Of a DNA stretch of 64,000 bases, positions 1 through 64,000 are shown in pieces; the first letter of the stretch is position 1, and every line of letters begins with the position of its first letter. The stretch is from Ranitomeya imitator (taxonomy: Eukaryota). A program made the translations under genes and the position numbers. The notes under the pieces were generated by a model that saw only the letters and a program-made list of their open reading frames with translations, was not told where the DNA came from and searched no databases. The stretch spans positions 10,540,001 through 10,604,000 of the forward strand of contig NC_091291.1 of assembly GCF_032444005.1 (NCBI RefSeq), given 5' to 3'.

Positions 1-1945
1 ACATTGCCGCTTTATGTATATTACTGTGCTAACCACTGAGCGGCTTTATGTATAGTGCTGTGTTAACCACTGAGCCACATTGCCGCTTTATGTATATTAC
101 TGTGCTAACCACTGAGCGGCTTTATGTATAGTGCTGTGTTAACCACTGAGCCACATTGCTGCTTTATGTATATTACTGAATTAACCACTGAGCGGCCTTA
201 TGTATAGTGCTGTGTTAACCACTGAGCCACATTGCTGCTTTATGTATATTACTGAATTAACCACTGAGCTGCCTTATGTAAAGTGCTGTGTTAACACTGA
301 GCCACATTGCCGCTTTATGTATATTACTGTGTTAACCACTGAGCCACATTGCCGCTTTATGTATATTACTGTGCTAACCACTGAGCGGCTTTATGTATAG
401 TGCTGTGTTAACCACTGAGCCACATTGCCGCTTTATGTATATTACTGTGCTAACCACTGAGCGGCCTTATGTAAAGTGCTGTGTTAACCACTGAGCCACA
501 TTGCCGCTTTATGTATATTACTGTGCTAACCACTGAGCGGCCTTATGTATAGTGCTTGTGTTAACCACTGAGCCACATTGCTGCTTTATGTATATTACTG
601 TGCTAACCACTGAGCGGCCTTATGTATAGTGCTGTGTTAACCACTGAGCAACATTGCCGCTTTATGTATATTACTGTGCTAACCACTGAGCGGCCTTATG
701 TATAGTGCTTGTGTTAACCACTGAGCCACATTGCTGCTTTATGTATATTACTGTGCTAACCACTGAGCGGCCTTATGTATAGTGCTGTGTTAACCACTGA
801 GCAACATTGCCGCTTTATGTATATTACTGTGCTAACCACTGAGCGGCCTTATGTATAGTGCTGTGTTAACCACTGAGCCACATTGCTGCTTTATGTATAT
901 TACTGAATTAACCACTGAGCTGCCTTATGTATAGTGCTGTGTTAACCACTGAGCCACATTGCCGCTTTATGTATATTACTGTGCTAACCACTGAGCGGCT
1001 TTATGTATAGTGCTGTGTTAACCACTGAGCCACATTGCCGCTTTATGTATATTACTGTGCTAACCACTGAGCGGCTTTATGTATAGTGCTGTGTTAACCA
1101 CTGAGCCACATTGCTGCTTTATGTATATTACTGAATTAACCACTGAGCGGCCTTATGTATAGTGCTGTGTTAACCACTGAGCCACATTGCTGCTTTATGT
1201 ATATTACTGTGCTAACCACTGAGCGGCCTTATGTATAGTGCTGTGTTAACCACTGAGCAACATTGCCGCTTTATGTATATTACTGTGCTAACCACTGAGC
1301 GGCCTTATGTATAGTGCTTGTGTTAACCACTGAGCCACATTGCTGCTTTATGTATATTACTGTGCTAACCACTGAGCGGCCTTATGTATAGTGCTGTGTT
1401 AACCACTGAGCAACATTGCCGCTTTATGTACATTACTGTGCTAACCACTGAGCGGCCTTATGTATAGTGCTGTGTTAACCACTGAGCCACATTGCTGCTT
1501 TATGTATATTACTGAATTAACCACTGAGCTGCCTTATGTATAGTGCTGTGTTAACCACTGAGCAACATTGCTGCTTTATGTACATTACTGTGCTAACCAC
1601 TGAGCGGCCTTATGTATAGTGCTGTGTTAACCACTGAGCCACATTGCCGCTTTATGTATATTACTGTGCTAACCACTGAGCGGCTTTATGTATAGTGCTG
1701 TGTTAACCACTGAGCCACATTGCCGCTTTATGTATATTACTGTGCTAACCACTGAGCGGCTTTATGTATAGTGCTGTGTTAACCACTGAGCCACATTGCT
1801 GCTTTATGTATATTACTGAATTAACCACTGAGCGGCCTTATGTATAGTGCTGTGTTAACCACTGAGCCACATTGCCGCTTTATGTATATTACTGAATTAA
1901 CCACTGAGCTGCCTTATGCACAGTGCTGTGCTAACCACTGAGCCG
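1..1945. repeat. 76-bp tandem satellite (40+36-bp related subunits)
   Basis: Unit ACATTGCCGCTTTATGTATATTACTGTGCTAACCACTGAGCGGCTTTATGTATAGTGCTGTGTTAACCACTGAGCC recurs at 1, 77 and onward for about 25 copies. Both halves contain TTTATGTATA..TAACCACTGAGC. Confidence 0.95.
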
Positions 1946-2561
1946 CCATGCTGCCCTCTCTAGCTCTATTCCACACACTGCATGAAATACTGCTATTAGC
2001 CATCCTATCTATCTGAAGTTTACCACATCTGAGCGCCGGGTGCCATTACTTACCATTACGCCTTCACCTTGCAGTGACAATGTACAGTATACCCGAACTA
2101 ATATTTCCAATTTTTTTTTTTTTATAATTTGACCTAAAATGATCGGTTGTAGCTCAATATGTTTATGCAAAGGGTTAATGAAAGCAAATAAGGATCTTAT
2201 AAACTGCAAATAAACTGATACATAAATTATATTGGAAAATTGTTTCACTTATTTTATAACCTGGAAAAATCCTCTAAAATCCAAAGTAAAGAAGGTTTCC
2301 CAATGGCAGATGATGCGCTGACCTTCATCAGCTCTATTACGACATCGAGCCGTGAGCGGCCGCTAACAGGAAGAACTCGTCATGGACATTGCTGCTGTTC
2401 CGGAAGCTTCTGGATTAATGCAAACATTGAGAAGAACATAAACAATGTAAACTGTGTGATTGTTGTCCTCTGTGATGACGCAACTCCCAGATGAAGCAAC
2501 AAGTCCTCACCTAACGTTCCTCTACCGCAATCTGTGACCGTAATTCCCTATGAGCGGCTCC

Positions 2562-2615
2562 TATATAAGACGAAGCAGAGAGGCTCCTCACCACGGCCGA
2601 GCCATCTCCTGCCAG
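2562..2615 (+). promoter_or_regulatory. Putative TATA box and short non-coding first exon of TIL-A
   Basis: TATATAA at 2562-2568; donor-like CAG|GTAGGA at 2615/2616; matching acceptor TTCCCTTCCAG at 4321 just upstream of the ATG at 4345. Confidence 0.5.
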
Positions 2616-2689
2616 GTAGGACTGTGCTCCTCACATTGTCCTCTGCTTTCCCTGAGATCTGCAGCTTTCAGGCACTGAATGTCACCTCT

Positions 2690-4320
2690 GCTCCTTCACT
2701 GTCGCCCTTTTTCATTCTTCTCATTCTGCTTCAGCTTTTCTACCTGCTCTTTATTTTTTTACCTTCTCCTTTTCTCCTTCTTTTTCACTGTTTTCTTCCA
2801 TTTTTAAACATCTCTTATCTACGGTACTACTTCTCTTTCCTTTTCCTCGTCTTCTCGATTTTATTTTGTTCATTTATTCTTCTCTTTGTTTTTTTTGTGC
2901 CCGTTAATTCTTCTTTCTTTCCTGCTAACTCTTCTATTTTTCTCTTCTCTTTTCCTATCTGCTTCCAATCATTTTTCTCTTCTTTTCTTTTCAATTGTTT
3001 TCTCTCTTTTGTTATTTTTCTCCTGCCTTTCCTTTTCCGTTGTTTTCTCTTTTGTTATTTTTCTCCTGCCTTTCCTTTTCCGTTGTTTTCTCTTTTGTTA
3101 TTTTTCTCCTGCCTTTCCTTTTCCATCGTTTTCTCTCTTTTGTTATTTTTCTCCTGCCTTTCCTTTTCCATTGTTTTCTCTCTTTTGTTATTTTTCTACT
3201 GCCTTTCCTTTTCCATTGCTTTCTCTCTTTTGTTATTTTTCTCCTGCCTTTCCTTTTCCATTGTTTTCTTTCTTTTTTTATTTTTCTCCTGCCTTTCCTT
3301 TTCCATTGTTTCCTCTCTTTTGTTATTTTTCTCCTGCCTTTCCTTTTCCATTGTTTTTTCTCTTTTGTTATTTTTCTCCTGCCTTTCCTTTTCCGTTGAT
3401 TTCTCTCTTTTGCTATTTTTCTCCAGCCTTTCCTTTTTATCCTTCTTTATTTCATCCTTCTTTTTCCTTTCTTCTTTTTCATCCTCTTCCTTTTCCTTCA
3501 CTTTTCTGGTTTCGTTCTGTCTTTCTTTCACCTATGCTTAGCTCCCCTTTTCCTTTCTTCTCTTTCTTCCTCCTCTTCCTTCTTCTCCCTGTACTTCTTC
3601 TCCTCCTTCCTTTTTTGCGTCATCATTTAATACCCACTTCTCTTCCTTCCTCTTCTTCTCTTCCTCAACTTTCCCTACCTCCTAATCCTCTTTTCTGTTT
3701 CTTCTTCCTCCTCTCCCCACTACTTTTCTTTCTTGTTCTCTTCATTGATTCCCTATTTCCTTCTCCTCTCCTCCCTCTTTTTTCTCCCTTCCCTTTTTGC
3801 TCTTTCCTTTTTCTCATTTTTACTTTTTCCTCTTCTTTTTTCTCCTATTGCTTTTCATTATTACATTTTTTTTCAAACAGACTTATGTCTATCAAGTTCA
3901 ACCGGAGGATGAGATAGGATGTTTTCATTCTTCTCTTTTTCTTCCTCTTCTAATACTCTTTTTCACCCTCATTTTTAATTTTTGTTTCCTTTTCCTCATC
4001 CTCATTCCCCTCCTCTCCCTCTTCTTCCACCCTTTATCTACTCTTTAATTTTTACCTCCTCCTCTCCTTCTTCCTTTTCTTTTCCTCATTCTTGTCTTTT
4101 ACTCGTCTTCTTCTTTTTCATCTCCATTCCCATATTTTTCTCCCCCTCCTCTTGTTCTCTTTCTATTATATTCTTTTTTTCCTCCTCTTTTTTCTCATTG
4201 TTTCCCTTTATTCTTCTATTTTTCCACTTTTTTCTCCTGTTCTTCCACTCCTACTTTTCTTTATTATCCCTCCTTTTTTATTTATTAATTTTGCTTTCAA
4301 ATTCTGTATTTTCCCTTCCA
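2690..4320 (+). repeat. Pyrimidine-rich low-complexity tract (probable intron 1 of TIL-A) containing a 43-45-bp tandem repeat at about 2990-3430
   Basis: The + strand is almost entirely C/T. The unit TTTTCTCCTGCCTTTCCTTTTCCATTGTTTTCTC(TC)TTTTGTTAT is repeated. Confidence 0.85.
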
Positions 4321-4344
4321 GCTTCTGGTCTAAATCTTAAGAAC

Positions 4345-4381
4345 ATGGCTTCCAAGAACCTCCTGGGGCTGATGGTGGCAG
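4345..4381 (+). CDS. TIL-A coding exon 1: signal peptide N-half MASKNLLGLMVA
   Basis: ATG at 4345, 37 nt, phase-1 donor G|GTGAGT; acceptor at 4321 upstream. Confidence 0.85.
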
Positions 4382-4507
4382 GTGAGTCATAGAATGGCCA
4401 AATAATGCACCATTTCCATTAAGTGACCTCCCAGCCTTCCCTCATTGTGTCTCGTGTATATCAGAATTACTGTTTTGCATTAATATTATTTTTCGTGTTA
4501 TTTTCAG

Positions 4508-4546
4508 TATGTTTTTTGTGTCTGATTGAGCGGAATACAGCTACAA
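4508..4546 (+). CDS. TIL-A coding exon 2: signal peptide C-half (V)CFLCLIERNTAT
   Basis: Acceptor TTATTTTCAG|, donor A|GTAAGT, 39 nt, phase 1-1; keeps the frame into the TIL exon. Confidence 0.8.
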
Positions 4547-5326
4547 GTAAGTGATCACTATGTAATCCACCGCACCTTCTCATGAAGCCTAAGATTGAAC
4601 GTGCCCGGGACAGAATTTTGTAGCCAAACATGGTATTGAGAGTATCGTATAACTGTCCAATTATAGAAAATGATAAGACAACTGGATCATTTATGCAATG
4701 CTGACATTATAATGGACAGATCATTCTTCTACAAAACCGTAACACTCTCATAGGGGATTTGCTAAGAACTATTGGAGGTCCAACTCTAGATCGAAGGGTC
4801 TGTGGTGGCCACTGATCGAAGCTGAACCAGGACTTGTTCTGATAGCAACAACCTATCCAAGGGTCAAAGTCATCATGGAAAACCAGTTTAGAAACCGGGG
4901 AGAAATCCTCGATATCATAAAAGATTTTCTGGTTGTAAATATCTAAGGGTTTCTCAACTCTTGATTAGTTGATGTCAGCTCACGATCTCTCTGTATTTGG
5001 CTTCCGAAACTTGGGTGACCAACTGGTATTTGCGGGTGAAGGTGCCCTTAGCCATATATATCCGCTATAGGAGAACTTTGGTGCTAAATGTTGGTTATTT
5101 GTTGGATAGGCTTGGTTTTCAAGAGTAGAAGTTGGTTATGTTCCCCAGTGAATAGCAGTTGAGGCATCTAATCTATGACATACATATGCCCTAATAGGAT
5201 CGATGAAATATGGGTTGACTTCACAAGACCCATCCTATGTTTTTAACTCTTCGCCATTACTTATCTCCAGTTTTTACTGCCATTGGCTTAGTTTTGCAAA
5301 CAGTTATTGGTTTATCACTCCCCTAG

Positions 5327-5700
5327 GTATTCGATGCCCAAGAAACAGCATCTACGAGTGCAAACCCCTCTGCTACAACACTTGTGACAATCTCAATGCT
5401 ACATCTTGTAAGAAGTCCTGCACCACTCAGTGTCACTGTATAGAAGGATATGTCTATGATTCTGAAAATTACGACAACTGCGTCCCTATATCCTCCTGTA
5501 AGGTCAACTGTCCACCATACATGACTTTTGTTGAATGCACCAAGACTCCCCAGGAAACCTGCGAAACCCTGGGAATCAAATATCAGGAGGGTGAAAAATG
5601 CATGCCGCGATGTGTATGTATCCCAGACTATGTTCTGTCAAATGAAATCGAACCACGATGTGTGAAGAAGACTAAGTGCCCCCAGATTACTTTCCAATGA
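5327..5700 (+). CDS. TIL-A terminal exon: two tandem TIL domains (10-Cys and 8-Cys); secreted serine-protease-inhibitor-like protein, 149 aa spliced
   Basis: Acceptor CTCCCCTAG|. CPRNSIYECKPLCYNTC..CKKSCTTQCHCIEGYVY..NCVPISSC matches TIL spacing, and a second domain CPPYMTFVEC..RCVKKTKC follows. The three exons total 450 nt, in frame. Confidence 0.92.
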
Positions 5701-5891
5701 CACTGCCTGGTCATAAAAGGATTTATTTTGCTCATCAGCCAGAAAAAGAATTTTAAGAAACAACAGCTATCCCATCTATAGACTATTAAGTGGAATTGCA
5801 ATACCAGACCAAGCCTCTGTATACGAGTGGCACTGTTTCCGAAAAGGAGTAGACCCTTTCTTTCTAATTTATGAGACCTCCTCATCCGTTT

Positions 5892-5897
5892 AATAAA
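5892..5897 (+). terminator. Probable polyadenylation signal of TIL-A
   Basis: AATAAA about 190 nt after the stop codon. Confidence 0.55.
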
Positions 5898-6199
5898 AGA
5901 TTGTAAGCTACAATGTGAAGAATATTTTCAAAATCCTTCATTTTTTATGTAATATTTGTTTTACAAAGGTCAAATGACAATTAACAATAAACCTTTATAT
6001 AAAGATATAAAGAGTCTTCTAATGAATTAAGTAATGAAAATTAATGTGTGTGACACAGTGTTATAGATCTCATAGTGATATCCCTGAAGGCTTAACTGGG
6101 CCATTGGAGAGAGGGAGGCCAGTCCCAGTTGGTCCCGTTACATTTGTGCTTTTGATGGTACAGGACTTAAGGTAAAATGCATTGTGAGCCAATATAAGG

Positions 6200-8860
6200 G
6201 ATGGGAAAGTCCTACCCATAGAGAGATCAGCCATGGAAGGAAAAACCTCACCATAGAGAGATCAGTCCTGTAAGGAAAAGTCTTACCATAGAGAGATCAG
6301 CCATGGAAGGAAAAACCTCACCATAGAGAGATCAGTCCTAGAAGGAAAAGTCCCACCATAGAGAGATCAGTCCTGGAAGGAAAAGCCCCACCATAGAGAG
6401 ATCATCCTAGAAGGAAAAGTTCCAACCTTAGAAAGATTAGTCCTAGAAGGAAAAGCCCCACCATAGAGAGATCAGTCCTGTAAGGAAAAGCCCCACCATA
6501 GAGAGATCAGTCCTGGAAGAAAAAGCTCCACCATAGAGAGATCAGTCCTGGAAGGAAAAGCCCCACCATAGAGAGATCAGTCGTAGAAGGAAAAGTCCCA
6601 CCATAGAAAGATTAGTCCTAGAAGGAAAAGCCCCACCAGAGAGAGATCAGTCCTGTAAGGAAAAGCCCCACCATAGAGAGATCAGTCCTGGAAGAAAAAG
6701 CTCCACCATAGAGAGATCAGTCCTGGAAGGAAAAGCCCCACCATAGAGAGATCAGTCGTAGAAGGAAAAGTCCCACCATAGAAAGATTAGTCCTAGAAGG
6801 AAAAGCCCCACCAGAGAGAGATCAGTCCTAGAAGGAAAAGCCCCACCAGAGAGAGATCAGTCCTGGAAGGAAAAGCCTCACCATAGAGAGATCAGTCCTA
6901 GAAGGAAAAGCCCCACCATAGAGAGATCAGTCCAGGAAGTAAAAGCCCCATCATAGAGAGATCAGTCCTGGAACTAAAAGCCCCACCATAGAGAGATCAG
7001 TCCTGGAAGGAAAAGCCCACCATAGAGAGATCAGTCCTGGAAGAAAAAGCCCCACCATAGAGAGATCTGTCCTAGAAGGAAAAGTCCCACCATAGAGAGA
7101 TCAGTCCTGGAAGGAAAAGCCCACCATAGAGAGATCAGTCCTGAAAGGAAAAGCCCCATCATAGAGAGATCAGTCCTACAAGGAAAAGCCTCACCATAGA
7201 GAGATCAGTCCTAGAAGGAAAAGTCCCACCATAGAGAGATCAGTCCTGGAAGTAAAAGCCCCACCATAGAGAGATCAGTCCTACAAGGAAAAGTCCCACC
7301 ATAGAGAGATCAGTCCTGGAAGGAAAAGCCCACCATAGAGAGATCAGTCCTGGAAGAAAAAATCCCACCAGAGAGAGATCAGTCCTAGAAGGAAAAGTCC
7401 CACCATAGAGAGATCAGTCCTGGAAGGAAAAGCCCACCATAGAGAGATCAGTCCTGGAAGGAAAAGCCCCACCATAGTGAGATCAGTCCCAGAAGGAAAA
7501 GTCCCATCATAGTGAGATCAGTCCAGGAAGTAAAAGCCCCATCATAGAGAGATCAGTCCTGGAAGTAAAAGCCCCACCATAGAGAGATCAGTCCTAGAAG
7601 GAAAAGTCCCACCATAGAGAGATCAGTCCTGGAAGGAAAAGCCCCACCATAGTGAGATCAGTCCCAGAAGGAAAAGTCCCACCATAGAGAGATCAGTCCT
7701 GGAAGTAAAAGCCCCATCATAGAGAGATCAGTCCTGGAAGTAAAAGCCCCACCATAGAGAGATCAGTCCTAGAAGGAAAAGTCCCACCATAGAGAGATCA
7801 GTCCTAGAAGGAAAAGCCCCACCATAGAAAGATCAGTCCTGGAAGGACAAGCCGCACCATAGAGATATCAGTCCTGGAAGGAAAGTCCCATCATAGTGAG
7901 ATCAGTACTGGAAGAAAAGCCCCAATATAGAGAGATCAGTCCTACATGGAAAAGCCCCACCATAGAGAGATCAGTCCTAGAAGGAAAAGTCCCACCATAG
8001 AGAGATCAGTCCTGGAAGTAAAAGCCCCATCATAGAGAGATCAGTCCTGGAAGTAAAAGCCCCACCATAGAGAGATCAGTCCTACAAGGAAAAGTCCCAC
8101 CATAGAGAGATCAGTCCTAGAAGGAAAAGCCCCACCATAGAGAGATCAGTCCTGGAAGGAAAAGCCGCACCATAGAGATATCAGTCCTGGAAGGAAAGTC
8201 CCATCATAGTGAGATCAGTACTGGAAGAAAAGCCCCAATATAGATAGATTAGCCCTGGAAGGAAAAGCCCCAACATAGAAAGATCCGTCCTTGAAAGAAA
8301 AGCCTCTCCGTACAGCGGTGAGCCCTGGAAAGAAAACCCCACCCTAGGTACTGTAGATCTGCCCTGGAAGGAAAAGCCTAACATATAGAGATCAGTCCTC
8401 AAAGGAAAAGCCTCACCATAGAGAGATCAACCCTGGATGGAAAAGCCCCACCATAGAGAGATCAGTCCTGGGTGGAAAAGCCTCACCATAGAGAGATCAA
8501 CCCTGGATGGAAAAGCTCTGACATAGAGAGATCAGCCCTCGAAGGAAAAGCCCTAACATAAAGATAACAGCCCTGGAAGCAATAGCTCCAACCAAGAAAG
8601 ATCAGCCCTAGAAGGAAAAGCTCCACAATAGAAAGATTAGTACTGGGTAGAAAAGCCTCACCATAGAAAGATCAGCTTTGGAAGGAAAGTCCCTAGATTG
8701 AGAGATCAGCCCTGGATGGAAAAGCCCCAACACAGAGAGCTCAGTTCTGAAAGAAATGCCCCACCATAGAAAAATCAACCTTTACGGAAAAGTCTCACTG
8801 TAGAAAAATCAGCCCTTGATGGAAAATCCCCAACATAGAAAGATCAGACCCAATATCATA
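6200..8860. repeat. 35-bp minisatellite, heterogeneous block
   Basis: Unit CCCACCATAGAGAGATCAGTCCTGGAAGGAAAAGC, degenerating at both ends. Confidence 0.93.
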
Positions 8861-9174
8861 GAAAAGTTAAATTCCATAAGACATCTGGGGATGTCACTCT
8901 TACATAGAATATCTGGGACAAGAGCTTACATAAACTCTTTGAACTAGACCTCTTAGGACATACATTTGGCAGAGGGAAAATGATGTAAAGCTAGGAGGTA
9001 AGGAAAAATAATTAGGATAGGTAAAGCTAATAATTCAAGTTCCTTTTGAAGCCAGGACCGCTACAGTGACCAGGTAATAAAAGGTTTTCTATGGGAACCA
9101 GAAACCAAAATGAGGTCTGTTTGCACAGAAGTAATTTTTGTTTTCATCAAAGCATCTTTCATAGACACATAGTC

Positions 9175-10570
9175 TCTGATGGATGGAAAAACCCCACCAT
9201 AGACAGATCAGTCCTGGATGGAAAAGCCCCACCATAGACAGATCAGTCCTGGATGGAAAAGCCCCACCATAGAGAGATCAGTCCTGGATGGGAAAGCCCC
9301 ACCATAGAGAGATCAGTCCTGGATGGAAAAGCCCCACCATAGACAGATCAGTCCTGGATGGAAAAGCCCCACCATAGACAGATCAGTCCTGGATGGAAAA
9401 GCCTCACCATAGAGAGATCAGTCCTGGATGGAAAAGCCCCACCATAGAGAGATCAGTCCTGGATGTTAAAGCCGCACCATAGAGAGATCAGTCCTGGATG
9501 GAAAAGCCTCACTGTAGAGAGATCAGTCCTGGATGGAAAAGCCCCACCATAGAGAGATCAGTCCTGGATGGAAAAGCCCCACCATAGAGAGATCAGTCCT
9601 GGATGGAAAAGCCCCACCATAGACAGATCAGTCCTGGATGGAAAAGCCCCACCATAGAGAGATCAGTCCTGGATGGAAAAGCCTCACTGTAGAGAGATCA
9701 ATCCTGGATGGAACAGCCCCACCATAGAGAGATCAGTCCTGGATGGAAAAGCCCCACCATAGAGAGATCAGTCCTGGATGGAAAAGCCCCACCATAGAAA
9801 GATCAGTCCTGGATGGAAAAGCCCCACCATAGAAAGATCAGTCCTGAATAGAAAAACCCCACCATAGAGAGATCAGTCCTGGATGGAAAAGCCCCACCAT
9901 AGAGAGATCAGTCCTGGATGGAAAAGCCCCACCATAGAGAGATCAGTCCTGGATGGAAAAGCCCCACCATAGAGAGATCAGTCCTGGATGGAAAAGCCCC
10001 ACCATAGACAGATCAGTCCTGGATGGAAAAGCCCCACCATAGAGAGATCAGTCCTGAATAGAAAAACCCCACCATAGAGAGATTAGTCCTGGATGGAAAA
10101 GCCCCACCATAGAGAGATCAGTCCTGGATGGAAAAGCCCCACCATAGAGAGATCAGTCCTGGATAGAAAAACCCCACCATAGAGAGATTAGTCCTGGATG
10201 GAAAAGCCCCACCATAGAGAGATCAGTCCTGGATGGAAAAGCCCCACCATAGAGAGATCAGTCCTGGATAGAAAAACCCCACCATAGAGAGATCAGTCCT
10301 GGATGGAAAAGCCCCACCATAGAGAGATCAGTCCTGGATGGAAAAGCCCCACCATAGAGAGATCAGTCCTGGATGGAAAAGCCCCACCATAGAGAGATCA
10401 GTCCTGGATAGAAAAACCCCACCATAGAGAGATCAGTCCTGGATGGAAAAGCCCCACCATAGAGAGATCAATCCTGGATGGAAAAACCCCACCATAGAGA
10501 GATCAGTCCTGGATGGAAAAGCCCCACCATAGAGAGATCAATCCTGGATGGAAAAGCCCCACCATATAGA
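9175..10570. repeat. 35-bp minisatellite, homogeneous block of the same family
   Basis: Unit CCCCACCATAGAGAGATCAGTCCTGGATGGAAAAG in near-identical copies. Confidence 0.93.
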
Positions 10571-10628
10571 TCTGCAGTTACAGAAAGTAAATGGAAGGTG
10601 AATATCAATCCTCTTGAACGTACAAGTA

Positions 10629-10760
10629 CCTAGAAGAATTGATGCTGTTTTGAAGGCGACGGGCAGTCACACAAAATATTAATATATTGATTTACATTTC
10701 TCTTTTCTTTGTTCACTTTGCATTTTCTTAATTGATAAAAATAAACTATTTATACCTCTA
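10629..10760 (+). mobile_element. Tc1 transposase C-terminal remnant
   Basis: 10629-10682 translates PRRIDAVLKATGSHTKY*, the typical Tc1 transposase C-terminus. Confidence 0.75.
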
Positions 10761-11801
10761 TATTTGGGATCTTCTTACTTTGCAGAATTCTTTTCCCACA
10801 CCCGCCTTAGACTTTTTGGTACATGTTGGAGAAATTTTAGACCTTTCCTCCCTATAAAACAGCGCCGAGTCAATACTGTGTCTCATGATCTGCTTACGTC
10901 TAATCTTTCGACATTTCGGAAGGGTTAACATACTTGTCCCACTAACAAACATTGGATAATGGTTCATTATCTTCAATTAAAAAAAAAATGTCAAAGTCTT
11001 TTTAAAGTTTCAGAAAAAATGAGCCGTTAAAAGTTCCATTGTTCGAACAGGTGCGAGAAATAATGAAACTCGCAAACAATACAGAATGTAACAAGAGGCA
11101 AATTAACCTGCAATCAGTAATAGGAACTCACGGATAAACCTGAAATGAGGCGTCATCGTAATCAGTGCTGCCGAGAAAGTTACTGAAGGTAAGTGCAGTC
11201 CTCGCCCGTCTCTCCTGCCACCACTATGCAGGAAAGCAGGATCAATAAATGGGGATAAACTGATACATTTAATGGAATCCTCCGATTTATTTGGAAATGT
11301 ATTTAGGAAAAAAACTATCAATGATGACAGCAACGTTATTCTTTACATCACTTTTAGTTTCTTATCATTTTTTTTAATTTTTGCTATGGTTGAATAGACG
11401 TGTTTCAGGGGCCATAGATTCGTTTTGTGTTCTTGTGTTTCGATTCATTATATAACTTATGACAGTGATACATAATTATTTCCAAGCATTGCGTCGCGTC
11501 TTGTCAGGTCTAATCTGTGTTGCAATGTAATACAATATTTATTACTTTTCTAGCATCTGAAGCAATCGTTAGGCGAAGGGAATGAAAGGCTAAAGAAAAA
11601 AATGCCAAAAACAACATAACACTAAAATAATCACAACTGAGAGATCGCCTTGGTTGATACCTTTCAATAGCTAACTGAAAAGATAGTCTCTTCATAGGAA
11701 TGATTTATCTGGTATTATTAATACTAATGATGGATATGTGCAAAGTAACACTGCCTCCTCCTTAGATATAATATCTTTATAATTTGTAGGAAAAAGTAAC
11801 A

Positions 11802-11838
11802 ATGAAATGGATATTCTCTGGTTGCCTTGTAATTGTTG
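11802..11838 (+). CDS. TIL-B coding exon 1: signal peptide N-half MKWIFSGCLVIV
   Basis: Acceptor AATTTGTAG| at 11789, ATG at 11802, 37 nt (same length as TIL-A), phase-1 donor G|GTAAGA. An upstream donor AAG|GTAAGT at 11188/11189 may end a non-coding exon. Confidence 0.78.
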
Positions 11839-11889
11839 GTAAGAGAGATATTCTATATGTTCTGCTATGGTATATAATCATTGGAAAAT

Positions 11890-13220
11890 ACATTTTATCT
11901 ATTTATCTAATATCCATTCATCTATAATCTATCTATCTATTATCTATCAATTTATCTTGTATCTATCATCTATCTATTATCTATCTATCTGTTATCCATC
12001 TATTATTTGTTTATCTATCATCTATCATCTATTTATCATCTATCTATCTATTATCTATTATCAATCTATTATCTGTCTATTATCAATCTATTATCTATCT
12101 ATCTATTATATATCTATTATCTATCTATCTATTATCAATCTNNNNNNNNNNNNNNNNNNNNNNNNNNNNNNNNNNNNNNNNNNNNNNNNNNNNNNNNNNN
12201 NNNNNNNNNNNNNNNNNNNNNNNNNNNNNNNNNNNNNNNNNNNNNNNNNNNNNNNNNNNNNNNNNNNNNNNNNNNNNNNNNTTATCTATCATCTATCATC
12301 TATTTATCATCTATCTATCTATTATCTATTATCAATCTATTATCTGTCTANNNNNNNNNNNNNNNNNNNNNNNNNNNNNNNNNNNNNNNNNNNNNNNNNN
12401 NNNNNNNNNNNNNNNNNNNNNNNNNNNNNNNNNNNNNNNNNNNNNNNNNNNNNNNNNNNNNNNNNNNNNNNNNNNNNNNNNNNNNNNNNNNNNNNNNNNN
12501 NNNNNNNNNNNNNNNNNNNNNNNNNNNNNNNNNNNNNNNNNNNNNNNNNNNNNNNNNNNNNNNNNNNNNNNNNNNNNNNNNNNNNNNNNNNNNNNNNNNN
12601 NNNNNNNNNNNNNNNNNNNNNNNNNNNNNNNNNNNNNNNNNNNNNNNNNNNNNNNNNNNNNNNNNNNNNNNNNNNNNNNNNNNNNNNNNNNNNATTATCT
12701 ATGTATTACGGTATCTATCTATCTATCTATCTATCTACTATCAATCTATTATCTATCTATTATCTATCTATTATCTATCCATTATCTATCTATTATCTAT
12801 TTATTATTATCATCTATCTATTATCTATTATTTATCTATTATCCATTATCTATCTATTATCTATTATCTTTCTATCATCTATCTATTTTCTATCTATTAT
12901 CAATCTATTATCTATCTATCTATCTATCATTTATCTATTGCTATCTATTATCTATTTATTATTATCTACCTNNNNNNNNNNNNNNNNNNNNNNNNNNNNN
13001 NNNNNNNNNNNNNNNNNNNNNNNNNNNNNNNNNNNNNNNNNNNNNNNNNNNNNNNNNNNNNNNNNNNNNNNNNNNNNNNNNNNNNNNNNNNNNNNNNNNN
13101 NNNNNNNNNNNNNNNNNNNNNNNNNNNNNNNNNNNNNNNNNNNNNNNNNNNNNNNNNNNNNNNNNNNNNNNNNNNNNNNNNNNNNNNNNNNNNNNNNNNN
13201 NNNNNNNNNNNNNNNNNNGA
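11890..13220. repeat. (TATC)n-type microsatellite tract with three assembly gaps (12142-12281, 12351-12693, 12972-13218)
   Basis: ATCT/TATC runs flank N runs. Confidence 0.9.
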
Positions 13221-13242
13221 TATACAATGATTTCTCTTTCAG

Positions 13243-13275
13243 GTCTCCCCTGTGCCCTTTCTTACATTCTCTCAC
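13243..13275 (+). CDS. TIL-B coding exon 2: signal peptide C-half (G)LPCALSYILS
   Basis: Acceptor TTTCTCTTTCAG|, donor C|GTAAGA, 33 nt, phase 1-1; hydrophobic continuation of exon 1. Confidence 0.75.
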
Positions 13276-13949
13276 GTAAGATCCAACACAAAGTGTAATT
13301 AAACTTATAACTATCAATAATTCTGACTTAATTATAGTTACTGTGCATGATCCTCCTTTATCTTACACTTACGGTTCGGAGGGTAGATTCATCACCACCT
13401 TCCTAATTTAGCACCGTACTTTTAGTCCATGGATTGGCATGAGTGAATCAGCTGAAATTAGAATTATTTGCTTGAATTTGGAAAACAAATGAAATAATAA
13501 TCAAATGTATCCACCGCGATTCCGACGTGCTTTATCATGGTCGGTGTTCTCTCTGTACTGTAATAATCGGGAGAATCAATGAATAGTGCGGTGAATTCAT
13601 CACTCGTTTGTTTAGTTCCCGCAAGTCTCTATCTGGTTCCCTACAACTCCGGTCTCTTCCAGTCAAACAACGTTATCTTTTACGTCTTCATGCACTTTGC
13701 ACCAGTGCTGCACGCGTTGAGTTGGATTTGGTTGACACAAGTCTTGATGGCTCTTACAGAGGTCTTTGTGGCTTCTTATGAAGTGTGTTGTATTCCTCCA
13801 ACCGATTGCCCCCTTGAAGAAGACGAGTCCGATCATTGACAGTGCACATAAACTGTGACCTAAAGATAAAACAGATCTTAGGAAAGGGTCACAATATTTA
13901 GGCCATTTATGAGTTTTCAGTCATAATTATTATTATTATAACTAGCGTG

Positions 13950-14700
13950 GCTTTTGCTATTTTTTTTGTAGGATATTCCCCGCACCAATGCCATTATCTA
14001 TGCCCTTGTTAAACATGGCAGCGATATATTTCATCATTTACGGAGCATGCGCCGGCTGCACCTCGTCCTGCTTGGTTCCCATTGGCTGCGCGCCGACTCC
14101 CGGGTCACGTGGGGCCCGACGTGTTTCCGGCTTTCGGCCGCCCGGCGTGCTGGGACCAGGCGGACGTTAGGTAATGCGGGGCTGCACCATGCTGTCCATG
14201 CATCTCTATTTATTCTCCATGCCCCTCTGCATCTATGCGCCCCTTGAGGAAGGTACCATACCGAAACGCGCGTCGGGGTGCGGTTTCTGCCATCAATACT
14301 AGGTAATAAGCATCCATGTATTGATGTTAGTACTTGATTCGCTGGCACTATAGCTATGAAATATATGAATTGGATTATCCTTTGATTGTTTGCATGGTTA
14401 TCACAAGCTATATATGTCGGTGACAACTATTATTATCGCACTTTGCACCTTTGGATTTTGTGGACCGCCGGTATGCTATTACCCTTTCCCGGGACACACC
14501 TGACCTTGGGCTTGGCTTGATGCTGATGACGTCCTGTGTCATCTTTTTTTAGCCCCATTGTGTCTGTCTGTTTGGTATACTTTGTTTGATCTTCTTTTGT
14601 TTATAATAAAGCGTTAATAATTGCTGGATTCTATGACTGCCGTGTGGTTCCTAGGTTTTCTGTAGTTACAAGGGAGCGGCTAGTGCCTGAGAAATTATTA
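13950..14700 (+). mobile_element. Penelope-like element terminal-repeat remnant in a TIL-B intron
   Basis: GC-rich segment with ATTGG and a minimal hammerhead ribozyme, followed by an AT-rich tail with AATAAA. No RT or GIY-YIG ORF is visible; boundaries are approximate. Confidence 0.5.
14237..14281 (+). ncRNA. Minimal type-I hammerhead ribozyme (Penelope-associated, dimer type)
   Basis: Stem I GCGCCCC/GGGGTGC; core TTGAGGA (C3U variant); extra A; stem II GGT-ACCAT-ACC; GAAA; palindromic stem III ACGCGCGT; GUC cleavage triplet at 14272-14274. Confidence 0.75.
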
Positions 14701-14976
14701 TTGTCTTCTTTCATCTTCTTCTACTAAATTGATCAATTCTTTTGTCTTTTTGGGGCACGTGAAAGTCCAGCGTTAAAGGTTCCTAAGCTGTGTAGATCCA
14801 CCAATCACCATTACTATTTGGCCAATGTGTCGATTAGCGACTCCTTTAGTAGGTGGGGGAGGTGGTGGCAGTTGGTTTGGATTAAGGCTTGGGGTTTGCG
14901 ATCTCTTTTCCCCCATCCTATATTTTCTACTTAGTGAATGATGATGTTTTATGTTGTTTTTTTCTACTTCCTGCAG

Positions 14977-15033
14977 TGGAGAATAGCACACCAGCACCGA
15001 CTACAGGCCAGAATGAGACACCTTCTGATAATA
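14977..15033 (+). CDS. TIL-B exon 3: Thr/Pro/Ser spacer (L)ENSTPAPTTGQNETPSDN
   Basis: Acceptor TTCTACTTCCTGCAG|, donor A|GTGAGT, 57 nt, phase 1-1; two N-glycosylation sequons. Confidence 0.8.
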
Positions 15034-15388
15034 GTGAGTATGGCCGGCCTAATCACTGTACACCCGGGCCTCTGCTTCTTGTACCACATATCTTTTTGAA
15101 GTAGAGGAGGATGGACTGTGACCGAGAGGGACTGGAAAAGAGCTCCACCGGACCTATTTTCTATGTGCGCCATGGGGGATTGTGTTCTGTGATAGCCCAA
15201 CATCTGTCTTTTACGAAGGTTTAGTCATCCCTTTTTATTTTAAGATCAAGCCCAGGGTGGTTTAAGAGTAAACAAATAACACATGCTCACCTACTTATCC
15301 CCATAGCTTCACTATACCATGACCATTGCCCAAGATCAAAGCTTCTCTCCTTGCTTCCACTGGTGATGGCTCATGTTTGTGAGTTCAG

Positions 15389-17020
15389 GTGACACCACTG
15401 TTTCACCCAGAACGCAAAAGACCTTCATTAACACTATCGATTCACCTAAGAAATCCTAGACTTTTATTGACATCACTACTTCACCTAACGAACCAGAAAA
15501 TTTCATTAGTATCACTGCTTTTTCTAAGGAGACAGAGACTTCTTTAGACATCACTGCTTCGACCAAGGAACCAGAGAGTATAATTGAAACCAATGCCTTA
15601 GACAAAAATGTTGACATTCATTGACATCACTGCACCACCCAAAGAGAAAAAGACTTTTGTGGACATCACTCCTTTACCCAAGAAACCTGAAACTTTTATT
15701 GACACCACTGCTTCTCCTAAGAAGACGTAGCTTTTCTTCGACATCACTGCTTTATCTAAAGAACCAGAGATACTCATTGAAACCACGGCTTTATTCAAAC
15801 TTTCAAAGATGCAGAGACTTTCAAACACATTATTTCTGCAGCCAATGAACCAGAGAATTTCATTGACACCACTTCCTCACCCAAGGACATGGATACTTTC
15901 ATTAGAATAACTCACCCAAGGACCTGGAAACTTCTTAAGCAAAGAACCTGGAGTCTTTCATTAACACCACATTTTTACCTAAAGACCTGGATGCTTTCAT
16001 TTCTTCACCCAAGGACCAGGAGACTTTAATTGACACCACTTCTTCAACCAATAATCTGGAGATTTTCATTTGTACCACTTCTTCACCCAAGGACCTGGAG
16101 ACTTTAATTGACACCGCTTATTCACCCAAAGACCTGTAGACTTTTTTTACACCACTTCTTCACCCAAGGACCTGTAGATTTTCATTGGCATCACTTCTTC
16201 ACCCAAGGACCTGGAGACTTTCATCGACACCATTTCTTCACTCGAGGACCTGGAGACTTTACTTGACACCACTTCTTCACCCAAGGACCTGGAGATTTTC
16301 ATTTTATACCACTTTTTCACCCAAGGACCTGGAGAATTTCATTGGCATCACTTCTTCACATAAGGACCTGGAGATTTTTACTTGCATCACTTTTTCACGC
16401 AATAAGCGAGAGACTTTTATTGGCATCACTTCTTCATCCAAAATCATGGATATTTTTATTGGCAGCACTTGTTTACCCACAGGCATGGAGAATTTCAGTA
16501 GCTTTACTTATTCACCCAAGTACCTGGAGACTTTCATTAGCATCACTTCTTCATCCAAAATCCTGGAGATTTTTATTGGCATCACTTGTTTTCCCACGGA
16601 CATTGAGAATTCCATTGACATCACTTCTTCACTTAAGGACCTGAAGACTTTTATTTGCATTACTTTTTTTAACCTGGAGACTTTCATTGGCATAACTTAT
16701 TCCCTTGTTCATCCAAGGACCTGGATAATTTAATTAGTATTACTTATTCCCTTAAGTACCTGGAGACTTTTGTTGACACCAATTCATCATCCAAAGACCT
16801 GGAGACTTTCATTTACACCAGTTCTTTACCCAAGGACCTGGAGACTTTCGTTTACACCACTTCTTTACCCAAGGACCTGGAGACTTTCATTGACACCACT
16901 TCTTTACCCAAGAACCTGGATACATTTATTGGCATAACTCCTTGATCCAAAGACTTGAGACCTTCATTGGAATCACTTCTTCACCCAATGACCTGTAGAC
17001 TTCTTTTGGCACCTCATCTT
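15389..17020 (+). pseudogene. Decayed mucin-like (PTS) pseudo-exon made of 39-bp/13-aa repeats, consensus FIDTTSSPKDLET
   Basis: Phase-1 acceptor GAGTTCAG|GT GAC ACC ACT is in frame with exon 3. In-frame TAG at 15457, further GAG>TAG changes near 16137 and 16174, and frameshifts. No clear donor. Confidence 0.6.
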
Positions 17021-17181
17021 CACCTTTAGTTATGCATATCCAACTACTTCATATTTTATTTAGTTTTTAATTTCGTTTTTTCTTTCCAAACTTCATTTTT
17101 TAATTTAGATGCATTGTAATAGTAAAAGCTTAGTTTCTGAAGTGGATATAACCCTTGCATTTACCATTGTTTTGTAACCAG

Positions 17182-17370
17182 ATTCCACCATAACCTGCCC
17201 TCCTGACGCTGAAGTATATAACTGTACAGGGTGCTGGTCAGAATGTCCCATTGCAAGAAATATTTGTAGCAGTGAATGCAAGGAAGGATGCACATGTAAA
17301 ATTCTCGGATATTTCCTCCATAATGACAATTGCTTTCCACTTTCTCAGTGCCCGTACCTCCCACTGAAGG
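17182..17370 (+). CDS. TIL-B exon: TIL domain 1 (10 Cys)
   Basis: Acceptor TTTTGTAACCAG|, donor G|GTAAGA, 189 nt. STITCPPDAEVYNCTGCWSECPIARNICSSECKEGCTCKILGYFLHNDNCFPLSQCPYLPLK. Missed by the ORF track because there is no in-frame start. Confidence 0.9.
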
Positions 17371-17689
17371 GTAAGAAATCATGTAATTATATTTGTTTTC
17401 AGAAAAGGGAAGAATGGCAACAGCGGTAAAATATATATTGTATCCGTGTATACTCGTGGTCGAGTGAGCTTCTCAATCTATCTATCACATCACATAGTAT
17501 CGCAAAACCAAACATCGTAGCCTGTATAAAAGTAGAGGCAGGGAATGCAGCAGCCATTTACTGTGTATCTGTATAATGATAGGACATAACAGCTCAAAGC
17601 GCAACACTAGAGAATTTGTGTATGTGTTTTACAACGGTGAGAAAAATTAGCATGGGAAGTGAAGAAAGGAGAATAATTCAGAGATTCAT

Positions 17690-18470
17690 TTTTGTTTCAT
17701 TGTTCGTGCAGAAACGAGCCAACAATATTGCAGAAAGAAAAAAATAGCTCAGTGACTTCCAAAGTGTGTACGTCACAAACTATTGTACTGAGACTTTGGA
17801 CACCTGTTACATTAGTCCTATTGTCATTATATTTTGGATATGTAACGACCAAGAATTTCTTGCTTTCTAGCCTTTCACCAAAAGTGACCAAAGTTCCGAG
17901 GTTCACGGAACTGCGTACCGACCAGGTGTCCATAAGGTACACAAAGCGTGCGTGTCACAAACTATTGTTTTTTTTTTGCATTCCTGTTTTATTAGTTATC
18001 AAGTGCGGACTATTAAATAAAGTGACAAAAAAAATTACCTAATAGGTAAAAAACTAAAAAAAACCACAAAAGTTCAAATCAGCACTCTTTTGCCCCATTG
18101 AAAAAAAAATATTTGGTATCAATAATGTCCAATCTATCAAAGATCTATAAAAAGAATTAATCTGCTCTGATAATGGCGTAACAAGAAAAAATCGAAACCC
18201 AAGAATTATGGGTTTTTTTGGCCTTCGCAACAGGTGATCAAAACATCGTATGTGCCACAAAATGGTATCAATACAAATGTCAGCTCAGGGCGTAAAAACT
18301 AAGCTCTCATCAGCCCCAAATCCCGAATAATCGAGACGCTACTGGTCTTGGAAATTGGCGACAAGCGCAAAACTTTTTTTTTCATACAAATTTCGGATTT
18401 TTTTTTTTACCGCTTTTATTAAAAATAAACTAGACATGTTTGGTATCTGTGCACTCGTACTGACCTGCGG
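17690..18470. mobile_element. Non-autonomous DNA-transposon-like interspersed repeat remnants (related pieces at about 18760-19400, 37690-38040 and 44200-44380)
   Basis: Shared motifs such as TTTGGTATC, GATCTATAAAA, AAATTGGCGACA and TAAGC(C/T)CTCA recur among these segments. Family assignment is uncertain. Confidence 0.4.
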
Positions 18471-18495
18471 AATCCTATTTTCTTTCATTCTTTAG

Positions 18496-18675
18496 ATAAA
18501 ATATGTCCGGGTAACATGGTGTGGAGAAATTGCTCAGTTTGTAAAGATTATTGCCCAGTTCAAGGACAAAGGTGTATAAAGAAGTGCAGGACGGGGTGTG
18601 TTTGTAAGGGCGACTTTTTGCTATATTATGGGAGATGTATCCACAAATCTGCCTGTCCACAGAGATTCGCTTTTG
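18496..18675 (+). CDS. TIL-B exon: TIL domain 2 (10 Cys)
   Basis: Acceptor TTCATTCTTTAG|, donor G|GTAAGA, 180 nt. KICPGNMVWRNCSVCKDYCPVQGQRCIKKCRTGCVCKGDFLLYYGRCIHKSACPQRFAF. Confidence 0.9.
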
Positions 18676-19732
18676 GTAAGAATTATACTGTTTTTCTTTT
18701 TTAACTTTTTTTTTTTCCTTTTCTTGTTATTTTAGTTTTCTTTTTTTCCACCTGTTAACTTGCTAAGTCACGCTAAGTAAAAATTAAAAAAAATTAAAAA
18801 TATTTAAAAAAAACACAAAATTTTTAACTCACTCCCCTTTTGCCCCATAAAAAACAAACAAACAAACAAAAAAAACAAACATATTTGGTATCGATGCATT
18901 CGTAAAAGTCCGATCGATCAAAATATAAAATAAATTAATCCACTCGGTAAGCGGTGTAATGAAAAAAAATCAGAATGCCAGAATTACCGTAATTCTTTCT
19001 TTGTTCACCACAACTTTGCTATAAAATGCAATAACATTGTATCTACCCTGAAATGGTATCGGTAAAAACGTCAACTTAGGGCACGAAAAATAAGCCATCA
19101 CCCTGCCCCAGATCCCAAAAACTGAAATTGGCGACAAAAGAAATTTTTCTTATCTTACACATTCCTTATTTTTGTTTCATCACTTTAGTAAAAAAAAATA
19201 TACATGTGTGTTATCTACGTAATCATACCGACCTGGAGAATCATAATGGCAGGTCAGTTTTATCATATAGTGAATATGGTAAATAAAAAACAATTATGGA
19301 TTTGCAGTTTTTTGTAATTTCGACACACTTGAAATTTTGTTCCCATTCTCCAGTACCGTATATGGTAAAACCATTATGGAAACAGGAATACATCAGGTAG
19401 GACTGCTCTATATGGGTATACCTTGACGTGGAGCAGCTTAGTATACATTTTTTGCAAAAAGCGTATCAACCAAATACCCTGTTTTTTTTAAGATCTTTTT
19501 ACTAGCACTTGCAGATTACTGTGATTTTTTGAAACTGAGAGTTTGTGGTTTTACTATGCTCTTTTGTGTCTTCATGGTAAAACCATTGGTGCCGTTCAAA
19601 AGTCCAACCCATAGCCCTCATATGGCTATATGGCTGTAAAAACTAATAAAGTTATGGCTCTTGGAAGAAGGGGAAGAAAAATTGAAAAATGGCCAAGGCG
19701 TGAAGGGGATAACGTTAATGTCATTATTCTAG

Positions 19733-19911
19733 TTCCCAGCTGTCCCGATGGCCAGAGTTGGCATTACTGTGCTCCGTGCGAATCCTTTTGCTTTCCCGAA
19801 AGTAAATGTGGGAGGGAATGTGTACAAGGCTGCACGTGTGAAGACGAAGATTTGGTATGGTATGATGGAAAATGCATCAAAAGAGAAAAATGTCCTTCAC
19901 TTCCTTCTCAG
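19733..19911 (+). CDS. TIL-B exon: TIL domain 3 (10 Cys)
   Basis: Acceptor CATTATTCTAG|, phase-0 donor CAG|GTAATT. PSCPDGQSWHYCAPCESFCFPESKCGRECVQGCTCEDEDLVWYDGKCIKREKCPSLPSQ. Confidence 0.88.
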
Positions 19912-20431
19912 GTAATTTATTTTGCTTTGTTTTGTAATATTGTCTTGGTGGTTATGGTTGAATGGCACTAAACCAAAGAGAAAAAGCCAATCCAATGATG
20001 GATGATGGATGGATCGATTGGTGGTTGTCTGCCACCAGTAGTTTCCTGTACAGTGACCTCTTCTGTAGTATTGCATGGCGCCAATCGATGAACAGCCATA
20101 TAGCGTGTCCTTAGCCCATCCAATCAGTAGCTAATATGGCCAATCTGGTTTATATAACCTCCTGTAAGATGTCTAGATCCCTAAATAAGGCATAAATACA
20201 GGTGCTGACCAGTGAGGACAACCTGTGTAATATCTAATAATTGATCATTGGCTTCTTTAATAGGATTGTTCCGGAAAGAGAAAAATAGCAACGACACTTT
20301 CTTCCTAAAACAGCAGCTCAGCTCCTTTGAAGTGAATGCCAGAGAAAATCTGTAAATGGGTAACATGCTGTTTTTGGAGGAAAGTCATGTTTTAGTATTC
20401 ATGGACTAAGCCCTTTCAGAAAGAGTATGTT

Positions 20432-20981
20432 TGTCATGCTGCTGCAATGCAGGTAGGTGCAGGTTCCACTAGATTGCAGTAGAATGGAAGCATAAACAGA
20501 GCTGGCCTGCAGTGCAGCAGCGAGGCTACAATGAGAGGAAGCAGAATAATCCAACAAACCGGGTCAAATCCTAGATTGTAGCGTAGTACTAAAGAATAAG
20601 CAAACTCACGGTCAGAGACAAGCCAGGGGACCAGTAACGGTCAGGAGAGGATAAGGCAGAAGACAAAAGACAGAAGCAGGTCAGGGTACAAGCCAAGTCA
20701 AAACCAGGGAGTCGCACACTGAAGGGAAACATTGAGTCAAGATGGGAATAGGGGAAAACAGAGATACGGGTTCAGACCACAAGCGCAGCAGGACAAATCA
20801 GAGCAATCGGAGTCAGCTGCAGCAGCCCTATGCAAAAACTTTAACTGACATCGCCTGCAGGAAGTAGCGGCAATAAATAGCCAACCTGAGCCAAGACTGA
20901 GGCTAGGAAAGGTTAACTCTTGACATTACCAGACTAGAAAAAAGGGAAAACAGGACTCAAAACCCAGTCTGGATCATGACA
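20432..20981 (-). mobile_element. Solo LTR (550 bp) with a 5-bp target-site duplication
   Basis: Ends TGTCA...TGACA; ATGTT at 20427-20431 and 20982-20986. Its reverse complement resembles the LTR at 44565. Confidence 0.85.
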
Positions 20982-22227
20982 ATGTTAAAATGTTGTATTC
21001 GAATTTCAATGTCTATGTCAGGACTAGAATTGGTGCAAATGGATTCGAACGTTGGTCGGTAGAATGGGAGATGGAGTAACGCCTCTTAACCGATGGTGTC
21101 CGCAGATCTTCTTTTGATTGGCTGGCCTGGAATGATGTCACATGGTCATCATGCCACAATAATGGTGTTATGCCAGGCTAAAAAAATCAAAAGAAGGTCC
21201 ATGGACACCGTCAGGCAAGAAGCAGTAGGCCCTCTCCTATTCCAACGGCCACAGACTACTGTTATGGCCACTGAAACGGGACTTAGAATTAAATTCACAC
21301 CCATTCTAGTCTGGATCATAACCAGTACATTCGGGAGGTTTTCCAGAGAATGGGATGCATATATGATGCCCACCAGACTCCTCTTAGCTCATGATATAGA
21401 AGCGAGAGATGATGGATAAACCCTTTAATAGTCAAGATTCTGAATCCATAGGTGAAGAAATGTCGCCCCAAACTGGTCCAGTGCAGATTTTCGGGTGGTG
21501 AGACCAGTCTGATATGGTCTAAGTTTTGACTTGTATTTTCTCTTAGCCCTAGATGTGAATCATCCCTCCATGATGACGTCTCCCAGCACCACATCAGACG
21601 AGATCCTCCACCCATCACACTGCTAAAAATGAAGTACAAGAACCTCCTCTGAAACCCTTAGGATATGTTCACACGTTGCCTTTTTGCAACGTTTTTTTTT
21701 CGGTGGCTTTTTTTTCTATGTGGAAAAAGAGAAAAATAATGGAAGAATGTCAATTTTTTTTCAGCTTCTTTGTTGCAGTTTTTTTTACTCATTTACATGA
21801 ATGGATTTTACTAATTCACTTGAATGGATTTAAAAGCATGATAAAATGTATAAAAAATGCATGAAAAAAAGTACCAAAACATGTATGAAGCATCTATCCT
21901 GCCAACATTCTGAATTTTTCATGCATAAAAAGAAAACAAAAACGCTGCAAAAAAGCATTGTGTGAACATAATATTAAACCTCATTACTGCCTGTGATTAT
22001 AAGTGAATGATCCTTATAAAAATACAATGATTTCACTGTGATAATAAACTGCAGCTGATTCCACCTCGTTAGTTTGTACTGTAATCATTTTTACACTAGA
22101 AAGAGAGAGCAAGACAGCGCAATATCCCGTCCTGAATAAGCAGAGACAGCAGCATAATAAAGAGAAGATGGCCCAATGAAGACCACACCGGTGACTGGAG
22201 CGAAGAAAACTACTGATCAGGAATGGG

Positions 22228-22686
22228 TGTCACGGCTCACGGGGAAGCTGCACGCTACAGCAAGGGAGCCGAGCAGCGGGGAACTCACCGGGTAGCAAAC
22301 AGGACCTGAACCACGTGACAGAGTAGGAGGTGGTCGAGGGCGGCGCCAGATGCCAGGGTACAGAGGAGACAATATACATTCGAGAGTAGTTAAACGTGCC
22401 AAGATCAAAACCAGGAGATAACAAGGTAACCGAGGGGTGAGACGGAGGGATAGAAAGGGAGCCAGATGTCAGAAAGCCAACAGAACAAACAAGCGCAAGG
22501 AGAAAAACACAAGCAAAGGCAAACCGAGCACACACTCCAGGGGTCAGACACACAGACTAAATGAAAGTATAGATGACAGGGAATACTAGTCTGGAGTGTC
22601 TATAAATACCCCTCCCAGATCCAAAGAGAGGGCAGCAATATTAACCATGAGAGAGCAGGACATGAACCATGTACTATACCATGACA
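22228..22686. mobile_element. Solo-LTR-like element (459 bp)
   Basis: Ends TGTCA...TGACA. No target-site duplication is visible (ATGGG versus AATAC). Confidence 0.6.
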
Positions 22687-22689
22687 AAT

Positions 22690-24610
22690 ACAGGAGGTAG
22701 CTCAGGATCAATACAGGATCAGTGATGTAATGTATGTAGACAGTGACTGCACCAGCAGAATAGTGAGTGCAGCTCTGGAGTATAATACAGGATGTAACTC
22801 AGGATCAGTAATGTAATGTATGTACACAGTGACTGCACCAGCAGAATAGTGAGTGCAGCTCTGGAGTATAATACAGGATGTAACTCATGGTCAGTAATGT
22901 AATGTATGTACACAGTGACTGCACCAGCAGAATAGTGAGTGCAGCTCTGGAGTATAATACAGGATGTAACTCAGGATCAGTAATGTAATGTATGTACACA
23001 GTGACTGCACCAGCAGAATAGTGAGTGCAGCTCTGGAGTATAATACAGGATGTAACTCATGGTCAGTAATGTAATGTATGTACACAGTGACTGCACCAGC
23101 AGAATAGTGAGTGCAGCTCTGGAGTATAATACAGGATGTAACTCATGGTCAGTAATGTAATGTATGTACACAGTGACTGCACCAGCAGAATAGTGAGTGC
23201 AGCTCTGGAGTATAATACAGGATGTAACTCATGGTCAGTAATGTAATGTATGTACACAGTGACTGCACCAGCAGAATAGTGAGTGCAGCTCTGGAGTATA
23301 ATACAGGATGTAACTCAGGATCAGTAATGTAATGTATGTACACAGTGACTGCACCAGCAGAATAGTGAGTGCAGCTCTGGAGTATAATACAGGATGTAAC
23401 TCATGGTCAGTAATGTAATGTATGTACACAGTGACTGCACCAGCAGAATAGCGAGTGCAGCTGTGGAGTATAATACAGGATGTAACTCAGGATCAGTAAT
23501 GTAATGTATGTACACAGTGACTTCACCAGCAGAATAGTGAGTGCAGCTCTGGGGTATAATACAGAATGTAACTCAGGATCAGTAATGTAATGTATGTACA
23601 CAGTGACTGCACCAGCAGAATAGTGAGTGCAGCTCTGGAGTATAATACAGGATGTAACTCAGGATCAGTAATGTAATGTATGTACACAGTGACTGCTCCA
23701 GCAGAATAGTGAGTGCAGCTCTGGGGTATAATACAGGATGTAACTCAGGATCAGTGATGTAATGTATGTACACAGTGGCTGCACCAGCAGAATAGTGAGT
23801 GCAGCTCTGGAGTATAATACAGGATGTAACTCATGGTCAGTAATGTAATGTATGTACACAGTGACTGCACCAGCAGAATAGTGAGTGCAGCTCTGGAGTA
23901 TAATACAGGATGTAACTCAGGGTCAGTAATGTAATGTATGTACACAGTGACTGCACCAGCAGAATAGTGAGTGCAGCTCTGGAGTATAATACAGGATGTA
24001 ACTCATGGTCAGTAATGTAATGTATGTACACAGTGACTGCACCAGCAGAATAGTGAGTGCAGCTCTGGAGTATAATACAGGATGTAACTCATGGTCAGTA
24101 ATGTAATGTATGTACACAGTGACTGCACCAGCAGAATAGTGAGTGCAGCTCTGGAGTATAATACAGGATGTAACTCAGGATCAGTAATGTAATGTATGTA
24201 CACAGTGACTGCACCAGCAGAATAGTGAGTGCAGCTCTGGAGTATAATACAGGATGTAACTCATGGTCAGTAATGTAATGTATGTACACAGTGACTGCAC
24301 CAGCAGAATAGCGAGTGCAGCTGTGGAGTATAATACAGGATGTAACTCGGGATCAGTAATGTAATGTATGTACACAGTGACTTCACCAGCAGAATAGTGA
24401 GTGCAGCTCTGGGGTATAATACAGGATGTAACTCAGGATCAGTAATGTAATGTATGTAGACAGTGACTGCACCAGCAGAATAGTGAGTGCAGCTCTGGAG
24501 TATAATACAGGATGTAACTCAGGATCAGTAATGTAATGTATATACACAGTGACTGCACCAGCAGAATAGTGAGTGCAGCTCTGGAGCATAATACAGGATG
24601 TAAGTCAGGA
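22690..24610. repeat. 86-bp tandem satellite
   Basis: Unit CAGTGACTGCACCAGCAGAATAGTGAGTGCAGCTCTGGAGTATAATACAGGATGTAACTCA(G/T)G(A/G)TCAGTAATGTAATGTATGTACA, about 22 copies; ORF-track hits recur every 86 nt. Confidence 0.95.
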
Positions 24611-25812
24611 TATGTACAGAAGTAATATATGTACAGTGTAGAATGACTAACTCTTTATATAGAATCCTTTTACATGTAGATGATAAGATAATGATCAGAG
24701 GTAGACACAGACTTCACTGCCTCCTCTACAAATGATTTGAATACTGTGTGGATCTTTCCTCTTTCTCCTCTATTTCGTCAGTTATAATGGCCCCCGGTTT
24801 CTATAAGAATAACCATGAGGGGTATAAGAAGTTGACAAGAACCTAATTTGCCAATGATTTAGACTGAATCTATGGACTCAAATTAAATATTGCCTACACT
24901 TCATACATTGTTATTCTGCTATTAGATGAGAGCAGCACTAGCGCTTTATCAGTTTGCAGCCTTGTAATATAAACGTGTTCTCATTCACTGACAGATAGCA
25001 GAAATATTGATAATGATGAGTAAATGAAACATAGGTATGCTCAAAAGTTATAAAACTTTCATTCTACAGAGATAAAGCTTCAACATAAATGTCATAATCC
25101 CGTCTGTACATTACTGTGTGCATGATGCTCTGCAATTAAAGGCCTAATCCAAACTCACGCTTCTTACGTTTGTCTCAGACTTGGGGCTTTGAAGCTAATT
25201 CTGCTAATGTGATGGAGGCGTCGTTCTTAATATTTCAGCTGGGTAGTCACATAACTATAAAGACAATAACAGGATGTAAATGTGTTTTTTTCTATGAAAA
25301 ACTAAATTTGATACATCGTTTTAACCCAGGAAAGCACCATTACTCATATTCATGATATGTAACTTAGCAAATATTTCCATACCATACATAATATCAAGAA
25401 AATAATATATTGATAGTGTGGTAGATCGGCTCAGGAACGCTGTCTCTTTAAACCTCTCACTGGTTTATTAAGGATACTGCATAAACCAGTGGAGAGTTGG
25501 CAAAAACAAACACATACTTTCTAGCCTAAGAAAAACAAAAATATAACACAAAAGCACAGACCTTGTTGTTGCTGGAATCCGCTCACTTGGGTTAGCAAAA
25601 CACAATCACCTCTCTGGAGTTAACCTCTCCAGACACACTGAACACTGAGTGTCTCAGAAGGCCGAGTATTTAAATCCCAGACCCCCCACTGGGGTGGAGA
25701 TATGGTAAACAACCTCCCACCCACTATATACTCCTAAATCAGGTGGCCACTAATCAAAGCACTAGTGTCATACTATATACATTATACGGTGTGTGTGTAT
25801 ATACTGTATATA

Positions 25813-27016
25813 CAGTACAGAACAAAAGCTTGGACACACCTTCTCATTTAAAGAGTTTTCTGTATTTTCATGACTATGAAAATTGTAAATTCACACTAAA
25901 GTGTGAAACAACTGAAATTATGTCTTATATTCTAGGTTCTTCAAAGTAGCCACCTTTTGCTTTGATGACTGCTTTGCACACTCTTGGCATTCTCTTGATG
26001 AGATTCAAGAGGTAGTCACCGGGAATGGTTTTCACTTCACAGGTGTGCCCTGTCAGGGTTAATAAGTGGGATTTCTTGCGTTATAAATGGGGTTGGGACC
26101 ATCAGTTGTGTTGCGCAGAAGTCTGGTGGATACACAGCTGATAGTCCTACTGAATAGACTGTTAGAATTTGTATCATGGTAAGAATGGTAAGAAAAAAGC
26201 AGCTAAGTAACGAAAAACGAGTGGCCATCATTACTTTAAGAAATGAAGGTCAGTCAGTCCGAAAAATTGGGAAAGCTTTGAAAGTGTCCCCAAGAGCAGT
26301 TGCAAAAACCATCAAGCGCTACAAAGAAACTGGCTCACATGAGGACCGCCCCAGGAAAGGAAGACCAAGAGTCACCTCTGCTTCTGAGGATAAGTTTATC
26401 CGAGTCACCAGCCTCAGAAATCACAGGTTAACAGCAGCTCAGATTAGAGACCAGGTCAATGCCACACAGAGTTCTAGCAGCACACATCTCTACAACAACT
26501 GCTAAGAGGAGACTTTGTGCAGCAGCCTTCATGGTAAAATAGCTGCTAGGAAACCACTGCTAAGGACAGGAAACAAGCAGAAGAGACTTGTTTGGGCTAA
26601 AGAACACAAGGAATGGACATTAGACCAGTGGAAATCTGTGCTTTGGTCTGATGAGTCCAAATTTGAGATCTTTGGTTCCAACCACCGTGTCTTTGTGCGA
26701 CACAGAAAAGGTGACCGGATGGACTCTACATGCCTGGTTCCCGCTGTGAAGCATGGAGGAGGAGGTGTGATGGTGTGGGGGGCTTTGCTGGTGACACTGT
26801 TGGGGATTTATTCAAAATTGAAGGCATACTGAACCAGCATGGCAACCACAGCATCTTGCAGCGGCATGCTATTCCATCCGGTTTGCGTTTAGTTGGACCA
26901 TCATTTATTTTTCAACAGGACAATGACTCCAAACACCTCCAGGCTGTGTAAGGGCTATGTGACCAAGGAGAGTGATGGGGGGCTACGCCAGATGACCTGG
27001 CCTCCACAGTCACCAG
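25813..27016 (+). mobile_element. Tc1 DNA transposon, 3'-truncated, with a frameshifted transposase at about 26176-27010
   Basis: TA|CAGTACAG left end. HTH region KKQLSNEKRVAIITLRNEGQSVRKIG; catalytic motifs VLWSDESKFEIFGS, KHGGGGVMVWG and FQQDNDSKH, spread over three frames. Confidence 0.92.
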
Positions 27017-27991
27017 TCTGTACTGTATGATTTCTCGCATAGCACTCGGCCATATTCTACAGTACTGTGACTCCGGCCTTATTCTCACTCTCCGTCACAT
27101 AATTACAAAAATATTCCACATAATGAGATTTTTCGCAGAAAAGTCTCCTGTTAGTGAAGGAAACGCCTATACTAAGTATCAAGAGTACGTGGTTAACCCT
27201 TCTGGCCACTTGACCTAAATGGAAAAATACAATGATGCAGGTGAAGAAGTAACAGGATAAATATAAACAAATAAGATATAAATAATAGAAAATAAATTTA
27301 AAAGTATCAAATAAATATGAATAAATATAGCTCTAAATAGATAGATATAAACACAATGTTTATAAAAACAGTCCCTCATATTGGGGAATAGAACAAATGA
27401 AAGCAAAACATTTTTAAGGGGATTTCACACATAGTGTATGGACTGCAAAGCCCAACCCAACTGAGGGTCTCCAGACCAGAAAAAAAAAAGTGTAATTTAT
27501 GTCTATGAGGGCATTGTGATCTGTACATAGACAAGGAAAGAAAGAATTGCACATTCAATAGTGGAAGTGAGTGGGTTTTACACTGCAAATTATACTGTAG
27601 AGAGGGGGAAAGCATCTATGTTCTCGGGGAGAACAGAGAAAACAGGCTGTAGATAGGGAGGGAAGCACATGAAGATAAAAACAGATGTGTTGAAAGTGAA
27701 TAAATTGCATCTTGGATAAGGAGACCTCACACCCAACTTGTATTATTATGAGGAAAGGGCACATTCAGATGAGAAAACTGCACATCTTTGGGTTTGTAAA
27801 TGAAAGAGAGAATTAAATATGATAATGATTTATAACTAATGGTTAATAATATTTATTATAGAAGAAATTAAAATCGTTACAGAGATGAGAGACAGAGCTT
27901 GCACTCTACAAGTTATCTCCACATAACACTCTTTGTAGCTGACCCCTCCTTTTGATTCAAGTAATAAAGGAGACTCCTAATGGCTAACAGA

Positions 27992-28987
27992 TGTTAGACC
28001 ATTGCACCAGGAATGTTGTGAAGCAGATTAACGACTGAGATAAGAACTTGGAGAAGCGTAAATATCTGTGATCTTTGTCTGCTTATTAGAAAATTAAGTA
28101 AGGAACTTTGTATGAACTGCATCGATCTTATAGATGCGAAAGTCATATTTTCAGAAACGTTACCAAGTGGCAAATGCAAAGCATGGTTTCACGTTGCTGG
28201 GCAATGACCAATAACTGCCTGATAGATGAGGCTACACCTGTCATCTTTGGTCTCTATGTAAAGATAAAATCGTAATAAGAAAGACTACGGCAATATCTGC
28301 CGTATCACACCTGTGATGTACAGGGGTGGAGATATCCTGGAAATTGAGAATCTCATAATTTTCAGAAATGGACGCCACATCCCATAACCAGCCTTGTTAT
28401 GAGTTATCAAGTTGAGATATGAGGTCATCACTTAGAAGCTAATGAAAGGCACATTTTGGACCTCAGTCCCTGGAGGTGCAGCTAACTGATGTTCTGTCCA
28501 TTCCTTTCTGGAGTACCTCCCTCTATAAATCTGAAGCCATTGCAGTGACGTCAGGTTTAGTAAGTTTCTTTTATTTGTCTTTTATTATTCTATGTAATTT
28601 TACATGCTGTATTATTTTGTCTCCTTTTTTAACATCTTTTGTTTATTTTTTGTAAACACTTCCCATCTTTCTGGATTAAATATAAAATGTAATTGTTCTG
28701 TTCCTTTTGTTCTGTAAACCGCACCCGAATCCTTATGTTACCTGAAACACCTGTAAACGATTGGTGGTGGCAGCTAATAATCTTTCTTGGGTTATTGTGG
28801 AGATGGCAGTGACCGAACCAAGGTATATATGTTTCATGCTTTGGAATTGGTTTTATATGAAGACATGCACTGTTAGTTTCCCAATAAATAGTCAAGTAGT
28901 GGAAACAGCCGCAGCTTCCTCTGTTAATCGCTGGTAAATTGCCTAATTGTCCCGATGATAGGGGGCAGCAGAGAGCTGTTCGTGACA
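27992..28987 (+). mobile_element. Diverged LTR (solo-like), same family as 38080-39165
   Basis: TGTTA...TGACA ends. Shares TTTGTAAACA..TTCTGGATTA..TATAAAATGTAAT..TGTTCCT..AAACCGCACCC and other blocks with 38800-38890. Confidence 0.55.
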
Positions 28988-29319
28988 AAAATGTAAGAGG
29001 ATTAGTTCAGCGCGACCCACTCAGCTGTGATCTTGACAATATTCAAAAAAGTAGTATACTCCCTATTTTAGTTGTTCATTAACTGAAGAAGGTTTGCTAG
29101 AAGAGAATATCAGTAATCAGATCAGAACTATTCTTGACCCCTGGCCCCAGAAATGTCTTAGATGGCACCATAAAGACAAACACACAACTGGTGTACTTAA
29201 AGTCAGGCAGGCAATAATGGCGAATGCAGTCTCTCATCTGAAAGCATAAGTAAAACTCTTATAGAATAATTCATGGGCACAAATCTTGATTGTTACAATT
29301 CAACATGAGGCACTGCGCT

Positions 29320-32300
29320 GACAGTAGTGCTGTGCTTGGTGATTACATCACCAGACAGTGGTGCTGTGCTTGGTGGTTACATCACCAGACAGTGGTGCTG
29401 TGCTTGGTGGTAACATCACCAGACAGTGGTGCTGTGCTTGGTGGTAACATCACCAGACAGTGGTGCTATGCTTGGTGATAACATCACCAGAGTGGTGCTG
29501 TGTTTGGTGGTTACATCACCAGATAATGGTGCTGTGCTTGGTAGTTACACCACCAGACAGTGGTGCTGTGCTTGGTGGTTACACCACCAGATAGTGGTGC
29601 TGTGTTTGGTGGTTACATCACCAGATAGTGGTGCTGTGCTTGGTGGTTACACCACCAGACAGTGGTGCTGTGCTTGGCGCTAACATCACCAGACAGTGGT
29701 GCTGTGCTTGGTGGCTACATCACCAGACAGTGGTGCTGTGCTTGGTGGTAACATCACCAGACAGTGGTGCTATGCTTGGTGATAACATCACCAGAGTGGT
29801 GCTGTGTTTGGTGGTTACATCACCAGATAGTGGTGCTGTGCTTGGTGGTTACACCACCAGACAGTGGTGCTGTGCTTGGTGGTTACACCACCAGATAGTG
29901 GTGCTGTGTTTGGTGGTTACATCACCAGATAGTGGTGCTGTGCTTGGTGGTTACACCACCAGACAGTGGTGCTGTGCTTGGCGGTAACATCACCAGACAG
30001 TGGTGCTGTGCTTGGTGGTTACATCACCAGACAGTGGTGCTGTGCTTGGTGGTTACATCACCAGACAGTGTTGCTGTGCTTGGTGATAACATCACCAGAC
30101 AGTGGTGCTGTGCTTGGTGGCTACATCACCAGACAGTGGTGCTCTGCTTGGTGGTAACATCACCAGACAGTGTTGCTGTGCTTGGTGGCTACATCACCAG
30201 ACAGTGGTGCTGTGCTTGGTGGTTACATCACCAGACAGTGGTGCTGTGCTTGGTGGTAACATCACCAGACAGTGGTGCTGTGCTTGGTGGTAACATCACC
30301 AGACAGTGGTGCTATGCTTGGTGATAACATCACCAGAGTGGTGCTGTGTTTGGTGGTTACATCACCAGATAGTGGTGCTGTGCTTGGTGGTTACACCACC
30401 AGACAGTGGTGCTGTGCTTGGTGGTTACACCACCAGATAGTGGTGCTGTGTTTGGTGGTTACATCACCAGATAGTGGTGCTGTGCTTGGTGGTTACACCA
30501 CCAGACAGTGGTGCTGTTCTTGGCGGTAACATCACCAGACAGTGGTGCTGTGCTTGGTGGTTACATCACCAGACAGTGGTGCTGTGCTTGGTGATTACAT
30601 CACCAGACAGTGTTGCTATGCTTGGTGGTAACATCACCAGACAGTGGTGCTGTGCTTGGTGGCTACATCACCAGACAGTGGTGCTGTGCTTGGTGGTAAC
30701 ATCACCAGACAGTGGTGCTATGCTTGGTGATAACATCACCAGAGTGGTGCTGTGTTTGGTGGTTACATCACCAGACAGTGTTGCTGTGCTTGGTGGTAAC
30801 ATCACCAGACAGTGGTGCTGTGCTTGGTGGTTAAACCACCAGACAGTGGTGCTGTGCTTGGTGGTTACACCACCAGATAGTGGTGCTGTGTTTGGTGGTT
30901 ACATCACCAGATAGTGGTGCTGTGCTTGGTGGTTACACCACCAGACAGTGGTGCTGTGCTTGGCGGTAACATCACCAGACAGTGGTGCTGTGCTTGGTGG
31001 TTACATCACCAGACAGTGGTGCTGTGCTTGGTGGTTACATCACCAGACAGTGTTGCTGTGCTTGGTGATAACATCACCAGACAGTGGTGCTGTGCTTGGT
31101 GGCTACATCAACAGTGGTGCTCTGCTTGGTGGTAACATCACCAGACAGTGTTTCTGTGCTTGGTGGCTACATCACCAGACAGTGGTGCTGTGCTTGGTGG
31201 TTACATCACCAGACAGTGGTGCTGTGCTTGGTGGTAACATCACCAGACAGTGGTGCTATGCTTGGTGATAACATCACAAGAGTGGTGCCTGGTTTGGTGG
31301 TTACATCACCAGATAGTGGTGCTGTGCTTGGTGGTTACACCACCAGACAGTGGTGCTGTGCTTGGTGGTTACACCACCAGATAGTGGTGCTGTGTTTGGT
31401 GGTTACATCACCAGATAGTGGTGCTGTGCTTGGTGGTTACACCACCAGACAGTGGTGCTGTGCTTGGCGGTAACATCACCAGACAGTGGTGCTGTGCTTG
31501 GTGGTTACATCACCAGACAGTGGTGCTGTGCTTGGTGATTACATCACCAGACAGTGTTGCTGTGCTTGGTGGTAACATCACCAGACAGTGGTGCTGTGCT
31601 TGGTGGCTACATCACCAGACAGTGGTGCTGTGCTTGGTGGTAACATCACCAGACAGTGGTGCTATGCTTGGTGATAACATCACCAGAGTGGTGCTGTGTT
31701 TGGTGGTTACATCACCAGACAGTGTTGCTGTGCTTGGTGGTAACATCACCAGACAGTGGTGCTGTGCTTGGTGGCTACATCACCAAACAGTGGTGCTGTG
31801 CTTGGTGGTAACATCACCAGACAGTGGTGCTATGCTTGGTGATAACATCACCAGAGTGGTGCTGTGTTTGGTGGTTACATCACCAGATAGTGGTGCTGTG
31901 CTTGGTGGTTAAACCACCAGACAGTGGTGCTGTGCTTGGTGGTTACACCACCAGATAGTGGTGCTGTGTTTGGTGGTTACATCACCAGATAGTGGTGCTG
32001 TGCTTGGTGGTTACACCACCAGACAGTGGTGCTGTGCTTGGCGGTAACATCACCAGACAGTGGTGCTGTGCTTGGTGGTTACATCACCAGACAGTGGTGC
32101 TGTGCTTGGTGGTTACATCACCAGACAGTGTTGCTGTGCTTGGTGATAACATCACCAGACAGTGGTGCTGTGCTTGGTGGCTACATCACCAGACAGTGGT
32201 GCTCTGCTTGGTGGTAACATCACCAGACAGTGTTGCTGTGCTTGGTGGCTACATCACCAGACAGTGGTGCTGTGCTTGGTGGTTACATCACCAGACAGTG

Positions 32301-33700
32301 TTGCTGTGCTTGGTGGCTACATCACCAGACAGTGGTGCTGTGCTTGGTGGTAACATCACCAGACAGTGTTGCTGTGTTTGGTGATAACATCACCAGAGTG
32401 GTGCTGTGCTTGGTGGTTATACCACCAGACAGTGGTGCTGTGCTTGGCGGTAACATCACCAGACAGTGGTGCTGTGCTTGGTGGTTACATCACCAGACAG
32501 TGGTGCTGTGCTTGGTGGCTACATCACCAGACAGTGGTGCTGTGCTTGGTGGTAACACCACCAGACAGTGGTGCTATGCTTGGTGATAACATCACCAGAG
32601 TGGTGCTGTGTTTGGTGGTTATATCACCAGATAGTGGTGCTGTGCTTGGCGGTTACATCACCAGACAGTGGTGCTGTGCTTGTTGGTTACATTACCAAAC
32701 AGTGGTGCTGTGCTTGGTGGTTACACCACCAGACAGTGGTGCTGTGCTTGGCGGTAACATCACCAGACAGTGGTGCTGTGCTTGGCGGTAACATCACCAG
32801 ACAGTGGTGCTATGCTTGGTGATAACATCACCAGAGTGGTGCTGTGTTTGGTGGTTATATCACCAGATAGTGGTGCTGTGCTTGGCGGTTACATCACCAG
32901 ACAGTGGTGCTGTGCTTGTTGGTTACATTACCAAACAGTGGTGCTGTGCTTGGTGGTTACACCACCAGACAGTGGTGCTGTGCTTGGCGGTAACATCACC
33001 AGACAGTGGTGCTGTGCTTGGCGGTAACATCACCAGACAGTGGTGCTGTGCTTGGTGGTTACATCACCAGACAGTGGTGCTGTGCTTGGTGATAACATCA
33101 CCAGAGTGGTGCTGTGTTTGGTGGTTATATCACCAGATAGTGGTGCTGTGCTTGGCGGTTACATCACCAGACAGTGGTGCTGTGCTTGTTGGTTACATTA
33201 CCAAACAGTGGTGCTGTACTTGGTGGTTACACCACCAGACAGTGGTGCTATGCTTGGCGGTAACATCACCAGACAGTGGTGCTGTGCTTGGTGGTGGCAT
33301 CACCTGACAGTGGTGCTGTGCTTGGCAGTAACATCACTAGACAGTGGTGCTGTGCTTGGCGGTAACATCACCAGACAGTGGTGCTGTGCTTGGCAGTAAC
33401 ATCACTAGACAGTGGTGCTGTGCTTGGCGGTAACATCACCAGACAGTGGTGCTGTGCTTGGTGGTTACATCACCAGACAGTGGTGCTGTGCTTGGTGGTT
33501 ACATCACCAGACAGTGTTGCTGTGCTTGGTGGTAACATCACCAGACAGTGGTGCTGTGATTGGTGATTACATCACCAGACAGTGGTGCTGTGCTTGGTGG
33601 TGGCATCACCTGACAGTGCTGTTGAGTTTAGGGGTTCCATCACATGACAGTGGTGATGTACTTATTGGTTCCTTGACAATGGAGCTGAGCTTGGTGGTTG
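29320..33700. repeat. 34-bp minisatellite (about 4.4 kb) with higher-order variant blocks
   Basis: Unit TTACATCACCAGACAGTGGTGCTGTGCTTGGTGG, with recurrent 32-bp variants (ACCAGAGTGG). Confidence 0.95.
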
Positions 33701-34659
33701 CATCAGTTGATGGTGGCGCTGATCTTGAAAAGTTATGCAATTAATTGGTGAAGTATTTTAATTAGTCCGAAAAGTGATGTCTGCTGCCAAAAAACAGTGC
33801 CCAATAACTGCACATATTAAAGGCACACACCCTCTGCAAGTCTGTCAATTGAAGCCACATTCTTACTAGCTAGCTGTCTCAAACCACAAAGGGTTCACAA
33901 TCCAAATTACTTCTCATGATGTTGTCTCATCAAAGCCCATGGCCACCACTTACTGGCTGCATCACCATTCACCTATAATATGTGATGGACCTGGAAATAC
34001 ATTACAGGAGATCAGTATGGATAAGGAGGTGGCCTTCCCAAGATGGTTGTCTCTCGGACAGGTCAACTGTACTCTATATAGTATATATCAGAAAACTTGA
34101 ATTGCTTTTTACAGAAACCTCTGTAGATATCCTCTTCATCTTGATTTCGAGGCAGGGGATTTCTCAGAACTGTCCGCCCTCCAACCTCAGGTTTCATGTT
34201 TTACTTTCATAAAGTCTTCAGCAGAATCTTCAGTTTCTATCACTGAAGACTAAGGTAACGTTCTCTCCTTCTTTGACTTCATTATTTCCATAATTTTTTA
34301 TAAAGGCATCCATATCATTTCTCGTGTACAGACTGAGGAGTTATGATGGTCGGGGTAGACTACAGAGGCCCCAATGGAATAATTAAATTGTGTTCCCTTT
34401 TTTTACAGTTTATACTTTCATCCCTTACAGCAGAGACTGTGACTGTGCACCCCCGACTGATCCTTGATATTAGGGTTGCCAGTAACGAACCGTTCTGACA
34501 GATATAATTGACGACAGATTCTGATATTACATTTTCATTAGTCATAAGGGACTTAATCCCCACAATGATTGGACAAATTCTATAATCTGCCAGGACAGAT
34601 AGACAACCCCATACTTCTCTCCATACGTCCCTACACCCCCAGAGACGATTATATAAACC

Positions 34660-36250
34660 CATCCATTCCCTAGACCACCCGAGCTGTTGACAATTAGTAC
34701 TTCACTATGATAGACCAGCAGGGATGCTGACAATACCCTAGACCCCCAGGAATGATTATATTAACATATCACTATCCAAGACCACCAGGGATGCTGACAA
34801 AAGCTACCTCACTAAGATAGACCACCATGGATGCTGAAAATACTCTAGACCACCAGGAATGATTATATTACCTTTCCCTACCCTAGACCACTAGAGATCC
34901 TGACAATAACTACCTCACTATGTTAGACTTCTGGGGATGCTGACAATACCCTAGACCACCAGGGATAACTATATTACCTTTTCCTTACCCCAGACCACCA
35001 AGAATGATTATATTAACCGTTCGATACCCTAGACCACAAGTAATGCTGGCAATTACTACTTCACTATGCTAGACCATCACGGATGCTGATGGTAACTTCC
35101 TCACTATCCTAGACCACCAGGAAAGCTGACAATAACTACCTCACTATGCTAGACCACCAGGAAAGCTGACAATAACTACCTCACTATGCTAGACCACCAG
35201 GAAAGCTGACAATAACTACCTCACTATGCTAGACCACCAGGGAAGCTGACAATAACTACCTCACTATGCTAGACCACCAGGAAAGCTGACAATAACTACC
35301 TCACTATGCTAGACCACCAGGGAAGATGACAATAACTACCTCACTATGCTAGACCACCAGGGAAGATGACAATAACTACCTCACTATGCTAGACCACCAA
35401 GAAAGCTGACAATAACTACCTCATTATGCTAGACCACCAGGGAAGATGACAATAACTACCTCACTATGCTAGACCACCAGGGAAGATGACAATAACTACC
35501 TCACTTTGCTCGACCACCAGGAAAGCTGACAATAACTACCTCACTTTGCAAGACCACCAGGGATGCTGACAATAACTACCTCACTATGCAAGACCACCAG
35601 GGATGCTGACATTAACCACCTCACTACCCAAGACCACCAGGGATGCTGACAATAACTACCTCACTATGCAAGACCACCAGGGATGCTGAAAATAACTACC
35701 TCACTATGCTAGACCACCAGGGATGCTGACATTAACCACCTCACTACCCTAGACCACCAGGGATGCTGGCAATAACTACCTCACCAAGTTAGGCTACCAG
35801 GGAAGCTGACAATAACTTCCTCACTACCCTAGACCACCAGGAACGCTGACATTAACTTCCTCACTATGCTAGACCACCAGGGATGCTGGCAATAAATTCC
35901 TCACTACCCTAGACCACCAGGGATACTGACATTAACTTCCTCACTACCCTAGACCACCAGGGATACTGACATTAACTTCCTCACTACCCTAGACCACCAG
36001 TGATGCTGACAAAGCTTCCTCACTATGTTAGACCACCAGTGATGCTGGCAATAACTTCCTGACTACCCTAGACCACCTAGACCACCAGGAATGTTGACAA
36101 TATCTTCCTCACTATGCTAGACCACCAGGGAAGCTGACAATAACTATCTCACTACCCTAGACCACCAGGGAAGCTGACAATAACTATCTCACTACCCTAG
36201 ACCACCAGGGACGCTGACAATAACTTCCTCACTATGCTTGACCACCAAGG
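34660..36250. repeat. 40-bp minisatellite
   Basis: Unit AGACCACCAGG(A/G)AAGCTGACAATAACTACCTCACTATGCT; homogeneous core at 35100-35500. Confidence 0.93.
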
Positions 36251-36654
36251 TTTTTGGCACGGACTACTTCAATAGAATAGGCAAATGATGCCAAAACTGC
36301 CAACCAAGCTGCCATTTATCCCTTAACTGCCCTGGGCCACCAGGGATCTTAGTATTCACACCTTTATAGTCTTATACCACAAGGACATTAGGTATTTTGT
36401 ATTTGCTTCTGGCACACGTCACCATGTGTCATGTTTGGCTACTAATTTGGAACTGTGAGGGTGGTCTCCGAGAGGCTTCCTATTGCTCATGGTGAAGGGG
36501 GATGTGATCCTTATACTTAGAGTATGTTAGGAGTTCTCTGCTGGTCACTGACACTTAAGATCTTCTTCAAAGTGTGATGAAGCTCCGGGGTTAGATAAAG
36601 GCGGCCGACTGTATAGATATGGGGTCCGTGAACCTACAGGACCCAGCTTAGTCC

Positions 36655-36910
36655 ATTTTATAGAAAGAGACCCTCTATAGAAAGAAACCCTCTATAGAAA
36701 GGGACCCTCTATAGAAAGAGACCCCCTATAGAAAGAGACGATCTATAGAAAGAGACCCTCTATAGAAAGAGACCCCCTATAGAAAGAGACGATCTATAGA
36801 AAGAGACCTTCTATAGAAAGAGACCCCCTATAGAAAGAGACGATCTATAGAAAGAGACCTTCTATAGAAAGAGACGATCTATAGAAAGAGACCCTCTATA
36901 GAAAGAGATC
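36655..36910. repeat. 17-bp minisatellite
   Basis: Unit CTCTATAGAAAGAGACC. Confidence 0.9.
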
Positions 36911-38079
36911 CAACCACATCAACATCCTAGCTGACCGCCTCTGAAGAGATAACAGTTGCCTCCGCTCACAATTCTATTGCTTCCTTTTTTCTTCATTTTT
37001 GTGTGTGTAAATTGCTAAGAAAAGTTACACATGTAGCAGAACTGAATTGTTTCACTTCTACATAGTGATACAGAAATGACTCAGCTTTGCTACATCTCCG
37101 CCGCGCCGTCCGCTACATTTCTGCATCTCACAGAAGCAAACTTGTATCAGCCATGTATTGGAAAGCTAAAACTTTTTTATATTACTTTTTTTTTTTATTT
37201 ACTTATCCTTTTTTTACAATAATATTTGCAGTACCTATGTGAAAACAAACTTCAATCCAAGACAAGACACAGAATGATACAAAGAATCACGCGGAAAGTT
37301 ATAATAATAATGCGCAGCGCGCCGAAACAAAGCAACAAATGTAAAAGATCATTAAAATAGATTAACTTCCTCTTTTCCATTTCTGTTGTATCCCAGAAGA
37401 AACTTTTTATCTTTTTATACAATTTTTTTTTTCAAATCAGCTTCAATCATTAAGATATTAATGGAAAAAAAAAATTATTGGAAATATACACTGTACAGTA
37501 TTAACTCTTCGGTGCCGTGTGGCCTCACTATATGGAGTGAGTTTAGGAGCTGCTCCGTGCAGTGCAGGTGCCAGCTGTGCCACACAGTCGGCATCGGACT
37601 GTGACTTCTTGTTGTATCAAGCTCCAATCGCAATAGTTAATCCTCTGAGATGTCCATGATGTGATCGCTGGCTGCCAATGGGATGCTCTGGCCCCCCGCC
37701 ATACTTTGAAGCCATATAAATGTTACTATGTCCCGAAAAATTTAACAACAAAGTGTAGTAGATTCATGTCCCCTAGGAGGAAAAAAGATAAAGTGAGAAT
37801 AAATTTTAATACGAAAAACATAAAAAAGCTTAAAAAGTCAAATCAGACCCGTTTATCTCAATTTAAAAATTAAAAAAATACACGTTTGATACATAAAATT
37901 CAAAGTTAATGATCCAAACACAAAGCGGAATATTCTTTTGTTCTTATTTTTATTACATTTTATTTTATTAAATTCAAAACATTATGGAGCTCAGAAAATG
38001 GCGACATAAGCAAAAATTTGTTACATTTTGTTAATTAAAACAAGGGCGATTAGAAAGCTGATACGTTCAGCTCCATTGA

Positions 38080-39186
38080 AACAGAGGCCCCTTGCAGTGT
38101 CCAGGTAATTAAACGGGAGATTGTCTGGGGAAAAAGACAATGAGACTGAGATTTGTTTGCCTATAGGAGGAGAAGATTACTTCCCAAGGAATGAGCTTCC
38201 TATGATCAAAGGAATCTGGACAATTGCAGCTAGAGGGTACGGCGGTGGTCAGTGATGAATATTGGGGTTTTGCAACAAACCAATGTTTATAAGAGACATA
38301 TTTTCAACCTCGTAGCAAAGGGATAAACAGAATGCATTCACTCACAACACCGCAAGGCCGGCAGAGTCCCTCCAACTTAATAACGGTCCAAAGAATTGTG
38401 CTATACATGTCGTCTTTCATCTCTATAAAAAAATAAATTTGTGATAATGAACATGACGACAATATCTCTCGACTAGGATCTCCAAGAGCGAAGATATCCT
38501 GTAAGTTGGGAATCTCATAAAATTCTATCAGACCTAGCGCTTCCCACAAGCAGCCCCCACATAAGCTCATCAAGGGGAGGTATGCGGGCATAACTTTGAG
38601 CTAATAAAAAGCGGCAGTTTGGCTTTGGTCATTTATTAGTCCTTGAAATGTACAGCATGCTATGGGTTCTGTCTCTTTTTCCTAAGGAGTACCTCCCTCC
38701 TCTAATCTCTGACATCAGGTTTAGTAATTCTCTTTCATTATTCCTTATTATCTTATGCAATTGTACATATTGTATTGTTTTGTTCCCATTTGTATCATCT
38801 TTGTATATGTTTTGTAAACATTGTCTACGTTTCTGGATTAACTATATAAAATGTAATAGCTGTGTTCCTCTTGCTCTGAAAACCGCACCCCTGAATCCAT
38901 ACACTGTCTGTAACCAGTGTAAAATCGGTCCTGTGGCAGCCAGTAGTTCCTTTTGTTATTGTGGAGCTGGCAATGACTGTACCGGGGTATATATATATAT
39001 ATATATACCATGAGCTGGAATTGGAGGTGTATATACCGTACGCTCACTGTGAGTTTCCCAATAGCCGGCCTAGTAGAGGAAGCAGCAGCTTCCTCGTCAA
39101 TCATTCGTCACTCAATAGCGTAATTCTTCTGAAGATTGGAGACAGCAGAGTTGTATCCTCTGACAAATTGGTGGCAGTGGTGAGAT
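38080..39186 (+). mobile_element. LTR (ending TGACA at 39165) followed by a tRNA-Leu primer-binding site
   Basis: After TGACA-AAT comes TGGTGGCAGTGGTGAGAT (39169-39186), a 16/18 match to the complement of the vertebrate tRNA-Leu(AAG/TAG) 3' end. The left boundary is approximate. Confidence 0.65.
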
Positions 39187-39212
39187 CTGTGTGACCTCCA
39201 TGGTTGTTATCC

Positions 39213-42200
39213 TTAACATGGAGTAATAAATAAAATGATTGCCCTGAATAAAGCAAAACCAGAGGCAAAGCCATAAGCAGTGCAAGAGGCTGTACCAGGA
39301 AAGGCACCAGAGGCTGCATCAGTTGCAACATCAGAGGCAGAAGCAGAAAAAGCACCAGAGGCAGCTCCAAAGGCATAACCAGAGGCAGAACCAGAAAAAG
39401 CATCAGAGGCAGCTCCAAAGGCAGAACCAGAAAAAGCACCAGAGGAAGCTCCAGAGGCAGAACCAGAAAAAGCACCAGAGGAAGCTCCAAAGGCAGAACC
39501 AGAGGCAGAACCAGAAAAAGCACCAGAGGAAGCTCCAAAGGCAGAACCAGAAAAAGCACCAGAGGAAGCTCCAAAGGCAGAACCAGAGGCAGAACCAGAA
39601 AAAGCACCAGAGGAAGCTCCAAAGGCAGAACCAGAGGCAGAACCAGAGAAAGCACCAGAGGCAGCTCCAAAGGCAGAACCAGAAAAAGCACCAGAGGCAG
39701 CTCCAAAGCCAGAACCAGAGGCAGAACCAGAAAAAGCACCAGAGGCAGCTCCAAAGGCAGAACCAGAGGCAGAACCAGAAAAAGCATCAGAGGCAGCTCC
39801 AAAGGCAGAACCAGAAAAAGCACCAGAGGAAGCTCCAAAGGCAGAACCAGAAAAAGCACCAGAGGAAGCTCCAAAGGCAGAACCAGAGGCAGAGCCAGAA
39901 AAAGCACCAGAGGAAGCTTCAAAGGCAGAACCAGAAAAAGCACCAGAGGAAGCTCCAAAGGCAGAACCAGAGGCAGAACCAGAAAAAGCACCAGAGGAAG
40001 CTCCAAAGGCAGAACCAGAGGCAGAACCAGAGAAAGCACCAGAGGCAGCTCCAAAGGCAGAACCAGGAAAAACACCAGAGGCAGCTCCAAAGGCAGAACC
40101 AGAGGCAGAACTAGAAAAAGCACCAGAGGCAGCTCCAAAGGCAGAACCAGGAAAAGCACCAGAGGCAGCTCCAAAGGCAGAACCAGAGGCAGAACCAGAA
40201 AAAGCACCAAAGGCAGCTCCAAAGGCAGAACCAGAGGCAGAACCAGGAAAAGCACCAGAGGCAGCTCCAAAGGCAGAACCAGAGCCAGAACCAGAAAAAG
40301 CACCAGAGGCAGCTCCAAAGGCAGAACCAGAAAAAGCACCAGAGGCAGCTCCAAAGGCAGAACCAGAGGCAGAACCAGAAAAAGCACCAGAGGCAGCTCC
40401 AAAGGCAGAACCAGAGGCAGAACCAGGAAAAGCACCAGAGGCAGCTCCAAAGGCAGAACCAGAGGCAGAACCAGAAAAAGCACCAGAGGCAGCTCCAAAG
40501 GCAGAACCAGGAAAAGCACCAGAGGCAGCTCCAAAGGCAGAACCAGGAAAAGCACCAGAGGCAGCTCCAAAGGCAGAACCAGAGGCAGAACCAGAGGCAG
40601 AACCAGGAACAGCACCAGAGGCAGCTCCAAAGGCAGAACCAGAGGCAGAACCAGGAAAAGCACCAGAGGCAGCTCCAAAGGCAGAACCAGAGGCAGAACC
40701 AGAAAAAGCACCAGAGGCAGCTCCAAAGGCAGAACCAGAGGCAGAACCAGAAAAAGCACCAGAGGCAGCTCCAAAGGCAGAACCAGAGGCAGAACCAGAA
40801 AAAGCATCAGAGGCAACTCCAAAGGCAGAACCAGAGGCAGAACCAGAAAAAGCACCAGAGGCAGCTCCAAAGGCAGAACCAGAGGCAGAACCAGAAAAAG
40901 CACCAGAGGAAGCTCCAAAGGCAGAACCAGGAAAAGCACCAGAGGCAGCTCCAAAGGCAGAACCAGAGGCAGAACCAGAAAAAGCACCAGAGGCAGCTCC
41001 AAAGGCAGAACCAGAGGCAGAACCAGGAAAAGCACCAGAGGCAGCTCCAAAGGCAGAACCAGAGCCAGAACCAGAAAAAGCACCAGAGGCAGCTCCAAAG
41101 GCAGAACCAGAAAAAGCACCAGAGGCAGCTCCAAAGGCAGAATCAGAGGCAGAACCAGAAAAAGCACCAGAGGCAGCTCCAAAGGCAGAACCAGAGGCAG
41201 AACCAGGAAAAGCACCAGAGGCAGCTCCAAAGGCAGAACCAGAGGCAGAACCAGAAAAAGCACCAGAGGCAGCTCCAAAGGCAGAACCAGGAAAAGCACC
41301 AGAGGCAGCTCCAAAGGCAGAACCAGGAAAAGCACCAGAGGCAGCTCCAAAGGCAGAACCAGAGGCAGAACCAGAGGCAGAACCAGGAACAGCACCAGAG
41401 GCAGCTCCAAAGGCAGAACCAGAGGCAGAACCAGGAAAAGCACCAGAGGCAGCTCCAAAGGCAGAACCAGAGGCAGAACCAGAAAAAGCACCAGAGGCAG
41501 CTCCAAAGGCAGAACCAGAGGCAGAACCAGAAAAAGCACCAGAGGCAGCTCCAAAGGCAGAACCAGAGGCAGAACCAGAAAAAGCATCAGAGGCAACTCC
41601 AAAGGCAGAACCAGAGGCAGAACCAGAAAAAGCACCAGAGGCAGCTCCAAAGGCAGAACCAGAGGCAGAACCAGAAAAAGCACCAGATTCAGCTCCAAAG
41701 GCAGAACCAGAAAAAGCACCAGAGGAAGCTCCAAAGGCAGAACCAGAGGCAGAACCAGAAAAAGCACCAGAGGAAGCTCCAAAGGCAGAACCAGAGGCAG
41801 AACCAGAGAAAGCACCAGAGGCAGCTCCAAAGGCAGAACCAGAAAAAGCACCAGAGGAAGCTCCAAAGCCAGAACCAGAGGCAGAACCAGAAAAAGCACC
41901 AGAGGCAGCCCCAAAGGCAGAACCAGGAAAAGCACCAAAAGGCAGCTCCAAAGGCAGAACCAGAGGCAGAACCAGAAAAAGCACCAGAGGCAGCTCCAAA
42001 GGCAGAACCAGAGGTAGAACCAGGAAAAGCACCAGAGGCAGCTCCAAAGGCAGAACCAGAGGCAGAACCAGGAAAAGCACCAGAGGCAGCTCCAAAGGCA
42101 GAACCAGAGGCAGAACCAGAAAAAGCACCAGAGGCAGCTCCAAAGGCAGAACCAGAGGTAGAACCAGGAAAAGCAGCAGAGGCAGCTCCAAAGGCAGAAC

Positions 42201-42748
42201 CAGAGGCAGAACCAGGAAAAGCACCAGAGGCAGCTCCAAAGGCAGAACCAGAGGCAGAACCAGAAAAAGCGTCAGAGGCAACTCCAAAGGCAGAACCAGA
42301 GGCAGAACCAGAAAAAGCACCAGAGACAGCTCCAAAGGCAGAACCAGGAAAAGCATCAGAGGAAGCTCCAAAGGCAGAACCAGGGGCAACATCAGAGTTA
42401 GGACCCGTGTAAGTACCAGAAACAACACCAGTTGCAGCTTCAGAGGCAGAACCAAAAACAGCATCAGAGGCAGTACCAGAAGAGCAACAAACAAGGCCCC
42501 AGAGGCAGAAACAGAGGCTCCATCAGAGGCAGCACCAGAAACCACATCATCTGCAGCTCTAAAAGCAGTACCAGCACCAGCACCATAGGCAGTTCCAGAG
42601 ACAGAAGCATCGCCATAGGCAGCACTAGAGGCATCATCAAAAAAAGCACCTGGAAAGCCCCTAATAGCCGCTCCAGAAACAGCAGAGAAAGTACCAGAGG
42701 AAGCATTTGGCAGAATGAGTGATAAAGTGTAAGTATAGCAGTTCCATG
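39213..42748 (-). CDS. Candidate Gly/Ala/Ser/Phe-rich silk-like repeat exon, about 1178 open codons (SGSAFGAASGAF repeats), with two compensating indels; coding status unproven
   Basis: Phase-1 acceptor CATCTTCCCAG|CA at 42748 is in frame with the ORF and there is no stop to 39213. Non-repetitive ends stay G/A/S/Y-rich (SSAAYGDASVSGTAYGAGAGTAF). A 1-nt loss near 42483 and a 1-nt gain near 41939 cancel. No signal exon was found. Confidence 0.4.
39290..42700. repeat. Modular 12-nt repeat array (36/48-nt units) with a 780-bp internal tandem duplication
   Basis: Modules GCAGAACCAGAG, GCAGAACCAGAA, AAAGCACCAGAG and GCAGCTCCAAAG. Diagnostic variants recur 780 nt apart (40141/40921, 40261/41041, 40801/41581). 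Confidence 0.95.
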
Positions 42749-42984
42749 CTGGGAAGATGCCAGATTCTGGCTTTGATCTCTCTACCTTCCTGATCGTATT
42801 TATGAGTAAACAATTAATAAATATTATACAGGATTATCCTATTCCTGACTGCTAAACCCGAATATTGAGGAATGTAAATCTAATATCGGCATCTTCTGTT
42901 TTACAGGTCACTTTCCTTTAAAGGAGAATGAAGTTTTCTCATTTCACTATTCTTTTCCTACTTCAGAAACTTAGTAAGTGCCAA

Positions 42985-43280
42985 TCATGAATTATCTATT
43001 ATCTATCGATCATCTNNNNNNNNNNNNNNNNNNNNNNNNNNNNNNNNNNNNNNNNNNNNNNNNNNNNNNNNNNNNNNNNNNNNNNNNNNNNNNNNNNNNN
43101 NNNNNNNNNNNNNNNNNNNNNNNNNNNNNNNNNNNNNNNNNNNNNNNNNTATTATTTATATATCTATCATATATTTATTATCTATTTATCTATTATCTAT
43201 CTAGTATCTATTATCTATTATCTATCTATTATCTATTAATTTATCTAAAATATTTTTTCTGATTATCTATTTATCTACCC
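42985..43280. repeat. (TATC)n tract with assembly gap 43016-43149
   Basis: ATCT runs flank an N run. Confidence 0.85.
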
Positions 43281-43559
43281 ATTGCACAATACTGAGCTTT
43301 CTTGAAGCTTTGAGCGATTGATGAAGACTCAGTATTATTACAAGTTACATAAACACTGTACACTATGGGTGAATAAAGGAAGGTTTGTATGTACAGAGTA
43401 ACCTTTGTTTTATTTATCTGTATCAATAAATCAGTAGAACGTGCAACAATAAGAAAAAGTGTAGAATATTTTATCAGAGAAATTCACATTTAGTTCCAGA
43501 TGTAAATTCTGCCCCATCGCTATATACTGACTCTACCCCATATTGTGTTCCTTCTTCAG

Positions 43560-43925
43560 GTGTCGTTCAGTCCAACGTCTTATTGTTACAACCTCCGGCC
43601 GTAGCCGCCATGCTCGGTTCCTCTGTTAATTTGAGTTGCCACATGCAGGTAAATGGCGTGAAACTGGTCCGGGTGAATTTATACTGGTTAATTCCATTAC
43701 CCAACAACAACAAATTCAAAGAACGGCTGCATCCGAAAACCAAAAACGAAAGTGACCGGAGCAGAAAATCTCGTCTGATCTATCCGAACTTTACAGAAGA
43801 CCTATCTCTGACCATCGAGGATGTCCAACTGTCCTACACCGACACCTACATATGTGAAACGTCCCTGGTGATAGGAGAGAAGAATAAGCTTGTTACTGGG
43901 AATGGAACATATCTACTGGTTTATG
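43560..43925 (+). CDS. Ig V-set domain exon with germline-joined J-like G strand
   Basis: Acceptor CCTTCTTCAG|, donor G|GTGAGC, 366 nt, phase 1-1. Shows QPP, GSSVNLSC, LYW, LSLTIEDVQLSYTDTYIC and TGNGTYLLV. Confidence 0.92.
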
Positions 43926-44384
43926 GTGAGCAAAATAGCTACTATCTATCTAGAAAAACAAGCAGCACTCCTAGTAATGTGAAAAAGTAAGGGACTTATA
44001 TTAACCCATGCGGAAACATTTCGGTTCGATAATAGAGCTTTTCTCCAGAGAACCGAAACTTTGCCACATGTGCTAATAAACAGCCCTTAACTTTTTAATG
44101 TTTCGGCTCTCCCAGCTGTCAAACTGCGAGTCTTTCCCAAACCATGAACATTCACAGTATATATAGATCAGATGATCACACCTTTAAGTCCCCTGAGGGG
44201 ACTATTAAATCCAGTAAAAAAAAAAGTTTTTAAAAATATGAAAAAATAAAATATAAAAGTTCAAATCATCCCCCCTTGTGTCCCGTTAAAAATAAGGCAA
44301 TTTTAGAAAATTAAAATACACATTTTTGGCATCACTAAAACATAAAAGTCCAATATATCAAAATATGAAGAAAATGAAAACTGT

Positions 44385-45710
44385 ACTAATGTCTGGTGGA
44401 AAAACTAAAACTTCACATCACCCTGAAAACACCATCCCCACCATCAAACATGCTGGGAGCAGCTTCATGCTGTGGGGAGGCTTTTCTTCAGCAGGGGCAG
44501 GGAAGCTGGTCAGAGTTGATGGGAAGAAAGATGGAGCTAAGTACAGGGCAATCCTGGAGGAAACTGTCATGATCCAGGCCAGGTTTTGTTTAGTCTTTTC
44601 CGGTCTAGTCATGTCAGGAGTTATCTTTCACAGCCTCGTTCCTGTGTCCGGTCTGCTATATGTCTGTGCTGCTACCTGTGTTCAGTGCCACCTATATTGT
44701 TTGCCTTCAGCGTGCTAGCTGGCTCTGGTGAGTTCCTGATCTGTCCTGCTGCATTCAGTTAATCTGACCCGTGTTTCTTTATCTATCTACTTGTCTCTGC
44801 TCCTCCTGACTTCCCTGATTGTTTGGATTTCCCAGTACCTAACTTTGGCTTGACTCAGACCTGATTTTGTCTCTCTCTCCTCTGATATTCCTGCTACTGA
44901 CCGGTACTGACCCTTGATCTCCTCTGACTCTGTGCCTCAGTTTTTCCATTTTGCACTGCGTTTTCCTCTGGTATTGACTCGGCTCTCTGACTATTCTGCT
45001 GCCACCTAGTGGTGGCTTCGCTGTACTGCTGTGGGTCTGCTTCTCTGCGGGATATTCAGCTCACTCTCCACTCTGTAGCTATCTAGTGGAGCTTGCGTTA
45101 CTCTGCATTAACCCTCAGTAGTACAGTGTGAAAGAAACATTATAGAGGCTACAAAATACTTGAGAATGGGGCATAAGTTCACCTTCCAGCAGGACAAGGA
45201 CACCAAACATCCTGCCAGAGCTACAATGGAGGGTTTAGATCAGAGCATATTCCAGTGTGTGAACGGCCCAGTCACCGTCCAGACCCAAATCCCAGAGAAT
45301 CTACGACAAGACGCGAAAATGACTGATCACCAACATCTCAATACAATCTCTCTGAGCGAGAGTGAGGGGGCAAAGAAGAAGGGGCAAAATGTCACCTTTA
45401 GGTGTGCAAAGCTGGAGAGACAGATCCCAGAAGACTGCAGAGAAAGCTGGAAGACAGACTCTAAAAGACTGCAGAGAAAGGTGGGAGAGACACACCCCAA
45501 AAGACTGAAGCAGTAATTACAGTGAAAGGTGGTCCTACAAAGTATTGACTCGGGGGGCTGAACACAAATGCTCCTCACAATTTTCAGATTTACAACTTTC
45601 AAATATTTAGAAAACCTTGTACCATTTCCTTTTACGCCTCACATTTAAGTTTTGGGGGTAAAGTGGAAAAAATGTGTAAAAGTTCTCAGAATATGAATAC
45701 TTTTTCAAGT
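44385..45710 (+). mobile_element. Tc1 transposon remnant (catalytic half) interrupted by a solo LTR
   Basis: PTIKHAGSSFMLWGGFSSAGAGKLVRVDGKKDGAKYRAILEE, resuming after the insertion with FTFQQDKDTKH and ending KGGPTKY*. Confidence 0.88.
44565..45133 (+). mobile_element. Solo LTR (569 bp) nested in the Tc1 transposase
   Basis: Starts TGTCATGATCCAG and ends GTGTGAAA (TGACA with one change). 5-bp target-site duplication GAAAC at 44560-44564 and 45134-45138. Confidence 0.8.
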
Positions 45711-45919
45711 ATTTTTTATACCTTGTTTATGCCCTGTGAATGTTCACGGCTTGAAAAAGGTTCACACGGTTTGAAGAACCAAAACATCGCCCACACAGGG
45801 GTGAATGAAGACCACAGGTTTTTTTTCTTACTATGTCATATATGAACTGCAGTCATTTTTTCCATCTATCTATCTCTTATTCTGGCAATTTACTTCTTCC
45901 TACATTTAATAATTTACAG

Positions 45920-46186
45920 ATGACTTGATGACATTTATGAACCAGAGTGACATCGTCTGTAAAGTTGAGGTACAAGCACCGCAGGACGTGGATCTAGTTT
46001 GGGATCTTCAGGGTCAGGAGGACAACGTTTGGTCCAGTGTGATCCCGGCTTCACACAATTCATACTGGATCGTAAGTGTGATGATGAACTGGACTCAACG
46101 GTGCCAAGAGAACAGGACCTTCACCTGTAAGCTCAGGTACAAGGGGCAGAGTCTGGTGGAACACAGTATGGAGGCCCCCTGTGCAG
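45920..46186 (+). CDS. Ig constant-type (C1-like) domain exon
   Basis: Acceptor AATTTACAG|, donor G|GTAAAG, 267 nt, phase 1-1. DIVCKVEV..DLVW..SYWIVSVMMNWTQRCQENRTFTCKLRY. Confidence 0.88.
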
Positions 46187-46931
46187 GTAAAGTATGCCGA
46201 GACAGGAGTTATATTACATTATTCTGTATGCTAGTATATACTGTATATTGTATATACCGTAAGGGATCGTATCTCTGGTGCTTACACAAGGATCCAGTTC
46301 ATAGGTTCAAAACAAGCGTGCCGTTTACTAAATGTCCATAAACCATCCAGCTTACTTCTGGGTACAACAGGCATAACAGAACCAAAGTGGAAAATAAACA
46401 GTCCATGTACAACACGGGTCACCTGGTTGAATGTCTGACCTACACACAGCAGAAACTGAGCCATAGAAGCAAGGTCTTTGCACCTTGCACAAACCACACT
46501 AATGATACAGCCGAATTCCTATATAACTGCCGTACCACAACACCCCTGGGTCAGGATAAGTGAGCAGCCAGTCCCACCCATCTCTTTGACTGCTCGGAAA
46601 CCCATCCCTGGACACATCCTATTAGCGCTCGCAGCCATATAAGGGCTGGAGCCTGCTTTCCGGGCTTATATCACCGAGGCTACCAACCTCGATGATACGT
46701 ATCTCCCCTCGAGAATCTGTCTGGCAGCCACAGAGGAGATATAGGACTGAAAATATTCTTAATCCGCTCATACAATGTGAATAACTGTCCTGATGATATA
46801 TGGTAGCGTAAGGGAAAATATTAAAAAGATGCATGCATGGGTCTTCTTGTGATAGTGTGTCTGCAAAGAGCGGTGTGTCTGGTAATAATACTCAGTTTTG
46901 ATAAGAAGCATCTGGTGTTAAAAGTTGACTG

Positions 46932-47106
46932 ATCATAGAATCAAAGATTGTCAGAGATGGAAAGGACCTCCAGGGTCCTCTTGTCCAACCCCCTGCTTAA
47001 TGCAGGAGTCATTAAACCATCTCAGACAGATGTCTGTCCAGCCTCTGAAGACTTCCATTGAATGAGAACTCACCACCTCTCATGGCCGCCTGTTTCACTC
47101 ATTGAT
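46932..47106 (-). mobile_element. CR1 LINE 3'-end fragment
   Basis: TCATAGAATCA..AGAGATGGAAAGGACCTCCAGGGTC..GTCCAACCCCCTGC matches the reverse complement of the CR1 3' terminus. Confidence 0.7.
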
Positions 47107-47587
47107 CAGGTGACGATTAGAAATGTTTCGGAGAAATAAACGAATATATTCAAATTGATTCATCATCCATTAGGAGTGGGATTGCAAGTCAGCAGATATT
47201 TTGCTGGATTCTTTTGAGGACTGGGAAAGGCTAAAATAGATAAGTGTTAAAACTCATCTATTCACATCATCTCTGATCTCTTCACCGTCACCGCAGATCC
47301 CCGTTCCCCTGCGCTGATGTTCTTTTCTACTATCGCTCCATGCCGATGATGATGTGTGATTGTCCTCATGCAGTCATATGTGGGGGGCAGTTCACATAAT
47401 GACATACATTGCCCCCCCACCTGGCTTGTCCGCACAAAGCTGATCACCACCTCGGATTTTCTTGAACACCAGGATGGAGTAATGGATGAAAAGAAGATGT
47501 CAATGTGTAAAACTCCTCCTGACTGTTACATGATGTCTGGGACGTTCTGGCTGGACCTCTTATAACTGACTGTTTGCATTATTTTAG

Positions 47588-47775
47588 GTGACCTACATTT
47601 CCCTCCACAGCCCACCATGCTCTACATCCTGATTCTGGGAAACTCTTTCCTAATCCTGATCATTATAATTGTTCTTTTATTTTTCTTGGTGAAGAGGAAG
47701 AAGAATAGAAAAGTCCAAGTTGTTGTACCATATGCCAATTTTTCCAATACCTCAAGGAAATATTATAATCATTGA
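47588..47775 (+). CDS. Transmembrane and cytoplasmic terminal exon of the Ig receptor
   Basis: Acceptor ATTATTTTAG|, phase 1. DLHFPPQPTMLYILILGNSFLILIIIVLLFFLVKRKKNRKVQVVVPYANFSNTSRKYYNH*, a hydrophobic helix followed by a basic stop-transfer segment. Confidence 0.88.
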
Positions 47776-48019
47776 ATATAAGGGTCTGTTTCGGGGGTAC
47801 AACCTGAAGCCCCCAACCTGCTGGACAGAAACTCAGCTGATCTACTCTGTGATAATTTACGTCTGTATGAAGATCACTGGATATATCCTCAGCTATAGAT
47901 GGACTCCTCTGCTAACTTAGCAACACAACCGCAGGAGCAGTAGGACGGTCCGACCAACTCTGTCTGTATGTGTCTGCATCTCATGTGTTTGGGGCCCATA
48001 CACATGAGATAGCTGTCAG

Positions 48020-49950
48020 ACGAACTCTAGACCCCTCTGTCCCCTCCGAAGTCTTCCGCTCTCTGAAAACACCTCTGTCTTCTACAGGCTCCTCTGTCTT
48101 CTCCAGGCTCCTCTGACACCTTTGTCCCTTCCAGGTGCCTCCATCCTCCCCAACTCCTACAGACACCTTTATCCTCCCCTCCTACAGATACCTCTATCCT
48201 CCCCAACTTCTACAGACACCTCTGTCCTCCCCAACTCCTACAGACACCTTCATCCTCCCAACTCCTACAGACACCTCTGTCCTCCCCAACTCCTACAGAC
48301 ACGTCTATCCTCCCCAACTTCTACAGACACCTCTATCCTCTCCAACTCCTATAGACAGCTCTATCCTCCCCAACTTCTACACACGCTTCTGTCCTCCCTA
48401 ACTCCTACAGACACCTCTATCCTCCCCAACTCCTACAGACAACTCTATCCTCCCCAACTCCTACAGACACCTCTATCCTCCCCAACTCCTACAGACACCT
48501 CTGTCCTCTCCAACTCCTACAGATACCTCTATACTCCCCAACTCCTACAGACACCTCTATCCTCCTCAACTTCTACAGACACCTCTATCCTCCCCAACTC
48601 CTACAGACACCTATATCCTCCCCAACTCCTACAGACACCTCTATCCTCCCCAACTCCTACAGACACCTCTTTCCATCTCAACTCCTACAGACACCTCTAT
48701 CCTTTCCAACTCCTACAGACACCTCTATCCTCCCCAACTTTGACAGACCCCTCAATCCTCCCCAACTCCTACAGACACCTATATCCTCTCCAACTCCTAC
48801 AGATACCTCTATCCTCTCCAACTCCTACAGATACCTCTATGCTCCCAAACTTCTACAGACACCTCTATCCTCCCCAACTCCCACAGACACCTATCCTCCC
48901 CAACTTTGACAGACCACTATATCCTCCCCAACTCCTACAGACACCTCTATCCTCCCCAACTCCTACAGACACCTCTGTCCTCTCCAACTCATACAGACAC
49001 CTCTGTCTTCTCCAACTCCTACAGATACCTCTATACTTCCCAACTCCTACAGACGCCTCTATCCTCCTCAACTTCTACAGACACCTCTATCCTCCCCAAC
49101 TTCTACAGACACCTCTGTCCTCCCCAACTCCTACAGACACCTTCATCCTCCCAACTCCTACAGACACCTCTGTCCTCCCCAACTCCTACAGACACGTCTA
49201 TCCACGCCAACTTCTACAGACACCTCTATCCTTTCCAACTCCTATAGACACCTCTATCCTCCCCAACTCCTACAGACACCTCTTTCCTCCCCAACTCCTA
49301 CAGACATCTCTATCCTCTCCAACTCCTACAGACATCTCTATCCTTTCCAACTCCTACAGACACCTTTATCCTCCCCTCCTACAGACACCTCTATCCTCCA
49401 CAACTTCTACAGACACCTCTGTCCTCCCCAACTCCTACAGACACCTTCATCCTCCCAATTCCTACAGACACCTCTGTCCTCTCCAACTCCTACAGACACG
49501 TCTATCCACCCCAACTTCTATCCACCTCTATCCTCTCCAACTCCTACAGACACCTCCGTCCTCCCCAACTTCTACAGACACCTCTATCCTGCCCAACTTC
49601 TACAGACACCTCTATCGTCCCCAACTCCTACAGATACTTCTATCCTCCCCAACTTCTACAGACACCTCTGTCCTCCCCAACTCCTACAGACACTTCTATC
49701 CTCCCCAACTCCTACAGACACCTCTATCCTCCCCAACTCCTACAGACACTTCTATCCTCCCCAACTCATAGACACCTATATCCTTCTCAACTTCTACAGA
49801 CACCTCTCTCCTCCGCAACTCCTACAGACACCTCTATCCTCCCCAACTTCTACAGACACCTCTGTCCTCCCCAACTCCTACAGACATCTCTATCCTCCCC
49901 AACTCATAGACACCTTTATCCTCCCCAACTTCTACATTCACCTCTATCCT
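48020..49950. repeat. 28-bp minisatellite, C-rich on the + strand
   Basis: Unit CCTCCCCAACTCCTACAGACACCTCTAT. Confidence 0.93.
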
Positions 49951-50899
49951 CCCCATCCACTATGATGTAATATCTGGACACTGTGATTTTGACGCTACAT
50001 AAATATCAAGTGTCAAAACTGCACCAATTCCTGATCATTGGCACGTATACTAAGAGGTATAAGGAGGAGGCAAAATCCTAATGTTCCAGTGATTGCTACA
50101 ATGCATCAGTCTGAATTACAGACTGTTCAGCTAAAAAAGTATTGACTAGAATTTATTCAATTGTATCGCTTCTTAGCTGAGAAAGTTGTATCATCAGCCT
50201 GCTATATTCCAATATAACCTAGAATTGTTTTCATTCATCTGTAGCAAACTGAGAACTTGTGAAAGATGGAGAATTGAAACATAAAATATATTGAAAAGTC
50301 TGTATAATGCTGTGTGCGCAGTACTATGATAATAAAAATGCCTGTTGAGAACTTTTTCGTATGTGTCATGTTTGCGGTCTCAGTTCCGGGGGTTTGAAGT
50401 CTATTCTGCTAATGCTGCATAGGTGTTAATAAATGGTAAAAACAGGATGTAAATACAAATTTATATGCGTGATAGTATTACCTGTGGTCTTATTTTCACA
50501 GAAGAAACATTAGATTCACGTTATCTAGGTCAGATTTCTTTCCAGTTCATAAGAAATTAAAAATAAATATATTTTTAAATATTCAATATTATAATAGATT
50601 TTAACTAAGACGTTACATATATTTGGTAAACGCTCCATAAACATAACTGGATACTATATATCAAATATGTAAGACCACAGAAAACTGATATTATTAAAAA
50701 GGTGGAAGTGTTAAGAAACCGCAGCAACTCAGGTATGAAGTGGAGAGGAGACCCCATAACATTACAGAGCGGGGGGCCAAGTGCTGAGGAGCAGAGGGCA
50801 GAAAAGTCACAACCGCTCTGCTGACCCCATAACTCCATAATAAATAAAGTGCTAGTGCAGTAGAACACCAGTAGATGTCACCATAAATCCGTGGGAAGG

Positions 50900-51420
50900 A
50901 AGTCAGTAAAAAAGTGGAGGTGTGACTTACAATGGTGATGCTGATCTCAGTCTCCTAGATGGCGTCCTCCCCAATGCGTGTTTCGGCACACAGCCTTTGC
51001 CACGATTGGTGACGAAGGCAGCATGCTACTGGTGTTATACTGCACTAGCACTTTATCTATTTATTCATTCATTTACATCTTGCACTTTTTTGTTACATTT
51101 TTTATCATATACACATTTCACGGTTTACACAATCTTTTGATTCACTCAATCTTTACATCAATTTTTTACAACTTTTTTTGTGCATTATTTATATCAATAT
51201 ATGTATTGGTTTTTGACAATTTGGCACTTTAAACATCTAGTTCCATTTGTTCTGGATGCGCGCCTCCTTGTTTTTAGTAACTTTTATTTTGTTATCTACA
51301 TTGTGGTTGTTCTGCTATTTCACCTGATTATTTGTAATCTAATAAATTAATTTAAATTTTTTTCACCATGATACTTTGGACTTTATGGTCGTTTTTTCTT
51401 CTTCTTCGCTTCGCTTAACT
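50900..51420 (-). mobile_element. Degenerate Penelope-like terminal-repeat remnant with a decayed hammerhead motif (about 50968-51012)
   Basis: Minus strand reads GGC-TGTGT-GCC GAAA CACGCA TT GGGG, but the CUGANGA core is corrupted (TGGCAAA). Confidence 0.35.
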
Positions 51421-51560
51421 TTGAATGCACTAGAATGGAGACTGTGAACTCCCTACCTGGGTCTGAACCCGCAAATGTTCTCTTGGATAAAAGGGTGAAA
51501 ATTAACACAATCACCTCCAAAATCTAATAGAAATGCTTCTCAACTCCATAATAATGCTTA

Positions 51561-52620
51561 CCATATATACTCGAGTATAAGCCGAGATTTTAAGAGCCGA
51601 GATTTTAAGACAATATTTTTAGGCCGAAAGTGCCCCTCTTGGCTTAAACTCGAGTCATTGTCCCAGGGGGTTGGTGGGGGAGGGGGAGCGACAGCTGTCA
51701 CATCATATTCACCTGCTCCCGACGTGTCTCTGCGTGTCTCTGCTTCTCCGGCGCCCGCAGCTCTTCCTGTACTCAGCGGTCACATGGTACCGCTCATTAA
51801 AGTAATGAATATGGATGTGACTCCACTCCCATAGGGGTGGAGCCGCATATTCATTACTTTAATGAGCGGTGCCAGTGACTGCTGAACACAGGAACAAGCT
51901 GCCGGCCTGGGACCACGGAGAAGCAGGGACCGCACCGGGTGGGTGGGTATAACAGGAGAGGTTGAGCATTGCTATATTCACCTGTCCTTGTTCCACCGCC
52001 GGGCTCCATTTTCCGCATCCTCTAGCTGTGACGTTCAGGTCAGAGGGCGCGATGATGTAGTTAGTGCATGACGCCGTCTGCCTGAATAGTCAGAGAGCCG
52101 GAAGACGGTGCGGCGCACGGCGATGGAACGGGGACAAGTGAATATCACAACTGCCGGGGGAGTAAGCGACGATAGGTGAGTATGTCATTTTTTTTTCTTC
52201 ATCGCAGTAGCAACAGCATATGGGACATGATCAATGGAGCTTTTTATGGGGTCATCAACCTTTATGCAGGATTGTATGGGGCATAATCTATGGAGCATCT
52301 TAAGGGGCCATCATTAACCTTTATGCAGCATTATATGGGGCTTATTTTAATATGTTGCATCTTATGGGGCCCATCATGAACTTTATGGAGCATTATATGG
52401 GGCTCCTGATTCAATATGGATATTCAAAAACACTTAAACTACTGATGTCTCAATTAATTTTACTTTTATTGGTATCTATTTTTATTTTTGAAATTTACCA
52501 CTAGCTGCTGCATTTCCCATGATAGGCTTATACTCGAGTGAATAAGTTTTCCCAGTTTTTTGTGGCAAAATTAAGGGTCTCGGCTTATATTTGGGTCGGT
52601 TTATACTCGAGTATATACGG
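51561..52620. mobile_element. Non-autonomous Tc2/pogo-type DNA transposon (MITE-like, 1060 bp)
   Basis: TIRs CC(A/G)TATATACTCGAGTATAA at both ends, flanked by TA; no transposase. Confidence 0.88.
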
Positions 52621-52755
52621 TAATATTAATGACTATGGATGTAGAATGGGAGGTCAGGTAAAAATTGTGGAGGGGTCACAATATAGTATGTCTGACATAT
52701 GCATGCACCTCGCTGCCTTCCCTGAACACATGCAGCTACGGTATATACAGGTGCT

Positions 52756-53667
52756 TCTCTCCTGACAGAAGTTATGTCACTTATCCATGTTATATGGTTG
52801 TATAAATTATTCTTTTAAAAACTGAAACCCTCCGAAATGTGGTTTAGGTTAAGAAAATAAATTGTCATCAATGCAGAAATATTGATCATTTAATGGACAC
52901 GGAATCGTCAGAGTTTGGCAAGACAAAAGTTTTGTCGCCTGGTCATATAATTCACCCAATCCTAGTTTACATCTTCACCTGTGCTCAGTAAATGATTGGT
53001 TAATGTGTGTGTGTGTGTGTGTGTGTATAAAAAGATACCCAGCACCCCAGACCTTTACTTGAACTGCAACTTGAGCTCTGACAACATGCCAAAAATCCAC
53101 CCTGCGACCAAAGCCTGGATTATCAAGAGGCTGAAGACCAGATCCACTGCAGAGGTGGCTGGCACCTTTAATGTGTCTCAGCATCAAGTACAAATAATTA
53201 AAAAAAGGATTGGAGGGACTGGAGATGTGTTTGACAAGCCCAAGTCCAGCAAACCCCGCAAGAAAACTGCTCATGATTAACGTTTGTTGGTTAGAAAATC
53301 CAAAGCAAGCCCCTCTTCCACTGCAGCAGAGCTCCAACAGGCCTGGTCACCTCAAGTCCCAGTGTCAACTAGAACAGTTTGCAGGATTCTGTCTCGAAAT
53401 GGCCTCCATGGTCGAATCAGTGCCCAGAAGCCAGCACTAAACAAAAGGCGACAAAACTTTTGTCTTGCCAAAATCTGACCATTCTGTGTCCATTAAATGA
53501 TCAATATTTCTGCATTGATGCCAATTTATTTTCTCAACCTAAGCCACATTTCGAAGGGTTTCAGCTTTCAAAGAATAATTTATACAACCAATGGATGAAT
53601 TTAACATCAGGTTATAAGCTTTTATTTACGTAACATGGATAAGTGACATAATTTCTATCAGGGAGTG
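52756..53667 (+). mobile_element. Internally deleted Tc1 element with TIRs of about 200 bp; keeps the N-terminal transposase (53086-53448)
   Basis: The left end CTCCTGACAGAAGTTATGTCACTTATCCATG..GGCAAGACAAAAGTTTTGTCGCC is mirrored at the right end. MPKIHPATKAWIIKRLKTRSTAEVAGTFNVS..*RLLVRKS..TVCRILSRNGLHGRISAQKPALNKR. Confidence 0.88.
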
Positions 53668-54707
53668 TATTATATAGAGTCATTACAAACATCGTGTCTG
53701 CAAATTGAAATTTTGGTTTGGCTTTGGTTCTAAGTGATATTACAAGGCTCATTAGAGATTCGTTATTGACTTGTAGGATCGCTGCTTCCAATAGGTGGCG
53801 CCAGAGTTCTACTCCTCTTCCTCTCTGAAGAGACAATTTGCATATTTAATTTCGCAGATGAGCATTTTACATGGCTCATAAATCTCACTCTGACATGCCA
53901 TGCCACTGAATTTTAGATTTTGCCAAAATTTGCAAACTTTTGCATCTGGATGCTACTGAAAAACACTGATTAGATAGACAAATTGATTCATGTTTTGATT
54001 AATTCTATTAAAAAACTTGCTAAGAGGATGAGTATCTGACCTTATAGGGCATAATATATCAGAATAACAAATGTTTTCATGTGAATAGTTACATTTTTAA
54101 TGATTCTAGACATGTTTTTTGTGCTACAAAAAAAAGTGAAAATTCCATCAAAGTTCTTCTATTTCAATGGTGACAAAAACATTTCTTTTGGCTGGTGTTT
54201 ATTATGAAAAGTATATAAGTATTAAAATTAAAAGTATTCAATTTTCATCAACTAAATTATTTCGTTTAATGATTTTTTTTTACCACTGCATTAGTTTTAT
54301 TTTTCCATTTTGACTTTAAATGTTGTCATGTGTTTTCTATTGTATCTGATTGCATTTTTGTATTTTTTACTCTCAAGTACTTCCCATCATTATGAGTTCC
54401 TTAGATTATTCTTAAAAAAATATATTTTTTTCTTAATTCAAGAATTTGCAATACTTTATTATATTTTAATCTAAATTTTTCTTTTTGTTTTTGCTTTTGT
54501 CAGAATAAACTTTTGCTAACATGATACCCTTCCAATAAATAATATTAGATGCTTCATGGTGTTCACCCAAATTTTCATTCATAAAAAAATTATTTTATTT
54601 GTCAATGCTTCAGTGCCCCTTTTTAGGCTTTAAAAAAAAAAAGTTTTGCTATAAAGTCAATCCAAGCCTAGGAATATTGACTTAAAAATTCCTTTATGAA
54701 AGATGTA

Positions 54708-55993
54708 TGGATCGCCCCCAGACACAGGGCCACGAGTTCTCGGTACCGGGCCTCTCTGGTTCGGTTCTGGGGCTGTCACGGTGGCAAGACCTGGTTCGCG
54801 ACCCTGCTAAGGGGCGTCCAATGAAAGTAGTGGAACAGTCTGTCAGGGATTCGTGACGCCACCTGTGGTACTCGGTCAGGGTGACCGACGGTGCTGTGGG
54901 GTCCGCTGGGGTGATGAAATGGCAAATGGATGCTATACCTTCCCACAGGTGAAGTGTGTTCCCAGGGCTTCCCAGTAGGGTAGATGGTGATGGTGTAAGG
55001 CGCAGTCAATAATGAGGACACAAGGTTGCAGTCTCTTTACCTCTTTACTGAAGAGTAGACTTCAGGATCCTCAGTCCATAGTACGTTTAACAGGGCTATC
55101 AGAGACCGGCCGGTCCGATGGGCACATCCAGAGTTTCCTTTGCAGATGGAAATCGTTGCCCACCAATAGCGCCTGTGTGTTGTAGTCCTACCCTGCTGAG
55201 CATTCGGGATAGTCCTCACAACTGCTGTTCTCGTTCGTTCGTTCTCTACAGCTCTCTCTCTCTCTCATTCTCTTTAGTTCCAGATGTTACTAGTTTCTCG
55301 TCCCCCAGTATGTTTTGGCTAGGACGCACCCGTATGACGGGAAGGCTTGGAGGTCTTCCGGGACCCTAGAGACGCCCCTCTCCCAATGTTGCCCCCTATG
55401 TCTTCTTAGGAAATCTAAGGTAGACAGCCAACCTATAATTAACTGTCTGGCGGAGTTTGAAGTAAGGCCTGAAGTCAGTTACTCCTACGGTGTTCCGGCC
55501 ACCGACTACGCGCCTCAGTAAGATGTTGCCTCTGTCTCTCTCGGCACGACTCTTACTGGCTCTCCTTTGTGCTTGATCTCGTTTACACTGTTCCACAATA
55601 TCCTTCCCTTCATGTCTCTCTCCTGGATACCGCCGCAGGTGTGCAGGTGCGGTTCCGTTACGTTCTGTTCTGTTCGCTAGGCACCTGCCAGGTTCCCACG
55701 CCTGACAGGGACCCCCCCTGTGCCTTCTCCCTGCAACACCCCCTGCCACGGGATGTTGCCTGAATCCAACCCAGTCAGCTTCTGACTAACTTCCTCCCCA
55801 GCCCCTAGTTTTACCAGTGTGAGGAGTGGCCCAATAAATAAAGCCTTTTTCTCCCCCTAGTGGCCGGAGTGTGAAGTGTAATGTGTTCTGGTGATACCTG
55901 GTCAGGAGAACTCTTTAGTGCCATCAGACGTACCGCCACTCCCCTTAGTGGCAGAGTGCAATACTGCAACGACCAGGTCTCTGGGGCACTGCA
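54708..55993. mobile_element. Gypsy-type solo LTR (1286 bp)
   Basis: Imperfect terminal inverted repeats TGGATCGCCCC...GGGGCACTGCA; 4-bp target-site duplication TGTA at 54704-54707 and 55994-55997. Confidence 0.78.
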
Positions 55994-56899
55994 TGTACAT
56001 AAAACTTTTTTTTGAGACTTGCCTGGAAAAAGGAAGGACCTTGTCTTGTCGTGGTTCTGTTGCTCACAATTTATGGATGCAGGGATATATAAATAGATAT
56101 ATTACTCATCCATAAATTGTGCCAACAGTTCCTACAAGAGGATTGATAATTGTAGACGTTTCACTTCCCCTTGAACAATATTAGTCTTCTCTATCAGTGG
56201 GATTTGAGCCACTAGAATCTGGACATTTCCTTCATCGTGAACCCAATAATAACCACATCTTCACCACATTTCATAGATACTTTTTATTGTTATTACATAG
56301 ATTGGAACCAGAATAATTCTGGATTATAAGACGAAATCACAGAAATAAGTGACAGAATCTTTAACATACTGAATATTACAGGGATCGTTCTTAGAGTTAC
56401 AGAGTTGATGATAAACCAGAACTCGAAAACATCGTAAAAACATTATCTTCTTTTATTTATTCAACATCACACAAGACGAACAAGATAAACCGGAATCTTT
56501 GAGTTTATATTGTCTATTATGTCTCATGTTGGATATATAAAGAAGATACTGATATTATGACGTCCTCAAGTGCAGGTTTATCATTAACACTGCAAACATT
56601 TACCCTGGAACCCCAGCCCGCACCTTGCCCCAAGGCTGCTTAATGGATGGTTCGGGATTACATACATAGGAGGGTTGAGGTGATTAATTGCTTTCATCCT
56701 ATGCTTCTTCTAAAATGCCTAATCTGGAAACGGGGAAGATATTGTATCAGTAGACCATCCAGAAAGATCACCGACTCTGTAGGCAATATTCATGTCAACT
56801 CCATCCAAACTTGTCCAAATATTCTTTTCTGATTCACTCTGTCCTAGACGAGTGGCAGAAAGAGGGGCTTATATAGAAAGTCATTACCCATTGTCTTGA

Positions 56900-57625
56900 C
56901 CAGGTTTTTTAGGGTCTATTCTACTTGATCTTCTAGGGTCCATTCTATTTGGTCTTCTATGATCTATTCTACTTGGTTGTCTAGGTTCTATTTTACTTGG
57001 TGTTTGAGGGTCTATTCTACTTTGTCTTCTAGGGTCTATTCTACTTGGTCTTCCAGAGTCTATTCTACTTGGTCTTTGAGGGTCAATTCTATTTGGTCTT
57101 TTAGGGTCTATTCTACTTGGTCTTCTAGGATCTATTCTATAAGGTCTTCCAGAGTCTATTCTACTTGGTCTTTGAGGGTCAATTCTATTTGGTCTTTTAG
57201 GGTCTATTCTACTTGGTCTTCTAGGATCTATTCTATAAGGTCTTCCAGAGTCTATTCTACTTGGTCTTTGAGGGTCAATTCTATTTGGTCTTCTAGGGTC
57301 TTTGTACTTGGTCGTCTAGGGTCTGTTCTACTTGGTCTTTGAGGGTCTATTCTATTTGGTCTTTTAGGGTCTATTCTACTTGGTCTTCTAGGGTCCATTG
57401 TATTTGATCTTCTATGATCTATTCTACTTGGTCATCTAGGGTCTATTTTACTTGGTGTTTGAGGGTCTATTCTACTTGGTCATCTAGGGTCTATTTTATT
57501 TGGTTTTCTAGGGTCTATTCTAATTGGTCTTCTAGGGTCTATTCTAATTGGTCCTCTAGGGTCTATTGTATTTGGTCTTCTAGGGTCTATTCTACTTGGT
57601 CTTTGAGGGTCTATTCTACTTGATG
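56900..57625. repeat. 24-bp minisatellite with a 96-bp higher-order unit
   Basis: Unit TCTAGGGTCTATTCTACTTGGTCT; the TTCCAGAGTC variant recurs every 96 nt. Confidence 0.9.
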
Positions 57626-57803
57626 GCTCTTTTACAAATACCAATTTTAATTCTCACATATGTGATAATATACAGATACATGCTGAAGCTACTAACAAAT
57701 GAAAGAATCTAACATTTCATGGCAATAATCAACAAGGGACTGAACGTTTATGGCCACCGCGTGGACCAGCACTGTAGACCTATAAAGCAGCTGTGACAAA
57801 TTC

Positions 57804-58144
57804 TTAGGGAATGGGACAATCTTCTATCTTCACACACTTAAAATTGGAAAATATATAGCCGTCATCACAGACACATGAAGGAACGTTGCTGCAGGTGTCA
57901 GGGTTATGTCCTTCTTCACAGTTTGGTTGGCAGGTGGATGCGTAGGGCTCATAGTGCATGTTAGCTGGACATTTTCCTTCGCAATCTTCGGGCTTGACGC
58001 AGCCTGCATTGGATGGGATAAGGCCATCATCACATCTACAGCCATAATATTGATGGTAGGTACAGAGTTTCCCCGGGTAGTTAGGGCTGTTACAGGTTGT
58101 ATCACATCCAGTAATGAGTCCATAATGTGTGTTTAGAGGACAAA
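57804..58144 (-). CDS. TIL-C terminal exon: two 8-Cys TIL domains; 140-aa secreted protein when spliced
   Basis: Acceptor TTCGGTTCTAG|, phase 1. CPLNTHYGLITGCDTTC..CTYHQYYGCRCDDG..CVKPEDC and CPANMHYEPYASTCQPNC..CSNVPSCVCDDGYIF..CVKIEDC. The three exons total 423 nt, in frame. Confidence 0.9.
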
Positions 58145-58584
58145 CTAGAACCGAAGAAGATAAAAATCTCACGTTAAGGAATTGTTACCGACCACAAAGT
58201 CCACTTTAGTCAATTACAATTTTTGTCTGACATTTTTGGCCCGAACACTACAGGGTGAATATTGGGATCTTCCCAAGTTCCAACAAATAACTACAGCTTG
58301 TTGGGTCTCCCATGTGATTAGAGTTCATCTCACATGATCAGTAAATTTACGGAATGTGTCAATCAAGCTGTCAATCAAGCTGTCAATCAAGCTTTACAAT
58401 TATTATTATCCGCAGCAAATCGTCGTGTGTAAACTACAGAGGAGCTGCCGAGAACAATGACAGTTCCTGTGCATGGAAGGATCTTATTAATGATCATTCT
58501 GTGCACAAAGAATTCTGGTCTGTCTGTGTAAACAGGTGTCAATCAGCAGTCGTTCAACAGCCAACAATTGTAAGTTCTGCTCAC

Positions 58585-58626
58585 CTATTTTCTTTATACT
58601 GGAACAGTCGGTCTGCCACTGTAACA
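58585..58626 (-). CDS. TIL-C exon 2: (V)LQWQTDCSSIKKI
   Basis: Acceptor CTCGTCACAG|, donor G|GTGAGC, 42 nt, phase 1-1. Confidence 0.75.
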
Positions 58627-58943
58627 CTGTGACGAGATTAAAGAGCTTTTATTATGATGATTATTTTGCAACTATTATTTTTATCTGTGTTATTATTCAG
58701 GGATCAGATAAAGGTAAGAGAAGGTTTCATCCTTCATATCAAATGTATCAGGACATGAAGAAAACACACAAAAAAACATAACAGCAAGTATATAGTACTG
58801 CAAAATAGAACATGTTGAAATGCTGTTATCAGAGATGTATCAAACACAAAGAAAATAATAGATTGTATCAAGAATCATAGATGTTCCGAAAATGTCTAAA
58901 AGTATTAAACAATAATAAAGTACAGATGTGAAATAAGACTCAC

Positions 58944-58983
58944 CAGCCATCAAGAAGACAACGGAAAGTGTCAGGAAGCCCAT
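58944..58983 (-). CDS. TIL-C exon 1: signal peptide MGFLTLSVVFLMA
   Basis: ATG at 58983, 40 nt, donor G|GTGAGT. Confidence 0.85.
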
Positions 58984-59016
58984 GTCTTCTGTAGATTGGA
59001 GACTTCAAGTGACTTG

Positions 59017-59028
59017 TTATAATATAAC
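59017..59028 (-). promoter_or_regulatory. Putative TATA box of TIL-C
   Basis: TATATATTATAA on the minus strand, 35-45 nt upstream of the ATG. Confidence 0.45.
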
Positions 59029-60739
59029 GATTCTGGGAAGGTCGTCTATGTACCGACTGTAGGACGGAGTTCTCCGCTGTGCCATTTATAGGACCCAGAT
59101 CCGTAATATTTGCATGCATCATTACATATCTGTCCATTGCTACATTGTGCAATATGTTCTCAAATGAAGCAATAATAAAACGTGACGCAACAAGGAAGGA
59201 TGAGATGTCTCATAATTAATAATTATACCTTCTTTTATACAAAAGGGCTCAGATTCTTACAGCTACAAAACAGATGTCCAACTTTAGTCTTAAAGGGAAT
59301 GTGTCATAAAATATGTATTTTTGCTTAAGTCAGCTTTTTGTTTTTGTAAGAAAGTCGTCCTTACTGAGAGCTGGAAGAGCCGGGAAAAATATGTAGACAA
59401 TCCTCTTATCAAGCTGAGACTGAAGTTTATTCAGAGATTTCGCAGCAGAACAGTGAACACATGGAAAGTCAGTGAGACAAAGCATGCAGGCACGAACAGG
59501 AGCCCAGAAAGACAAAGTAACGCTGGGACATCTGGCAACGGTTTGGCGGTAGCCTGGTCATGGTGGCAGAATGGCAATGTTATGGCCCCAAACAACGTTA
59601 ACAGGGGCTTTTTATACATGATACAGACAAAGAAAGCACATTGCGGTAAAAGGGCGTATACATGATAACATCATACTGCGGATTAAAACATATATTCAAG
59701 GACAAAGCAATGGTTAAATGTAATGACTTTGAGGCTCTTTTCCCCAAACTCCATTAGAATTCGTAAATCTCCATGATCCTTTTAGCTACTGTCATTAATT
59801 ACATCAAGTCTATTTTCCAATATCACTATGACAAATGCACTTATTTATTACCATATGTTACCCTTTATCTGATCCAATTAACCCGTGTGTATGGCAGCTA
59901 TACCTGCTATTGGCTATGATTTCATCTTGTGTCCTCAATCTGTGTAGGACTTTCAGAAGAACATCCTATTAGCTTTTTATAAGTAAAAGTCAGTTTGTTT
60001 CTTACTAAGCAATAGATGGCTGCTAGAGTCAACATGGCTGCTCAGAATGTGAGGACTTCTCATTCTCTTATAGTTTTAAATACATATGTTATTTAAATGT
60101 TTAATTTTTTTTTCCATATTACAGTAAAATCTTGCCATTTTCACACAGTTTGATGGGGCTGTTTTAGACTCCATCCTCCTGTTTCAGCAAATACACATGT
60201 ACATTAGCAGCAATGAACAGAATAAGACCCCTTTGCATTGAAGCACCTAATGAGCGTGTGCAAAGGTTATTGTGAAAATTTCAATAATACCCAATTTTGC
60301 TGTTATTATAGATTAATTGTGGGGTAAAAAAACATTGCCAAAAGGTTTTATACAACATAAACTTGAGTTATTCGATGGGTCATTTTCTGATTAAACACTA
60401 ACTTTAAAGACCCTGAACAGTTCGTCTGCTTTGTTGTATGCTATGATTTCTGATACATTTTATGAGAGCCTATGATAGTCACAAATCCCCAATAATCAGT
60501 TGCTGCCTCTCTAACTTTACTATACTTTTCACTGCATCTATGGATTTCCAGCTTAGCTTATACGTAAAGATGAGGAATTCTTTCAATGCGAATCAAATGT
60601 GTGTAAAATGTATAGAAATTTGCCGTAGTTGGCAAATTAGAACAATAAGTTACCATCACCTTTTAACGTATTTCCAAAAAATTGTAGCAGCCTGAGAAAG
60701 GTCACATGACCTCAGGCATGGATGAGCTTGTGACTACCA

Positions 60740-60800
60740 AATCACGTGGAATAGCACGGCCAATCAGGAAAGACTATCATGATCTGTATAAAAGCAGAAG
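60740..60800 (+). promoter_or_regulatory. Pol II promoter-like module, probably of a mobile-element terminal repeat
   Basis: CACGTG (60743-60748), CCAAT (60760) and TATAAAA (60787) in canonical order. Confidence 0.4.
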
Positions 60801-62770
60801 CAGGAAGTGCAGCAGCCAATTTGTGGCGAATCTGGATAGTGAGAAAACGTCACAGGTCGAAGTTTACCCATAGAGATGTGGAGAGAAAGTTATAAAATAC
60901 TGAAGAAACTGTACAGATAGTGCGTGATAGCTCAGCAAAGCCTTGGTTTTGGGGCGTTTCTGTAAGGACAGTGGGCACCTCCTGTAGTTTTGGAGTCTTG
61001 TAACCAGTCGTCTTGTTCTGATACGGTTTTATGGGTTAGGTGGGGTTTTTTTGTGTGTTAGTTGTTTTAATATTAATGTACTGTTCTATTATTTCCACAT
61101 ACTAGCATACATCACGCAAATAAGAGCATTCATCCATGGCTACTAGAACTCCGGATGGGGAATGAAAGCCTCCTTTTGGACTTTTTCATCAAGAGAATCC
61201 GTTATCAAGCATCTTGGAAAATTACGAATACAGATGAAATCACGTAGTAAACATCATTAACATGGTCCATTGTCCGTATATTTCACTGCACTTGGTCTTT
61301 ATATAGATGTTCAATTTTAATTTATGTTGTATTAGAACATATTATGGTATACTTTTGCACCTCACATTAAGTCCAGATTATGATATTGGAGTCATAAAAT
61401 GCAAGTTTGAACATATAGTCTCACATATATCAGTGCACACATCATATCATAATTTTAACATTATTATTAGTTTTTCACGTCATAATTCCTTGGGGGTTAC
61501 GGGGGGTGGTGCGCATGCCCTGCGTGGTGGGGGGGGTGGATCTTCCTGCTGGTGGCACGGGTCGGGCTCTTGTCCTCCCCCACTGAGTTGGGTCAGGTCA
61601 TGGGTCATGCCATAGCCGCTGGTGTGTGGATCCCCAACCTCGGACTCCGTAGGGCATGCGCCAATGGAACCCATCTGTGCCCAATTTATAGGTTCACTAG
61701 TCACCTAAGGTGATATTGACCCTGTGTTCCGGGCCATAAACATTGTATAATTATTATATGGCACAGAGTTACCTCACACTCATATAATCCCACTATTATT
61801 CACATATGTCACACAGCCACGGACCATATAGTTATATACAGATGCATCTCTTTTTTTGTGCTCCGATAGCGATTATCTAGGGGACAAGCTCTGTTATAGC
61901 ATAGCCATTATGGTATACACTTAGTCAAATACTTATATTTCTTTTTATTTTTGTATTTTTCAATTTTTATTATTTTTTGTTTATTATTTCTGTATTCCAG
62001 CAATATAACTCTATATGGTATATGGAATTAGCATATGCCTGGGGTAATGTACTCGTAGATAGCATACAAGCGGCAAGTTGTTACCTAGGCAATATAGCTT
62101 TAATATAGTGTAAAATAATCTTTCATTATTGAGTGGTGGGCTATGCGTATTGAAGCATGGCAAGATGTCCTTACAATTAATACATCGCCCCTTATTTGCC
62201 ACGCTTCGCTATTGCTTATTAGAGTGCAGCTTCCTTTGTTTTCCCTGACCTGGGAGTTGTGTGATGTATGTTGCTAAGCAACGTCTGTTTGAGTCCGTGA
62301 TCATTATCATACGGCATTCTACTCGGCGGCACAGGATGTAGGTCATCTCCAACAGGCAAATTAGTTTTTTGACTAATAGAGCACCTTTTGTATACACAGT
62401 GGCTGTCGATCAGCGCTGTACTGTGGGAACGTAGTACAGTTTCCCCTTTTCCGCTGACTTCCGCAGTTGCGCAGTGACATATATTATGTTGCTAAGCAAC
62501 ACTTGTGTCTGACCAAATCACTATGCGATATACATGGTTTTTTACCTCGGTCACAACAAAGAGTGTTGTGCGGTGACAAGACATATGCTTGTCGGTAGTT
62601 ACAGCACAACATTATACTTAGAAGTAGGAATATCTGCTGCAGATACGGAGGTCATACACCGGAAGTGGGGAGTAATTTTCAGTACGGGAATAGCTATTGG
62701 ATGTTAGTAGTAAGGCAGTGATTGGCTAGAGGTGGATGTAAATAGACCCAACTTACCCTCCACTGTACAC

Positions 62771-62809
62771 GCCCCCGGATGAAGATACTATCGAAACGCG
62801 CGTAGGGGT
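62771..62809 (+). ncRNA. Minimal Penelope-type hammerhead ribozyme with a U4G core substitution (probably inactive)
   Basis: Stem I GCCCC/GGGGT; core CGGATGA; extra A; stem II GAT-ACT-ATC; GAAA; palindrome ACGCGCGT; GUA triplet at 62802-62804. Confidence 0.6.
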
Positions 62810-63331
62810 TTTCCATTGCGTGTGCTTCAGCAAGGTGAATATGCTTTTACATTTTATACTTACCATCGTAACATTCTAACTGAGTATGTGCAGGACTATT
62901 AAGGTGACCACTAAGGGACCTTCCAGTGAGGTTGAGCCAAAAAAACAGTCGATTTACTTTACCTTTATATATATTAGCACTTCCATAGTGGATTTTGGCC
63001 GCCAAATTCTGGCATACAAATAAGCACATTGGCACTTTAGTGATTTTTAAGGCAGCCACCTTGCAGTAATAGTAACTTAGAGCCTACATAGCATTGTCAT
63101 ATAATAATTGACTTAAAATAAGGTATTCAACCAAAGAGAAATATGCATGTCAGGTATTATTATTAAGCACATGTCAATTGTTGTTCTTTTGGATTGGAGG
63201 TACATGTACAAATTGTCATATTTTATATGTTTTTTTATAAAGTTGTTTCTTATGGATCAATAAAAATTTATATTTTTGAACTAAAACATTCTGGGCCCTG
63301 AATAACATTCTTGGGGGCCTTTTGGGTGATA

Positions 63332-64000
63332 ACAAAGAAAATAATAGATTGTATCAAGAATCATAGATGTTCCGAAAATGTCTAAAAGTATTAAACAATA
63401 ATAAAGTACAGATGTGAAATAAGACTCACCAGCCATCAAGAAGACAACGGAAAGTGTCAGGAAGCCCATGTCTTCTGTAGATTGGAGACTTCAAGTGACT
63501 TGTTATAATATAACGATTCTGGGAAGGTCGTCTATGTACCGACTGTAGGACGGAGTTCTCCGCTGTGCCATTTATAGGACCCAGATCCGTAATATTTGCA
63601 TGCATCATTACATATCTGTCCATTGCTACATTGTGCAATATGTTCTCAAATGAAGCAATAATAAAACGTGACGCAACAAGGAAGGATGAGATGTCTCATA
63701 ATTAATAATTATACCTTCTTTTATACAAAAGGGCTCAGATTCTTACAGCTACAAAACAGATGTCCAACTTTAGTCTTAAAGGGAATGTGTCATAAAATAT
63801 GTATTTTTGCTTAAGTCAGCTTTTTGTTTTTGTAAGAAAGTCGTCCTTACTGAGAGCTGGAAGAGCCGGGAAAAATATGTAGACAATCCTCTTATCAAGC
63901 TGAGACTGAAGTTTATTCAGAGATTTCGCAGCAGAACAGTGAACACATGGAAAGTCAGTGAGACAAAGCATGCAGGCACGAACAGGAGCCCAGAAAGACA
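63332..64000. repeat. Direct duplicate of 58846-59514 (offset 4486 bp), running off the window end
   Basis: Appears identical by eye from ACAAAGAAAATAATAGATTG onward; the ORF track shows the same 70-aa ORF at 58940 and 63426. Confidence 0.92.
63430..63469 (-). CDS. Duplicate copy of TIL-C exon 1 (MGFLTLSVVFLMA)
   Basis: Same ATG and GTGAGT donor as 58944-58983. No second copy of exon 2 or exon 3 follows it. Confidence 0.55.

What the first reader, a model, noticed from the sequence alone, without database searches (positions are those of the whole stretch)
4345..58983. Dispersed cluster of three secreted TIL-domain genes sharing one exon blueprint
Seen: TIL-A, TIL-B and TIL-C each begin with a 37, 37 or 40-nt phase-1 leader exon, then a 39, 33 or 42-nt phase-1 exon, then TIL modules (7 domains in total). 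The domains are very divergent from each other. Known: TIL domains occur in amphibian skin protease inhibitors such as Bombina BSTI and in gel-forming mucins. Inference: this is an old, locally expanded family of secreted skin or mucosal defence proteins that an ORF scan largely misses.
Basis: partly seen in the sequence, partly recalled or inferred. Interest (0 to 1): 0.7.

Follow-up and report, generated by a model that had tools for sequence, protein, structure and literature searches.

The report
Three small secreted TIL-domain frog genes
The window from the mimic poison frog Ranitomeya imitator holds three real, intact small genes for secreted proteins made only of trypsin-inhibitor-like (TIL) domains, an ordinary old frog family; two are already in RefSeq and the third is expressed but apparently unannotated.

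Summary
The window is Ranitomeya imitator (GCA_032444005.1).

- **TIL-A:** exons of 37, 39 and 371 nt. It translates exactly to RefSeq XP_069597279.1 (149 aa, 2 TIL domains).
- **TIL-B:** it starts with the predicted 37- and 33-nt exons. It equals XP_069599014.1 (244 aa). A 226-aa isoform splices on to a last exon, probably at 21547.
- **TIL-C (minus strand):** exons of 40, 42 and 338 nt. No R. imitator protein was found for it. Spliced RNA contigs from four studies show both predicted junctions exactly.

A profile scan finds exactly seven TIL domains. The products carry no VWD or C8 domains, so they are not pieces of a mucin. An immunoglobulin-family gene lies between TIL-B and TIL-C.

TIL-A and TIL-B have orthologues across frogs. 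TIL-C has one only in Anomaloglossus.

The most likely function is Ascaris-type serine-protease inhibition, as in the frog skin inhibitors BSTI and LL-TIL. This is inferred, and the tissue is unknown.

All assembly gaps lie in TIL-B intron 1 or between genes.

The parts
4345..4381 (+). TIL-A exon 1 (37 nt, ATG, ends in phase 1): first half of the signal peptide, MASKNLLGLMVA
   Evidence: Sequence; the spliced model equals RefSeq XP_069597279.1 / P0001
4508..4546 (+). TIL-A exon 2 (39 nt, phase 1 to 1): rest of the signal peptide
5327..5700 (+). TIL-A exon 3: two TIL domains (A1 with 10 Cys, A2 with 8 Cys) and stop TGA at 5698-5700. AATAAA signals at 5892 and 5986.
   Evidence: Pfam TIL E 1.5e-15, two stretches
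11802..11838 (+). TIL-B exon 1 (37 nt, phase 1): MKWIFSGCLVIV
   Evidence: The annotated gene starts here. Exact match to P0066.
12142..13218 (.). Three N runs separated by (TATC)n microsatellite, all inside TIL-B intron 1; length only estimated
   Evidence: No exon touches them. Not filled or looked up.
13243..13275 (+). TIL-B exon 2 (33 nt, phase 1 to 1): rest of the signal peptide
14977..15033 (+). TIL-B exon 3 (57 nt, phase 1 to 1): Ser/Thr/Pro-rich linker ENSTPAPTTGQNETPSDN with N-glycosylation sequons.
   Evidence: Present in both RefSeq isoforms P0063 and P0066. Absent from the orthologous frog transcript P0011.
17182..17370 (+). TIL-B exon 4: domain B1 (189 nt, phase 1 to 1)
18496..18675 (+). 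TIL-B exon 5: domain B2 (180 nt, phase 1 to 1)
19733..19971 (+). TIL-B exon 6: domain B3. Isoform X2 splices out at 19911 (donor GTAATT). Isoform X1 reads on to TAA at 19969-19971, adding a hydrophobic 19-residue tail.
21547..22170 (+). Probable last exon of TIL-B isoform X2 (CCC TAG gives the final Pro and stop), with 3' UTR; poly(A) signals about 21973-22160. The right end is approximate.
   Evidence: Only acceptor+CCN+stop candidate between 19.9 and 39 kb, with a strong polypyrimidine tract. Inferred, not seen in reads.
58944..59060 (-). TIL-C exon 1: 5' UTR and the 40-nt coding part 58983-58944 (MGFLTLSVVFLMA, phase 1). TATAAA at 59090-59085.
   Evidence: Contigs reach 59049-59090 and the joint at 58944 is seen in 3 runs
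58585..58626 (-). TIL-C exon 2 (42 nt, phase 1 to 1)
   Evidence: Joints 58626|58944 and 58144|58585 with GT..AG on the minus strand
57590..58144 (-). TIL-C exon 3: two 8-Cys TIL domains (C1, C2), stop TAA at 57806-57804, and 3' UTR. ATTAAA at 57651-57646. Contigs run about 60 nt past 57650.
   Evidence: Pfam TIL E 1.8e-14, two stretches
63332..64000 (-). Exact second copy (669 nt, cut by the window end) of 58846-59514, that is the TIL-C promoter, exon 1 and 98 nt of intron 1, lying 4486 nt upstream
   Evidence: Either a recent duplication or an assembly artefact; not resolved.

Best explanation
These are three separate, intact, transcribed genes of Ranitomeya imitator. Each encodes a small secreted protein made of a signal peptide followed by nothing but TIL (trypsin-inhibitor-like, Ascaris-type, MEROPS I8) domains:
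- TIL-A: 149 aa, 2 domains.
- TIL-B: 226 or 244 aa, a glycosylated linker and 3 domains.
- TIL-C: 140 aa, 2 domains.

Shown:
- The exon structures.
- Identity of TIL-A and TIL-B to RefSeq models.
- Splicing and expression of TIL-C.
- The TIL fold.
- Conservation of TIL-A and TIL-B across Anura.

Inferred: after signal-peptide cleavage the proteins act outside the cell as tight-binding, substrate-like ('standard mechanism') inhibitors of serine proteases. Each domain would present the loop that follows its fifth cysteine.
- A1 (CKKSC), B2 (CIKKC) and B3 (CGREC) have Lys or Arg at the position aligned with P1. The alignment is to the Ascaris-type CTREC loop and to the engineered frog LL-TIL_mut1. 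This points to trypsin-like targets.
- A2 has lost the Cys3-Cys5 pair.
- C1 and C2 have both lost the Cys2-Cys6 pair. Silkworm BmSPI38/39 lack the same pair, and they inhibit microbial subtilisin-type proteases rather than trypsin.

The shared two-mini-exon, phase-1 leader and the phase-1 domain exons of TIL-B fit descent from one ancestral gene by gene duplication and exon duplication.
For: **Species and annotation**
- Searches give the species and the RefSeq models.
- The TIL-A and TIL-B models equal P0001 and P0066 exactly.

**Domain content**
- Pfam finds only TIL domains in the products.
- The profile scan finds exactly seven domains.

**TIL-C expression and fold**
- Spliced contigs with both predicted junctions occur in 4 runs from 4 studies. 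Their word depth is far higher than that of intron-bearing contigs in the same runs.
- An orthologue exists, with a nearly identical leader.
- The AF2 model has mean pLDDT 74. Its single domains superpose on LL-TIL 8HWU (rmsd 1.8 A, TM 0.74) and on AMCI 1CCV (rmsd 2.0 A, TM 0.77).

**Sequence matches to solved inhibitors**
- A2 matches BSTI 1HX2, E 2e-4.
- B3 matches LL-TIL_mut1 8J3Q, E 1.6e-4, with CGREC aligned on CTREC.

**Cysteine losses**
- These are read from the alignments.
- The disulfide map, and the loop bounded by bridges II-VI and III-V, come from PMC3606364.
- The BmSPI38/39 precedent comes from PMC10004685.

**Other**
- BSTI and LL-TIL are frog skin trypsin inhibitors (PMC3721222, PMC4567993).
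- The N-termini have Kyte-Doolittle 11-residue maxima of 2.6-3.3.
- Orthologues and positional domain clades span Anura.
Against: - No inhibition assay exists for any of these proteins.
- P1 is assigned by alignment only.
- The loop after Cys5 is very variable among orthologues. That fits reactive-site variability, but it also fits lack of constraint.
- A conserved N-glycosylation sequon (NAT/NST/NLT) lies just before Cys5 of A1 and could hinder docking of a protease.
- Three of the seven domains lack one of the two disulfides that brace the loop.
- LL-TIL itself is only a weak inhibitor (Ki about 16.5 uM).
- TIL domains also serve non-inhibitory roles in mucins, FCGBP and VWF. TIL-C's best sequence matches among solved structures are in fact FCGBP TIL domains.
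- The tissue of expression is unknown.
- TIL-A and TIL-B expression was not checked with reads here.
Confidence: 0.75

Rival explanations
1. The same three genes are real, but the proteins are not protease inhibitors. They would be structural or binding components of mucus, egg coat or seminal fluid, with TIL domains acting as disulfide-rich interaction modules as in FCGBP, mucins, zonadhesin or C. elegans SWM-1-type regulators.
For: - TIL-C's best matches among solved structures are FCGBP TIL domains.
- A1's best match is a MUC2 TIL domain.
- Three domains lack a loop-bracing disulfide.
- TIL-B carries a glycosylated Ser/Thr/Pro linker.
- Automatic names point to zonadhesin, mucin and swm-1.
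Against: - There are no VWD, C8 or long PTS domains.
- The size and architecture match free-standing inhibitors.
- The closest solved small proteins are the true inhibitors BSTI, LL-TIL and AMCI.
- Three loops have a basic residue at the aligned P1 position.
- SWM-1 is itself a protease inhibitor (established knowledge).
Confidence: 0.2
2. The TIL exons are parts of one larger mucin- or zonadhesin-like gene that spans the window.
For: - TIL domains occur in such giant genes.
- Long repeat arrays lie between the TIL genes.
Against: - TIL-A and TIL-B each have their own ATG, signal peptide and stop, and they match separate RefSeq genes.
- TIL-C is on the opposite strand. Its roughly 700-nt spliced contigs end near a TATA box and near a poly(A) signal.
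- V-set and C1-set immunoglobulin exons lie between TIL-B and TIL-C.
- The products have no VWD or C8 domains.
Confidence: 0.02
3. One or more of the three are decaying or silent copies (pseudogenes).
For: - TIL-C is missing from the R. imitator protein set.
- Its promoter and exon 1 are duplicated.
- TIL-B isoform X1 reads through into an intron.
Against: - All reading frames are open and all splice sites are canonical.
- TIL-C is transcribed and correctly spliced in four studies.
- Cysteines are lost only in matched disulfide pairs.
- Orthologues keep the same architecture.
Confidence: 0.03

Closest known systems
BSTI and its Bombina relatives (BMTI, BMSI), frog skin Ascaris-type trypsin/thrombin inhibitors; structure 1HX2
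   Same: Secreted anuran proteins built from the TIL fold. A2 aligns to BSTI over the whole domain (E 2e-4). The loop after Cys5 is basic in A1, B2 and B3, as in BSTI's CDKKC.
   Different: BSTI is a single 60-residue domain from an 84-residue precursor (PMC3721222). The proteins here have 2 or 3 domains. A2, the domain that matches BSTI best, lacks Cys3 and Cys5 and has Glu at the aligned P1 position.
LL-TIL of Lepidobatrachus laevis skin (PMC4567993; structures 8HWU, 8J3Q)
   Same: A hyloid frog TIL peptide that starts IRCP, like mature TIL-A. It is the best solved match for B2 and B3 and a close structural match for the TIL-C model. B3's CGREC loop resembles the CTREC loop of the engineered mut1.
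   Different: It has a single domain with 10 Cys and is a weak trypsin inhibitor (Ki 16.5 uM). No multi-domain form has been described.
Silkworm BmSPI38/BmSPI39 and BmFPI-F, eight-cysteine TIL inhibitors (PMC10004685)
   Same: [quoted passage not shown]
   Different: They are insect proteins with one domain and no close sequence relationship, so the loss of the pair is probably independent. Their anti-subtilisin specificity is only a lead for TIL-C.
TIL modules of gel-forming mucins, VWF, FCGBP and zonadhesin
   Same: Same Pfam domain. FCGBP and MUC2 TIL domains are the best sequence matches among solved structures for TIL-C and A1. The automatic RefSeq names come from this similarity.
   Different: Those TIL modules sit inside VWD-C8-TIL assemblies of giant proteins. 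The proteins here have no VWD or C8 domain and are 140-244 residues long.

Membership tests
TIL / Ascaris-type inhibitor family (Pfam PF01826, MEROPS I8) | Significant match to the TIL domain profile | tested here: met
   Seven domains are found. Whole-protein scores of 52-58 bits exceed the 24.5-bit cut-off. B1 alone scores 23.3 bits and B3 alone 24.5 bits, at the threshold, but both are clear with a family HMM (E 8e-14 and 2e-16).
TIL / Ascaris-type inhibitor family (Pfam PF01826, MEROPS I8) | Ten cysteines forming bridges I-VII, II-VI, III-V, IV-X and VIII-IX | tested here: inconclusive
   A1, B1, B2 and B3 have all ten. A2 lacks III and V. C1 and C2 lack II and VI. Losses occur only as matched pairs. 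The pairing itself was not verified, because no model coordinates were available.
TIL / Ascaris-type inhibitor family (Pfam PF01826, MEROPS I8) | TIL fold | tested here: met
   Domains of the AF2 model of TIL-C superpose on LL-TIL (TM 0.74, rmsd 1.8 A) and AMCI (TM 0.77, rmsd 2.0 A) with probability 1.00. Foldseek E-values are weak (0.0025-0.04) because the domains are small.
TIL / Ascaris-type inhibitor family (Pfam PF01826, MEROPS I8) | Inhibits a protease through the reactive-site loop | not testable with these tools
   There is only an aligned P1 residue: Lys in A1, Lys in B2, Arg in B3, Ser in B1, Glu in A2.
Secreted protein | N-terminal signal peptide | tested here: inconclusive
   Hydrophobic cores have KD(11) of 2.6-3.3, followed by small residues, and orthologues share the pattern. 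No SignalP-type predictor was available.
Gel-forming mucin / zonadhesin / FCGBP type | VWD and C8 domains next to the TIL domain, and long PTS regions | tested here: not met
   Pfam finds only TIL in P0001, P0063, P0066 and P0008. The only PTS-like part is the 19-residue linker of TIL-B.
BSTI-type single-domain skin inhibitors | One TIL domain and a precursor of about 84 residues | tested here: not met
   The proteins have two or three domains and precursors of 140-244 residues.

The most novel reading that the evidence does not exclude
TIL-C would be a gene restricted to dendrobatoid frogs, whose two domains have both lost the Cys2-Cys6 bridge. It would then work like the eight-cysteine insect TIL inhibitors, blocking microbial subtilisin-type proteases (for example those of skin fungi such as chytrids) rather than the animal's own trypsin-like enzymes.

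A Gln59Glu polymorphism in the loop of domain 1, seen in runs of two studies, would then mark a site under host-pathogen selection.

A second, weaker lead: the three-domain, glycosylated product of TIL-B is about 22.7 kDa. It could be the kind of protein behind the never-cloned 22-23 kDa glycoprotein trypsin inhibitors BATI and KPHTI of toad and frog skin.
Probability: 0.12. Interest if true: 0.55.

Novelty: new member of a known kind. Interest (0 to 1): 0.27.

Why it matters
The practical gain is modest.
- **Naming.** Frog genome annotations give this family inconsistent automatic names: zonadhesin-like, mucin-6-like, PCSK5-like, VWF-like, hemocytin-like, swm-1-like. In fact it is one old anuran family of free-standing multi-TIL secreted proteins, with domain-by-domain orthology from Ascaphus to poison frogs.
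- **A missing gene.** TIL-C is an expressed gene that seems to be absent from the R. imitator protein set and could be added.
- **A testable sub-family.** Disulfides have been lost in matched pairs next to the putative reactive loop. This gives a concrete question about protease-inhibitor specificity in amphibian secretions, where the biological role of such inhibitors is still unclear.

Tried and rejected
**One large gene.** Rejected; see the rival explanations.

**Further hidden TIL exons.** A six-frame HMM scan found none.

**Genomic distances and synteny in other frogs.**
- The look-up of encoding contigs returned gene lists but no DNA and no record coordinates for the big genomes.
- Only 'same scaffold' can therefore be stated for Anomaloglossus and Pyxicephalus.

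**TIL-B full-length model.**
- It could not be searched as a joined sequence.
- I recovered it indirectly by using the returned orthologue P0011 as the query.

**BSTI's experimentally determined reactive site.**
- The original paper (PMC2143335) is not held.
- P1 therefore rests on alignment to the Ascaris-type CTREC loop.

**Literature searches.**
- The search for Ranitomeya plus zonadhesin found nothing.
- The search on poison-frog skin transcriptomes found nothing on these genes.
- The amphibian glue paper (PMC11237159) concerns IgGFc-binding-domain PRIT proteins, which are not this family.

**Other dead ends.**
- The protein-atlas search was busy.
- Foldseek E-values for the two-domain model were all above 0.001, and only the single-domain superpositions are informative.
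- Tissue of expression could not be read, because the run records are coded and carry no library text.


Full report
**What the window is.** The third exon of TIL-A, searched by reference, hit a 149-aa RefSeq protein of Ranitomeya imitator at 100% identity. That protein lies on a 150.8-Mb scaffold of GCA_032444005.1. The window has four N runs: 12142-12281, 12351-12693, 12972-13218 and 43016-43149.

**Gaps first.**
- The first three N runs are separated by (TATC)n microsatellite. All three lie between the 37-nt first exon of TIL-B (11802-11838) and its 33-nt second exon (13243-13275).
- They are intronic, so no reading frame crosses them. Only the intron length is uncertain.
- I could not show continuity from reads. 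It rests on three things:
  - Both RefSeq isoforms join the two exons.
  - The R. variabilis orthologue has the same first 23 residues.
  - A transcript-derived orthologue, P0011, has a contiguous N-terminus of the same build.
- The fourth gap lies between an acidic repeat array and an immunoglobulin V exon, outside any TIL gene.
- I filled no gap and looked up none.

**The observation.**
- A cysteine-density scan found five stop-free pieces. Pfam calls TIL (PF01826) in all of them, seven domains in total.
- A family HMM built from these domains and their relatives, run over all six frames, finds the same seven. The next best piece has E 0.22.
- I joined exons only inside local scripts, and only to compare them with proteins that the tools had returned. 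No search tool received a joined model. All searches used single-exon references or returned protein ids.
- The joined TIL-A model is letter-identical to XP_069597279.1 (P0001). The joined TIL-B model is letter-identical to XP_069599014.1 (P0066, 244 aa).

**Corrections for TIL-B.**
- Both RefSeq isoforms contain a 57-nt phase-1 exon (14977-15033).
- An orthologous frog transcript lacks this linker (P0011).
- Isoform X1 (244 aa) reads through the donor at 19911 and ends in a hydrophobic tail.
- Isoform X2 (226 aa, XP_069599015.1) splices at 19911 to an exon that adds one Pro and a stop. The only fitting acceptor in the next 19 kb is at 21547, with poly(A) signals downstream. This exon is inferred.
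- Pyxicephalus has the same pair of isoforms.

**TIL-C.**
- No R. imitator protein was found for its main exon. The only hit was a 146-aa Anomaloglossus protein, 68% identical, whose first 21 residues nearly repeat the predicted two-exon leader.
- That search sees only proteins of 62-196 residues, so a longer annotated form cannot be excluded.
- Fifteen public runs hold the locus. I laid four of them, from four studies:
  - All four show the joint 58144|58585 and three show 58626|58944. Both have CT..AC on the plus strand, which is GT..AG on the minus strand.
  - Two contigs, of 705 and 719 nt, carry both joints.
  - The spliced contigs have word depths of 59-1399. Intron-bearing contigs in the same runs have 3-58.
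  - The run kinds are only guessed to be RNA. The spliced form itself is the evidence.
- The contigs start near 59050-59090, just downstream of a TATAAA at 59090. They end about 60 nt beyond 57650, near an ATTAAA.
- One variant, 58052 G>C, seen in runs of two studies, changes Gln59 to Glu in the loop of domain C1.

**Not one larger gene.**
- TIL-A and TIL-B are separate RefSeq genes.
- TIL-C is on the other strand, with its own transcript ends.
- V-set and C1-set immunoglobulin exons lie at 43.4-46.3 kb, between TIL-B and TIL-C.
- The products contain no VWD or C8 domain.

**Family and age.**
- TIL-A orthologues of 147-156 aa occur in Anomaloglossus, Phyllobates, R. variabilis, Bufo, Engystomops, Pyxicephalus and Discoglossus.
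- TIL-B relatives with three to five domains occur in Ascaphus, Xenopus, Rhinophrynus, Pelodytes and Pyxicephalus.
- A domain tree has few columns, so many forks are unresolved. It still groups A1, A2, the B2 type and the B3 type each across Anura. It places A1 among the B1-type domains. It joins A2 to C1/C2 on long branches, which may be an artefact.
- C1 and C2 are each other's closest relatives, at 42% identity.
- Linkage:
  - All three genes have relatives on one 197-Mb Anomaloglossus scaffold.
  - TIL-A and TIL-B relatives share a Pyxicephalus scaffold.
  - TIL-A and TIL-B have consecutive accessions in R. variabilis.
- The number of domains differs between species. Together with the phase-1 one-domain exons of TIL-B, this fits exon duplication.

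**Likely function.**
- The nearest solved small proteins are true inhibitors:
  - BSTI for A2.
  - LL-TIL and its engineered form for B2 and B3.
  - LL-TIL and AMCI for the predicted TIL-C structure.
- In this family the reactive loop is bounded by bridges II-VI and III-V (PMC3606364).
- By alignment, the residue two places after Cys5 is Lys in A1, Lys in B2 and Arg in B3. B3's CGREC sits on the CTREC of LL-TIL_mut1. This suggests trypsin-like targets.
- B1 has Ser and A2 has Glu at that position.
- A2 has lost III-V. C1 and C2 have lost II-VI. Silkworm inhibitors without II-VI block subtilisin-type microbial proteases but not trypsin (PMC10004685).
- The loop varies strongly among orthologues.
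- All of this is inference. No activity, secretion or tissue was tested.

**Verdict.** The genes are real but ordinary: an old anuran family of free-standing multi-TIL proteins. Two of the three are already annotated under misleading automatic names. The third is expressed and apparently unannotated in this species.

Noticed in passing
window 58846-59514 and 63332-64000: An exact 669-nt duplicate, cut off by the window end, spaced 4486 nt from the original. It copies the TIL-C promoter, exon 1 and the first 98 nt of intron 1. It is either a very recent tandem duplication, which would give a second identical first exon, or an assembly artefact.
   Followed up: partly
window 58052: G>C in contigs of two runs from two studies. 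It changes Gln59 to Glu in the loop after the fifth-type cysteine of TIL-C domain 1.
   Followed up: partly
window 43430-43987 and 45913-46338 (+): Stop-free pieces with Pfam V-set (E 2.7e-8) and C1-set (E 0.0014, below cut-off) matches. They indicate an immunoglobulin-superfamily gene between TIL-B and TIL-C, as another first-reader note says.
   Followed up: partly
window 39285-42585: A 3.2-kb array of 36/48/84/132-nt units with almost no T on the plus strand, so all three plus frames are open. One frame reads PEAEPEKAPEEAPKAE repeats. Openness alone is not evidence of coding.
   Followed up: no
window 15389-17024: A 39-nt tandem array (about 26 or more copies, 73% matches) inside the TIL-B intron between the 57-nt linker exon and the first TIL exon. 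Both RefSeq isoforms skip it.
   Followed up: partly
window 44296-44715 and 45112-45513 (+): Stop-free pieces whose wording recalls Tc1/mariner transposase fragments. That is my reading from memory, and Pfam gave no hit.
   Followed up: no
P0001, P0002-P0007, P0067, P0069 (TIL-A orthologues): An N-glycosylation sequon (NAT, NST or NLT) just before the fifth cysteine of domain 1 is kept in every orthologue seen, from Discoglossus to Ranitomeya.
   Followed up: partly

Follow-up and report, generated by a model that had tools for sequence, protein, structure and literature searches.

A transcribed, germline-joined VJ-C1 transmembrane gene of an unnamed frog family in Ranitomeya imitator

The locus described here raises the question of whether an antigen-receptor-like gene of a frog is read from the germline without rearrangement, and to which family such a gene belongs. 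Non-rearranging V(J)-C1 genes are the main living clues to the target of the RAG transposon invasion about 500 million years ago, and to our knowledge few such non-rearranging genes are known, namely NKp30, PRARP and UrIg. The window, that is, the whole stretch of 64,000 nucleotides of Ranitomeya imitator DNA that was analysed, contains a candidate, which the original prediction took to be a possibly uncharacterised amphibian receptor with costimulatory-type signalling. We find the gene to be intact and transcribed, with its gene model, splicing, domain types, frog orthology and purifying selection all observed. The work supplies a transcript-supported gene model and a set of one-to-one orthologues across frogs, and it recognises more distant kin in one salamander, one lungfish and one teleost.

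On the plus strand, the window holds one gene of four phase-1 exons (leader, V, C1-like, and transmembrane (TM) plus tail). The codons split at the exon borders are S, D and G, and the donor/acceptor pairs are, in order, GTAAGT/AG, GTGAGC/AG and GTAAAG/AG. All of the elements first described, namely the V exon, the C1-like exon, the TM helix with its Asn and the tail motifs, were found in place. The features are as follows:

42928..42973, + strand: leader exon, coding part, encoding MKFSHFTILFLLQKL, followed by base 1 of a Ser codon
42974, + strand: leader donor GTAAGT, read from the sequence
42974..43559, + strand: intron 1, with a masked run at 43016-43149 and a (TATC)n-type microsatellite inside
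43560..43925, + strand: V exon, from Pfam V-set, contig cover and the GT..AG joint 43925>45920
43926..45919, + strand: intron 2, with repeat-derived stretches at about 44070-44690 and about 45150-45610
45920..46186, + strand: C1-type constant-like exon, from Pfam C1-set, PDB profile, model and contig joints on both sides
46187..47587, + strand: intron 3, with a highly repeated element at about 46960-47110
47588..47775, + strand: last coding exon, with short stalk, TM helix, basic stop-transfer, tail and stop, from sequence and contigs
47614-47691, + strand: TM helix, with the Asn codon at 47641-47643
47725-47742, + strand: VPYANF, in the tail
47761-47772, + strand: YYNH, in the tail
47773-47775, + strand: stop codon, read from the sequence
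48138..49955, no strand assigned: 28-bp minisatellite in 65 copies, inside or just past the 3' UTR

The leader exon had been missed at first and is added here through homology, as tblastn with dendrobatid proteins placed it at 42928-42973. Its product is identical to residues 1-15 of P0057, an R. imitator "unnamed protein product" of 288 aa that has an annotated gene span of 4885 bases and differs from the window product at two residues. P0057 stood in as the full-length protein in our searches, while the window exons were searched singly; its precursor length agrees with the expected mature size of about 270 aa. The 5' UTR extends back to about 42884-42891. Contigs whose match begins at 43560 carry 67 and 90 extra upstream letters that are absent from 43300-43559. 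A candidate leader at 43389 (MYRVTFVLFICI...) was dropped, since contig depth is nil at 43300-43453 and the upstream letters come from elsewhere.

Splicing was observed directly. Contigs that skip 43926-45919, thus joining V to C, came from runs of three studies, and contigs that skip 46187-47587, joining C to TM, came from two runs, in both cases with exact GT..AG borders. Within the introns, contig depth is zero wherever the sequence is not repetitive, which shows the runs to be RNA and the gene model to be the transcribed one. The repeat parts of intron 2 drew many contigs at 90-95% likeness and with very high summed depth, confined to these parts. Open reading frames in intron 2 were considered as Tc1 transposase; they gave no Pfam match and are therefore called merely repeat-derived. 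The 3' UTR extends to at least about 48180, the contigs stopping at the start of the minisatellite array, and the first AATAAA 3' of the stop codon is at 50331.

The V exon has 121 full codons, with cysteines at exon residues 26 and 98, and ends in TGNGTYLLVY, of which TGNGTYLLV (43895-43921) is a germline J-like G strand. It matches Pfam V-set at E 9.8e-9 and 35.8 bits, over the cut-off of 26, which bears out the V-set assignment by the HMMER check that had been proposed for it. A scan of this exon and its margins gave no exact heptamer, nor any heptamer-nonamer pair matching at 6/7 + 6/9 or better; weak pairs occur in intron 2 only, on the opposite strand. The transcript contigs are colinear with the germline at the V exon. 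The description of a germline-joined VJ-C1-TM gene without recombination signals is upheld by these three observations, that is, one V exon that includes the J-like end, colinear transcripts and a negative signal scan.

The original prediction named a second domain of C2 or I-set type, besides one-to-one orthology to a described gene, as its counter-case. C1-set domains are marked by a seven-strand constant fold, a Cys-Cys spacing of about 55-60, a Trp some 14 positions past the first of these cysteines, and similarity to the constant domains of Ig, TCR and MHC. The C exon has 88 codons, cysteines 56 apart, Trp 14 after the first Cys and an F strand of the form FTCxLxY. Against Pfam it scores 20.2 bits for C1-set, 0.8 short of the cut-off of 21, versus 16.6 bits for C2-set_2, and across the family C1-set is called in 7 of 17 members versus C2-set_2 in 1. 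With the family C profile, the best 60 PDB matches listed all fall on constant domains of Ig heavy chains, at E values from 1e-15 to 7e-11, IgG CH3 being matched at E 1e-15. The predicted model of the domain (pLDDT 93) finds MHC class II beta-2 domains as its top Foldseek matches, and in VIA-align its C1, C2 and I-set neighbours are tied at Z 9-10, the UrIg2 structure 9dmx among them (Z 9.7), so that structure alone does not separate the types. By sequence, the second domain is of C1 type; the Pfam scores and the 60 listed Ig constant matches favour C1 over C2 or I-set.

Taken as a whole chain, the protein resembles a light chain. The family profile can be aligned with a lambda light chain from its V domain, past the J-like G strand and the C1 domain, as far as the chain's last cysteine, and Ig light chains and TCR chains are the closest structures to the full-length predicted model (pLDDT 87); a protein-language-model atlas gave only generic V-C immunoglobulin-superfamily clusters. 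The likeness to Ig lambda and TCR chains thus lies in the V-J-C1 order, with the last cysteine aligned, and in the structures that the full-length model most resembles. The differences are that those chains have separate V and J with heptamer-nonamer signals, whereas here there is one VJ exon with no signals; that the residue before G-x-G is Thr and not Phe or Trp; and that the window protein has its own TM and tail and a short C domain of 88 aa.

The best explanation, to which we give a probability of roughly 60%, is that the gene encodes an expressed, selectively maintained type I membrane glycoprotein of 288 aa, a non-rearranging antigen-receptor-like chain of an unnamed frog family. Its predicted layout is a signal peptide, a VJ-type V domain, a C1 domain, a short cysteine-bearing stalk, a TM helix and a tail of 26 residues. 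Such a protein would act as an antigen-receptor-like chain that does not rearrange and whose V domain may bind a ligand, and the C1 domain together with the membrane-proximal cysteine could hold two chains together by a disulfide, in the manner of a light chain or TCR chain.

The family was delimited by an exhaustive V-domain search, which returned 40 matches (E up to 0.001), the best of them V-C-TM proteins of 259-309 aa. The best matches come from the frogs Hyla, Eleutherodactylus, Dendropsophus, Pseudophryne, Rana, Aquarana, Discoglossus, Ascaphus, Spea and Xenopus (LOC121395660 being the Xenopus orthologue) and, beyond frogs, from Pleurodeles (salamander), Protopterus (lungfish) and Denticeps (teleost). 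The gene tree follows the frog species tree, with duplications within Dendropsophus and Hyperolius only, and tandem pairs of family genes are present in Dendropsophus. Against Dendropsophus, dN/dS is 0.19 for V, 0.24 for C and 0.46 for TM plus tail, at a dS of about 1.2, which is near saturation. An unnamed family thus extends across frogs, with distant kin in salamander, lungfish and teleost, and the window gene is its Ranitomeya orthologue. The earlier phrase "possibly uncharacterised amphibian receptor" therefore stands in part: the gene is unnamed and the database labels of its relatives read "uncharacterized" throughout, but it is already in the protein set as P0057 and has kin in fish.

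As for the neighbourhood, the Spea locus and the window have an upstream TIL-domain gene in common, and within 10 kb flanks of the frog loci no other called gene was found. The Denticeps member sits between DYRK1A and an ERG/FLI-type gene, in a neighbourhood (DYRK1A, ERG/FLI-type, Ets) that corresponds to human 21q22.

These data bear on two named receptors with similar V domains. NKp30 (NCR3) is a single VJ domain without C1, MHC-linked, with a TM Arg for pairing with CD3-zeta or FcR-gamma. That the window gene belongs to the NKp30/XMIV group of MHC-linked VJ receptors would be suggested by their common non-rearranging VJ with a GNGT-type G strand, and by the NCR3-labelled frog and salamander proteins among the V-domain matches (P0010, E 4e-13; P0024, E 1.5e-5). 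Yet proteins of the P0010/P0024 type have tandem V domains, no C1 domain and a different TM and tail, the solved NKp30 structures match the V exon merely at E 0.085-0.16, and neither the absent C1, the TM Arg (the window TM has no charged residue) nor the MHC linkage was seen here, which makes membership highly improbable.

An amphibian counterpart of CD7, in which a C1 domain takes the place of the proline-rich stalk of mammals, is a very unlikely reading as well. Among single PDB matches of the V exon, CD7 ranks first (E 3.7e-4) and is thus the closest solved V domain, with a J-like G strand; flatfish "cd7 antigen-like" proteins appear as weak profile matches; and human CD7 has four exons and a short tyrosine-bearing tail, both in common with the window gene. 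With the family V profile, however, CD7 is outranked by antibody light-chain V domains, JAML and pIgR. It has a proline-rich stalk and no C1 domain, its TM is unrelated, and the human gene is at 17q25, whereas the neighbourhood in the one compact genome examined, that of Denticeps, is of 21q22 type.

The relationship to PRARP is closer. Fu et al. 2019 reportedly described nonrearranging VJ genes with a potential ITIM that form disulfide-linked homo- and heterodimers and are expressed in B and T cells, and are said to have found V-C1 orthologues in bony fish, amphibians and reptiles. We put at even odds the reading that the family is PRARP of chicken and its reported orthologues, and hence already described; this reading bears on identity and novelty, not on mechanism, and the comparison is by description only. 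PRARP1/PRARP2 and the window gene are alike in a germline VJ, in V-C1 (for PRARP, outside birds), in being anchored by a TM, in a short tail whose tyrosine is ITIM-like and in a cysteine fit for disulfide dimers, and in neither case was a mammalian member found. Further points of agreement within the family are VJ plus C1, a conserved stalk cysteine, an ITIM in ranoid frog members, tandem pairs in Dendropsophus, and members in bony fish and amphibians. Differences are that PRARP is a pair in chicken and a single gene in the window, and that Phe stands at +3 of the Ranitomeya motif. Reptile and bird relatives, expected under this reading, were absent from the exhaustive V-domain search (E up to 0.001), and two profile searches for amniotes returned only frogs, Denticeps and weak flatfish "cd7-like" matches; the word index limits both profile searches, so the amniote blank is weak evidence. 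PMC10751288, the only paper in our literature search found to mention PRARP as a gene, cites it as a VJ gene bearing on antigen-receptor origins and places it "in the MHC"; the Denticeps member, by contrast, is flanked by DYRK1A and the ERG/FLI-type gene. The window gene is real and interesting yet not unprecedented, and it is probably of the same kind as the little-studied PRARP "relic" receptors.

Alternatively, and more tentatively, the family would not be PRARP but a separate, undescribed VJ-C1 lineage that predates tetrapods, that has been lost or has diverged beyond recognition in amniotes, whose teleost member lies in a human 21q22-type block and not in an MHC paralogue, and whose polar TM face implies an obligate partner chain. 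If true, this would be a non-rearranging chain that has survived to the present and is assembled in the manner of a B- or T-cell receptor.

Two other families are instructive. UrIg and UrIg2 of elasmobranchs are nonrearranging V-C1-C2-C3 genes that are discussed (PMC12227049) as relics of the antigen-receptor precursor. The window gene is like them in its nonrearranging V plus C1. UrIg differs in having at least three constant domains and in being antibody heavy-chain-like, whereas the window gene has a single C domain followed by a TM anchor, and, unlike UrIg, the family was not seen in V-C1-TM form in cartilaginous fish. The SIRP family (V-C1-C1 with ITIMs) has a V domain followed by C1-type domains, with a SIRP-alpha profile match at E 1.7e-18, and the Xenopus and Pelobates members of our family, which have two C domains, add to this likeness; SIRP proteins differ by long multi-ITIM tails or a TM Lys for DAP12, neither of which is present in the window protein.

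For the non-rearranging chain that we favour, the remaining question is how it would signal. The original prediction emphasized twin YxN motifs in the tail, and both are indeed present in the window and in R. variabilis. The C-terminal YYN, however, was seen in these two Ranitomeya species only; at its position R-Y-N-D stands in Dendrobates and K-Y-N-G in other hyloid frogs, and neither of these fits YxN. The first motif is also not conserved across the family. Its tyrosine, in VPYANF, is kept in hyloid and ranoid frogs (Neobatrachia) and is absent from archaeobatrachian frogs, Xenopus, salamander, lungfish and teleost. A first YxN is found also in other dendrobatids and in ranoids, but the +2 residue in most hyloids is Lys, Pro or Met and not Asn, and several of them read YAK, YPK or YAP. 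In ranoid frogs (Rana, Aquarana) the same site is a canonical ITIM, S-L-Y-T-N-I or I-V-Y-T-N-I; the Ranitomeya V-P-Y-A-N-F has Phe at +3 and hence is not.

These observations weigh on the view that the protein is a costimulatory-type receptor, in which two phosphorylated YxN motifs would bind Grb2-family SH2 domains and the TM Asn would drive dimerisation. Both YxN in the two Ranitomeya species, the first in other dendrobatids and ranoids, and a TM Asn in 17 of 26 species are in keeping with it; the Ranitomeya-only second motif, the mostly Lys, Pro or Met at +2 in hyloids, the lack of the tyrosine outside Neobatrachia and the textbook ITIM of ranoids make it unlikely. With a variable or absent tyrosine and a ranoid ITIM, "costimulatory rather than ITIM" does not follow, and that claim falls. 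CD28, CTLA-4 and ICOS have a single V domain, a stalk-cysteine dimer and a conserved tail YxN or YxxM; membership of this group was rejected on the extra C1 domain of the window protein and on a YxN that is not conserved across the family. We instead propose that a single tyrosine arose in the neobatrachian tail, at a site that resembles an ITIM and at the same time reads YxN, and that, once phosphorylated, it could bring in an SH2 protein, an inhibitory one (SHP-type) being more probable than a costimulatory one. Basal frogs and non-frogs lack the tail tyrosine, so signalling through the tail is not the core function of the family.

The TM helix is better conserved than any tail motif. It is a hydrophobic helix of 26 residues with one Asn and no charged residue, followed by KRKKNRK, and its identity between groups is 0.38, versus 0.31 for V and 0.26 for C. 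The motif best kept at long range is P-x-x-L-Y-x-L-x-L-[GA]-[NS]-[ST]-x-L-I-L, in which P235, L238, Y239, I249 and L250 are conserved in 23-25 of 26 species and G/A244, N/S245 and S/T246 in 21-24. This conservation suggests assembly through the membrane, and the polar face (Tyr, Gly/Ala, Asn/Ser, Ser/Thr) may pack on another helix, that of an identical chain or of a partner chain. The question thereby moves from the SH2 binder to the helix partner, and it is addressable in Xenopus via LOC121395660.

The cysteines outside the domain cores complicate the dimer proposed above. The membrane-proximal Cys225 (codon 46180-46182) is conserved in frogs and missing in Pleurodeles, Protopterus and Denticeps. 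Most frogs have an extra Cys at residue 199, which could pair with the membrane-proximal Cys inside one chain and so count against an inter-chain disulfide.

The receptor gene is encoded on the forward strand of the window in four exons. Three of these had been described as open exon-like stretches in the original prediction, and translation of the window recovers them as described, all in phase 1. The leader exon was missing from that gene model and is added here by homology with dendrobatid proteins.

42928-42973, + strand: leader exon, with donor GTAAGT
43560-43925, + strand: V exon, 121 full codons, ending in TGNGTYLLVY
45920-46186, + strand: second exon, 88 codons
47588-47775, + strand: last exon, encoding the stalk, an uncharged helix of 26 residues that includes a single Asn, then a basic stop-transfer segment, VPYANF, YYNH and the stop

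A leader candidate at 43389 was wrong; the dendrobatid homology places the leader at 42928-42973. The codons split at the exon joints encode S, D and G, every intron is GT..AG, and a masked run (43016-43149) lies within intron 1. The exon translations equal P0057, a Ranitomeya imitator database protein of 288 aa, save for two residues (M/L at 33 and Q/H at 234). P0057 was used as a stand-in in full-length analyses, and the window exons were searched one by one. The gene is already in the predicted protein set of R. imitator, where it is labelled "unnamed protein product".

Splicing is seen in public sequencing runs. Contigs from three studies skip 43926-45919 at GT..AG, and contigs from two of those three skip 46187-47587 in the same way. 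Depth on unique intron sequence is zero in all four runs; therefore, the runs represent RNA, and the joined form does not come from genomic DNA. In two contigs the match starts at 43560, and the 67 and 90 letters before it are unmatched, which is what splicing from the upstream leader exon would produce. At 43819 and 43822, both letters are variant in two runs, changing Glu-Asp to Asp-Glu near the E strand of the V domain. Asp-Glu is the R. variabilis state, so that either a shared polymorphism or runs derived from a sister taxon would explain it.

The V exon passes the Pfam V-set threshold (E 9.8e-9). Its closest solved structure is CD7 (E 3.7e-4), followed by antibody and TCR V domains, and NKp30 reaches only E 0.085. 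A V profile built from 19 family members is led by antibody light-chain V domains, JAML and pIgR, ahead of CD7, and the CD7 link is therefore weak. A signal search found no recombination signals in or adjoining the V exon, in agreement with the earlier reading of the gene as non-rearranging.

The second domain had been called C1-like, and by its sequence it is C1-type; the Pfam C1-set score of the window exon lies just under the cut-off (20.2 bits, cut-off 21), versus 16.6 bits for C2-set_2. Among 17 family members, C1-set matches 7 and C2-set_2 matches 1. The exon has a Cys-Cys spacing of 56 residues with a Trp 14 after the first Cys, and the best 60 matches listed for the C-domain profile against the PDB are all Ig heavy-chain constant domains (E 1e-15 to 7e-11). 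For the C-domain model (pLDDT 93), the nearest Foldseek neighbours are MHC class II beta-2 domains and the membrane-proximal domain of CD80, while VIA-align leaves C1, C2 and I-type neighbours tied at Z 9-10; the assignment thus rests on sequence rather than fold. Along the whole chain, the alignment of the family profile with a lambda light chain spans the V domain, the C domain and the last cysteine, and the full-length model (pLDDT 87) has its nearest structural neighbours among light chains and TCR chains.

An exhaustive V-exon search (E up to 0.001) returned 40 proteins. The best matches, which come from many frogs, the salamander Pleurodeles, the lungfish Protopterus and the teleost Denticeps, have a V-C-TM build and are 259-309 aa long, and all carry labels of the type "uncharacterized protein". 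The gene tree agrees with frog phylogeny, with duplications within Dendropsophus and Hyperolius only; the Dendropsophus pair is in tandem on the same strand, with 14.7 kb between. Compared with Dendropsophus, dN/dS is 0.19 for V, 0.24 for C and 0.46 for TM plus tail; a comparison of the two Dendropsophus copies with each other gives 0.73 and 0.54. Xenopus and Pelobates members have two C domains. In the orthologues from Xenopus laevis (P0019, LOC121395660) and Pelobates fuscus (P0020), the two are consecutive and C1-like, each with a terminal P-C motif, and the C exon was therefore duplicated in those lineages.

Two further database proteins carry VJ domains and lack a C domain: P0008 from the stingray Hemitrygon akajei has three in tandem (GNGTVLLV), and P0071 from the sturgeon Acipenser ruthenus has two. 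The TM start of P0008 (P-L-P-L-Y-I-L-L-G) is like the family TM motif and includes a Lys. The VJ-plus-TM module may predate its combination with C1. Neither the V-exon search (E up to 0.001) nor two word-index-limited profile searches yielded a relative from birds, reptiles or mammals.

Fu et al. 2019, on the chicken genes PRARP1/2, is reported to cover VJ genes that do not rearrange, carry a potential ITIM and form disulfide dimers, and to place orthologues of V-C1 structure in fish, in amphibians and in reptiles. This description fits the window-gene family well, and we put the odds that the family is PRARP itself at about even. PRARP has been cited as a VJ gene relevant to antigen-receptor origins (PMC10751288). 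Whether PRARP or not, the window gene is an added member of an already known kind.

The TM region is the best conserved part between major groups, with identities of 0.38 for TM, 0.31 for V and 0.26 for C versus 0.13, 0.06 and 0.06 expected from composition only. The TM motif is P-x-x-L-Y-x-L-x-L-[GA]-[NS]-[ST]-x-L-I-L. Of 26 species, 23-25 have its Pro, Leu, Tyr, Ile and Leu, and 17 have its Asn. Stalk cysteine 225 is present in all frogs and absent from the salamander, lungfish and teleost; most frogs have a further cysteine, 199. Conservation is lowest in the tail. The VPYANF tyrosine is conserved in hyloid and ranoid frogs only, with Asn at +2 in dendrobatids and ranoids and Lys, Pro or Met elsewhere. 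Both YxN motifs do occur in the window, but the C-terminal YYN is restricted to the two Ranitomeya species. In Rana and Aquarana the site of the VPYANF tyrosine is a canonical ITIM, so that the proposed costimulatory-type signalling does not follow.

Whereas the gene model and the family are results, we infer that the receptor is a non-rearranging antigen-receptor-like chain. Its V domain would bind ligand, the C1 domain and Cys225 would form a disulfide-linked dimer, and the polar TM face would pack on a second helix, either its own copy or that of a partner chain. The neobatrachian tail tyrosine would be a later addition, nearer ITIM than costimulatory.

Exons of trypsin-inhibitor-like cysteine-rich (TIL) domains lie on both sides of the gene.

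5203-5700, 17190-17378, 18477-18680 and 19630-19971, + strand: TIL domain exons, upstream
57804-58172, - strand: TIL domain exon, other side

The upstream TIL-domain gene is shared with the Spea bombifrons locus, where it also precedes the orthologue; therefore, this linkage is old within frogs. No informative genes were found in the 10-kb frog flanks. In Denticeps, the gene is flanked to one side by genes for a kinase and a ZP-domain protein and to the other by a pair of Ets genes. The kinase gene matches DYRK1A best (E 2e-22 versus 6e-8 for DYRK1B) and is identified as such, and the first Ets gene is of ERG/FLI1 type. Human 21q22 contains DYRK1A, ERG and ETS2 as one block, which is not known as one of the classical MHC paralogues. 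The Denticeps gene is likely orthologous to the frog gene.

Contigs run about 280 bases beyond 47900 and stop where a minisatellite starts; the first AATAAA is at 50331.

48138-49955: 28-bp minisatellite of about 65 copies, within or just 3' of the 3' UTR, with contigs ending at its border

The intron stretches 44070-44690, 45150-45610 and 46960-47110 attract very many contigs at 90-95% likeness with high summed depth; these are transcribed genomic repeats outside the receptor mRNA. A long tandem repeat at 29426-33744 has many overlapping open frames (MVLCLVVTSPDSGAVLGG...) and showed no gene-like sign. Another array (39285-42539, 3.2 kb; periods 36, 48, 84 and 132) extends to within about 390 bases of the leader exon on its 5' side, and its long open frames on both strands are due purely to repetition. 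A Tc1/Sleeping Beauty-type transposase remnant, split over several frames, lies at 26176-26951 and matches HTH_32, HTH_SB and HTH_Tnp_Tc3_2.
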